A stretch of 64,000 nucleotides of DNA, taken from the NCBI RefSeq assembly GCF_963921235.1, contig NC_086108.1, forward strand, positions 87,298,001 through 87,362,000, written 5' to 3'. The notes beneath the pieces were generated by a model that was not told where the DNA came from, did no database searches, and saw only the letters and a list, made by a program, of their open reading frames with translations. This document shows positions 1 to 64,000 of this stretch, in pieces. Both the position numbers and the translations under genes were made by a program. How positions within the stretch are numbered: position 1 is the first letter of the stretch; each line of letters opens with the position of its first letter. This DNA comes from Mobula hypostoma. Its lineage: Eukaryota.

Positions 1-19
1 AAGGCGTAAGATTTGATTT

Positions 20-885
20 TATTTCGAGATACAGGGCAGAACAGGCCGTTCTGGCACCACCCAGCAATGCATAGATTGAAGCCTCGCCTAGTCACAGGAC
101 AATTTACATTGACCAATTAACCTACTGTAACTGCACTGGTCCAATGAAATAATGGCCACGCAACATACAGATGTTCTTGAAGATTTATTTTTATTTCTCT
201 CTCTCTCTTTCTTCAGTAGACACCGTGAAAACTACAAGAAAATAAAGGACATAAAAGTTTGAAACATACGTCTCTCAGTCTTTTAAAGTCTCTCAAGCTA
301 GTGTCCGTCGATAAACAGGCCCAAACACGTTAGCACATCAGAAGTGTGCTGAAATCAAATAAATCACTAAAACGTATCACACTGTTCATATAAAGGCACC
401 TCAGCAACATTATATAAACAAATTTTAAAAGAAACAATTACTGTGTGCACCTCTTGGACCACATGCAGAATGAGGTTATTTTAGGGCCATGTGTCTTTCT
501 CTACTTCCATGTTGGTTCTGACCCATAATACCACAGTCATGCCTTTAGTGAACTCTGGTCATGTGACCCGTTAAACTCTGCATTAAATAAACCTTACATA
601 AAATATTTTAAGGTGATAAAATAATCATGAATTTATGACAAAAACATATAAAATAAACATCTCAATGAAATATGTCCCTGAGACAGTTACACCTACTAAA
701 CAGTACATCTTTGGACTGAGGGAGGAAACTGGAGCACCCGGAAGAAACCCATGCACACACAGAAGAACTTTCTTACAGAGGACAACAGAGAATTGAACTC
801 CGAACTCCAACACCCCAATCTGTAATAGCATCACACTACACTGTAATAGAATCACACTACATCACTACATTATCGTGGTGCCCAG
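20..885 (-). mobile_element. tRNA-derived SINE (V-SINE-like), split by a solo LTR
   Basis: The sequence ...gaccaattaacctac|taaacagtacatctttggactgagggaggaaactggagcacccggaagaaacccatgca... is continuous once 126-691 is removed. The same family recurs at about 39610, 41520 and 46870. Confidence 0.65.
126..691 (-). mobile_element. Probable solo LTR (566 bp)
   Basis: Ends TGTAACTG...CAGTTACA (8-bp perfect inverted repeat, TG..CA). Perfect 5-bp TSD CCTAC at 121-125 and 692-696. TTTATT near 184 gives AATAAA on the minus strand, so the strand call is tentative. Confidence 0.75.
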
Positions 886-1134
886 CCTTGGCAGCATTGT
901 CACATAGCTGGGTCCTGAAGAAAAACTTGTCTCTGCATAAGCAAATACTTCAGATTTTCCCTTCCAAGTTGTAGCTTGTTCGAAAAGTTGCGCACTGGCA
1001 TGGAATTCCCCATGATGAAGGCATTCATACAAAGGTATCCTACTAAACTGTACGGAAATAAGAATTCGAGGAGCACAAATTCAGTGCAGAGGTAGAAGCA
1101 GGTGGTGAAGAAATAAAACCAAAGGGCATTAGTT

Positions 1135-2060
1135 ACTTGTTCGTCCCTCATCGTTGTCGATGAAGACCTTGACACCATTAGTCCCTTTGAGACTGGATGC
1201 AGTGCGTCTGAAGATGACTGGTCAGGCCAATTTGGGCACGAAACGTCCTGGAACATGTTGGATAGACATGTGTAGGCACTGCAGTTGTTGTGCTGGTGGG
1301 TCTGGACTTGTGCAGCTCGCTGTATGTTGTGCTTCAGCAATGCGCCTTGCTTCGTAAGCTTGACAGCCCTTGTGGATGAGGCCGCGTCAGGTAGGGTGGC
1401 TTTGTGTCAGCGTTTCCCAGGTGGTCGTGTCTATGTCAAGGGACTTCAGGGAGGCCTTTAGTGTGTCTTTGTAACGTTTCTTCTGTCCTCCATGCGAGCG
1501 TCTTCCAGCAGAGAGTTCCCCAAAAAGGAGCTGCCTGGGTAGGCGCTTGTCCGGCATGCGGATGACATGATCTGCCCACCGGGTCTGAGCTCTCATCAGC
1601 AGTGTGTGGACTGATAGTAGACTTGCTCTAGAGAGAACTTCAGTGTCTGGTACTTTATCTTGCCATCTGATGCCTAATATTCTGTGAAGACAAGTCATGT
1701 GGAAATGGTTGAGCTGTCTTGCATGCATTCAATACAGTACACAGTCCACGTTTCACAGGCATACAGGAGGGTAGTGAGTACCACGGCTCTGTAGACCTTC
1801 AGTTTTGTTGCAGGACTGATTCCTCGGCGTTCTCACACAGTGGAGCGCAGTCTACGGAAAGTAGAACTCGCCTTTGCTATTCTGCAGTTAACTTCTATAA
1901 CAATAGTCACTGCTCGGGAGAGGGTGCTGCCAAGGTAGGTAAACTGGTCAACTGCCTGTAGTTTCTGTCCTTCAATTGTGATTTCCGGTTCTGCGTACGG
2001 TGCATGAGGAGTAGGCTGGTGTATGATTTCGGTCTTTTTGATGTTGATGAAAGCACACAC
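1135..2060 (-). mobile_element. RTE-clade LINE 3' fragment (RT C-terminal region, decayed)
   Basis: ORFs 1833-2060 (INIKKTE..VDQFTYLGSTLS) and 1387-1728 (FHMTCLHRILGIRWQDKVPDTEVL..RWADHVIRMPDKRLPRQLLFGEL..GGQKKRYKDTLK) are typical of RTE/BovB-type proteins. A C2H2-like remnant follows. Confidence 0.85.
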
Positions 2061-2610
2061 GTTTTCTTTCTAACTTCCATCGAGGTGCAGCCTCTGTACT
2101 CTGTATGGACCTCTTTAATTGTACTCTGGTGGATAAAGGGGAAAGAGTAATGGACAGCAGCAGAAGGTTCTAAAAGCAGCAGGAGAGCAAGACAGCTTCA
2201 GGGAAGGCAGCAGGAATGAGATCTCCTTGTAGTAGGTCTTCCCAGCTCAGAGGATGCATGAATCACTCTCCTGGGCCATCAGAGGAACAGTGCTTCCGGA
2301 GGCTGAGACAGCCCAGGCAGGTGACCACGGGTCCTTGGTAGAAGACCTCAGGGCTGCCTGAAACAAGTTCCTTAAATAATCTTCTGATAGCTTTTATACT
2401 GTTCAGGAACGATTGCACACAGTTATTGCTTCAATACACAATAAAATGCTGGTGAAAACAACAGGATGGGCAGTGCTGTGTCTAATATTGAAGGCACAAG
2501 TGATAACTGGTTAAGATAAACATTTATTTGCAAAGACAAATTATAAACATACATAGCCTGAAGTACAAACAGTGAACTCGTGTATTCAAATAGGTTAACC
2601 TCAATTATAT

Positions 2611-2918
2611 TGTTAAGTTCAATTAAGTTAGTTTATTTTTGTTCTTCCGCCTAAACTTTTAATTAACTTATTTTAATTCACCTTAATTAAACATATCATG
2701 TCTTTGTTTTTAATTAATTTAAATATTATTTGTGTGGTGATATGACGTGTAAGAACATGATTAGAGAGTGTTCTGAGCATGCGCGGGGGTGATAGAACGA
2801 TCAAGAAACATGGTATTGTAAAAACGTTGTGGTTGTTGTTAAATAAAAGTTCTAGTTCAAACAGAAGATGGTTCTTTATTAGTAACCCACGGTACGTATG
2901 AATATAAAGAACACAACA
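2611..2918 (+). mobile_element. Possible short solo LTR
   Basis: TGTTAAGTTC...GAACACAACA (8/10 inverted match, TG..CA), internal AATAAA near 2842, near-TSD ATAT/ATTT. Confidence 0.45.
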
Positions 2919-3175
2919 ATTTGAATATTTTTAAACTGTTTTCATTCACCTCTGAATATCAGAGCATTTAAAAACAGTGAAAATCCCTTTGTAATCAACC
3001 CATGTTGGGGCAGACTCCAGTAGGATGGATTCAGCAGGCAGGTAAGGGTAGCCACAGGTCCAGTGCAGTGCACATGCAATGTAAGTTTAAAGATTTAAAA
3101 TTCAAGTTTGTTTAACACTTCAAGATTCTTTTATGTCTTTAAATGGTTTAAATATTAGGTTTATTTATCGCTGTA

Positions 3176-5023
3176 CAGTAATGCTGTGAATCCTGTAGAA
3201 TTTTCTCTATTTCTCCATAAATATGACCTAAAATATGATCAGATCTTCACATGTTCTAAAACTAGATAAGGAGAACACAATTCAATAAATAACACAAAAA
3301 CATTATACATGTTCATTTATTTATTGAGAAAAATTATCCAATATTTCATGTATTTGTTAGAAAAAGGATGTGAACCTCTGGGGTAATGCCTTCTACAAAA
3401 GCTATATGGAGACAGGTGTTCAATGAGATCAGATTGGAGGTGTGGGTTGTAGGGGTGCCGTGCTCTATAAAAAAGACACAAAGCCAGGTTACTGACAGAG
3501 CCCATTCTTCTCAAGAAAGGTGTGTTTATGTACAGCATGCCTTGATCAAAACAACTTTCAGAGCATCTTAGAAAAAGAATTGTAGACATGCATGAAGCTG
3601 GAAAAGGCTTCAAAATCATTTCTAAAGATCTGAGTGATCATCAGTGCACAGTAAGAGAAATTGTCCACCAATAGAGGAAACTCAGTACTCTACTGTTGCT
3701 ACTCTCCCTAGGAGTGGGCATCCTGCAAAGATAACACTAAGAGAACAATAAATCCCATGGGTAACAGCAAAAGACCTGCAGAATTTTCTAGGACTTGCTA
3801 AAATCTCTGTTCACGTGGTCACCATAAGAAAAAACACTGAACAGGAATGGTGTTCATGGAAGGCAACACAGAGCAAATCGCTGCTCTCCAAATAGAACAT
3901 TGCTGCATGTCTCAAGTTTGCAGAAGGATGTTCTACAATGCTTCTGTGGACAAATGAGACAAAAGTTGAACTTCTTGGCAGAAGTGCACATTGCTATGCT
4001 TGGAGTAAAAAGGGCACTGCACACCAGTACTAAAACCTCATCCTAACTGTGAAGCACGGTGGAAGGAGCATCATGGTTTGGGGCTGCTTTGCTGCCTCAG
4101 GGCCTGGACCGCTTGCAATCATTGAGGAAACAAATTCAAAACTGTATCAAGACAATTTTACAGGAGAATGTCAGGGTAGCAGTCCATCACCTGAAGCTTA
4201 ATAGAAGTTGAATAATGCAACAAGACGATGAGCCGAAAAACAAGAGTAAATCAACAACTATAAAGTCTATAAAGAAGAAAATTCATGTTTTGGGATGGCC
4301 AAGTCAAAGTTCTGACCTTAATCCTATAGTAATGAACAAGTATAATGTTTTGTGTTATTTATTTATGTAGCCTGGGGAAAAGTACACGCTCAGGACAACA
4401 AAAACTTTTTCGGGTTTTAATTCCTTTATCGGTTTTCGATGTTTAAGTGCCAGAAGGGGGTCGCGAAACAAAACGTACGAATTTACAACCAGTTCTTGCC
4501 TTTACAATCTCAGTTTAACTTCCGATTCACACCCTTGTGTATGGACAGAATTGCGTATGCAGAATAAAAATACCAGAACTAATGCAGTACTAATACGGTA
4601 CAAATACAGTACAAATACGGTAGTGGCAATCCTACTTGGATAATGAGGAATTTGGTATAAGCCACGCCACCCAGCGTTGATGTCTTCACTCGTGGAAATC
4701 TTTCCTCACCATGCCCAGCACACTCTGGGAGAGACCGACTCCAATGCACCACCAGCGTCTTCAGCAGAAAACAAAATGGTCTCCCCACTATCCCGCGCGT
4801 GCATAATAACATCACCGTCTCCCTTAAAGGCACAGACAACTATTCTAGCATTACCCAGATGGATGCCTAAGTACATTTTTAACGATACTGAATAAGATCC
4901 GACAGTCACCCGGTTATATTTAATTTGGTTCTTTTTATCTAGTTTTAGAACTTGTGTAAAGATCCAATCACATTTTAGGTCATATTTATGCAGAAATAGA
5001 GAAAATTCACACTTTCATCACTG
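3176..5023 (+). mobile_element. Tc1/mariner DNA transposon with decayed transposase
   Basis: TA flanks at 3174-75 and 5024-25. Long imperfect TIRs (3176-~3320 vs ~4331-5023, right TIR interrupted). Transposase remnants from about 3537: RKRIVDMHEAGKGFKIISKDL, ETKVELLG, TVKHGGRSIMVWGCFAASG, QQDDEPK, WPSQSSDLNPI, with stops and frameshifts. Confidence 0.9.
4366..4918. mobile_element. Probable solo LTR inserted in the right TIR of the Tc1
   Basis: Interrupts the TIR cleanly. Ends TGTAGCCTGG...CCGGTTATA (degenerate TG..CA inverted ends). 4-bp TSD TTTA at 4362-65 and 4919-22. CpG-richer than its flanks. Confidence 0.6.
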
Positions 5024-5025
5024 TA

Positions 5026-5335
5026 CATCAAAACATTGAAACATACAGCTAAATGCGTCATTTTGCAGCAAACCTAATCAGCAAGGATTGTGCTGGGGGC
5101 AGCCTGCAGATGTTGCCAAGCTTCCAGTGCCAACTTAGAAGCCCACTGCTTACCAACCGTAACCCTAACTGTATGTCTTTAGAACGTGGGAGGAACCCAG
5201 ATCACCTTAGGAAATCCATGTGGACAAGGGGAGAACATAGAAACTTCTAATGGACAGTAGCAGGAATCAAGCTCTGATCGGTGTTAGCTGCCTCTGTAAA
5301 GTGATAGTGCTAACTCTTAGGCTATTGTGCCATGC
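5026..5335 (-). mobile_element. SINE (host of the Tc1 insertion)
   Basis: Continues the sequence left of the Tc1 (tttatttatcgctgta|catcaaaacattgaaacatacag). Related copies at about 54930-55170 (+) and 58460-58740 (-). Confidence 0.5.
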
Positions 5336-5371
5336 AATGTAGAGCAGAGCAGAGGGCCGGGAAGAATGGTC

Positions 5372-6700
5372 AGCCAAGACCCTTCAGCGAGACTGGGGAA
5401 AATAAAGGTGAGTAGATTTAAAAGGTGGGGGAAGGGAAGGGAGAAACACAAGGTCACAAGGTGATAGGTGAAACCGAGAGGGGGAGGGGCGGAGTAAAGA
5501 GCTGGGAAGTTGATTGGTGAAAGAGATACAGAGCTGGGAAAGAAGGAAGTGTCTAATAGGAGAGGAGAGAAGGCCCTGGAAGAAAGAAAAGGGGGGAGGA
5601 GCACCAGAGATGGGCAGGCAAGGAGATAAGGTGAGAGACAGAAAAGGGGATGGGGAATGGTGAAGGAGGGAGCGGGCATTACCAGAAATTCGAGAAATTG
5701 ATACTCATACCATCAGGTTGGAGGCTACCCAAATGGAATATAAGATGCTGTTCCTCCAACCTGAGTGTGGTCTCATCGCGACAGTAGGGGAGGCCTTGGA
5801 TGGACATGTCAGAATGGGAATGGGAAGTGGAATTAAAATGGGTGGCCACTGGGAGATCCTGCTTTTCTGATGGATGGAGCGTAGGTGCTCAGCTAAGGGG
5901 TCTCCCAATCTACATCAGGTCTCATCGATATACAGGAGGCCACACCATATATGACCCCAACAGACTCACAGGTGAAGTGTCACCTCACCTAGTGGAACTG
6001 TTTGGGGCCCTGAATGGTAGTGAGGGAGGAGGTGTAGATGCAGGTGTAGGACTTGTTCTGCTTGCAAGGATAAGTGTTAGGAGGGAGATCAGCAGGGAGA
6101 GACGAATGGACAAGGGAGTCGCATAGGGAGCGTTCCCTGCAGAAAGCAGTAAGTTGGGGGGAGGGGAGGGAAAGATGTGTTTGCTGGTGGGATCCCGTTG
6201 GAGATGGTGGAAATTGCAGAGAATTACGTGCCCCAAACTGTGGTGCAATGAGACTACACTCAAGCTGGAGGATTTATTGAATTTCCAGTAATGCCCCCCC
6301 CCACTTCACCATTCCCCATCTGCTTTTCCTTCTTTCACCTTATCTCCTTGCCTGCCCATCTCAGGTACTTCTCCCCCTTTTTCTTTCTTCCAGGGCCTTC
6401 TGACCTTTTCTATCAGATACGCTCTTCTCCAGCTCTGTATCTCTTTCACCAGTCAACTTCCCAGCTCTTTACTTCACCAATCAGCCTCCCGATTTCACTT
6501 ATCGCCTTGTGTTTCTCCTTCCCCTCCCCCCACCTTTTAAATCTACTCCTCATCTTTTTTTCCTCCAGTCCCACTGAAGAGTCTTGGCCCGAAATGTCGA
6601 CTGTACTCTTTTCCTAGATGCTGCCTGGCCTGCTGAGTTCCTCCAGCACTTTGTGTGTGTTGCTTGGATTTTCAGCATCTGCAGATTTTCTCTTGTTTGT
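5372..6700 (-). mobile_element. Penelope-like element fragment (GIY-YIG end) with an inverted copy of its terminal repeat
   Basis: Minus-strand remnants GDPLAEHLRSIHQK and HLQRDPTSKHIFPSP at 5705-6232. The purine-rich 3' region 5372-5700 is mirrored by the pyrimidine-rich 6282-6700 on the plus strand. Confidence 0.8.
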
Positions 6701-6767
6701 GATTGGATATTGTGCTGACCTGTTCAACAACAGAGTAATTCAGATAAAATGGGATGTCTTTGGCACT

Positions 6768-8104
6768 ATGGGAAAGCTGTTGGAAAAGATTCTTAGAGAT
6801 AGGATCTATGGGCATTTAGAGAATCATGGTCTGATCAGGGACAGTCAGCATGGCTTTGTGAAGGGCAGATAATGTCTAACAAGCCTGATGGAGTTCTTTG
6901 AGGAGGTGACCAGGCATATAGATGAGGGTAGTGCAGTGGATGTGATCTACATGGATTTTAGTAAGGCATTTGACAATGTTCCACACAGTAGGCTTCTTCA
7001 AAAAGTCAGAAGGCATGGGATCCAGGGAAGTTTGGCCAGGTGGGTTCAGACTTGGCTTGCCTACAGAAGGCAGAGGGTCACGGTGGAGGGAGTACATTCG
7101 GATTGGAGGATTGTGACTAGTGGTGTCCCACAAGGATCGGTTCTGGGACCTCTACTTTTCGTGATTTTTATTAACGACCAGGATGTGGGGGTAGAAGGGT
7201 GGGTTGGCAAGTTTGCAGACGACACAAAGGTTGCTGCTGTTGTAGATAGTGTAGAGGATTGTCGAAGATTTGCAGAGAGACATTGATAGGATGCAGAAGT
7301 GGGCTGAGAAGTGGCAGATGGAGTTCAACCCGGAGAAGTGTGAGGTGGTACACTTTGGAAGGACAAACTCCAAGGCAGAGTAAATGGCAGGATTTGGTAG
7401 TGTGGAGGAGCGGAGGGATCTGGGGGTACATGTCCACAGATCCCTGAAAGTTGCTTCACAGGTGGATAGGGTAGTTAAGAAAGCTTATGGGGTGTAAGAT
7501 TTCATAAGTCGAGGGATAGAGTTTAAAAGTCGAGGGGTAATGATGCAGCTCTATAAAACTCTGGTGAGGCCACACTTGGAGTACTGTGTCCAGTTCTGGT
7601 CGCCTCACTATAGGAAGGATGTGGAAGCATTGGAAAGGGTACAGAGGAGATTTGCCAGGATGCTGCCTGGTTTAGAGAGTATGCATTATGATCAGAGATT
7701 AAGTGAGCTAGGGCTTTACTCTTTGGAGAGAAGGAGGATGAGAGGAGACATGATAGAGGTATACATGATATTAAGAGGAATAGATAGAGTGGATAGCCAG
7801 CGCCTCTTCCCCAGGGCACCACTGCTCAATACAAGAGGACATGGCTTTAAGGTAAGTGGTGGGAAGTTCAAGGGGGATATTAGAGGAAGGTTTTTTACTC
7901 AGAGAGTGGTTGGTGCATAGAATGCACTGCCTGAGTCGGTGGTGGAGGCAGATACACTAGTGAAATTTAAGAAACTACTAGACAAGTATATGGAGGAATT
8001 TAAGGTGGAGAGTTATATGGGAGGCAGGCTTTAAGGATTGACACAACATTGTGGGCTGAAAGGCCTGTACTGTGCTGTACTATTCTATGTTCTATGTTCT
8101 ATGT
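6768..8104 (+). mobile_element. CR1 LINE, 5'-truncated (RT region and 3' end)
   Basis: [58 protein letters not shown]. 3' (TTCTATG)n microsatellite tail. Stops and frameshifts present. Confidence 0.92.
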
Positions 8105-8269
8105 CATCCAGTGTAATTTCCCAATGTCAAATGCGCTTCCAGCACAGCATGCAGGAGTGCTGCAGCAAAATGCATGTTAATTGGATCAGCTGGCAGAGTT
8201 CTGAACCATTGATCTAAAAGTGAGCAGGTAAGATTGAACTGCTGGTCAGGCTACATCTGTGCATCTACA

Positions 8270-9282
8270 TCCACAATCTGTGCGGATTGGTGATAACGTA
8301 TCCTCCTCGCTGACAATCAACACTGGCACACCTCAAGGGTGTGTGCTTAGCCCATTGCTCTACTCTCTATATACGCATAGCTCAAATACCATCTACAAAT
8401 TTGCTGACGATACAACCATTGTTGGTAGAGTCTCAGGTGGTGACGAAAGGGCATACAGGAGTGAGATATGCCAACCAGTGGAGTGGTGCCACAGCAACAA
8501 CCTGGCACTCAACGTCAGTAAGACAAAAGAGCTGATTGTGGACTTCAGGAGCAGTAAGACGAAGGAACACATACCAATCCTCATAGAGGGATCAGAAGTG
8601 GAGACAGTGAGCAGATTCAAGTTCCTGGGTGTCAAGATCTCTGAGGATCTAACCTGGTCCCAACATATCGATATAGTTATAAAGAAGGGAAGATAACAGC
8701 TATACTTTATTAGGAGTTTGAAGAGATTTGACATGTCAACAAATACACTCAAAAACTACTATAGTTGTACCATGTAGAGCATTCTAACAGGCTGCATCAC
8801 TGTCTGGTACGGAGGAGCTACTACACAGGACTGAAAGAAGCTGCATAGGTTGTAAATCTAGTCAGCTCCATCTTGGGTACTAGCCTACAAAGTACCCAAG
8901 ACATCTTCAGGGAGCTGTGTCTCAGAAAAACAGCGTCCATTATTAAGGGCCTCCAGCACCCAGGGCATGCCCTTTTCTCACTGTTACCATCAGGTAAGAG
9001 TTATAGAAGCCTGAAGGCACACATTCAGTGATTCAGGAACAGCTTCTTCCCTTCTGCCATCCGATTCCTAAATGGACATTGAATCTTTGGACACTACCTC
9101 ACTTTTTTTTAATATATAGTATTTCTGTTTTTGCACTTTTTAAAAATCTATTCAATATATGTATTAGACTTACTTGTTTTTTTCTCTGCTAGTTTATGTA
9201 TTGCATTGAACTGCTGCTGCTAAGTTAACAAATTTCACGTCACATACTGGTGATAATAAACTTGATTCTGATTCTGATTCTG
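8270..9282 (+). mobile_element. Rex1/Babar-type LINE 3' fragment
   Basis: TINTGTPQGCVLSPLLYSLYTH, YKFADDTTIVG, NLALNVSKTKELIVDFR, FKFLGVKISEDLTWS. AATAAA followed by a (TGATTC)n tail. Confidence 0.85.
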
Positions 9283-9490
9283 ACGTTTTGAATGGAGACT
9301 CTTCATCAGGATTGAGAATGTAGAGAGAAATAACCAGTATAAAGGGGCACATGGGGAGGGTGGTACAGGAGTTGGTAGGTGAGAGAAGAAAGCAGATGAG
9401 GGGGGAGATGATGGGTACATGGGGTCAGGCTGGGGAGGGGAAGAGGAGAGTTTAGAGATAGAGGCTAGTGGGTGATAGGTGGAAAACAAG
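9281..9490 (-). mobile_element. Old PLE terminal-repeat fragment with decayed hammerhead
   Basis: Reverse complement reads atcCTGATGAagagtctccattcAAAAcgtc. It adjoins the purine-rich PLE 3' region. Confidence 0.55.
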
Positions 9491-9504
9491 TTTGTGGTTG
9501 AATT

Positions 9505-9700
9505 AGGTGCCACAGTGTACAGTTATTTAAACCACTGCCTCCAGTGACCTGGGTTCAATCCTGACCTCTGGTGCTGTCTGTGTGGAGTTTGCATGTTTTC
9601 TCCAAGTGCTCTGGTTTCCTCCCACATTCACCCAAGGTCAGGACAGAGCCCAGGGTGCTGTGGCTGTGAGGCAGCAGCTGCACCACCATACCACACAATG
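9505..9700 (+). mobile_element. tRNA-derived SINE head (V-SINE/HE1-like)
   Basis: B-box-like GGGTTCAATCC followed by gtctgtgtggagtttgcatgtt...ggtttcctcccacat. Confidence 0.6.
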
Positions 9701-9977
9701 TGGTTAAATATCTTCTCCTGAGTGCCATTATGAAAATGAATATCAGCATTGGCAACTACGTATAACTTTGAATAAGTAAGTAAGGGTGACCTAACCCAAC
9801 TGTTCAGTCCTAATTATTAACGAGAAGGTAGTCCAAAACACGAGTTGCCTTGGTTATACGGTACTTACTGAATCCAAAGTAATGATTATTTTAATACCTG
9901 TGGACACCCGGGTGCTAAAGAGTTAGTAAAAATCAAAAGGAAAGAAAACAAAGTGAAAATGCAACTAGTAATTTTTA

Positions 9978-10166
9978 ACAAAATGCTGGAGGAGCTTAGC
10001 AGGTCTGGCAGCATCTATGGAAAGGAATAAAGGTATGATATTTTGGGCCAAGACCCTTCATAGGACCATGATTCTGTTCCATGCATGTTGCCTGACCTGC
10101 TGTGTTCTTCCAGAATTTTGTGTGTGTTACTTTGAATTTCCAGCATCAGCAGAATCTCTGGTGTTT
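9978..10166. repeat. Short fold-back of PLE terminal sequence
   Basis: acaaaatgctggaggagcttagcaggtctggcagcatctatggaa is inverted to ttccatgcatgttgcctgacctgctgtgttcttccagaattttgt. Confidence 0.7.
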
Positions 10167-11034
10167 ATAACATTTTAAATGTATAACTATGGAAACCGTG
10201 TTGCTGACAGCAGAGCAAATGCCACCTTTTTCACTGCCACTTGAAACTGGTAAATGTAGAAGGGATGAGGGTTGTATCTCTATAGAATTAAGACTGAAAG
10301 AAATGGTCTAGTTGGTACTTCACTGTCCTTTACAGGTACAAGTGTTCCATCTAACATTCTTGACCCTCCAAAAAGCACCAACTCACTTGGATTAGCTTAT
10401 AGAGCAACCTCAATTCTACTTGCTCTCAGTTCTTCCAGACTTTCCCTTAGACATTTTCTGGGAAATGCTTAATATTACAGATGTCGCTTACCATTAAGCT
10501 GCAAATGACAAATGTTGTAAGATCGTTGTTTTCTTTGAAATCCCCTCATTATCTCTGAAAGAAGCACACACACATAACAACACTATTGATTCCGAACAGA
10601 AATGAGCCTGTTACATATTGAGACCGTTTCCAAAATGGGCTATTTCCTTACCTTGCAGAACATCTGTCAAAAAGCATTAACATCACCTTGTATAAGAATT
10701 AATGAAGATAGTTGCAGCATGCCATGGGATTGCTGAGGGACTGGACTATGACTTGTCACTACCACAGAAGGATTTACATTGATTTCATCATGATTTAAAT
10801 TTATTTGATACATTTGCTTGGATTATTCTTCTCAATACGCTGACCATCAACATATTTATAAACCAACACAAACTGAATTATATAATTACAAGCAAGTACT
10901 ACAGGGTCGCAGGTTGTTCCAGCTCCATTTGGTGACATGACCCCACTGTTTGCCAAATTCCCAATGACTCCAGACACAAGCAGAGAAAAACTAGTGTTTT
11001 ATATAGTTCAGTCAAACTTCCTGGAATTGATTAA

Positions 11035-12587
11035 CACAAAAAAAGGTCTGCAGATTCTGGAAATCCAAAGCAACACACACAAAATGCTGGAGAAACTCGG
11101 CAGGTCGGGTAGCATCCATGGAAATGAATAAACAGTCGATGTTTCAGGCCAAGACGCTTCTTCAGGACTAAAAAGAAAGGAGGAAGATGCCAGAATAAAA
11201 GGGTGGGGGAACAAGGAGAATAGCTAGAAGGTGACAGGTGAAGCTGGATGAGTAGGAAAGGTAAAGGGCTGGAGAGGAAGGAATCTGATGGGAGAGGAGA
11301 GTGAACTTTAGGAGGAAGGGCACCAAGGGGAGGTGACAGGCAAGTGAGAAGAGGTAATGGCCAGAGGGGAGAATTGAAGAAGAGGGAGGAGGAAGGATTT
11401 TTTTTACTGGAATGAGAAATCAATATTGTTGTCATCAGTTTGGAAGCTACCCAGACAGAGTATAAGGTGCTGCTCTTCCTCCTTGAGGGTGGCTTCATCT
11501 TGGCACAAGAGGCCATGGACGACATGCTGGAACTAAAGGGGGAATTGGAACTAAAATGTTTGGTCACTGGGTAGTTCTGCTTCTGTCAGATGGAGTGGAG
11601 GTGCTCGAAGAGCGGTCCCCCAATTTAAAACAGGTCTCAGCAATATAGAGAAGGCTGCATCGGGAGTACCGGGCGCAATAGACTGCCCCAGTAGATTCAC
11701 AGGGGAAGTGTTGCCTCACCTGGAAGGACTGTTTGAGGCCCTGAATAGAGGTGAAGGAGGGGATGAATGGGCAGGTGTAGCACTTTGGCCACTTGCAAGG
11801 ATTGGTGCCGCGAGAGTGATTACTGGGGAGGGACGAATGGACGAGGGAATGACGGAGGGAGTGATCCCTACAGAAAGCAAAGAGACGGGGTGGTAAAGGT
11901 ATGTTTTGTGGTAGGATTCCTTTGGACTTTAGGGAAGTTACGGAGAATGATGTGTTGGATGAGGAGACTCATGGAGTCATAGGTAAGGACAAGAGGAACT
12001 CTATCACCGTTAAGGCAGCGGGGAGATGTTTGGGAAATGGTTGAGATGCGGGTGAGAGCAGCATCAACAGTGGAGGAAGAGAAAGGAAGGAAAACATCTT
12101 TGATGTCCTGGAAAGGGAAACCTCACCCTGGGAATAGATACAGTGGAGCCAAAGGTACTGAGAAAAGGAAATAGCATTTTTACAGGAGACAGAGTGGGAA
12201 GAGGCCTAGTCAAGATAATCCTAGGAATCAATAGGTTTATAAAAAGATGGTGTTGACAGTTTGTCTCCAGAGATGGAGACAGAGAGATCGAGAAAGTGGA
12301 GGGAGATGTCAGAAATGGACCAAATGAATTTTAGGAAGCTGGAGGCAAAGGTGATGAAATTGAGAAACTCAGCACGGGTGCATGAAGCAACACAAATGCA
12401 GTCGTCAATGTAGAGGAGGAAGAGTTGGGGAACATTACCAGGGAAGGCTTGGAACATGGACTGTGCTACATAGCCAACAAAGAGACAGGCATAGCTGCAG
12501 CCCATGCAGGTGCCCATGGCTTCCCCTCGAGCCAGGATAAGGTGGGAGGAACCAAAGGGAAAAGCTGCTGAGGGTCAGGACAAGTTC
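11035..12587 (-). mobile_element. Penelope-like element, decayed (RT, GIY-YIG and terminal repeat)
   Basis: MGTCMGCSYACLFVGYVAQSMFQ..YIDD..FLDLSVSI at 12221-12517. GIY-YIG remnants at 11430-11750. Hammerhead motif at 11134-11169. Confidence 0.85.
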
Positions 12588-12639
12588 TAATGTTCATAAA
12601 GCCCAGGATCCTTTGTACTTGAAGACATTAAGCAACATT

Positions 12640-12990
12640 TTTGTTAAACTCAAGTGCATCTATGTTGAGACCTAAACCATTGATCTGATGCCAGGAGTTT
12701 GAATTTACATTCAAATTTTAATCGGGTGTAAGCTAGTTTTGTTAAATAAATCTGGAATGAAACGTTAACAACAGTAATGGGAACAATAAAACCAGGTTAT
12801 TGTGAAAACCCCTTATTCCAGTAATGTCCTTTAGGGAAAGAAGTCTATCATTCTTACCCTGTCTAGCCTTTTTGTGACTAACTATATACCCAAATACTTG
12901 ATCCTCAGATCTCACCTGCCCTACCCCAACAAGCCACTTAGTTTAGGAGCAATTATTGATGAACGGTAAATGCTGGTCCTATTGGTGGAA
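12640..12990 (+). repeat. Old dispersed SINE-like repeat
   Basis: Shares blocks (aataaatctggaat, taatgtcctttaggga, ataaatgctgg) with diverged copies at about 20310-20630 and 42770-43020. Confidence 0.4.
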
Positions 12991-13864
12991 ACAACATTTC
13001 AGGAATGAGAATGAAAATAATGTTTTGTCAGCTATGGGTCACTTTCCTCCTGAAAACAGAAGGCAGAGGTGGTGACCTAATACAGCTTTTCAGGATTATG
13101 AAAGGTTTTTCATCTGCTGGATTAAAAAATAAGAATGATTTTGCATGGATACATGTAACTATGCAGAGGGCATCATTAGCAGAGGAACTCTGAGGGGGTT
13201 ATTTTAACTCTGGGAGAGTTCCTCCCTTCTGCCGCCTGCATGGGATGATGAGTCTATGGGGACTTTGAGACTTTTTTTTACCGTGCCCATGGTCTGCTCT
13301 TCATCAAATTATGGTATTGCTTTGCACTGTTGTAACTATGTTATAATTACGTGGTTTTGTCAGTTTTAGTCTTGGTTTGTCCTGTGTTTTTCTTGTGATA
13401 TCATTCTGGAGGAACATTGTATCATTTTTTAATGCATGCATTTCTAAACGACAATAAACAAAAACTGAACTGAACTGAACTCAGAAGAAAGGTCTTCACT
13501 CAGAGAGCGGTGAGAATGTGGAAGCCATTAGCACAATGGGCGGTGTTAATAATAGGGCTGGTACGGCATATCTAAGTGGAAACTAGTCAATTGTGAGAGG
13601 CTTTCACTGACGGATTTGGATGAGGAAAGAAAGGAGGACACCCAGATAAAACATAAATGTTGACATTGACTGTTTCTGCCTGTATACCCTCTGTAGTTCT
13701 GTGTAATCTTGTTTTTAATCTGTCCCACCACATTTAAGGATTTGACAGAAACATCCTTTGGCTTTCTTCTGATCTTAAACTCCTTTGAAATTTTTAATGA
13801 TATTTTCTTTTAAAACATAAACATCCTGCAGTTTAACACTTTCTAGCTAAGCACAGCTTCAATG

Positions 13865-14030
13865 CTATATTTGTTTGGTGATGACACTGCTGTTGTTGGC
13901 CAAATCAAAGGCCGTGACAAATTGGCACATAGGAGAGAGATTAAAAATCTGGTTGAATGATGCCACACCAATAACCTCTCACTCAACATCAGCAAGACCA
14001 AAGAGCTGATAATTGACAAAAGTAGGAAGA
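13865..14030 (+). mobile_element. Rex1/Babar fragment
   Basis: DDTAVVGQIK..NNLSLNISKTKELIID-type remnant. Confidence 0.65.
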
Positions 14031-14383
14031 AGCTATAAGCTATAGGAGCAGAATTAGGCTATTTGGCCCATCGAGTCTGCTCCGCCATTTCAGCATAGCT
14101 GATGCAATTTTCCTCTCAGCCCTAATCTCCTGTCTTCCCCTCCCACCCCCATATCCCTTCATGCCCCGGCCAATCAAGAATTTATTAATCCCTGCCTTAA
14201 ATATATGTAAAGACTTGGCCTCCACAGCTACCTCTGGTAATGAATTCCACAGATTCACCACCCTCCAGTGATATAAATTCCTCCTTATCTCCATTCTAAA
14301 AGGACATCCCTCTATTCTAAGCAAAACACATCAAAGTTGCTGGTGAACGCAGCAGGCCAGGCAGCATCTGTAGGAAGAGGTGC

Positions 14384-14419
14384 AGTCGACGTTTCAGGCC
14401 GAGACCCTTCGTCAGGACT
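14384..14419 (-). ncRNA. Minimal type I hammerhead ribozyme motif
   Basis: AGUC-CUGACGA-A-GGGU(CUCG)GCCU-GAAA-CG-UC/GACU on the PLE sense strand. Confidence 0.75.
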
Positions 14420-14758
14420 AACTGAAGGAACAGTGAGTAAGGGATTTGAAAGTTGGAGGGGGAGGGGGAGATCCAAAATGATAGGAGAAGACAGGAGGGG
14501 GAGGGATAGAGCCAAGAGCTGGACAGGTGATAGGCAAAAGGGGATACGAGAGGATCATGGGACAGGAGGTCCAGGAAGAAAGACAAGGAGGGGGTGGAGG
14601 GGACCCAGAGGATGGGCAAGAGGTATATTCAGAGGGACAGAGGGAGAAAAAGGAGAGTGAGAGAAAGAATGTGTGCATAAAAATAAGTAACAGATGGGGT
14701 ACGAGGGGGAGGTGGGGCCTTAGCGGAAGTTAGAGAAGTCGATGTTCATACCATCAGG

Positions 14759-16065
14759 TTAGAGTCTACCCAGACGGAATATAAGGTGTTGTTCCTCCAA
14801 CCTGAGTGTGGCTTCATCTTTACAGTAGAGGAGGCCGTGGATAGACATGTCAGAATGGGAATGGGATGTGGAATTAAAATGTGTGGCCACTGGGAGATCC
14901 TGCTTTCTCTGGCGGACAGAGCGTAGATGTTCAGCAAAGCGGTCTCCCAGTCTGCGTCGGGTCTCGCCAATATATAAAAGGCCACATCGGGAGCACCGGA
15001 CGCAGTATATCACCCCAGCCGACTCACAGGTGAAGTGTTGCCTCACCTGGAAGGACTGTTTGGGGCCCTGAATGGTGGTAAGGGAGGAAGTGTAAGGGCA
15101 TGTGTAGCACTTGTTCCGCTTACACGGATAAGTGCCAGGAGGGAGATCAGTGGGGAGGGATGGGGGGACGAATGGACAAGGGAGTTGCGTAGGGAGCGAT
15201 CCCTGCAGAATGCAGAGAGAGGGGGGGGGAGGGAAAGATGTGCTTAGTGGTGGGATCCCGTTGGGGGTGGCAGAAGTTACGGAGAATAATATGTTGGACC
15301 CAGAGGCTGGTGGGGTGGCAGGTGAGGACCAGGGGAACCCTATTCCTAGTGGGGTGGCAGGAGGATGGAGTGAGAGCAGATGTACGTGAAATGGGGGAGA
15401 TCGTTTAAGAGCAGAGTTGATAGTGGAGGAAGGGAAGCCCCTTTCTTTAAAAAAGGAAGATATCTCCCTCATCCTAGAATGAAAAGCCTCATCCTGAGAG
15501 CAGATGCGGCGGAGACGGAGGAATTGCGAGAAGGGGATGGCGTTTTTGCAAGAGACAGGGTGAGAAGAGGAATAGTCCAGATAGCTGTGAGAGTCAGTAG
15601 GCTTATAGTAGACATCAGTGGATAAGCTGTCTCCAGAGACAGAGACAGAAAGATCTAGAAAGGGGAGGAAGGTGTCGGAAATGGACCAGGTAAACTTGAG
15701 GGCAGGGTGAAAGTTGGAGGCAAAGTTAATAAAGTCAACGAGTTCTGCATGCGTGCAGGAAGCAGCGCCAATGCAGTCGTCGATGTAGTGAAGGAGAAGT
15801 GGGGGACAGATACCAGAATAGGCATGGAACATAGATTGTTCCACAAACCCAACAAAAAGGCAGGCATAGCTAGGACCCATACGGGTGCCCATAGCTACAC
15901 CTTTAGTTTGGAGGAAGTGGGAGGAGCCAAAGGAGAAATTATTAAGAGTAAGGACTAATTCCGCTAGACGGAGCAGAGTGGTGGTAGAGGGGAACTGATT
16001 AGGTCTGGAATCCAAAAAGAAGCGTAGAGCTTTGAGACCTTCCTGATGGGGGATGGAAGTATATA
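14759..16065 (-). pseudogene. PLE reverse transcriptase (C-terminal part), Cys-rich linker and GIY-YIG endonuclease, 5'-truncated
   Basis: LYTSIPHQEG, GVAMGTRMGPSYACLFVG, HYIDD, LPFLDLSV, YYKPTDSHSYL, YPCKRNKCYTCPY, GVIYCVRCSRCGLLYIGETRRRLGDRFAEH. An out-of-frame middle segment lies between compensating frameshifts. A premature TAA occurs near the end. Confidence 0.9.
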
Positions 16066-16519
16066 ATTCCACATCCCATTCCCATTCTGACATGTCTATC
16101 CACGGCCTCCTCTACTGTAAAGATGAAGCCACACTCAGGTTGGAGGAACAACACCTTATATTCCGTCTGGGTAGACTCTAACCTGATGGTATGAACATCG
16201 ACTTCTCTAACTTCCGCTAAGGCCCCACCTCCCCCTCGTACCCCATCTGTTACTTATTTTTATGCACACATTCTTTCTCTCACTCTCCTTTTTCTCCCTC
16301 TGTCCCTCTGAATATACCTCTTGCCCATCCTCTGGGTCCCCCCACCCCCTCCTTGTCTTTCTTCCTAGACCTCCTGTCCCATGATCCTCTCGTATCCCCT
16401 TTTGCCTATCACCTGTCCAGCTCTTGGCTCTATCCCTCCCCCTCCTGTCTTCTCCTATCATTTTGGATCTCCCCCTCCCCCTCCAACTTTCAAATCCCTT
16501 ACTCACTCTTCCTTCAGCT

Positions 16520-16555
16520 AGTCCTGACGAAGGGTCTCGGCCTGAAACGTCGACT
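16520..16555 (+). ncRNA. Minimal type I hammerhead ribozyme motif
   Basis: agtc ctgacga a gggt ctcg gcct gaaa cg tc gact. Predicted cleavage after C16551. Confidence 0.75.
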
Positions 16556-19059
16556 GCACCTCTTCCTACAGATGCTGCCTGGCCTGCTGCGTTCACCAGC
16601 AACTTTGATGTGTGTTGCTTGAATTTCCAGCATCTGCAGAATTCCTGTTTGCGTTTTTTCCCTCTATTCTGTGTTCTTTGGTCTTAGACTCTCCCACGAT
16701 AGGAAACATCGTCTGCACATCCACTCTATCAAGGCCCTTCACCATTCGATAGGTTTCAATGAGGTCACCCCTCATTCTTCTGAATTTTAGTGAATACCAG
16801 CCCATAGCCATCAAGCGCTCTTCATATGACGATCCATTAAATCCTGGAATCATTTTTGTGAATCTCCTTTGAACCCTCTCCAGTTTCAGGACATCCTTTC
16901 TAAGATAAGGGGCCCAAATTTGCTCACAATATTCCAAGTGAGGTCTCACCACTGCTCGTTTACCTTCCTCACCACAAACTCAGACTTCAAATTAACCTTT
17001 AGGGAATCTTGCACAAGGACTCCCTAATCCCTTTGCATTTCAGATTTTTGTATTTTCTCTTCACTTAGAAAATAGTCTACCCTTTCATTTCTTCTACCAA
17101 AGTGCATGGCCATATACTTCCCGACACTGTATTCCATCTGCCACTTCTTTTCCCATTCTCCTAATCTGTCTAATTCATTCTGTAGCCTCTCTATTTCCTC
17201 AAAACTACCTGCCCCTCCGCCTATCTTTGTATCATCTACCAAATTTGCAACAAAGCTATCAATTCCATCATCCAAATCATTGACATATAACGTAAAAAGA
17301 ATTGATCCCATCACAGACTCCTGTGAAACACTACTAGTCCTGACCAAGATGGAAATCTAGTCACCGGCAGCCAACCAGAAAAGGCTCCCTTAATTCCTAC
17401 TCTTTGCCGCCCACCAATCAGCCACTGCTTTATCCATGCTAGAATCTTTCCTGTGTTATCATGGGCTACTAGCTTGTTAAGCAGCCTCATGTGTGGCACC
17501 TTGTCAAAGTACTTCTGAAAATCCAAGTACACAACATCAACCGACTCTCCTTTGTCTATCCTGCTTGTTATTTCTTCAAAGAATTCCATCAGGTTTGTCA
17601 GGCAAGATTGAGGAAACCATGTTGACTACGGCCCGTTTTATCATGTGCCTCAAAGTATCCTGAGACCTCATCCTTAATAATCAACTCCAACATCTTCCCA
17701 ACCACTGAGGTCAGATTAACTGGCCTATAATTTCCTTTCTTCTGCCTCTTTCCCTTGTTGAAGAGTGGAGTGACATTTGCAATTTTCCAGTCTTCCAGAA
17801 CCATTCCAGAATCTAGCAATTCTTGAAAGATCATTACTATTGCCTCCACAATCTCTTCAGCCACCTCTTTCAGAACCCTGGGGTGTACACCATCTGGTCC
17901 AGGTGACTTACCTACTTTCAGACCTTTCAGTTTCCCAAGAACCTTCTCTCGAGTAATGGCAACTTTACACAATTCATGACTCCTGACACCTGGAACTCCC
18001 ACCATACTGCTAGTGTCTTCCATAGTGAAGACTGATGCAAAATACTTACTCAGTTCATCTGCCATTTCCTTGCCGCCATTACTACTTCTCCAGCATTGTT
18101 TCCAGTGGTCTGATATCCACTCTCACCTCTGTATTAAACTTCATGTATCAGAAGAAACTTTTGGTATCCTTTTTAATATGATTGGCTAGCTTACTTTCAT
18201 ATTCCATCTCTACCTTCTCAATTACTTTTTCATTTGCCTTCTGCTGGTATTTAAAAGCTTTCCAATCCTCTCACTTCCCACTAATCTTTGCTCTATTATA
18301 CACCTTCTCCTTGGCTTTTATGTTGGCTTTGACTTCCCTTATTAGCCATGGTTGTGTCACCTTGCCTTTAGAATACTTCTTCCTCTTTGAGATGTATATA
18401 TCCTGTGCCTTCCAAATTGCTTCCAGAAATTACTGCTCTGCTGTCATCCCTGCCAGTGTTCTTTTCCAATCAATTCCGGCCAGCTCCTCTCTCATGCCTC
18501 TGCAATTTCCTTTCCTCCATTGTAATACTAATACATCTGGCTTTAGCTTAGCCTTCTCAAATTTCAGGGTGAATTCGATCATATCACTTTCCCCTAAGGG
18601 TTCTTCCACCTTAAGCTCTCTAATCAATTCATTATCCAGTTCATTGCACAGCACCCAATTGAGAATAGCTGATCCCCTAGTGGGCTGAATCATGAAATGC
18701 TAAAAAGGCATCTCCCCCTCCTGTAATCCCACATCAACCTGATTTTCCCAATCTACCTTCATATTAAAATCCCCCATGACTATTTTAACATTACTCTTTT
18801 GGCATGTATTTTCTATCTCATGTTGTAACTTGCAGACCATTTCCTTACATCTGTTTGGGGATCTGTATATAACTCCCATTAGGGTCTTTTTACCCTTGTG
18901 GTTCCTGAGCTCTATCCACAAAGATTCAACACTTTCCAACCCTTTGTCATCTTTCTGATGATTTAATTTCATTTTTTACTAATAGAGCCACGCCGCCCAC
19001 TCCCTCTGTCTTCTTGCCCATCCTTTCAATACAATGAAGCCCATGAGCTGTTCCTCATT

Positions 19060-19872
19060 TGAGGATTGAAGGTGGAGAAGGTTAGTAACATTAAATTGCT
19101 TGTTATTGTCATAAATGAGGATCTGTCCTGAGACCAGCACAATAGTGTCAACACAAAGGAGGCACAACAACATCTTGACTTTCACAGAAGTTTGCACAGA
19201 TTTGGCATATCATCTTTGACAAACTTCTATAGATGCGCAGTGGAGAGTATCCTGACTGGTTGCATCACAGCCTGGTATGAAGTTTCCAATGCCCAAGAAA
19301 GGAAAAGTCTTCACAAAGTGGTGTGTACAGTCCAGTCCATCACATGCAAATCCCTCTGCACTGCTGAACACATTTATAAGGAATGCTGCCACAAGAAAGC
19401 AGCATCCATCATCAATGATCCCCACCACCCAGGCCATGCACTCTTCTTGCTGCAGCCATTAAGAAGGGAATACAGGAGACTTGGGTCTCACACCACCAAG
19501 TTCAGAAACAGATATCACCCTTCAACCATTAGGTCCCACACCACCAGGTTCAGAAACAGATATCACCCTTCAACCATTAGGCTCCTGAACCGGCAAAGAT
19601 AAGTTCACTCACCTCAACTCTGAACTGATCCCACAACCTGTGAACTCACTTTCAAGCACTCTACAGCTCATGTTCTGAATATTATTACTTCCTTAATTTT
19701 CAAAATTTTGTCTTCTTTTTCACATTGGTTGTCAGTATTTGTGAGTAGCTTTTCACTGATTTCTTTGTATTTTCTGTTTTTCTAGGAATGCCTACAAGAA
19801 AATGAATCTCAAAGTATTATATGGTGACATATACAGTACATACTATGTTTTGATAATAGATTTACTTTGAAC
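19060..19872 (+). mobile_element. Rex1/Babar LINE 3' fragment with internal 48-bp tandem duplication
   Basis: LTNFYRCAVESILTGCITAWY..IINDPHHPGHALF. Duplicated unit at 19484-19531 and 19532-19579. Confidence 0.8.
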
Positions 19873-21156
19873 TTATATTCTGATGAAAGCCCAATGGCGA
19901 CTTAACTCTCACAACATCAGGCAGTCTTGATGAAGGGACACATCCCAAAATGTCAACTGTTTATTCCTCTCCGTAGTTGCTGCCTGACATTCTGAGCTCC
20001 TTGATCATTTTGTGTGTGACTCTCACAATCTTTAACAAGTATTTACTGGAGCGCATGACATGCCATGACCTAGACGGTTATGGGCCAAATGCTGGAAAGT
20101 GAGATTAAGATAGAGAGGTAGATGGGTAGTTGACCTACACACAGCTGTAATGTGTACCAATGAAATGTGGTCCAATGTGAAAAGCCTGTTAATGATTCTG
20201 ACCACAAGCTATTGGTATAGAACATGTAGTAAACTTCAATGAGATCGGAAACTTCTTTCATTAATCTGGGGTATTGTAGAATTTTCTCATCAACCACATT
20301 ACAGGTGATTACTGAAAAATGTGGTTAAGTTACTGGTCAGGTAACCCAAGAACCAGGGTTAATATCTTGAGGTGTGCCATCAAGCAGATTCACAGCTTTA
20401 AATTCCTCAGTGGCTATCTGCAATAAAACGCTGGCGTAATCTTTCGTGGTGATTATTAAAATATCGAATTGTTGTTTGAAAAAAAGCCCACTTAGTGTAT
20501 TAATGTCTTCAGGCAAAGTCTTTGTTCAATTTGGCCCAGATGGAAATCTTGAATGGTTGAGACCCAAATGCCCTCTGAAAAGGTCCAATGAGTTATATGG
20601 TCCAAAGGAAAGCCAATAAATGCTGGCTTTTAAGAACTGTTCCCCTGGCTGTTAGGAATCTTCCATAAACTGTGGCTAACTAGTCTTATTTTCAGAGTAG
20701 AACTGTCAGGATGGGACTTCTAACTGACCTTCCAACTCTATTCAATAAGTTGAGGAATCAACCAGAACTCCCTAGAGGTATTGGAAAGTTCACTATAGGA
20801 GTAGTTCTTATTCAACTCGTTCCTTGTACATGCCAACCAATTATATAAAGTAACTGTTTAGGTTCCAAAGATTGATGGGGTTAAGCTCTCATTCAAGCTC
20901 ATGTTGTTGATTGGTAGTCTAGAGGGTTGCGCAGGAAGGGAGGTGTTAGAGTTCAGCGATTCACCTCTCCATGGACGATCAGTTTAAGTATGAGTCTGGA
21001 AGAAGCAGGGCAACACAGACTGTTTTGATTTTCTGACAGTCATTGAAGAGAATACCAACTTTTAAAATGACCTTAGCTCACAACAGAGGTGAATAGTGTT
21101 TATTTCTATAAGACAAGGAGAAAGAGGATATTAATTGAGCCTCCCCGTGATATGTG

Positions 21157-21717
21157 CACTCGGTAAACACTTTATTAGGCATTTCCTCTAACTAATAAAG
21201 TGGCCACTGAGTGTATGTTCCTGGTCTTCTGCAGCTGTAGCTCATCTACTTCGAGGTTTGACATGTGTGTTCAGAGATGTTCTGCACACCACTAACGTGG
21301 TTATTTGGGTCACTATCACCTTCCTTTCAAATTGATCCAGTCTGGCCGTTCTCCTCTGAGTTCTACCATTAACAAGGGGGTGTTTCTGCTCACAGAACTG
21401 CCGCTCACTGGATGCTTATTTGTTTTTTGCATCTTTCTCTGTAAACTCTAGACACTGTTGTGTGTGGAAATCCCAGGAGATCATCAGTTTCTGAAATACT
21501 TAAATCACCCCATCTGGCGCCAACAATCATTCCACGGTCAAAGACGCTTAGATCACATTTCTTCCTCATTCTGATATTTGGTCTTAACAGCAATTGAACG
21601 TTTTTGGCTATGCCTGCATGCTTTTATGCATTGAGTTGCTGCCACATGATTGGCTGATTAGATATTTGCATTAATGAGCAGGTTTACAGCTGTACCTAAT
21701 AAAGTGACTACTGAGTT
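21157..21717 (-). mobile_element. Non-autonomous Tc1-derived element (transposase N-terminal HTH remnant)
   Basis: TIR motif CACTCAGTGGCCACTTTATTAGG at both ends (imperfect). MRKKCDLSVFDRGMIVGAR..SISET..LLGFPHTTVSRVYRE. Confidence 0.8.
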
Positions 21718-21982
21718 TACATTCTCTTCATCCAAATAGTTTGTAAAAAAAAATATCCAATTATATCCCAGATATAGAAATAGAATGAGCTGCAAAATGA
21801 GCAAACCACCATCCTTTCAGTAAAACCAGGAATGTGTCCTGAGAGTAGACAGATGAGGACAAAACTGTTAAGGACTACGACAGGAACGCCTTTCTCCTTT
21901 TACTTTCTGAGAGCTTCAGGGTAATTAATTTGCCTCCAGCTTTAATTTGCTCAGATGTTTGCTGGAAGATGACCCGAAACGC

Positions 21983-22068
21983 AGCAGGAATGCCGCATTT
22001 AATATCAAAGCAGGAATGCCGCATTTAATATCAAAGCAGGAATGCCACATTTAATATCAAAGCAGGAA
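21983..22068. repeat. 26-bp tandem repeat x3.3 (AGCAGGAATGCCGCATTTAATATCAA)
   Basis: Direct inspection. One substitution in the third unit, no spacers. Confidence 0.9.
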
Positions 22069-22743
22069 ATGCGAAAAATACAAAGCAGGTCAGACAAAAC
22101 TCTAAGAAAGAAAAATGATCATGTTTTGGGGTTAATGAGATTTTGTCAAAAGTATATTGCATTTAATTAGCCATTTAGGAATGGTGCGGAAACCACTGTG
22201 TTAAACTAATAGGTACATGGCATGACCAGAACCTGGAACCTCATGCATGCATTTTCCCTCTTGAGTATGGACAATAAGCCAGTTCTCCACACAGGTGATA
22301 CAGCACAGAAGGAGGCCTTTCAGCCAATTTATAGTTTTCATCCAATCTTGATCTTCTTTTATCATCATGGATTTGGTAACTTCCCTGCACCTGTGCACAT
22401 GTTCTTGTGATAGTCGGACTATAAAAAGGCACGAGATTATGAGAGTACAGACCAGAGGACCACCAGCCCCTTTTCCCAAGGTCAGAAATGGCCGATATCG
22501 GAGGAGATTCATTTCAGGTGGGCAGAGGAAAGCTAGAGGAGATTCAATAAAAGTTGCTTTTTTTTGTTAGCTACCTGGAACACACTGCCAGAGGTGGTTG
22601 TAGTGTTTTTACACTGGGGACATTTAGTAGACTTTTAGATAGGCACATGTATGTAAGAAAAGTGAAGGCCTATGAGCTGTGTAGGAGGGAAGGGTTAGAT
22701 TGATCATGGAGTAGGTTTATACATACAACACCGTGGGCTAAAG

Positions 22744-23466
22744 CAGCAGTCCCCAAACACTGGGCCGCAAAGCATGTGCTACCGGGCCGCGAGGAAACAA
22801 TATGAGTCAGCTGCACCTTTTCCTCATTCCCTGTCACGCACTGTTGAACTTGAACATAGGGTTGCCAACTGTCCCGTATTTGCCGGGACATCCCGTATAT
22901 TGGGCTAAATTGGCTTGTCCCTTATTTCCCCCGCTAAGTTAGAGCGTTCCTATGAAACCTTTCATGCCGAAATGGCGTGAAGCGAAGAAGCAATTGCCAT
23001 TAATTTATATAGGAAAAATTTTTGAGCGTTCCCAGACCCAAAAAATAACCTAACAAATCATACCAAATAACACATAAAACCGAAAATAAATATCACTAAC
23101 ATATAGTAAAAGCAGGAATTATATGATAAATACACAGCTTATATAAAGTAGAAATAATGTATGTACAGTATAGTCGGGAAGATGAAGGCAAAAGGGGGAG
23201 AAAATCGGCACGTACGCACATGCTCACACAGGTGCCCGTGCAAGGCTTCATGGTCATGGTAGTCTTTCCTGGGGTAAAGTGTCCTGAGATTTGACTGCTA
23301 CTTTTGTCCCTTATTTGGGAGTGAGAAAATTGGCAACCCCAACTGCAAAAGACATGTTGAGGTGAGTTTAACCCTACTTGAACACCCCCCGCCCCAGTCG
23401 GCCAGTCCACAAGAATATTGTCAATATTAAATCGGTCCGCGGTGCAAGAAAGGTTGGGGACCCCTG
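22744..23466. mobile_element. hAT (Charlie-like) non-autonomous element inserted in a CR1 3' UTR
   Basis: TIRs CAGCAGTCCCCAA / TTGGGGACCCCTG. Perfect 8-bp TSD GGCTAAAG at 22736-43 and 23467-74. Confidence 0.9.
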
Positions 23467-23522
23467 GGCTAAAGGATCCTTATTGTGTTATACTGTTGTA
23501 AATCCTTCCTACGTGTAAATAT

Positions 23523-23684
23523 AGCTGGCAAGTGGTGCAGCAGCATAAGCTCCAAGCTTCGGGGTGCATGGTCCCGGGTTCGAATCCGGCTGGCTCCTTA
23601 CACACATTCCATCCAAGTGCTTTGGAAACAGAAAAAATGTCGCCTAATGTGTCACATGGCATCAAAAGGAACAACAACAACACA
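23523..23684 (+). mobile_element. Short tRNA-derived SINE with (CAA)n tail
   Basis: B box GGTTCGAATCC at about 23577-23587, (ACA)n tail, 7-bp TSD TAAATAT at 23516-22 and 23685-91. Confidence 0.75.
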
Positions 23685-23987
23685 TAAATATCGAACCTGT
23701 TCTGCTTCTGTTGCGTTATAGATCTGTGTTATATTGATTCATTCATAATTCCAACAATGGTTCAGAGGATCGTAAGGTACTGATATTTACTTCCGCCACC
23801 TGAATCTCCTCAAAGCCTGATTGCATGGCAGGGATGGTGCTGTGAAAGTTTGGTCTTCTGGTTGATCAATGTTATTTCTTTCCAGCAAGCAAATTTTAGC
23901 AAAATAAAATAAGTAGACAAACTAGTTGTCTTCACTTACTACAGGACAGGAGGAGGCCATTTGGCCCATCGTTTCTGTGCCTGCTCT

Positions 23988-24200
23988 CTGAAATTGAAAG
24001 CAACACACACAAAATGCTGGGGGAACTCAGCAGGTCAGGCAGCATCTGTGGAAATGAACAAGCAGTCGTTGTTTCGGGATCTCGGCCTGAAACATATACT
24101 GTTCGTTCATTCCATAGATGCTGTCTGACCTGCAAAGTTCCTCCTGCATTTTGTGTATGTTGCTTTAAATTTCCAGCGTCTGCAGATTTTCTTGCGTTCG
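23988..24200. repeat. Fold-back hairpin of PLE terminal sequence centred in hammerhead stem II
   Basis: About 90-bp imperfect inverted arms meeting at gtttcggg-atctcg-gcctgaaac. Confidence 0.8.
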
Positions 24201-24329
24201 CACAAGTCACATAAAGTACATGCAAACTTCACAACAGACAGGACTGGAGGAGAAGATCAAACCCGCATCCCTGGCGCTTTGAAGCCATAGCCTTAGTTGT
24301 TGTACCACTGGGCTGGCCTGAAGTTATTT

Positions 24330-25290
24330 CCAAGTTCAGATTTAATTGTCATTCAACCAGACACGTAAATACATCTAACACACACAAAATGCTGGTAGAA
24401 CACAGCAGGCCAGGCAGCATCTATAGGAAGAGGTACAGTCGATGTTTCGGGCCGAGACCCTTCATCAGGACTCACAAATACAGCTCAACCAGACTCCTAA
24501 ATAGAGCTGATCGAAACAGTTCCAAAAGTTGCAAATCACAGTACCAACAGTCACACACAGCACATGGCCACATATAGCACATGTAATTACCACAGCAGTA
24601 AAACACAGTCATATAATAATAATAAAATAATAATAGTAATAATAATATAGCCCAAGTCCATTAGTGTCATGGCCTGTAGATAGATGGTGCATGGGATGAT
24701 TGTCCTGGAGCCACGTTTCTGCAAAAACAAGTACACAGCAGTTCCTCAACACCCGCTACTCCAGTTGCAGATGAACACAATACAGCTTCTCTTCCACCAG
24801 GCGAACACTGGAGAGCAGCACCCCAAACCAGCCTGGACACCCAGCATGCCACACCGCCTCCGGCATCTTTTCTCCTAGGTGGCCGCAGCAGGTGACTCCA
24901 CAGCACCAGGACCTGGTCTGTCTGAGGCCACACAGCTCCCCTGCCATCGGCTCACAAATGAAGCAGTGAACCATATTTTCAGTATTCTACCAATATCTAA
25001 CAGGGTCTTGCAATCACAAGAAAAATGTCCAGGACAATCATTTGCACCATTTGTTAGACTGTGCACCACTTTCACATATCACCTTCAGTGCCTTCCTCCT
25101 TGGCTGACTGTAACAGGCAGAAACACGGCACACAACCAGTCCAACTCCTCCGCTGTTGAGCAACTCACTGAAGGGATAGACCTGCAGTGCCTGATGTTCT
25201 TAATATTCAGCAGTGCCCTGCGATCATGAAAAAGGCACAAAGGATGTTTGGACCCAGAGAGGCCACTATGACCCAGTGCGCCACCATCAT
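24330..25290 (-). mobile_element. Non-coding non-autonomous retroelement (Rex/Babar-like tail)
   Basis: 5' end (a)tgatggtggcgca on the minus strand resembles aagatggtggcgc at 52717 and aagatggcac at 48979. The 3' tail (aatgacaattaaatctgaac) resembles those at about 13450, 32780 and 53280. Confidence 0.45.
24378..24472 (-). mobile_element. Short PLE terminal insert carrying a hammerhead motif (24437-24472)
   Basis: Reverse complement: agtc ctgatga a gggt ctcg gccc gaaa ca tc gact. Degenerate TSD AAATACATCT / AAATACAGCT. Confidence 0.75.
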
Positions 25291-26961
25291 CCCAGAAGTA
25301 AATAGCATATGTAGCCCAAAGGCATTGTTGTCAAAAATCTGTTTTCTGCATTGTTATTGCTCCCAGTTTATTATTATTAGTTCTTTCTTTTTTTATTTGC
25401 ACATGTGGTTGTCTTCATTGATTCTATTCTGGTTACTATTCTATAGATTTATTGAGTATGCCCACTAGAAAATGATCCCCAGGGTTGTATACAGTGACAT
25501 ATATGTACTTTGATAATACATTTACTTTGTACTTTGTAACTGGACAGCCAGCTGCCTTTATTTGGTTTGCATTCTAGCTGACTGCTCTGTTCCGCTTGCC
25601 TGCCTGCTCTGGACTCTGGTAGCCCGACATTCTGACTCTGCTCGCAGAAGGATAGAGAAAAAGAAGCTAAGAAGAGGAAAGAAAGCAGAAAAGAGAGGGA
25701 AGCTGAGAGAATAAGGAAAGAGAATGATGGAAGGAGAGATTTTTTAAAAATTAACAGTGAACGCAGTAAGCAATGTAAAACAGCACAATAAATGCAATAA
25801 GCAATGTAAAACAATCAAGAAGGGATATCACTAGTGGAGAATCAAAAAGAGGAAGAAGAGAGCATAAGAAAGTTAGAATTCAGGGTCATGACTGTGACAC
25901 ACATAAAATAGCTCCACTTAGATGATCACCATGGGAACGAGATGGGGGCTGCAAGCTTTTCTCATTGCATTGTTAGTGGAGATGTCTGGGAACTCTAATT
26001 ATTGTTTCTTGAAGTGGGAAAGGCAGGGAATGCATACCCTCCACCAGGAGCACTCCAGACTTCACCTCCTGCCACTTCCCAACGTTCCACCAATCTCACT
26101 GCTAATGCAAGATCTATAAAAGCTGCATAATCAGCAGAGCAATCATCCCCTTGACACTTTCTGGTATTTTACAGGATGGAGATATAGACAATAATAAGTT
26201 ACAGGGCACAGATTCAGAACACCACTTTGAAAGACTTCAGACTTCCATATTTTCCTTTATTTCTTACCACATCCTAAAGAGACATATTAATAGGTTCTGC
26301 CATTGAGAGGGACTGAGTCAGGAAGGTGGGGGTGAGGGGTTGTTAAAAGATACATAACAGAAGATAGATTGAGGGACTGAAACTCCTGTATTCTTAGATT
26401 TATAAGGTACAACTTGTCTTTTATTATGCTATGTTCTGTTTAACCCACAATTACTGAAACAATTTTAATGCTGAAGCACAAACAATAAGGTAGAATAATT
26501 TAGTATATTTAACAACTAATGGAAGAAATTACAGTCTGTGATATTCATGTATCATTGTTTAATGTACTCTTCTGATGTCTTTCTCCTCTCATGCATGCCA
26601 TTAGCGTTAATGACTGTTGAAGTAACAGAAAGCAAATTTATCAATTAAGGAGGCATCAGACACCGTCTTCCAAAGTGCACTTCTAGAAAGCCAAGACACA
26701 TCTGTCATGAAAGAGTGAAGGATGCTAGAGTACAAATCATTGGGCCAGGCTTCCAAAGAGCGCACTACAATGAAATGATAGCAGAAAGGATCTTGATCTC
26801 TCAAATCCACATGTTAAACATTCATATACTGATAACTCAGATCAAAACTTCAGGGCCAATATGTATCATAACACCTCCATTTAATTGACCAGAACACATA
26901 GAAACAACACAAATTCCCAGCTCTTCACGAGGTAGGCCGGCCTGTGAAAACTACATGAGGA

Positions 26962-27765
26962 ATGAGAATCAGGTTTATTATCACTGACAGATGTCGTCAA
27001 ATTTATTGGTTTGTGGCAGCAAGGCAAAAAAATTATTGTAGTTTACAAAAATAAACAGAAGTGCAAAAGAGGAGGTATGAGTGTTCCTGGGTTTGTGGAC
27101 CATTCAGAAATCTGAAGGTGGAGGGGGAGAACCTGTTCCTAAAATGCTGAGTTGGTCTTCAGGCTCCTGTACCTCCTCCCAGATGATAATAACGAGAAGA
27201 GGACATGTCCCAGATGGAGAGAGTCCTTAATGATGGATGCCACACTATCAAGGCACCGCCTCTTAAAGGTGTCCTCGATGGCGGGAAGGAATGTGCCCAT
27301 GAGGGAGTTGGCCGAGTCTACTACCCTCTGTAGACTCTTTTGGTCCTGCTTATCGGAGCCTCCATACCAGGCAAAGAAGCAAGCATTACATCTGTAAAAA
27401 ATTTACAAGAAGCTTTGGTGACACAGGTAGAGCCACTGGCGTGCCTTCTTTGTGATTGCATCGATATCTTGGGCCCAGGATAGACCCTCCGAAATGTTGG
27501 CACCAGGAGCTGGAAGCTCTTCACCCTTTCCACTAATGAACCTCCAATGAGCATTGGTGTTTGTTCTCCCGAATTGCCCTTCCTAAAGTCCACAATCACT
27601 TCCTTTGGCTTGCTGACATTGTTGCAACATCACTCAACCAAGTAATCTCCTGTACACCTCCCAGCACCATCTGAGATTCTGACAACAGTGGTGTCATCAG
27701 CAAATCTTCAGATGATGTTTGAGCTGTGCCTGACCACACAGTCATGAGTACAGAGGGCTAAACAC
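26962..27765 (-). mobile_element. Rex1/Babar LINE 3' fragment
   Basis: FADDTTVV, IVDFRKG..IGGSLVERVKSF remnants and the family 3' tail. Confidence 0.75.
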
Positions 27766-28467
27766 ACATCTATTATTTATGTACAATTTTTATTGAGAAG
27801 TCCTCCCAGTTTTTCCGAAAATGGAAATATATTCAATGTGAGTGCAATGCTATGAACAAGAACACAGGAGCAGACATAAGCAGATTTTTAAATAGAAAAA
27901 GACCAATTTAGTCAAAATCTCTGTCTTTGATTTGATAGCCAGTTTTCAATTCATGGTCACATGTTCCAACACACCCCCCCCCCACCGCCCCAATACCACA
28001 AACTTTCAGCTTGTGCACCACCCATTTACAGTAAGTGACACTTAGTCCAATGTTTTGACATCTGCAGAAGTACATGAATGCACAGATGCCATAAAAAATA
28101 TTCCTTACAGCAGCATCACAGGCAGCTAAAATTAAAGGCACAAAATTCACAATGAACACAGTTTGAATATGAATTATATAAGAAAGGAGAAACAAAGGAA
28201 AACCAAGGTCCTTGTAGTGCAAAGTGGTCATAGTGTTGCTACTGTAAATGAGATAGTGATTAGCATTGTGCAAGTTGGTTCAAGAACTTTATGGTTGAAG
28301 GGAAATAGCTATTCTTTAACCTAGTGGTGTGGGACTTCAGACTTTTGTACCTCTTGCCCAATGGTAATCGAGAAAATTGCATGATGGAGTTTTGATGATA
28401 GATACTGTCTTTTTGAGTTATCTTTTGGAAATGCGAAAACACTACAGGTTTCCTCTATTGACTCCTT

Positions 28468-30760
28468 ATAAGACCGTAAGATACAAGAGCAGAATTAGGC
28501 CATTCAGCAAAACAAGTCTGCTCCAACATTTCAATATTATCCCTCTCAACCCCATTCTCCTGCCTTTTCTTTAACTTGTGATGCCCTGACAAATCAAGGA
28601 CCTAACAACATCTCCTTTAAATATACCCAATTACTTAGCATCCAGAGCCTTCTGTGGCAATGAATTTGACAGATTCACTGACCTCTGGCTAAAGAAACTT
28701 GTCCTCTTCTCTTTTCTAAATAGATATCCCTTTATTTTGAGAGTGTGCCACTGATTCTAGACTCATCCACTGTAGGAAATATCCTCTCCACACCCACTCC
28801 AGGTTTTTCAATATTCAATAGGTTTCAATGAAATCCCCACTCATTCTTCTAAACTCTAGTGACTACAGACCCTCAGCAATCAAACGCTCCTCATACATTG
28901 ACCCATTCATTCTTGGAATCATTCTCGTGAACCTCCTCTAGATCCTCCTCAATCCCAAAACATCTCTTCTTAGAAAAGGAATGCAAAACTGCTCACAATA
29001 TTCCAAGTATGGTCCAAAAAAGTCTTATAAATCCTCAGCATTACATCCTTGCTTTTATATTCTAGTCTTCTCAAAATAAATGCTAACATTGCATTTGCCT
29101 TCTTTACCACCAACGCAACCTGCAAATTAATCTTTAGGAAATTCTGCACAAGGATTCCCAAATCCTTTTGCACCTCTGAGTTTTGAATTTGCTCCCCAAT
29201 TAGGAAGTGGTCTACACCTTTATTCCTTCTACCAAAGTGCATGACCGTACACTTCCCTACACTATATTCCATCTGCCATTTCTTTGTCCATTCTCCCAAT
29301 CTGTCCATGACCTTTTTCAGACTCCCTGCTTCCCCAACACAACCTGCCTCTCCATTCATTTTCACTTCTTCCATATACTTGGATACCAACATCATAAATT
29401 CCATCTTACAAATTTTTTTGCATATAATATGAACAGAAACTGTCTCAGTGCTAACCCCACCCCTGCAGAACACCATTAGTCACAGGCAGCCAATCAGAGA
29501 AGGCCCTCTTTATTCATTCTTTTTGCCTCCTGTAAATCAGTCAATCTTCTAACCATGCTAGTATCTTTCCTATAATACCATGGGCTGTTATCTTGTTAAA
29601 CAGCATCATCTGCAGCTTCTTGTCAAAAACATTCTGTAAAACCAAGTAAACAAGATCCACTGACTCTCCTTTGTCTGTCCTGCCTGTTATTAGCTCAAAG
29701 AATTCCAACAGCTTTGTCAGGCAAGATTTCCCCTTAAGGAAAATATTCTGACCTTTGCCTATTTTGTCATATATTTCCAAGTACTCCGAAACCTCATCCT
29801 TCATAATGAACTCCAACATATTCCCAGCCACTGAGGTCAAGCTAACTGGCCTTTAATTTCCTTTCTTCCGTCTTCCTCATTCTTAAAGAGTGGAGTTACA
29901 CGTGCAATTTTCTAATCCTCCAGATCCATTCCAGAATCTAGTGACTCTTGAAAGATATTACAGATCCCTTCACAATTTCTTCAGCTGCTTCTTTCAGAAT
30001 TGTGGGGTGTAGTCTATCTGATCCAGGTGATTTATCTAACTTCAAACCTTTCAGCTTCCTGACTACCTTGTCCCTAGTGATAGCAACTACATTCATTTCT
30101 GCCCCGACACTATTGAACTTCCAGTATAGTGTCAGTGTCTTCCACAGTGAAGAGTGACAGAAAATACTTATTTAGTTTGTCTGCCATTTCCTTGTCCCCC
30201 ACTACTACCTCTCCAGAATCATTTTCCAGTGAGCCGATATCTACTCACGCTTCTCTTTTACTCTCTCTCTATATATAAAAAATACTTCTGTTATCCCCTT
30301 TTATATTATTGGCTAACTTACCTTCATATCTCACCTTTTCTTTTGTTATGGCTTTTTTTGTTAACCTCTTGATTTTTAAAAGCAACCCGAACCTCTAACT
30401 TCCCACTATTTTTTGCTATATTTTATGCCCTCTCTTTCACTTTAATGCTGTCTTTGACTTCCATCATCAGTCACAGTTGTGTCATCCTCCCATTAGAATA
30501 CTTCTTCATTTCTGGGATGCATTGCTTCTTGAAATTCCAACCATTGCCATTCTGCCAGTTTCCCTGCTCGTGTCTCTTTCCTATCAACTTTGAAAATCTC
30601 CTCTCTTATGATCTGTAATTCCCTTTACTCCACTGTAATGCTGATACACCTGACTTTAGCTTCTCCCTTTCAAACTGCAGGGTGAATTCTTTTATATTAT
30701 GATCACTGCCTCCTAAAAGCTCATTTACCTTAAGTTCCCTTATCAAATTTGGTCATATTA
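28468..30760 (-). mobile_element. CR1 LINE ORF2 pseudogene
   Basis: KGKSCLTKLLEFFE, DRLGEWTKKWQMEYSVGKCTVMHFGRRNK, KKANAMLAFI. Same family as 14036-19040. Confidence 0.88.
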
Positions 30761-31762
30761 CATCTAACTCTGTCAAACATGATTTATCTTTCCATGTTGA
30801 ATTTGCTTGATTCAGGTTGTAATGACCTGAGAATATTATACAGAACCTACACACTGAACTTCTTTCTCCAATGCAATGTTCATTCAGTGAAAGACCTGGG
30901 ATTTACAAGATGGATCTGTTCCAAAGAGCACATTTTAACTACTCTTAATCCTTTCATATTCAGAAGTCCCAACTCCTTTGAAAAAATTTGTAAGGCTTTG
31001 TGAAACAGGATGGGGGAGTAGGTTTATCTGGATTGCTCTTACATAGAGCTGATAAAGTCTCAATGATCCATATAGTCTCCCCCCATGCTCTAACTACTCC
31101 GTGATTCGGTCAAACACGTCCTCCAACTGAAAATTCCAATAACCTTTTACATCGTCCACAATCTTGTGTATCTTAGCATTACATTTCTTTTTCTAGTAGT
31201 AAAATGAATAGTGCTGATTGCAGCCACAAAGGCATCAAAACAATTTCATCCTGAGTAATTTGTTAAAAAGGAAAATTAGTAAAACTGCATGCTCACCAAC
31301 ATTTAATTCAGAATTTCCATTTTCCAGCTGAGAATTTCTATGGCTTTATGCTCCAGTAGAGGAGGCTGTAGGCACCATATCATCTTAATAATGTCACTAG
31401 CCAGTCTACAGAATGCACTTCAAAATGGTGATGAACGATTGATTTCCTGCTTTATGTACATAATTATGCTGCAATAAATATGCAACCTTACTATTTTTCC
31501 GTAACTCCAGAGTGTTGACCCTCTAAAGCAGGAAGGAAAATTCTTCTGAGGTTGAAGTTTCAAAACATTTCTTTAAACTTGAAAACAGGTTGCTCTGCAT
31601 TTTAATTTACAAAACAACAAACAAAAGCTAACACCAGCAGGAGGTACAGAATCCTGAAGTCCCATGCCACCAGGTTCAGGAACAGCTAATATTTGGAGCC
31701 AACCCTAATCCTTGAGGCATGCAATATTCCCGCCACTGTTCTAACACCTTTGTACAGGAGCA

Positions 31763-32257
31763 AGATGAAGCCACACTCAGGTTGGGGGAACAACACCTTA
31801 TATTCCATCTGGGTAGCCTCCAACCTGATGGCATGAACATTGACTTCTCAAACTTCTGCTAATGCCCCACCTCCCCCTCGTACCCCATCCGTTATTTATA
31901 TACACACATTCTTTTTCTCTCTCTTCTTTTTCTCCCTCTGTCCCTCTCACTATACCCCTTGTCCATCCTCTGGGCTTTTTCCCCCCCTCCCCCTTTTCTT
32001 TCTCCCTAGGTCTCCTGTCCCATGATCCTCTCGTATCCCTTTTGCCAATCAACTGTGCAGCTCTTGGCTCCATCCCTTCCTCTCCTGTCTTCTCCTATCA
32101 TTTTGGATCTCCCCCTCCCCCTCCCACTTTCAAATCTCTTACTAGCTCTTCTTTCAGTTAGTCCTGACGAAGGGTCTCGGCCCGAAACGTCGACTGTACC
32201 TCTTCCTAGAGATGCTGCCTGGCCTGCTGCGTTCACCAGCAACTTTGATGTGTGTTG
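31763..32257 (+). mobile_element. PLE 3' terminal fragment with intact hammerhead (32160-32195), inserted in a Rex1/Babar remnant (about 31715-32800)
   Basis: Near-identical to 16120-16617. Motif agtc ctgacga a gggt ctcg gccc gaaa cg tc gact. The flanks rejoin as ...YRSTIESVLSDCIIVWY. Confidence 0.85.
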
Positions 32258-33577
32258 CACCATTGAAAGTGTCCTGTCTGACTGCATTATTGTGTGGTAC
32301 AGAAGTTGCAAGGCATCAAACCACAAAACCCAATTGATGATGGTAGAAGCCGCCGGGAGGTTCACTGGGGTCTCCCTCCCCTCTGTATTTGTGACATTTG
32401 CTGGGAGTAATGAGCATGATGGACCCAAAGCATTGTTGAGGATCCCTACCATCCATTCCACAATATCTTTGACCCTCTGCTATCAGGAAGGAGATACAGG
32501 GTGGAAGTACAACAGCATCAGGACTAGGACTGCCAGACTGGGGAACATCTTCTTCCTCCTGCTGTGAGACTGATGAATACCCTACCACCACTGAGGTCTC
32601 ATCACGAGGACAGTAAGCTTTTTTACCTGAGCTATGTACTTCACATGCGTTTTGAATTATATTTTATTAACTTATGTGTAGTAATATTTTGTTTTATTGC
32701 TGTGTGTGATATATGATGTGTGGGCGAACCATGGTCCAGAGGAATGTTGTTTCATTTGGTTGTATACATGTACAGTCAGATGACAATAAACCTGAACTTA
32801 ATCTTGATCTCTCTCTCTGCAATGGGATGCTACAGACCACCTTTTGCGCAACTACGTGCATGTCTCTGATTATGTTTTTATTGCACTCTTGATTACACAC
32901 TTTATTTTCTTCATTATCTGGCATAATTTTTGTATCTTATGTATTGTGCGTTGTCTGAATCCACGGGCCTGCAAGGTTTTCATTCTAACTTTACCCTCCA
33001 ATACATATATATTTAACGACAAACTCGGCATGACATCCGAAGACATTTTAACAAAGAAACTCCTAAAACAGTAAAGAAAGTAAATCAGGAGCAATTAGGA
33101 TTGGAAGTAGTGAGGCAGAAGTATTTTGTTAGTGCTGAGCCAAGTAAAGGGGGTAAGTCAAAACAACCAATGATTCAGGGCAGAATATAGAAATGCAGGA
33201 TGATATAGAAGTAACATGGACTGTGTAATAGAGTAGTTGCTAAATAAGGAGTGATAGCAAAATGCAGGGAAAGTGGATGTTATCAGGCAGATTTGGATAA
33301 CAATATTCTAAACACCCTGTAAACAATATATGATGGAAAATTGGCTATGAAAGCATCAGAGAATATAATAAATCAATCATAAATCAAGTCAAGTTTAAAG
33401 TCGTATATACAAGTACATGCATGCTCAACTAGAACAAAACAAAAGTCCACTGCAGTCATTGTGCTGCTATACTGAGCTACTAATTAGAGTTGACTCAGGA
33501 ACCAGATGTTTAAAGGGAAGTAGCTGTTCTTGGATTTCACTGCGGTACAGTGAAAAGCTCCACTTGTACGCTTTCCA

Positions 33578-33860
33578 TAACACAAAAGATTCTGCAGATG
33601 CTGGGAATCCAGAGCTACACACACACACACACACACACAATCCAGGAGGAACTCAGCAAATCAGGCAGTACCTATGGAGAGAAATAGACAGTCCTCGTTT
33701 CAGGCAGAGACCCTTCATTAGGACTGGAAAAGAAGGAGGAAGAAGCCAGCATAAGGAGATGGGGAAAGGAAGGAGTACAAACTGCCAGGTGATAGGTGAA
33801 ATAAGGTGGGTGGGTGAGGGGTGAAGAAGTGAGGACCTGGGAGGTGAAGGTGGAAGTTGG
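33578..33860 (-). mobile_element. PLE terminal-repeat fragment with decayed hammerhead
   Basis: ttctgcagatgctgg..cacacacaa..gtttcaggcagagacccttcattaggact. Confidence 0.7.
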
Positions 33861-34682
33861 GTGGGTCAGGTCTTTGATTATGCTATTGTCTTACTGAGGC
33901 AGCAAGAAATGTATAGAGTCTATGGAGGGGTGGCTGGTCTCCGTGATTATCCACAGTTCTGCATTTTCTTCCAGTGATGGGCAGAACAAAGTTAAAAGTA
34001 CATTTATTATCAAAGTATGCATACTTCATACAACCGTAAGATTAGTCTCCTTACAAAACAAAGAAACCAAATACAATTATTTAAACAAAAGACCATAAGT
34101 AATGTCAGAGAGATAAAAAAGCAATCATGCAACATAATAAAAGTAAGTAATTAGCATTCAGATCTGGGGTTCACAAAGCCAGGAGTGGAGTCACTGCAGC
34201 TGATTCAGAAATCCACTAGTTGCAGGTCACAGCCTCAGTTCAGTGCAGAGCCAAGTAAATGTTGCTGAGCAGCGAGCTGAACCAGCCTGTACCTCGCCTC
34301 CAGCCCCAACTCCCTGACCACTTCAGTCCAGCCAAGCACTAAAGTTGTCCAAAGCTCAGGTTGTTCCTCGCTGTCAGATCTACACCCTGCTGCTTCAATA
34401 CCCACCGCCTCAATTCAGCCCATACCAGACCTTTGCCTTTCAGTTCAGTGCTTAAATTGTTCATCTTTCCTCACTTTTGAGCCCAGGCTCTGGCACAACT
34501 CTGCCTTGCCTCAGTTCTGCCACATCAAATTGCCTCCAAGTCCACTCCGGCAATGGCCGTACATCGGCTCATTCCCCGCTCATGCTGCAACCGTCCTGCT
34601 TCTCCGACACTTCAGTCACACCGCAACACTGCCATGTCATACAGGCAGTTCATAAACTCAACTACAACGGTGGAGTTAGAGC

Positions 34683-34775
34683 CAACACACACAAAATGCT
34701 AGAGGAACTCAGCAGGCCAGGCAGCATCCATGGAAAAGAGTACAGTCGATGTTTCAGGCTGCGAATCGTCATCAG
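34683..34775 (-). mobile_element. Short PLE terminal fragment
   Basis: caacacacacaaaatgctagaggaactcagcaggccaggcagcatc..cagtcgatgtttcagg..tcatcag. Confidence 0.7.
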
Positions 34776-37700
34776 ATTTTCTCTTGTTTGTGAGAGAAGT
34801 AACAGGTTATTGTTTGCATTAATCGTTTACCACAAAAGAAGTATGATTATTAAAGTATTTAGTTGTTTTCTTTGTTCTATTGGCCACTGCCAAAGCACTC
34901 TATAGTTTGATCACATTTCTACTACTTTGTGGCCTATTATTCCATTTCACTGCATTTCTATCTCGTTCAAAAGGGTCTCTTGCTTAATTAAAAAGAAATC
35001 TCTCAACGCCTTTGTAAATGCACAAGGAAGTTTATATCAAAGCACTTACAGTATTTCAATGCAGAAGTCCATTTGACCTATCTGGTCCATGCTTGCTCAC
35101 AGTGGGACAATCCCATCAGCCCATTCTCTTTTTCCTGCACCTTAACCACCTACTCTTGCTCACATATCCATCACGTTCATCTTGATTCTCCCAACACTCA
35201 CCTATGCTGGAGGTAACTTGCGTAGTCAATTAGGCTACTAATCAGCATAGTATTGGCACATCCAAGGAACATAACCATGCAGAAAAGCCTATAGATCACA
35301 GGGAGAATATGCAAACTGCATATGAACAGCACCTGAGGACAGTATCAAAACTGGGTTCCTGGAACTCTGAGGCATCCATTACTTATAAACATCTATATCA
35401 ATAGCTCACAGTGTAATTTCAATGTAATAGTCTCAGCAATTTACCTGTTTTGAACATTTCTGAAGATTTATGACAGTCTTTTTTTTTCCCAATGTCAGCT
35501 TCTGAATCGTGTCACATATTTATCTTGAAGCCAACATTTTTCATGAGCAGCAATAAAGAATGCAATTCCATTTTATTAACTGAATTGTAAGTGGCTTGTT
35601 AAACGTTTCTTCCATTCTGCAGCATGGCAAGATGCTAACTGTTTGAGCTATAGTCTCAATTTTTCAGACTTCTCCGCATTCCCTCAGAGACTGCCCAGTC
35701 ACTTAAAGAGGCAACTCTAGATGAACTTCCAGCTCAGTTACATTGGGAATGCAGTGCCTGGCATGGTAAACTGCTTTTTAATTAATGTGGCAGCTTTGGC
35801 TGTGATCTTTTGCAGCAACACAGCGAGGACAGCTGAGCTGAGCATAGATCTCATCTCCAAGTTCCAGAGAGGGCTCACTGACGATTTAGAACCATCGCTG
35901 TAGTGAATTGCATGAAGCTCCCTGCAGTGCAGTAAGGGTGGAAATGTGGCCGTGGGCAAGTCTGAGTGCCAGATGCAGTAACACAGTATATTTATGCCCT
36001 AGAAAAAGTAGGACTTTATTCCCTGAAGCCTAGGAGAATGAGGAAAGATTTGATAAAAGTATAACAGAATTATGAGGGGCAAAGATAGGGTAAGTGCAAT
36101 AAATTTGGATAGGTACAGGGATGGGAGAGATATGGTCCATATGCAGGTCAACGGGACTAAGCAGATTAACAGTTCGCACAGACTAAGTGGGCTCTATGAC
36201 TCTAAATACGCTTATATAGAACAGACTTATGTTTAGGAAGTCTTTCCCAGAAATTGGGAATGTTGAATACTGATAAGGATTGAGCTGTACAATGGCTGCT
36301 CAGTGGTAATACCAGTTTTTGGAACAGCAGGGGCCTGAATCGAAGCAACAAACTATGACTGAACTTTCTTCTACTTACTATAGGTAGGTGTTGGCGTAAG
36401 TTTAGAAGCCGAGAATAGCACCTCTCACAACCTCTTTTGTACATTCCAGAGCACTTTAGAGTTAATGAAATGTTTTCACATTAGTAGCATAGTCAATGGC
36501 AGAACACTTTCACACAATAAGCTCCAACAAACAACCATACTGAGATAATTTGTTTTAGTCATGCTGAGTAAAGGATAAACATTGGCCAAGACACCAGTGT
36601 TAACTTTCCTGTTCATCTTTGAAATATTGCCTTAGGATCTAAGACTTTAGAAGGATATCAACGGATCAAAACCCTCGGTGTGTTTGCAAGCACAGGAGTG
36701 ATGGTTGAGGGGCAATTAGATAAGTCTCAATACTAGCACATGGACTGTGAGGATTTATATAAAATAAAAAACAGGAATAGCAGTAGGTCTTTCAGCCCTC
36801 GAAGCCTGCTCCCCCATTCACCAATATATGGCATCTCAACACCATTTTCCTGCCTTATTGCCGCATTCATTGTTTCTTTAAAAATCTAGAAATCTATTGA
36901 TCTCTGTTCTGAATGCATTTAATGGCTAAGCCTCAAAAACCCTTTGGGGCAGAGAATTCCAAAGATTCTCTACCTCTTAGTGAAGAGATTTTCCTCATCT
37001 GAAATGGCCTTCCCTTTACTTAGAGACTCTGAACCCCATTAATGGACCTTTGTGACTGCGCACCACAGTTCGAGTAGTTTTGGAAGAACACATCTGTGCT
37101 CGCACTTACTTAGCATGATTGCGCTGGGCTGGGCCCCCATCCCGTGAGCCAGGTTGTATGCAGGCAGCAGAGTTTTGCATGGCGTTAAAGCAAGAAAAAG
37201 GAAGGTTGACCAGGAGAGCATCGGCCTGGTCATGTCCAGAGATGGACGGAAGTAATGTTTGTGATGGAGAGGATTTGTGGTCAGATCAGGTCAGTATCAA
37301 ATCAGATACCAAGTCTGTGCTCTCTCTGGTTTAATCTTACAAAGTTTCCAAACAGGATGGTGGAGTTGGTGGCTAGGAGAGTGGTGCTTCTGATGTAGAA
37401 CAAAAACAATGACTTCCGTCAGTAGTAATTTTTGTTGTTACCAATTCTGGATGCTAGACAGGCTGTGTAACAAATCAGTTGCTAGATTAACCCTGCTATC
37501 TTACAGACTCGATGTGTGATCCACCACATTTAAAGTAATTATTATTGTTACTAAATGCTCTTCACTACATTACAGAATCATTAGGACATTAAAAATGTAT
37601 CCTCAATCAATTTAGGAGGACATTTTCCTTCTGATTGGTTATTAGTATTCAAAGCTATGCCTGATCCAAGCCTAGAGACCGCATGCAGTAATGGTGGCAT

Positions 37701-39374
37701 TTAACATCATTGCAGCTGAAAAGGAATTTGTCAAAACAGCCTACTCAATGCATCTCACTGAATATCTGGCCTCCCTTGATTGAGTCAGTATAGGAGAGAA
37801 GAGCGGGCAAAGAAAAATTATTTAAATTGTTATTGCAAATTGATTTCCCACAGGTGTTTGGAGCCATATCTAGCATTAACAAATCTCAAATCTCTTTCCA
37901 AAAAAAATATGCCAGCAAACACCAGCCTCCTGAGAGGATTTACAATTCATCTTCTTTTTTCTGTACTTCCAGAATAGGCCAACATTCCTTGCAATATTAC
38001 AATAATAACACTTATGGCTGCCTACTGGGATTGCAGATAACATGAGTTTAATTACATCCACTGAAAAGAACACTCAAGTGAAAATGCAGGTCAGAAAGTT
38101 CCTTCCATTAGAAACTCTTCCCATATGATTTATACAACTGTCTCAGTGGCAGTGAAAATTAAACGGCACGATTCAGGGTCAAACTGTAAATGAGAAAGGC
38201 CATTAACACACTGCAGCACCTAATAACCCTTCTCCTATTGGCTGCAGCTGTATACTAACAATACTTTGCTGCAGCGTCAGTGGCACAGGAGCGAGACCCG
38301 TAAAACTAGAGTGACTGTGACCATGTCAGCGTTGCCTATCCGATAAAATGAGCAGGCAGCCCGATCCATGCAAGCTCAAAGAGAGGAATAAACCAGTGTT
38401 ATTCTATTTCAAGAACAGTGCTTAAATTTAAAATCACCAGGAATTAATGAGGCAATATGTGACTTGGATAAAATCCAAAGGAAGTTAGTAATTATGAAGA
38501 AAGGTTTAGATAAAGGTATGTGTTGTGCAAAACAAAATGAAGCGAGTGTTTGCCTTCCAAAGACTTTGAAGTAAAGACTTCTGCTTCAAGAAGAGAACCT
38601 TCTTAAGTACAGAAACCCGTGTAGGGCTGAGTAGCTTTTGGAAGAGGCTCAATCTCTCTGTAAAGACCTTTCTGATTTTTATAGAAATATGAAAATATAG
38701 TTTTGTTTCCTTACACAAGGTGAACCAGAATGATGTCTAGAGCCCTCAAGCATTTATAATTGACTATTTCAAAGTAAGGATAATTCTCTTCAAATATGAC
38801 TGACTTAAAAGAATATTCCAGTGAATCAGTTTGTGTATAAAGATAAGTAGAGGTAATCATTCTATCCTTCATGAACAGAGAAAACTAAAAGACAAATAAA
38901 CCCTTCAAAGTCTCCCTATAAATTTATGGTTGATAAATAAAACATTTGTTTTTTGTGAAAGCTCTAAATGTGGTCATTACTTGAAATACATTGACTTAAT
39001 TCTTTTGAGCAAAAAATATTGTCCCGTCTCCCTACATAATTACACAGGGCACTCTTTCTTTTGAAGTTATGTGTTTCAAAATATGTGGTAACTAGATATC
39101 AAAGAGTCCCCAACACAGAGGATGAAATTAGAAGTTTGGTGTAGAGCTGGAAGGGCCTCTCTGCCCACTGAATTTCCAGTGTAAGGAGATGGCCATAAGC
39201 GAACGTTGACGACTGGTACATTCTAAAATGCAGGGACACATGCCAAGGGATATCCTGAAGCTTGGCATAACCGTTACACATTCTTGAAATAAAATTCTTC
39301 CTGTTTCACTACTCCATAAAGCCTATAATTGAACTTTGTTCCCCCATCCTTTTAACTTTTTAACCAAGGACTCA

Positions 39375-41495
39375 ATCTTGACCTTCCACCAAAACAGGTC
39401 CACAGTGGATGCTATAACCCTGGCCCTACTCTCATCTCTAGGACAAAAGAGAGTAAAGACACTTATGTTTGACTGTTGTTTATTGATTATAGCTTTACTT
39501 CAGTACTATAATTCCAAGCAAACTCATCTCCAAACTCCCAGACCTGACACTCAACACCTCTCTTTGTAACAGGATTATTGACTTTTTTTAAATTTTATTT
39601 CATTTTTATTTAGAGGTACAGCACAGTATCAGGCCCTTCCAGCCCAGCGAGCCCACGCTGCCCAATAACACCCATGTGACCAATTAACCTGCTAACCCGT
39701 ACATCTTTGGGATGTGGGTGGAGAGTGGAGCAACCAGTGGAAACCCACAGGGACACAAGGAGAATAATCAAACCCCGTAGCATCGGAAATTGAACCCGAG
39801 TCGCTGACGCTGTAATAAATTTGTGCTAATTGCTAAGCTGGCATACTGTACTTTCTTTCAAACCGACTGCAATTAAGAAAGATAGGCAGCAGTGTCTCCG
39901 CCATGATCTTTCTCCACACTGGTGCTCCACAAGGATTTGTCCTCAGCCTCCCTACTCTCTACCCTGTGTACACACATAACTGTGTGGCCGGATTCTGCTC
40001 TAACTCCACCTACAAGTTTGCAGATGACACCACTGCAGTGGGTCAATTCTCAAAAAACAAGGCGTCGGAGAACAGAAAGAAGATAAAGACAGACTGACAT
40101 AGCGTCATAGCAACAATCTGTCTCTCAGTGTCAGCAAAGCAAGAGAGATGGTTATTGACTTCAGGAAGGGGGTGGTGGCTACATTCTTGTTTGCACAAAA
40201 GGTTCTGAGGTTGAGAGGGTTGAAAGCTTCAAGTTTCTAGGACTGAACATCACCAATAGCTTGTCCTGGTCAAACTGTGTAGATGCCATGGCCAAGGAAA
40301 CTCAACGGCAACCTCTGGAGGCTAAAGAAATTTGGCATGTCTCCTTTCTTCCCTCAATGTCGCCAAAGAGCAAAGGAGCTACGTGTGGACTACAGGAGGA
40401 ATGGAGGTAGGTTAACCCCTATTGACATCAATAGATATGGGGTTGAGAGGGTGAACAGCTTTAAATTCCTCAGCATACACTTCACCAGGGATCTCACATG
40501 GTCTGTACATACTGGCTGTGTGGTGAAAAAGGCACAACAGCGCCTCCTTCACCTCAGACCATTGAAGAAGTTTGGTATGGGTCCCCAAATCCTAAGGACT
40601 TTCTACTGGGGCACAACTGAGAGCATCCTGACTGGCTGCATCACGGCCTGGTATGGGAACTGTACTTCCCTCAATCGCAGGACTCTGCAGAGAATGGTGC
40701 GGACGGCCCAGCGCATCTGTAGATGTGAACTTCCCACTATTCAGGACGTTTACAGAGACAGGTATGTAATAAGGGCATGAAAGATCATTGGGGACCCAAG
40801 TCACCCCTACCACAAACTGTTCCAGCTGCTACCATCCGGGAAACAGTACCACAGCATAAAAGCCAGGATCAACAGGCTCCGGGACAGCTTCTTCTACCAG
40901 GCTATCAGACTGATTAATTCACACTGTTACAATTGTATTTCTGTGCTATATTGACTGTCCTATTGTACATACTATTTATTACAAATTACTATATATTGCA
41001 CATTGCACATTCAGACAGAGACATACAGTAAAGATTTTTAATCCTCATGCATGTGAAGGATGTAAATAATAAAGTCAATTCAATTTCTCACTGACTTTTT
41101 ATATACTTACCACAAAAATCATTCAATTCAGATGCATCATGGCTTGATTATAGCAACAAGAAACTACAGAGAGTTGTGGACACAGCTCAGCATATTACAG
41201 AAACCAGCCTCACCTCTATGGACTCTGTCTATACTCCTTATTACCTTGGTAAAGCAGCCAACATAATTAAAGACTCCAGCCTTCTTTCTTTCCCCCACTC
41301 CCATCAGGCAGAAGATACAAAGGTCTGAAAGCACATACCACCAGAATCAAGTACAACTTCTATCAGACTGCAGAAGGGTTCCCTGGTTTTATAAGATTGA
41401 CTCTTGACCTCATAATGTACCTCGTTATGGCCTTTCCCCTTACTGGCTCCCTGCACTGCACTTTTCTTTAACTGTAACACTATATTCTGCATTCC
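39375..41495 (+). mobile_element. Nested Rex1/Babar LINE fragments (older copy interrupted by a SINE at about 39600-39850 and a younger Rex copy at about 40352-41083)
   Basis: HTGAPQGFVLS..YKFADDTTAVG; VERVNSFKFL..KKAQQRL..LKKFGMGPQILRTFY..ESILTGCITAWYGNC. Inner tail aataaagtcaattcaatt, after which the outer copy resumes. Confidence 0.8.
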
Positions 41496-41869
41496 TTTAT
41501 GTATTTATTTACTCATTTATTGAGATGCACTGCGGAATAGGCCCTTCCAACCCTTCGAGCTACACTGCCCAGCAATCCTGCGATTTAATCTTAGCCTAAT
41601 CACAAGACAATTTACAATGACAAATTAACCTAAGAAACTGATATGTCTTTGGACTGTGGAGGAGAATCCCACCAGGGCACAGGGAGAATGTCCCAACTCC
41701 TTACAGACAGTGGCAGGAATTGAACTTGGGTCACTGGTACTGTAAAGCATTGTGCTAACCACTACACCACCCTGCCATTATTGTTTCCCCTTGTACTACC
41801 ACAATTCATTGCTGTAATGAAATGAAAAACAAAGTTTTTAATTGTACTCTGTTTCATATGACAATAATT

Positions 41870-42405
41870 ATTTTAGAAAGGATATACTGACATTGGAGAC
41901 GGTTCAGAGAAGAATCACAAGAATGGCTCCAGGAATGAAAGGGTTAACATATGAGCAATGTCTGGCAGCTCTTGGGCTGTATTCCCTGGAGTTCAGGAGA
42001 ATCAGGGGGGATCTCATAGAAACATTCCGAATGTTAAAAGGCCTGAACAGATTAGATATGGCAAAGTTATTTCCCATGGTAGGGGATTCTAGGACAATAG
42101 AGCACAACTTCAGGATTGAAGGATGTCCTTTCAGAACAGAGATGTGGGGAAATGACTTTAGTCAGAGGGTGGTAAATCTGTGGAATTTGTTACCACAAGC
42201 GGCTGTGGAGGCCAAGTCATTGGGCGTATTTAAGGCAGAGATAGATAGGTTTTTGATTAGCCAGGGCATTAAAAGGGTATAGGGTGAAAGCAGGGGAGTG
42301 GGGATGACTGGAAGAATTGGATCAGCCCATGACTGAATGGCGGAGCAGACTCGATGGGCCGAATGGCCTACTTCTGCTCCTATATCTTATGGTCATATGG
42401 TCTCA
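41870..42405 (+). mobile_element. CR1 LINE 3' fragment
   Basis: LETVQRRITRM..LGLYSLEFRRIRGDLIETF..FSQRVVNLWN and a CR1-type 3' UTR. Confidence 0.88.
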
Positions 42406-43647
42406 TAATAAAGCAATTTGCCAACATCATTTCATTTTTTTCATACTACTCTGTATTTCATCCTTCTCTTTTTCATAGCACTGGCTGAGCAAGATGCTTA
42501 GAGAAAGGATACTTTTGGGAAATGGAGGTTAATTAACCTCCAAAGGACTAATCCTAGAAAAATACAGGTTGCAGCAAAAGCCAAGTTCAATTCTCTCAAT
42601 CTAAAGATTTTTCATGGAAAGGGATGAGTAAGACTGAGCCTATCTGAATCACAGTTATGAGGTAACAAGTTATTGGGAAAGAACATAAGGAATAGGAGCA
42701 GGAGTAGGCCATCCGGCCCATTGAGCCTGCTCCACTATTCAATAAGATCATGGCTGATCTGACCATGGAGATACCTAGAGGCCTGAATATAAATCCAGAG
42801 ATCCAATTTGGAATCCTACCATGATAGCTGTGATTTTTTAAAAATATAGTCACTAACAACAATAAGATGATCTACTACTGCACATCAGTAAAGACAACCA
42901 GCTCATCAGACCTGTCTGGTCCATATATGACACCAGATCTATAACAACGTGGTTCAATCTGAAATGGATTCTCAAGCCCATTAAGTTGATAGAAAATTAA
43001 GAATGAGTCTTTCTACCAATGTGCAGGTTGGTCCACCAATTTCACTCTGGTGTTTCTGGAAAATTGAGGGCATTGGAATTAATATGGATGGCAATTATCC
43101 AGACGAGAAAGAGTGACCAAAATTATCTGATGCACAGTTCAACGATCAAGTGAGTTAATAGCAGGCACAGTCAACAAGAAATGCATGGGTTAATATCAAA
43201 ATGCCAAATGCAGTGTTTGGGAATGATCATTCCTGCCACATGCTTTCAATTCAATCGATGCTTAAAATAAGGCTGGACCTGGATAACACAGTAATTAGCT
43301 CATCATTCTCTGAAGCTGAAGGGAGGGTCAATAAGGAAAGAAATTCATTGTGTTTTTGCATCAGAGTAATGGTTATGAAGTTTAGCAGAGTTACTGATAG
43401 ATCTGAGTTCATGCCTTTAGGAGAGGAAGGTTGAAGTATGCGTGCTGATGTACACTACAAATGGTTGCACCCATGTTTAATGTTTCTCTGATTCCCCAGA
43501 AGCGGTAATATTATAATCAGTGCCCAAGAGATCCCTGCAGGAGCTTAGGTCTGAGCTCCAATGACAATGTATCAATGCAGTGAGAACAATATACCAGACT
43601 ATGTGTAATTTTTGAAAACTTTTTAATGATAGCATTTCAAGAATGAC

Positions 43648-44260
43648 GTTAGTCCTCATCCAATCAGGTTTCCGCTGCCCCACCTTGTTTACAATCAAAT
43701 TCCAGTTCTTACTTAGAGCGAGACCTTTGTGTTTGTGAAAATTCTTTTTCTCTAGCTTTATTTCAATGGTTTCCTTCACCTGGCATTCCCAAAAGCCATC
43801 AGTGTGGCACAGCAGTTTTGTGTCGCGGTCAGTCCTATGGCCATTGTAAATGTAATGTTCTGCTTCCACCGATTTCTCTGGGTAACCCAAACGCATACAC
43901 TTCCTGTGTACCTTGATGCGGGCTTCCACCTTGCATCCCGTCTGGCCAATATAGACTGTTCCGCATTCACAGGGAATCCTGTAACTGCCAGCCATCCTGA
44001 GTCCCAGGTCATCTTTGACCCCCATAAGCTGTGATTTGAGCTACCTTCATTCAGTTAGTCCTGACGAAGGGTCTCGGCCTGAAACGTCGACTGTACCTCT
44101 TCCTAGAGATGCTGCCTGGCCTGCTGCGTTCACCAGCAACTTTGATGTGTGTTATTTGAGCTACCTTGCAGGTTTATAGATGTTATTTGGGGATGTCACC
44201 TTCTGAGAACAGGAGCTATGGTGGTCATCTGGAATTGAAGTTGCTGTCCCTTGTAGACTA
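43648..44260 (-). mobile_element. Second PLE type (Poseidon-like) GIY-YIG fragment
   Basis: AGSYRIPCECGTVYIGQTG..EARIKVH..AEH..GH..KETIEIK. No Cys-rich linker is seen in the fragment. Confidence 0.8.
44048..44153 (+). mobile_element. 106-bp hammerhead-bearing PLE insert with 14-bp TSD
   Basis: TSD ATTTGAGCTACCTT at 44034-47 and 44154-67. Intact motif at 44057-44092. Confidence 0.9.
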
Positions 44261-47139
44261 GGCTGGCCAAGGACTGCATCAGAATTTCAGTCCTTTGCAT
44301 ATGTTATGTAATCTCTCAAGAAGAAACAATTTGCAGTTGAAGAAATGAAAAATGTCAGAGCTGTTTTCAGTGAATGAACCACTCGTTCTGTTTGACAAAA
44401 GTTATTTACTGGAGTGACAGGGGATATGAAGGGAGACCTGTAAAGCTGCAGTTCTTTAGCTTTCCTTTCAGCAGATCGACATGCTATCTAACAACAGTTT
44501 TTGCCTAGTGTTCTGAAATTTTGTAAACTTCATTGTTGAAGACAGAGCCACTTTGAATAAATCTTTAAGGCAAGTCGTTGTGCTTTGTGTTCTGCCATGA
44601 TTGATCTGATTTACAGTGGTAGGTAAAACACCTGAGGATTCATATCGGTCCTCATTAACCTTTGCCAGCACTTCAGGGAGTGAGGAGCTGATGGGAATCT
44701 ATACCACTGCAAAGGTGTCTCAATTTGGTTTTATGATGGTCTTTCTTGGCTGCTGAGCTATTACTCAGTATATTATGTGTTTAATACAAGCTGAGTCTGT
44801 CTGGAACTCCTGTGTTGTGATAATCAAATAATCAGCAAGACATTTTTACACCTCAATATGTGAATATGTAATACATAATAACTTCCCCTTAGACTTGTAC
44901 CTGACAATGTTAACGTTTTTAATGCATCCAACAATAGACTGTGAAGATGACTGCATCAAATGTTTGTGTGTGCATCTTGCAATGTCTCTCGCTCCATATA
45001 TGGGAAACTCAAAATATTCGTGCGATTCACAATATTTGTGCAAGTGTATCACACTGTCTCCACATAATTCTGTGTGTGTCCGCCTGCCTGCTTACGCATG
45101 CAAGTTACTATATGTATACTCTTCGATGAGTGCATGACTAGATACGCCCATGGCAATACAATTGTGGCTTATTGAAACTGTGTACATTTATTGTTTAGAT
45201 GATTTATTTTGTTTTGTGTGTTTTTTTCTCTTTCTCTGTGGGCACAGGTGGGGGGGGTTAGTATTATTTTTTTTTAATTGGGTTCTTTTGGATTCCTTGC
45301 TTTGTGACTGCCTGTAAGCAAACAAATCTCTGGATTGTAGAATTTATACATTCTTTGTTAAATGCACTTTGAAACTTCAAAGCACATGTGCTTTTAGACC
45401 GTAAGACTTAGGAACAGAATTTGGCCATTCAGCCTATCAAGTCTATTTCACCATTCCACTATGGCTCCTGCCTTCTCCCCATAACTTTTGTCACCCTGAC
45501 TAATTAAGAATTTGCTTGCTGTAGATTATTATTCATTTGTGAGGTGTGGGTTTAACTGGTAGGGCAGCATTTATTGTCCAGCCTTTAGACTCCATGAAGA
45601 GTGGTAATGACCTGCCTTCCTCTTTGTGTTTGTGTGTCTCAAAGTGCGTGACCCAGCACAGGTATGTACATATTTAAATTCTATGTGTGTCCTTGAAAAA
45701 TTATAGTTCATACCAATAAGTCACAATATCTGCATGATAATGATCTTACTGGAAATTGTCAATTCCATTTTGTGAATTGAAAGCTTCACGGATGTTAGCT
45801 CTTGTAATTCCATATAAACTTATGGTTGAACACTGCTAGACTTGATCCCTAAACCTGAAGCAAAATATTGAGGTCCAGCAAATCTGAATAAAAACAGAAT
45901 TACTGGAAATATTCAGTGGAGCAGGCTGCATTTTTACAAAGTTGTGTTTCAGGCTGATGGTTTTCCCTCAGAATTGGATAAACATTGAAGATAAATAGGT
46001 TTTAATCAACTACAGAGAGCAGATGTACAGGAAGAACAAAATAGAGGGGTTGTAATAGGCAGAGAGTTCATACGAGAAAGCAGATGATGGCAGGAAATAA
46101 GATAGTAATTAAGGTCTCCAGTTAACCACTAACCACAAACTCTGGGTCAAAAGAGACCTTGCAATCATTGCTGCTTCAAGGTTATTCGGTGCGGGTCTGG
46201 GATTTGATCTCTCTGTATTGAGGCTGTACCAATCAAATGGGGACTGGTGGTCACCATGGTGGCAAAAGGGACAAGTAAAGGAAAAGAGGAGGTGTATTGA
46301 GGAAGTTTGCAACAACAGATCCTTTACTAATAGCAAAATGAAAATGTAAAAGGCTGGAAACACGAGGCAGGCCAAGCGGCATCGATAGAAAGAAAAAGAA
46401 TCACATGTCTGGTGAAAGAATTTTCATTTATCTTTGGGAAAGATGAAGGATCTTCAATGTGGAATGTTAACTCTAGTCTGATTCTGATCCACCAAAGATG
46501 CTGCCTGAACCTGAGTGTATCCAGTTCTAACATTTCTTTTTACTTCAGTTTTCCAACATCTACATAGCTAGTGTCCAAATAATGCCAGAAGTGGTTATGA
46601 TCAGAGATTGTTGATTCCAGAAAGGTATAAAGTGCCTTTTAAAAGAGGAGGTGTGTTCTTCCAGCTCACTGATATTTCCCCGTAGGCAAATATGGGAAGC
46701 TGAAAACAGGGGACATTAGGCAGAGAATTAAAGTGGCCCCAGTAATCGGAAAGCGTCAGACATGCATACTGACAAAAGATCTTCACTTAGGCAGTTAGAC
46801 ATCTACAGATGGCATGAAAATTAGTGGAGTTGCCTATAGCAAGGAAGATTGTTTATTTATTTTTTTCATATTTAAAGATTCAGCGCAGAATAGGCCCTTC
46901 CAGCCCTTTGAGCACAGCAGCAGCAGCCCCCGATTTAACACTAGCCTAATCACAGGACAAGTTACAACGACCAGTTAATCTACTAACTGTGGGAGGAAAA
47001 CAGAGCACCCAGACAAAGCCCATGCATTCCACGGGGAGCCTGTACACAGAACATGAACCGCAGAGTCCCCAAAAGTGAGTCCACAGCCACAAAGTCTGTT
47101 CAGCACTCAGGTGAGTGCAGTCGGTCCAGGGTCAGGAAT

Positions 47140-48440
47140 GAACTGCTCCCTATCCTGCTGGGGTGAGACCTGAGACTCCTGCCCCTCTTGCCCGATGATG
47201 ATAGTAGGCTTGCTGACATTGAGTGAGAGGTTGTTGTTGCTGTGGCACTGCTCAGCCAGATTTCCAAACTCCCTTCTATGTGCTGATTCATCACCAGCTT
47301 CGATTCGGCCCATGTCAGTGGTGCCATCAGCTAACTTAAATATGGCATTGGACCTGTGCTTAGCCTCACAGTCGTAAGTAAAAAGTGAGCAGAGCAGGGG
47401 ACTAAGCACACAGCCTTATAGTGCACTTGTGCTGGTGGAGATTGTGGAGATGTTGTTGCCAATCTGAACTGATGGGGTCTGCAAGTGAAGAAATCAAGGA
47501 TCCACTTGCACAAGGAGGTATTGAGGCCAAGGTCTTGAAGCTTATTGATTAGTTTTGAAGGAATGGTAGTACTGAATGCTGAGCTGTAGTTGATGTAGAG
47601 CATCCTGATGTATGCATTTTCACTGTCCCTACATTCCAGGGTTGAGTGAAGAGTCAATGAGATGGCATCTGCTGTCGATCTGGTGTGACTTTAGGCAAAT
47701 TGGAGAGGATCCAAGTCACTTCTCAGGGAGGAGTTGATATGGTTCATCATCAGTCTCTCAAAGCACTTCATCACAGTGGATGTAAGTGCTACTGGATATT
47801 AATCATTGACACACGTTACCTCTTTTTCTTAGGCACCAGTAAAATTGAAGCCTGCTTGAAGCAGGTGGGTGCCTCAGACTGTCAAAGCGAGAGATTATTG
47901 CTATTGGTGAACACTCCAGCCAGTTGATCAACACAGGTCTTTAGTACTCTGTCAGGTACCTCATCTGGACCAGGTACTTTCTGTGGCTTCGCTCTCCTGA
48001 TGGATGGCCTCACATCAGCCACAGAGACTGAAATCACAGCTTGGTCGGTGGCTGAGGGAGTTTGTGAAGATGCGTCCGTGTCTTGACAGTCAAAATGAGC
48101 GTAAAAGGCATTGAGCTCATCTGGGAGCAAAGCCTTGTTGTCACCCATGTCACTTGGTTTCATTTTGTAGGAGGTGACAGCATTCAAGCCCTGCCACAGC
48201 TGTCAAGCATCCTTCAGAGATTCCAGTTTGGTTAAGAGTTGTCACTTTGCACGTGAGATGGCTTTCTGAAAATCGTACCTGGACCTCTTGTATGTTACTG
48301 ATCTGGCCCTCAGCTGATCACAGATCTCATGGTTCATTCAGGCCTTCTGGTTGTGGAAGATTCTGAATGATTTTGTGGGGACATACTAATCTACAACTGT
48401 TTTTATAAAGTCCATGACAACTGTGGTGTATTCATTCAGA
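47140..48440 (-). mobile_element. Rex1/Babar LINE RT fragment
   Basis: LPDELNAFYAHFD, PGPDEVPDRVLKTC..QLAGVFT, YIRML..YSSAFSTTIPSKL, LSPLLCSLFTYDC..KLADGTT. Confidence 0.85.
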
Positions 48441-48977
48441 AAGAAATCCTTGCTGGATCATTGGTAGTTTAGGTCTGAATTTGGTCATCAAAGTACTTAT
48501 TCCTATGTATGCTCTGCTATGATTGTTCAAAGTAAGTATAGTATGAAAGTACATATACATACCATATACTACCCTGAGATTCATTTTCTCACAGGCATTC
48601 GCAGTAGAACAAAGAAATAAACCAGAATTGATTAAGAACAGTACACAAACAAGACCGACCGTTGTTTGCGTTTAAAGACCGACAATTTGACCGCTTCTCA
48701 AGGTGCGCAGCAACTTCCAAAAGGATTCAAAGGTTTCCTCAGAACGTTGGAGTAGATTAGACATCTACTTTAACTGTATGAGAGATCCCATTCATTTTAT
48801 ACTTAAAACCATCAGCATTTGTTAGTCTCAGCAAGTGCTTTGGGCTCCTGCAATTACTCACATTTAAGCTGCATTTATCATCTCCAAAGTTCATAAGACC
48901 ATGCACAGGGTACACATTCCCTACAATTACGGGGTCATTCAGAATGTAAATAGGACCTTCAACCCACTAAGTTGAAT

Positions 48978-49765
48978 CAAGATGGCACTGGTGATATAAG
49001 GTGACATTTTCCCTGGCAGCTAGCAAAACTACTAACTATTCTACTAAATATACTTTTTCTGGACTAAGATCACTGCATCCTGCAGTCTGTAATTTCGCTT
49101 CGGGAGTTGTGCTTTTGAACTCTCTGAGCAATCTAGCGTTTTTGCAGTATCCAGAAGGATTAGCAAACTGGACTCCCAAGAATACAGGTACGGCCGTGGC
49201 GGCCATTGCTTGGGTGGACTTCAAGCCAGATTGAAATTTAGGATCAGAATGAAACTTCGAGCTGGATAGAAGCAACAAGGGCTGGCACCTGGAGCAAAAA
49301 AAAACAAGCCAATGTTAAGACAATTTTAACGCAAGCCTGTATTGAGGCTGAAGGCGGAGGACAAACCAGTGTTCCATGTCAGCCAGGATTCTCCATCCGA
49401 GCCTGTCCCATCTGCCTGCATTTGACCCATCTCCCTTTCTTCTCAGTATTATCAACAGGCAGAAGGTGCAAGAGTCTTGGACCCCATGCCATCAGGTTAG
49501 GGAGCCGTCCACTCCTGCTCCTCGACTGGCTCTACTTGCCTCAGGGCTGAACTGACTTTGTGGCTGTGGGCTCACTTTGGGAACTCAGCAGTTCATGGTC
49601 TGTGTATTATTTATCTACTTTTCTCGTTATTTGCATGATCTGTTCTTCTTTGGCACTTTGGATGTTTGACAGACCTTGTTTTGTGGAGTTTTTTGATGGA
49701 TTCTGTTGTTTCTTTGTGTTGTGGCTGCCTGCAAGATGAACCTCAAGATTGTATATGGTACTCTG
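48978..49765 (+). mobile_element. Non-autonomous retroelement/Rex-type tail, 3' end split by the CR1 (tail resumes at 51427-51460)
   Basis: Starts aagatggc. The tail gaacctcaagattgtatatggt...catatatacattaaatgtactttgaactttgaac matches Rex-type tails at about 19800-19872 and 25470-25540. Confidence 0.45.
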
Positions 49766-51426
49766 AAAATAGAAACATAGAAAATAGGTGCAGGAGTAGG
49801 CCATTCAGGCTTCGAGCCTGCACCGCCATTCAGTACGATCATGGCTGATCATCCAACTCAGAACCCTGTACCAGCCTTCCCTCCATACCCCCTGATCCCT
49901 TGAGAAAACAAGGGCCATATCTAACTCCCTCTTAAATATAGCCAATGAACTGGCCTTAACTGTTTCCTGTGGCAGAGAATTCCACAGATTCACCACTCTC
50001 TGTGTGAAGAAGTTTTTCCTAATCTCGGTCCTAAAAGGCTTCCCCTTTATCCTCAAACTGTGACCCCTCGTGTGACTTTCCCCACATTGGGAACAATCTT
50101 CCTGCATCTAGCCTGTCCAACCCCTTTAGAATTTTATACATTTCAATCAGATCCCCCCTCAATCTTTTAAATTCCGGAGAGTATAAGCCTAGTCGATCCA
50201 GTCTTTCATCATATGAAAGTCCTGCCATCTCAGGAATCAATCTGGTGAACCTTCTTTGTACTCCCTCTATGGCAAGAATGTCTTTCCTCAGATTAGGGGA
50301 CCAAAACTGCACACAATACTCCAGGTGTGATCTCACCAAGGCCTTGTACAACTGCAGTAGTACCTCCCTGCTTCTGTATTTGAATCCTCCTGCTATGAAT
50401 GCCAGCATACCATTTGCCTTTTTCACCGCCTGCTGTACCTGCATGCCCACTTTCAATGACTGGTGTATAATGACACCCAGGTCTCGTTGCACCTCCCCTT
50501 TTCCTAATCGGCCACCATTCAGATAATAATCTGTTTTCCTGTTCATGCCACCGAGGTGGATAACCTCACATTTATCAACATTAAATTGCATCTGCCATGA
50601 ATTTGCCCACTCACCTAACCTATCCAAGTCACTCTGCATCCTCTTTGCATCCTCCTCGCAGCTAACACTGCCACCCAGCTTCGTGTCATCCACAAACTTG
50701 GAGATGCCGCATTTAATTCCCTTGTCTAAGTCATTAATATATATTGTAAACAACTGGGGTCCCAGCACTGAGTCTTGCAGTACCCCACTAGTCACTACCT
50801 GCCATTCTGAAAAGGTCCCATTTATTCCTACTCTTTGCTTCCTGTCTGCCAACCAATTCTCTATCCACATCAATACCATACCCCCAATACCGTGTGCTTT
50901 AAGTTTGCACACTAATCTCCTGTGTGGGACCTTGTCAAAAGCCTTTTGAATATCTAAATGTACCACATCCACTAGTCCTCCCCTATCCACTCTACTAGTT
51001 ACATCCTCAAAAAATTCTATGAGATTCGTCAGACATGATTTTCCTTTCACAAATTCATGCTGACTTTGTCCGATGATTTCACCACTTTCCAAATATGCTG
51101 TTATCACATCTTTGATAACTGACTCTGGCATTTTCCCCACCGATGTCAGGCTTACCGGTCTATAATTCCCCGGTTTCTCTCTCCCTCCTTTTTTAAAAAG
51201 CGGGGTTACATTAGCCACCCTTCAATCCTCAGGATCTAATCCAGAATCTAAAGAGTTTTGAAAAATTATCACTAATGCATCCACTATTTCTTGGGCTACT
51301 TCCTTAAGCACTCTGGGATGCAGACCATCTGGCCCTGGGGATTTATCTGCCTTTAATCCCTTCAATTTACCTAACACCACTTCCCTACTAACATGTATTT
51401 CCCTCAGTTCCTCCATTTCACTAGAC
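49766..51426 (-). mobile_element. Young CR1 LINE, 5'-truncated, with a 395-aa uninterrupted RT stretch
   Basis: ORF 50031-51218 has ANVTPLFKKG..NYRPVSLTS..KAFDKVPH..SVLGPQLF..FVDD..HLEYCVQFWSP. (TTTCTATG)-type tail. Same family as 63012-64000. Confidence 0.93.
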
Positions 51427-51724
51427 ATATATACATTAAATGTACTTTGAACTTTGAACTAAGTTTATGCTGGCTATCAATCAACCATATACATTAATTG
51501 TAAATTAAATATATGTTAATCTCACATTCCAAACAACTGCCCCCAGCTTTAATGCTCACCAACACACTAGGGATAAAGGAGAGGTCCAAGTTCACCTACC
51601 AATCCACGTATGGTTTGGAATGAGTGAGGAAATTAGAGCACACAGGGGAACCTTCTTGATCACAGAAAGAACTTATAGACTCCACATGTACAGCACCAGA
51701 TATCAGGAGTGAACTTGTTCACTT

Positions 51725-52430
51725 ACTGAGGTCAAGAGCCATGGGGTAATGTTAAACCTATATAAGACCTTAGTTGGATGCCATTTAGAGTACTGTAAAG
51801 TCACAGACAAGAGAAAATCTGCAGATGCTGGAAATCCGAGCAACACACACAAAATGCTGGAGGAACTCAGCAAACTAGGCAGTACCTATGCCTGGAGTAC
51901 TATGTTCAGTTCTGGTCACTTCACTACAAGAAGGATGTGGAAACTATAGAGAGAGTGCAGAGGAGATTTACAAGGATACTGCCTGGATTGGAGGGCGTAC
52001 CTTATGAGAATAGGTTGAGTGTACTTGGCCTTTTCTCCTTGGAGTGACAGAGGATGAGAGGTGACCTGATCGAGGTGTATAAGATGATGAGGGAAATTGA
52101 TCATGTGGATAGCCAAAGGCTTTTTTCCCAGGCTGAAATGGCTAACACAAGGGGACATAGTTTTAAGGTGCTTGAAAATAGGTACAGAGGTGATACCAGG
52201 GGTAATTTTTTTACACACAGAGTGGTGACTGTGTGGAATGTACTACCAGCGACAGTGGTGGAGGTGGATACAATAGGGTCTTCTAAGAGCCTCTTAGGTA
52301 GGTACTTGCTTAGAAAAATAGAGGGCTATGCGGTAGGGAAATTCTAGGCAGTTTCTAGAGTAGGTTACGTGGCTGGCACAACATTGTGAGCCAAAGGGCC
52401 TGTAATGTGTGGTAGATTTCTCTGTTCTAT
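51725..52430 (+). mobile_element. CR1 3' fragment interrupted by a ~95-bp PLE tail piece (about 51797-51890)
   Basis: LYKTLVG.HLEYC|insert|LEY.VQFWS. GAGTACT is duplicated either side of the insert. MRGDLIEVYKMM follows. Confidence 0.8.
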
Positions 52431-52708
52431 GGATCAGCTTTATTCACTGCATTTTCGAATTCAAGTTTATTATCAATCAACCCAACACAAGTATACAGCT
52501 AAACAAAACATCATTCCTCTGGGGCCAAGATGCAAAATACAGAAACCAGATATAGTTACAATCCAGCACATACAGACACAAAATAAAATCAGACAACTCC
52601 CCGAGTGTCATAGCCTTAAGATGACAGGTCGACATCGAGCATAAGGAATACATTTACGTATGGCAATATAATGTTAATGGCGCTATTATAGTAAAACAAA
52701 CTAAGGTA

Positions 52709-53320
52709 GGAGGAAAAGATGGTGGCGCGCCTGTGTGTGCACAGCCCTCCGGTGAAAAATTATACCGTAGCTGTTAAATAGGGGCCGAGGACAATTCTGA
52801 TTTGATGGCGAATGGACATGAAAGCACAGAGGAACATCCGGAGAAATTTCTGAAACGCCCGTTCGCTGCTGTCATTATTGTGTGGTCGGGAATCTTTCAG
52901 AGGGTAGGCCTTGCCTGCTTTTGGCGACCGAGAAGGAGGTAGAATCGTTCAGACAGGGATGGCGCTCAGTACTCGATGTCGGAGAGCTGATCAGAGCTCG
53001 AGGTCTTCGGACGACTCAGAGTCCGATTGTGGTCGGCACGGCAGGGAGAGTTTTTCTTCCTTCTCCCGTCTGCGTGAGATGTGGGACATTTGAGAGACTT
53101 TGAACTTTACTGTGCTCAGGGACTTCTTCATCAAGTTATGGTATTGTTGCACTGTTTTTAACTGTAGGTTATAATTATGTGGTTTTGTCAGTTTTTTCAG
53201 TCTTGGTCTGTCCTGTGTTTTGAGATATCACACCGGAGGAAATAATGTATCATTTCTTAATGCGTGCATTACTAAATGACAATAAAAGAGGACTACGTGT
53301 CTTCATAATCTAAAAAAAAA
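52709..53320 (+). mobile_element. Non-coding, CpG-rich non-autonomous retroelement
   Basis: 5' AAGATGGTGGCG start. The 3' ~200 bp is shared with 13255-13480. Ends in an A-run. Confidence 0.6.
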
Positions 53321-53614
53321 CAGTCATATAAATATGTGAAACAGCTGTAATAAAAGATGAAAAGTGACCAGCACAGGTTGAGAGCATATCAGTGAGTTGT
53401 GGAGTGGAGGTGGGGGAGAGGCAACAGAACATTCTGACAAAGTGTACCTGGGACAATTTTGGAGCCACGATTGGACAAGCTGCCAAATATGTAAAGATCC
53501 TTTAAACTCATGTTTTTGGCAATTTATCAATTTCTAGCTTAAGCCTTAATTGCTGGCATTGAAAATAAAATCTCTTTCCTTCGAATTTTAATTGTCAAAT
53601 TCCAAAAGAAATCA

Positions 53615-54886
53615 ACACACATAAAAGTTGCTGGTGAACGCAGCAGGCCAGGCAGCATCTCTAGGAAGAGGTACAGTCGATGTTTCGGGCTGAAACCCTT
53701 CATCAGTACTAACTGAAAAAAGAGCTAGTAAGAGATTTGAAAGTGGGAGGGGGAGGGGGAGATCCAAAATGATAGGAGAAGACAGGAGGGGGAGGGATGG
53801 AGCCAAGAGCTGGACAGGTGATTGGCAAAAGGGGATACGAGAGGATCATGGGACAGGAGGCCTAGGGAGAAAGAAAAGGAAGAGGGGGGGAAAAATGCCC
53901 AGAGGATGGGCAAGGGGTATAGTGAGAGGGACAGAGGGAGAAAAAGGAGAGAGAAAAAGAATGTGTGTATATAAATAAATAACGGATGGGGTACGAGGGG
54001 GAGGTGGGGCATTAGCGGAAGTTTGAGAGGTCAATGTTCATGCCATCAGGTTGGAGGCTACCAAGATGGAATATAAGGTGTTGTTCCTCCAACCTGAGTG
54101 TGGCTTCATCTTTACAGTAGAGGAGGACGTGGATAGACATATCAGAATGGGAATGGGACGTGGAATTAAAATGTGTGGCCACAGGGAAATCCTGCTTTCT
54201 CTGGCGGGCAGAGCGTAGGTGTTCAGCGAAACAATCTCCCAGTCTGCGTCAGGTCTCACCAATAAACAGAAGGCCGCATCGGGAGCACTGGACACAGTAT
54301 ATCACCCCAGCCAACATAGGTGAAGAGTTGCCTCACCTGGAAGGACTGTCTGGGGCCCTGAATGGTGGTAAGGGAGGAAATGTAAGGGCATGTGGAGCAC
54401 TTGTTCCGCTTACAAGGATAAGTGCCAGGAGGGAGATCGGTGGGGAGGGATGGGGGGGACGAATGGACAAGGGAGTCGTGTAGGGAGCGATCCCTGCGGA
54501 AAGTGGGGGTGGGGGGCAGGAAAGATGTGTTTAGTGGTGGGATCCCGTTGGAGGTGGTGGAAGTTACAGAGAATAATATGTTGGACCCAGAGGCTGGTGG
54601 GGTGGTAGGTGAGGACAAGGGGAACCCTATTTCTAGTGGGGTGGCGGGAGGATGGAGTGAGAACAGATGTGCGTGAAATGGGGGAGATGCATTTGAGAGC
54701 AGAGTTGATGGTGGAGGAAGGGAAGCCCCTTTCTTTAAAAAAGGAGGACATCTCCCTCATCCTGGAATGAAAAGCCTCATCCTGAGAGCAGATGCGGTGG
54801 AGACAGAGGAATTGCGAGAAGGGGATGGCATTTTTGCAAGAGACAGGGTGAGAAGGGGAATAGTCCAGATAGCTGTGAGAGAAATC
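53615..54886 (-). mobile_element. Young PLE 3' fragment with 16-bp TSD and hammerhead (53675-53710)
   Basis: TSD ATTCCAAAAGAAATCA at 53599-53614 and 54887-54902. Same family as 14319-16658. Confidence 0.9.
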
Positions 54887-55870
54887 ATTCCAAAAGAAAT
54901 CATTACTTTTTTTTACTGCCCCTTTTATTTGTTATTGCTGCCTGTAGAGAGTTTGTAGGTCCCCCCATGACCACGTGGATTTCCTCCAAGTACTCCAGTT
55001 TACTCCCACATTCCAAAGACATACGGGTTCGGGACATGTGATATTGGCGCCAGATGCATGGCAACACTTGTGAGCTGACCCCAGCTCTTCCTCGGTCTGT
55101 ATTGGTCCTTGACGCAAATCACGCATTCCACTGTATGTTTTGATGTGCGTGCGACAAATAAAGCTAGTCTTTATCTTGAAATCTTAATCTAATTTTCTGT
55201 ACCAGACTTGTCAGAGAATTTAATGCTCTGACACTTGCCAGTTCGGATTCCTGGCCACTTATTAACAATGATTCACAGCGGGTGGTTAAAATGTCATGCC
55301 CTGCTTTCACAAATCTGAGATCCACCCTGAAGAACCTGGGCCAAGCTGGCTTCCTAATGTACATTGAGTTCCAGTGACAAATTGCTAACGGAAGTCTGTA
55401 AGTATGTGTAATGGCTAGCACATGCTGTGAGTGCAAAATCAGGCACATTATCTAATTTATCATTCTTGTGGTGATATAAGGAATATAATCGAATCAGGAA
55501 AATGCTGATATTCCCACCTCCAGAGGATGCTTTAACATTCGGAAGTACAAGTAAAATATGGCATGCAAGCAGATCGAAGCAATTAAATTGAAGCCTACAG
55601 CAATGTTCCTACAAACGCCATTCCTTCCTCCTACGATCCAACGCCAGAACTACCTACAACAGTGTCTGTTAAACCCTCACAATAGGACTATGATAAACAT
55701 CAAACAACTGCCTTTTAACTCAAAGTGCATTAAATCTACTTTTAATGGTGCCTTTAGGAGAATCCAGTCAATGTGTATATGTTTCTCTTCTGGTCCTCAT
55801 CTGAACAAAGTCAAATATAAAAAGTTACAGTGTGAGCACCATTCATCTCAAAAAATGCATTTATTATATA

Positions 55871-56375
55871 TAGTCAGTGGCCACTTTATTAGGTACATCT
55901 ATACACCTGCTGGTTAACGCAAATATCTAATCAGCCAATCATCTGGCAGCAACTAAGTGCATAAAAGCATGCAGAAATGTTCAAGAAGTTCAGTTGTTAT
56001 TCGGAACAAACATCAGAATGGCAAAGAAATGTGATCTAAATGATTTTGAAAATGGAATGAATGTTGGTGCCAGATGGGGTGGTTTGAGTATCTCAGAAAC
56101 TCAAGATACTCCTGGGGTTTTTCACACTCAACAGTCTCTAGAGTTTACAGAGACTGGTCCAAAAACAAAAATCATCCAGTGATTGGCTGTTCCGTGGGCA
56201 AAAACACCTTGCTAATAAGAGAGGTCAGAGGAGAATGGCCAGAATAATTCAAGCTGACAGGAAGGCAACCCTAATAACCTTGTGTTAGAACAGTGGTGTG
56301 GGGAAGAGCATCTCCGAATGCACAACACATCAAACCTTGAAGTGGATGGGCTGAAATAGCAAAGACCACAAACAC
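55871..56375 (+). mobile_element. Non-autonomous Tc1-derived element (same family as 21157-21717)
   Basis: TIR tcagtggccactttattagg. MAKKCDLNDFENGMNVGARWGGLSISET. Confidence 0.75.
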
Positions 56376-57154
56376 ACGTATACATATGGAGCCAGTTACC
56401 CTGATGATATATTCTACTGCTTACTTTTTTTTCTTTCCTTCATTTGCAACATATTCAATCAAAGGTGGATTCAAAACTAAACTAAAACATTGGAAATCTG
56501 AGGTACTAGGTATGCTCAATAGGTCAGGCAATATCTGTCAAAAAGAAAAGTAGAGTTAGCATTTTATGTTAGTTAGCCTGCTGAGGAGTGCTGGCACTTC
56601 CTGGTTTTGTTTCAGATTTCGGGAATTTCCAGTATTTCACTATAAGTAATGAGGTTAACTCAGTGGCTTTTTCTGTGGATGCCTTGTGCCGTTTTCTAGC
56701 ATTATCTGCTTTACTTTATAATAAATTGGTATGTACTTTGAGACTGAACTTTCCAACACAGCTCTACTATTACAGTCAAAAAATAACTGTCAGAAATTCA
56801 AGGGCACGTTATCGCATAACATCAGGAGGCCAACCTGCACCAGGTTACTATCTGAGCACTATAAAGCAACATTTCCTATTTCAGAAGTAATCTGAAGTGG
56901 TATATGTCATCTGGCCTGCTGGAGAAATCTGTGTTTCACTTACCTCCAGAGTTGAACATTGCCAAAATTTCCTGACAGTTTTCCCATCTCCAACACTCTT
57001 AACATTTAAGCTCATCTAAAATTCTGCTGATTCCAGTCTTAAATCACACTGAGCCAAATTCACCCAGTATCTCAATGGTCACTGGCCATCAGGGAGCTGA
57101 TTTTGTTACTTTCAACTTTTGTGTCCAAGCATTCTCAGATCTCACCATTCCCTG

Positions 57155-58070
57155 AATTGAATTGAATTGAATTGAGTTGACTTTATTACTTACATCCTTC
57201 ACATACATAAGGAGTAAAAATCTTTATGTTACGTCACTGTCTAAATGTGCAATGTGCAATTTATAGTAATTTGTAATAATTAGTATGCAAAACAGGACAG
57301 TCAGTATAGCATAGAAACACAACTGTACCAGCGTGAATCCATCAGTCTGATGACCTGGTGGAAGAAGCTGTCCCGGAGCCTGTTAATCCTGGTTTTTATG
57401 CTGCGGTACCGTTTTCTGGATGGTAACAGCTGGAACAGTCCCCAGTTATCCTCCGGGTCTTTCTTACACACCTGTCTCTGTAAACGTCCTAAATAGCGGG
57501 AAGTTCAGATTTCTGGCATTTCCAATATTTCACTATAAGTAATGAGGTTAACTCAGTGGCTTTTTCTGTGGATGCCTTGTGCCGTTTCTACAGATACACA
57601 GGGCTGTCTGCACCACTCTCTGCAGAGTCCTGCGATTGAGGGAGGTACAGTTCCCATACCAGACAGTGATGCAGCCAGTCAAGATGCTATCAATTGTGCT
57701 CCTATAGAAAGTTTTTAGGATTTGGGGGCCCACACCAAATCTCTTCAACTGTCTGAGGTGGAAGAGGCACTGTCGTGTTTTTTTTTCACCACACAGCTGG
57801 TATGTACAGTCCACATGAGATCCTCAGTGATATTTATGCCGAGGAACCTAAAGCTGTTCACCCTCTCAACCCCAGATCCATTGATGTCAATAGGGGTTAG
57901 CCTGTCTCCATTCCTCCTGTAGTCCACAACCAGCTCCTTTGTTTTTGTGACATTGAAAGAGAGGTTGTTTTCTTGACACCACTGTGTCAAGAGTGATGAC
58001 TTCTTCTGTGTAGGCTGCCTTGTTATAATTTGAGATAAGGCCAATCAGTGTAGTATCATCAACAAATTTA
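57155..58070 (-). mobile_element. Rex1/Babar LINE 3' fragment
   Basis: WCQENNLSFNVTKTKELVVDYRR..VERVNSFRFLGINITEDL, FYRSTIDSILTGCITVWYGNC. (CAATT)n tail. Same family as 40352-41083. Confidence 0.88.
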
Positions 58071-58876
58071 ATTTTCCTATCTTTTCACCTTTTCATATCT
58101 ATGTGACCTTCACCATATGTATTATCCTGAAGTTACCTTGTGTTTCTCTCTAAATCTAGTCTTTTGTACATCCCACACTTACTTCTCCCCATCCTGGTGA
58201 ATGAGCCTTCACCATTCCAGACCCCTAACCCAGAAATGCTCCGCTAAAATCTTTCTACTTCTCCATTTTCTTTCTCCTCCTTTAAGGTACTCTTTAAACC
58301 CTACTTCTTACATCAGGCTTATAATACTGGCGCCCCCTTCTTTTGCTTTTGGTGTGGCACGTTACAAAGCTAGTTTGGTGTTAGAATTATGGTGCCATCC
58401 ATACACTGCACTTTCAAATGTCAGGTGAGACCTAATATTGAGTGCTCAGGTGATTATAAAGATTAGCTTTATTTGTCACATGTACATCAAAATGTCAAAA
58501 CATACAGTAAAATGCATCATTTGCGTCAAATCAAATCAGCGAGGATTGTGCCGGGCAAGTGCCATGGCAGTTCCCGGGCAGAGACTGCTCACACTCATCG
58601 GCCCTGACCGTGTTTCTTTGGAATGTGAGAGGAAGCCAGAGGACACAGACATGGGAGAAAATATAGAAACTCCTTCAGGGCAGTGGCAGAATCGAACCTA
58701 TGTCGCTGGTGTTGTAATAGTGGTACGCTAATCGCTGTAGGCATCCCAACGGGATTATTGGGCTTCGGCTAAAAATGGGACTCCTTTTCAAACTTACTGC
58801 AGGAAAACAGACTGAGTTTGAAACCATGTTGTTAGAGAAAAGGTAATGGAGGTGCCTTCAAACTGAGAAGGAGTAA

Positions 58877-59353
58877 AGGCTGATTTATACTTGTGCGTAC
58901 GGGCTACGCCTTAGCTTACGCCATAGGCCTGATTTATACTTCTGCGTAGCCCTACGCCGTAGCAAGCATGCATAGTTGTGTCTGCGTCGCTCTGCAATTC
59001 ACCGCCAAAATGCCAGTTGGCGGTGGGGTTTCTACGCCACTGCGTTGAGTTTCTTCGTGAGAGACATGGACGAAGAAAAGCATTTCAAATATTTTCGGAT
59101 GTCGACAGGTAGATTTGATGATTCGGTTCATCGTCTCCAACCATTTATTTCGCATCAGTGTACAGACATGGCGGAGAAGAGCAATCGGAAATGCGATGCT
59201 ACCAAGCAGACCAATCACAGTTGTTGCAGTCTGCGTCGCCGCAACACGTGGGTTACATTTTTGGGGAGGTGCACGTCACCCTACAGCATAGGGTGCGGTG
59301 TAGGGTGCGCGGTATCTATGGCGTACATTTGACGCACAAGTATAAATCAGCCT
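58877..59353 (+). mobile_element. PIF/Harbinger non-autonomous element
   Basis: Perfect 22-bp TIR AGGCTGATTTATACTTGTGCGT. TAA TSD at 58874-76 and 59354-56. Internal [28 protein letters not shown] resembles a Harbinger transposase N-terminus. Confidence 0.9.
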
Positions 59354-59893
59354 TAACGCACAGCAAAGCACCGACCCATCCCCCTCCATGCCCCACCAAT
59401 CTTGATGCTGCATGACAGAATTTAAAGAATTCCAGTTTCAGGAAGAATGTCCATCCAAAATCTAACTACGGGACTTGCAATACAGATAAGACTCCTGACC
59501 GCCATATTTTAACTGAACTGGGGGACTGTGTGTTTTGCACAGTAATATTACTAGAGTAGCAATCCAAGGTCCGGACCAATGATCTATTCATGTTAGTACA
59601 GTACACCCAATCCCATATGCTTTAATTTTGCACATTAATCCCTTATGTAGGACTTTCCCATATACCATCTGAGGGTCAAAATGTATCTCTACTAGTTTCA
59701 TACTCAAAGATTTCCAGTTCATTTGGCAGTTCATTACTTTCCTTTCTAAATCCATGTTGATTCTGACTGATCCTCCTTTGCAAATGCTCGACTGTTACAT
59801 CTTTGATGGTGATGTCTGGTTAATCATTCTACGATGCGAGTTAATGGTTTTCCTTTCTAAAATAGTGGGATTACATTGGCTATCTTCCCTTGT

Positions 59894-60242
59894 GGGTGGT
59901 GGGGTGGGGATACATCTCTACTGAAGGATGTGTAAGATGCTTCTTCCCTCCACTAGCCTGTAGGTCACCCTAGGGCAAGGTGTAGCACCTGCTTAGCCCC
60001 CCGATCAGGGTCACGTGAAGCCATGGGAACAGGTGGTGGATGGTCACATGAGCAGCTGGTGCATATCACAAGTCCTGATTATGCAATCACTGATGCCAGG
60101 CAGACAATCTCTGAAGAGTATTTATAGTGGCTGGGGTCACTCGTTTTGTAAAGCCACTGCCCAGAAGAAGGCAATGGCAAACCACTTCAGCAGAAAACTT
60201 TGCCAAGAACAATCATGGTCATGGAAAGACCATGACCATGAT
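59894..60242 (+). mobile_element. RTE-related non-autonomous element (5' part), cut by the CR1 insertion
   Basis: GAAGAAGGCAATGGCAAACCACTTC at about 60164-60188 resembles the RTE/Bov-A/Sauria-SINE motif. No tRNA head is seen. Confidence 0.55.
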
Positions 60243-60652
60243 GGGCCATTTTTCTCGGTGGTTGATCGGGACAGGACTGCGCAAGCACGTGCAAGTCGGT
60301 CCGTGAGGCAGCAGGAGTATTTAAAGGAGAGCAGTTTGTGGACGACGGCCATTTTTCTCAGCAGTTGATCGGGACAGGACTGCGCAAGTGCGTGTAAGTC
60401 GGTCCGTGAGGCAGCGGGAGAATTTAAAAGAGAGCAGTTTGACAGAGCGGGTGATGTTGTAGCGGGTGACAGTGTGGAGGGAGACAGAGTAGGAAGGCTT
60501 TGTCTCGAGAGGCTTCAGCAAGCAGAGGCTGAGGACGAGCTTCTCTCCAAGTGAGGTAAGGCCAGGTAAGTTCCTTTAAAAGGAGAACGATCTCCAGCGG
60601 TATTTTATTTGAAGCAAGGAAGGCGGCGAGGCTGTAGCGTGTTGGGTAGGTC

Positions 60653-61599
60653 ATGACGGCTGAGATCGGTCCCCGGTTTGTTCATCCTGCAGCATGTGGG
60701 AAATTAGGGATACTTCCAGTGTCCCTGACAACCATGTGTGCAGGAAATGTGTCCAGCTGCGGCTTCTGGCAGACCGCATTGAGCAGCTGGAGCTGCGACT
60801 GGATTCATACTGGAGCAACCGCGATGTTGAGAAAGTCATGAATAGCATGTTCAGTGAGTTGGCCACACCGCAGGTAAAGACTACACAGACAGAAAGGGAA
60901 TGGGTGGCCACTAAACAGCGTAGCAGTAGGCAGGTAGTGCAGGAGTCCCCTGAGGTCATCTCCCTCCTAAACAGATATACTGTTTTGGATACTGTTGGGG
61001 GAGATGTCTCATCAGGGGAAGGTAGCAGCAGCTGAGTTCATGGCACAATGGGTGCCTCTGTGGCACAGGAGGGAAGGAAAAGGAGTGGGAGAGCTATAGT
61101 GATAGGGGATTCAATTGTAAGGGGAATAGATAGGCGTTTCTGCGGCCGCAAACGAGACTCCAGGAGGGTATGTTGCCTCCCTGGTGCAAGGGTCAAGGAT
61201 GTTTCTGAGTGGCTGCAGGACATTCTGGACTGGGAGGGTGAACAGCCAGTGGTCGTGGTGCACATAGGTACCAATGATATAGGAAAAAAATGGGATGAGG
61301 TCCTACAAGGTGAATTTAGGGAGTTAGGAGATAAACTAAAAAGTAGGACCATAAAGGTAATAATCTCTGGATTACTACCAGTGCCACGTGCTAGTCAGAG
61401 TAGAAATAGGAGGATATTTCAGATGAATACGTGGCTTGAAAAATGGTGCAAGGGGGAGGGATTCAAATTTCTGGGGCATTGGAACCAGTTCTGGAGGAGG
61501 TGGGACTGGTACAAACAGGACGGTCTGCACCTGGGCTGGACTGGAACCAATGTCCTAGGGGAAGCATTTGCTACTGTTGTTCAGGAGGATTTGAACTAA
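60653..61599 (+). pseudogene. CR1 ORF1: zinc finger/leucine zipper plus SGNH/GDSL esterase domain
   Basis: CSSCSMWE..CRKCVQLRLLADRIEQLELRL, NRYTVL, IVIGDSIVRG, CLPGARVKDV, VHIGTND, DGLHL. Frameshift near the start and in-frame TGA at 61033-35. Confidence 0.88.
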
Positions 61600-64000
61600 T
61601 GTGGCAGGGGGATGGGAACAAGTGCAGAGAGGCAGAGGGGTGTAAAATGAGGGTAGAAGCAAAAAGTACTAAGGAGAAAAGTAAAAGTGGCAGGCCGACA
61701 AATCCAGGGCAAGCATTAAAAAGGGCCACTTTTCAACATAATTGTATAAGGGCTAAGAGAGTTGTAAAAGCGCGCCTGAAGGCTTTGTGTGTCAATGCAA
61801 GGAGCATTCGTAACAAGGTAGATGAATTAAAAGTGCAGATTTTTATTAATGAATATGATATAGTTGGGATCACAGAGACTTGGCTCCAGGGTGACCAAGG
61901 ATGGGAGCTCAACATTCAGGGATATTCAATATTCAGGAGGGATAGACATGAAAGAAAAGGAGGTGGAGTAGCATTGCTGGTTAGAGAGGAGATTAACGCA
62001 ATAGAAAGGAAGGACATTAGCCGGGAGGATGTGGAATCAGTATGGGTAGAGCTGCATAACACTAAGGGGCAGAAAACGCTGGTGGGAGTTATGTACAGGC
62101 CACCTAGCAGTAGTAGTGAGGTTGGGGATGGCATTAAACGGGAAATTAGAAATGCGTGCAATAAAGGGACAGCAGTTATAATGGGTGACTTCAATCTACA
62201 TATAGATTGGGTGAACCAAATTGGTAAGGGTGCTGAGGAAGAGGATTTCTTGGAATGTATGCAGGATGGTTTTCTGAACCAACGTGTCGAGGAACCAGCT
62301 AGAGAGCAGGCTATTCTAGACTGGGTATTGAACAATGAGGAAGGGTTAATTAGCAATCTTGTCGTGAGAGGCCTCTTGGGTAAGAGTGACCATAATATGG
62401 TGGAATTCTTCATTAAGGTGGAGAGTGACATAGTTAATTCAGAAACAAAGGTTCTGAACTTAAAGAAGGGTAACTTTGAAGGTATGAGACGTTAATTAGC
62501 TAAGATAGACTGGCAAATAATACTTAAAAGGTTGACGGTGGATATGCAATGGCAAGCATTTAAAGATCGCATGGATGAACTACAACAATTGTTCATCCCA
62601 GTTTGGCAAAAGAATAAACCAGGGAAGGTAGTGCACCCATGGCTGACAAGGGAAATTAGGGATAGTATCAATTCCAAAGAAGAAGCATACAAATTAGCCA
62701 GAAAAAGCGGCTCACCTGAGGACTGGGAGAAATTCAGGGTCCAGCAGAGGAGGACAAAGGGCTTAATTAGGAAAGGGAAAAAAAGATTATGAGAGAAAAC
62801 AGGCAGGGAACATAAAAACTGACTGTAAAAGTTTTTATAGATATGTGAAAAGAAAAAGATTGGTTAAGACAAATGTAGGTCCCTTACAGTCAGAAATAGG
62901 TGAATTGATCATGGGGGACAAGGACATGGCAGACCAATTGAATAACTACTTTGGTTCTGTCTTCACTAAGGAGGACATAAATAATCTTCCGGAAATAGTA
63001 GGGGACAAAGAGTCTAGTGAGATGGAGGAACTGAGGGAAATACATGTTAGTAGGGAAGTGGTGTTAGGTAAATTGAAGGGATTAAAGGCAGATAAATCCC
63101 CAGGGCCAGATGGTCTGCATCCCAGAGTGCTTAAGGAAGTAGCCCAAGAAATAGTGGATGCATTAGTGATAATTTTTCAAAACTCTTCAGATTCTGGACT
63201 AGTTCCTGAGGATTGGAGGGTGGCTAATGTAACCCCACTTTTTAAAAAAGGAGAGAGAGAGAAACCGGGGAATTATAGACCGGTTAGCCTAACGTCGGTG
63301 GTGGGGAAACTGCTGGAGTCAGTTATCAAAGATGTGATGACAGCACATTTGGAAAGCGGTGAAATCGTCGGACAAAGTCAGCATGGATTTGTGAAAGGAA
63401 AATCATGTCTGACAAATCTAATAGAATTTTTTGAGGATGTAACTAGTAGAGTGGATAGGGGAGAACCAGTGGATGTGGTATGTTTGGATTTTCAAAAGGC
63501 TTTTGACAAGGTCCCACACAGGAGATTAGTGTGCAAACTTAAAGCACATGGTATTGGGGGTATGGTATTGATGCGGATAGATAACTGGTTGGCAGACGGG
63601 AAGCAAAGAGTGGGAATAAACGGGACCTTTTCAGAATGGCAGGCGGTGACTAGTGGGGTACCGCAAGGCTCAGTGCTGGGACCCCAGTTGTTTACAATAT
63701 ATATTAATGACTTAGATGAGGGAATTAAATGCAGCATCTCCAAGTTTGCAGATGACACGAAACTGGGCGGCAGTGTTAGCTGTGAGGAGGATGCTAGGAG
63801 GATGCAGGGTGACTTGGATAGGTTAGGTGAGTGGGCAAATTCATGGCAGATGCAATTTAATGTGGATAAATGTGAGGTTATCCACTTTGGTGGCAAAAAC
63901 AGGAAAACAGTTTATTATCTGAATGGTGGCCGATTAGGAAAAGGGGAGGTGCAACAAGACCTGGGTGTCATTATACACCAGTCATTGAAAGTGGGCATGC
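61599..64000 (+). pseudogene. CR1 ORF2: APE endonuclease plus reverse transcriptase
   Basis: NARSIRNK, GITETW, GGGVALLV, YRPP, MGDFN, SDHN, then [27 protein letters not shown]. Stop at 62493-95 and frameshift in the A-run at about 62780. Confidence 0.92.

Follow-up and report, generated by a model that had tools for sequence, protein, structure and literature searches.

Type I minimal hammerheads on 5'-truncated Neptune-type Penelope-like elements of a ray, with lone copies that are probably inert

A minimal hammerhead ribozyme motif recurs on both strands of a 64-kb stretch of Mobula hypostoma DNA (the window), which raises the question of whether such dispersed copies cut RNA and in which transcript they would do so. 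The answer that we favor with considerable confidence is that these are type I minimal hammerheads on the pseudo-LTRs of 5'-truncated Neptune-type Penelope-like elements (PLEs), that they likely cut only in the tandem transcript of a master element, and that the lone copies are probably inert.

Occurrence of the motif

Seven 36-mers proposed in a preliminary description of this DNA were confirmed at their exact coordinates and strands:

11134..11169, minus strand: minimal hammerhead of an older subfamily, ACAU, C.C mismatch in stem II
14384..14419, minus strand: minimal hammerhead, ACGU, G10.1.U11.1; its C3 lies 344 nt past the ORF stop
16520..16555, plus strand: minimal hammerhead, ACGU, within the inverted arm 16064-16624
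24437..24472, minus strand: minimal hammerhead, ACAU, on a solo 100-bp pseudo-LTR fragment (24376-24475)
32160..32195, plus strand: best minimal hammerhead, ACGU, G10.1-C11.1, predicted cut after C32191
44057..44092, plus strand: minimal hammerhead, ACGU, inside a 106-bp solo insertion (44048-44153)
53675..53710, minus strand: minimal hammerhead, ACAU, stem I with an A.G mismatch adjoining the core

The copies share the layout CUGANGA-A-stem II-GAAA-CR-UC/GACU, and the invariant core (C3, U4, G5, A6, G8, A9, G12, A13, A14, A15.1, U16.1 and H17) is complete in all seven. The proposed cut position agrees with this numbering, C32191 being position C17 of the 32160 motif. The first pair of stem II is G10.1-C11.1 in three copies and a G10.1.U11.1 wobble in four. 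Stem mismatches had been described and are present at 11134 and 53675; the ACGU palindrome (15.1-16.1, without loop 3) that had been described with them is found in only four of the seven (14384, 16520, 32160 and 44057). It is broken in 11134, 24437 and 53675 because these carry ACAU, a CpG-type change, so that a palindromic 15.1-16.1 is found in the family and not in these three copies. CpG-type changes among the copies occur at N7, 15.2 and 16.2.

A relaxed minimal-hammerhead descriptor was run on the window, with 100 order-2 Markov shuffles as the control. It returned eight matches, the seven named copies and an unconvincing one at 3609-3648, while the shuffles gave a mean of 0.23 and a maximum of 2. 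The abundance of the motif is far above chance, and core-intact copies occur about once per 9 kb. Of the model searches that had been suggested, the descriptor found every copy, but an Rfam scan gave no hammerhead family match at E<=1, likely because the hammerhead covariance models expect a stem III. Among 50 pattern matches in viral contigs there were no relatives.

An HMM built from the seven named copies and searched over the window recovered all seven decayed sites listed previously (5373, 6560, 9282, 9979, 19916, 33627 and 34684), two of them weakly (5373, E 0.39; 9282, E 0.058). It also found pieces absent from that list, at 10077 (plus), 23999 (minus)/24077 (plus) and 51839 (minus). 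The description of a high-copy family was right. The decayed sites and further pieces belong to the following features:

5373..6702, unstranded: older inverted-pair PLE insertion with decayed hammerheads at 5373-5395 (minus) and 6567-6600 (plus), tail on the plus arm
9282..9314, minus strand: decayed hammerhead that stops exactly at C17 and abuts the (TTCTGA)n 3' tail of a plus-strand LINE
9979..10166, unstranded: very small inverted pair of PLE 3' ends, the minus arm with a decayed hammerhead and the plus arm with the tail
19916..20018, plus strand: decayed hammerhead on a short pseudo-LTR fragment
23990..24198, unstranded: two very short PLE 3' ends in inverted orientation, with their junction inside stem II; absent from the earlier list
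33578..33845, minus strand: decayed hammerhead on an older pseudo-LTR fragment with tail
34683..34775, minus strand: decayed hammerhead; the match starts at C3 and lacks the 5' strand of stem I
51801..51888, minus strand: PLE 3' end with tail, starting downstream of the hammerhead

The end of the 9282 copy at C17 is explained by the LINE tail, which abuts with GA microhomology; this is a single case, and the rest of that motif was not found.

The host element and its insertions

The best-preserved host sequence is organized as follows:

14319..16658, unstranded: compound PLE insertion, a 5'-truncated Neptune-type copy on the minus strand and an inverted 3'-end copy, head-to-head
14759..16063, minus strand: remnant of a Neptune-type ORF, containing the RT from motif A onward (YIDD), the linker, and GIY-YIG with CxxC and HH
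16625..16658, plus strand: PLE tail of about 30 nt on the 16520 arm, absent at the 14319 end

The insertion is flanked by a 12-bp target-site duplication (14307-14318 and 16659-16670), and its arms are identical in 557 of 563 columns. Three more inverted pairs in the window likewise have a tail of about 30 nt on one end. In the ORF, the CX2-5CxxC linker is CKRNKCYTC at residue 330, whose C330 and C338 do not vary across an alignment of 20 proteins, and the EN residues are of the CCHH type (IYCxxCxxCxxxYIGET, EH..H..H). The match to PF01541 (E 3.5e-4, 21.3 bits) lies just under the curated cut-off of 22.6. At about residues 235-275 the sequence is unlike all homologs, likely owing to frameshifts that compensate each other, and the frame ends prematurely. 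Among named proteins, those of rays are closest. An RT followed by a C-terminal GIY-YIG, the linker and a CCHH-type EN are features of Neptune EN+ PLEs (Craig et al. 2021, PMC8557442), as are the 5' truncation, the inverted 5' arm, the 30-40 bp tail on one end and the hammerhead in the pseudo-LTR. Unlike those elements, no full-length or direct-tandem master copy was found within the 64-kb window.

Same-sense ORF remnants precede five of the seven named copies, and the other two represent this 3' end as solo fragments. For example, the 53675 motif is 3' of a remnant at 55054-54054 that is 91% like the 14319 element, the 11134 motif is 3' of one at 12562-11449 and its tail reaches 11036, and the copy around the 32160 motif (31761-32258) includes the last 20 EN codons. 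The motif copies are the 3' pseudo-LTR ends of 5'-truncated PLEs of Neptune type, a type assigned here from motifs and not from a tree, the linker being also present in Nematis. The original reading, that the motifs are type I minimal hammerheads of PLE terminal repeats, is upheld.

The short solo copies could instead belong to a separate non-autonomous, SINE-like or retrozyme family mobilized by Neptune, a reading that we consider decidedly unlikely. Several copies of about 100 bp have their start between -12 and +7 nt relative to the stem I edge, as such a family might, and the 44048 copy is bracketed by a clean target-site duplication of 14 bp (44034-44047 and 44154-44167), with a Poseidon-type EN remnant (43477-44040, minus strand) as its left flank. 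In addition, a 2026 preprint derives animal retrozymes from pseudo-LTRs (10.64898/2026.07.22.740005). However, copy lengths form a gradient, about 90 bp at one extreme and 1.7 kb at the other, with 3' ends in common, and the 44048 copy shares 98% identity with the copy at 32160, which is linked to the ORF. There is also no tandem among the motif copies, the nearest same-strand neighbors being at least 397 nt apart and not head-to-tail. Non-LTR retrozymes of animals (10.64898/2026.07.22.740005; see also PMC7229834) share the type I hammerhead and a relation to pseudo-LTRs and are reported in one chondrichthyan genome. They are head-to-tail tandem units, each with a hammerhead and no ORF; the window copies do not form such units, being dispersed or inverted, several of them joined to RT-EN remnants.

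The ray element resembles PAc, the Poseidon PLE of Anolis carolinensis (Frangieh et al. 2024, PMC11167929). In PAc, too, the hammerhead precedes two alternative 3' ends, by which the tail is defined, and insertions keep both sides of the cut site. Here the 3' ends fall into two classes, about C17+55 to +76 and +89 to +107, and public contigs have loose ends near the 16625-16658 tail, at 16617-16619 and 16646-16649. All window copies with the 3' half of the motif retain sequence on both sides of C17, and insertions starting at the cut site were sought and none was found at C17+1 among them. By analogy with PAc (PMC11167929), the RT of the element may start on uncut RNA, at either of two internal sites that lie downstream of the hammerhead, copy back through the hammerhead and usually fall off early, so that every insertion would deposit one hammerhead. 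The two elements differ in that PAc, whose activity was measured, is of the Poseidon clade and its ORF starts inside the hammerhead, no such open frame being established here.

Conservation of the hammerhead fold

The minimal hammerheads of metazoan PLE pseudo-LTRs were described by Cervera and De la Pena in 2014 (PMC4209133), who reported them for Neptune PLEs of fishes; no cartilaginous fish appears among the rows of Table S1 and Fig. S3 that were seen. The ray motif resembles them in CUGANGA followed by one unpaired base, a short stem I, G10.1 opening stem II, GAAA, a palindromic 15.2-16.2 without loop 3, and the prevalence of lone copies on truncated PLEs and of opposite-strand pairs. It differs in the frequent G10.1.U11.1 and, relative to Schistosoma, in a stem II of 4 bp instead of 7-8 bp. 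The extra A between positions 9 and 10.1 is indeed present in all seven copies and in 22 of 22 aligned rows. It is not special to this family, as had been suggested, but a hallmark of metazoan PLE minimal hammerheads, and was dropped as a novelty: the published consensus CUGANGAH includes it (PMC4209133 text, Fig. S3). Since 2014 the literature has contained the motif and its extra base, along with the dimer model and the insertion architecture.

Among metagenome invertebrate Neptune loci with at least 500 nt downstream, 12 of 46 have a sense minimal hammerhead by a strict descriptor, all 12 with the extra A, and 34 have none by that descriptor. Two loci, L003 and L015, have an upstream inverted hammerhead arm as well. 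A loose pattern matched 25 of 54 loci in sense and 13 in antisense and was too noisy for counting. For covariation, 16 foreign rows were chosen by eye from the 25 loose matches, giving an alignment of 22 rows. Stems I and II are paired in 91.8% of cells, compared with 22-36% for slid control pairings, and two-sided changes occur in 40 stem cells, a number reached by 0 of 500 shuffles; stem I is open. Since stems I and II covary around a core that the invertebrate loci keep, the motif is a hammerhead fold under selection. Alignments of diverged relatives in public contigs are confined to 16520-16556, with divergence to either side. Across lineages the core is more conserved than its flanks, the outcome that the preliminary description called for. 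Within the window, 9 of 142 core cells differ, which makes the core better conserved than all flanks together (109 of 769; p 0.009) but not than the downstream hairpin block (35 of 368; p 0.29). No conserved structure was detected in the 3' block and tail (two-sided change in 0 of 21 pairs, 6 copies).

These data bear on the possibility, which we consider unlikely, that the young ray subfamily keeps the motif as a structural or protein-binding landmark of PLE RNA, non-catalytic even in masters. In its favor, G10.1.U11.1 is found in four of seven copies, and U11.1 is the majority letter in four of four runs (C at 13-41%, tallies biased towards the reference), compared with G10.1-C11.1 in 16 of 16 invertebrate rows. 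The runs are of contigs, not reads, and show neither expression nor start or end peaks. Further, hammerhead mutants of the Anolis element did not impair insertion in vitro, for which the hammerhead was not needed (PMC11167929), and Naiads proliferate without hammerheads (PMC8557442). Against it, catalytic bases are kept from invertebrate Neptunes to the ray family while the stems covary, and U4, G5 and G8 have no variant of 4% or more in any of the four runs, among the tallies listed (C3 and the A positions are not cleared).

Predicted folding and the fate of dispersed copies

In the predicted fold of a lone copy, G5-A6-N7-G8 pairs with C15.2-N16.2-U16.1-C17, which sequesters the core. The locked monomer is predicted at -12.9 kcal/mol and the open-core fold at -8.9, and the active double hammerhead at -16.7 compared with -25.8 for two locked monomers, by nearest-neighbor energies that ignore Mg2+ and tertiary contacts. 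This preference is a further point for a landmark role. In a 91-nt context the predicted values are only 0.14 for formation of stem I and 0.24 for the locked helix, and therefore the fold depends on the flanks. The locked helix was considered as a selected switch and rejected, since N7/16.2 seemed to covary in the window copies, but across the 22 rows nine are unpaired and the score was reached by 110 of 500 shuffles. The locked helix is a by-product of the core sequence.

Published minimal hammerhead monomers showed no cleavage and dimers were cleaved weakly (PMC4209133), while the Anolis PLE hammerhead cleaved only with the PLE protein (PMC11167929). For the ray copies, cleavage would need a second hammerhead that builds stem III through ACGU/ACGU, and the element protein is probably needed to refold the RNA. 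The cutting form is likely a protein-assisted double hammerhead in the tandem transcript of the master element. The palindromic stem III of the preliminary description could form in only four of the seven copies, and none of the seven has the tandem partner that dimer cleavage needs. Because only four carry ACGU, none is in tandem and the monomer is predicted to be core-locked, the dispersed single copies are likely inert leftovers rather than working self-cutters, and it is probably only in the master transcript, aided by protein, that cleavage is of consequence.

That dispersed copies cut host transcripts through ACGU pairing, in cis between two same-strand copies of one pre-mRNA or in trans between two RNAs, possibly switched on by a PLE protein, seems to us very improbable. 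The density of core-intact copies, four of them with ACGU, would allow it, thousands of contigs from runs guessed to be RNA cover the region, and a PLE protein can activate its own hammerhead (PMC11167929). Several observations oppose it. First, the sole plus-strand ACGU pair without an inverted arm is 32160/44057, 11.9 kb apart. Secondly, the single ACGU copy of the minus strand belongs to an inverted pair of 563 bp, and copies in such pairs would be buried in long duplexes. Host read-through on both strands, envisaged should the region be intronic, is unsupported, and any one transcript reads a single strand. Third, the palindrome is hit by CpG-type decay in both directions. In addition, no host exon was found among 136 scanned frames (10 plus 126 of the 204 frames of at least 75 aa), which hold only retroelement domains, a scan that would miss short exons. 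Lastly, no Anolis reads ended at the hammerhead site (PMC11167929). Were host RNA nevertheless cut under element-protein control, this would be a new transposon action on the transcriptome. An extended form has about 100 core-intact hammerheads per Mb, locked as monomers, masked in inverted pairs by ADAR-edited duplexes and refolded by Neptune protein to cut host transcripts at C17. The family would then be a set of RNA cut sites spread over the genome and switched by protein, a reading to which we give a very small chance.

With the copies read as truncated PLE ends that are probably inert, this is a very abundant vertebrate Neptune family whose subfamilies differ at 11.1 (C or U), material for asking if cleavage by PLE hammerheads takes place in vivo and if selection acts on catalysis. 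Seven copies per 64 kb, if typical of the genome, would far exceed the approximately 4,000 of coelacanth and 9,000 of Xenopus (PMC4209133). Among the invertebrate relatives, the hammerhead of L015 equals the published Acropora Neptune example letter for letter over the motif (PMC4209133).

Hammerhead motifs and their conservation

Seven 36-nt minimal hammerheads had been assigned positions and strands in a preliminary description, and all were found exactly there: 11134(-), 14384(-), 16520(+), 24437(-), 32160(+), 44057(+) and 53675(-). The cut base predicted there, C32191, is C17 (the base 5' of the cut) of the 32160 copy. A relaxed descriptor search of the window gave eight matches, the seven plus a poor one at 3609; 100 Markov shuffles of the window gave a mean of 0.23 and a maximum of 2. 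All seven decayed sites already listed were recovered by an HMM built from the seven motifs (two of them weakly, at E 0.39 and 0.058), as were three further pieces of Penelope-like elements (PLEs). An Rfam scan of the window returned no hammerhead match. The motif is real and was rightly recognised. The palindromic stem III proposed for it, ACGU, is present in four of the seven copies; 11134, 24437 and 53675 carry ACAU. The extra A between positions 9 and 10.1 is likewise present but not new, since it stands in the published consensus CUGANGAH and the extra base is named in the discussion of the same paper (PMC4209133).

The metagenome set comprised 80 loci with related ORFs, of which 46 reach the end of the endonuclease (EN) with at least 500 nt downstream. 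By strict descriptor, a sense minimal hammerhead is present in 12 of these, each with the extra A, and absent from 34. The motif of locus L015 is identical to the Acropora Neptune hammerhead in PMC4209133. Stem pairing was scored on six window copies and 16 of 25 loci matched by a looser pattern, picked by eye (three near-duplicates, four degenerate and two doubtful loci were dropped; three with a core mismatch were retained). Stem cells were paired in 91.8% of cases, with 40 two-sided changes; none of 500 shuffles was as high, and slid controls gave 22-36%. The count of covarying pairs, taken by itself, did not exceed that in shuffles, which reached it in 56 of 500 cases. In contigs of four runs, diverged relatives align across 16520-16556 and diverge to either side. 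By this alignment and these contigs the core is more conserved than its flanks across lineages, a comparison on which the preliminary description had staked its reading. Support is weaker among the window copies alone: 9 of 142 core cells differ, versus 109 of 769 in all flanks (p 0.009) and 35 of 368 in the downstream block (p 0.29). Changes among these copies cluster at CpG sites N7, 15.2 and 16.2 and run either way, a pattern that decay after insertion would be expected to leave.

Four of the seven motifs have U at position 11.1, forming G10.1.U11.1 at 16543 and its equivalents in 11134, 14384 and 44057. In the contigs examined this wobble predominates; all 16 aligned invertebrate Neptune hammerheads have G-C. 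The young ray subfamily with this wobble may carry a weakened ribozyme.

The literature search turned up no paper with chondrichthyan PLE hammerheads as its subject, and none was seen in the available part of Table S1 and Fig. S3 of PMC4209133. A 2026 preprint (10.64898/2026.07.22.740005) describes retrozymes from a single chondrichthyan and records Neptune and Poseidon elements across five classes of vertebrates; its supplements may list the window's family.

Insertions carrying the motifs

In frame 16111-14759(-) a CKRNKCYTC linker joins a PLE reverse transcriptase (RT) remnant to a GIY-YIG domain. The first 16 residues of the frame derive from an inverted arm, so the real ORF remnant starts near 16063. 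Among named proteins the nearest belong to Mobula (72-89%) and Hypanus (65-70%), which points to a probable ray host. The linker places the element as putatively Neptune or Nematis type (PMC8557442). The PLE insertions with inverted arms are:

14319-16658, single insertion: 5'-truncated copy plus inverted copy of its own 3' end
5373-6702, further PLE inverted pair
9979-10166, further PLE inverted pair
23990-24198, further PLE inverted pair

The arms of 14319-16658 are identical in 557 of 563 columns, a tail of about 30 nt is on one arm only, and a 12-bp target-site duplication flanks the insertion. The window's insertions share the arrangement of PLEs in PMC8557442, which PMC11167929 attributes to two internal RT start sites. 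Invertebrate Neptune loci L003 and L015 have the same layout as 14319-16658, with an additional inverted hammerhead-bearing arm about 2 kb upstream. Five of the seven motifs are preceded by ORF remnants; 24437 and 44057 lie in solo PLE fragments of about 100 bp each, the latter flanked by a 14-bp duplication. PLE 3' ends in the window form two groups, one about 55-76 nt and the other about 89-107 nt beyond C17, and public contigs have loose ends at both positions.

Short copies at 44048, 24475, 34775, 10066 and 19921 begin about -12 to +7 nt from the 5' edge of stem I, not at the cut site; subfamily divergence upstream may account for these starts in part. The decayed hammerhead at 9282-9314(-) stops exactly at C17, abutting the (TTCTGA)n tail of a plus-strand LINE; the other side did not yield the rest of the motif. 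A second PLE at 43477-44040(-) is a Poseidon-type endonuclease remnant (YRIPCECGTVYIGQTG) in which no CX2-5CxxC was seen and no hammerhead of its own was found; a Neptune fragment of 106 bp borders this remnant at the 5' edge.

Predicted folding and fate of the copies

In the predicted fold of a lone copy, GACG pairs with CGUC and buries the core (-12.9 versus -8.9 kcal/mol for the open fold). The active double hammerhead is predicted at -16.7 versus -25.8 kcal/mol for two locked monomers; these energies leave out Mg2+ and tertiary contacts. In flanking context the predicted ensemble is mixed (stem I 0.14). No window copy has a tandem partner, and the only plus-strand ACGU pair free of an inverted arm lies 11.9 kb apart. 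No copy in the window starts at C17+1; insertion templates would therefore have been uncut or re-ligated. In PMC4209133 a monomer did not self-cleave and multimers did so weakly. In PMC11167929 cleavage required the PLE protein, insertion in vitro did not need the hammerhead, and read ends were absent at its site. Because of the predicted monomer lock, the lack of tandems and of C17+1 starts, and these published results, cleavage, if any, would probably occur in the tandem transcript of a master element, and the dispersed window copies would be inert cargo.

Host context, editing-like sites and other repeats

No host exon was found in the window; all Pfam matches among 136 frames are retroelement domains. 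The proposed intronic read-through of both strands is thus hypothetical, and a single transcript would cover one strand only. Pyrimidine tracts with YAG lie directly 5' of or overlapping stem I at 16505-16521 and 6555-6570, resembling candidate 3' splice sites; a Drosophila virilis Penelope intron ends at helix I (PMC4209133).

Ten places vary at 3% or more in two runs guessed to be RNA, yet below 0.5% in comparison run X21, which has another organism code and unstated kind. Nine of the ten are A>G or T>C, versus 6 of 25 other rows (p 0.0006; cut-offs were chosen after the table was seen, with five displayed rows excluded and six rows not displayed). The stretch 16432-16570 holds the nine (eight A>G, one T>C), at 3-19% in contigs of the two runs. 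These look like candidate sites of A-to-I (ADAR) editing in the inverted arms; Penelope elements are reported as leading ADAR targets in a lizard (PMC5625713) and Xenopus tropicalis (PMC10636886).

Other repeats include a CR1/L2-type LINE at 61036-63999(+), whose broken frames encode a GDSL esterase as ORF1, an APE endonuclease and an RT. A weak tRNA match under the gathering score at 41705-41776(-) probably represents the tRNA-derived head of a SINE. At 21152-21722, 28-bp inverted arms with 515 nt between them have a MITE-like appearance, and a related copy lies at 55866-56377.
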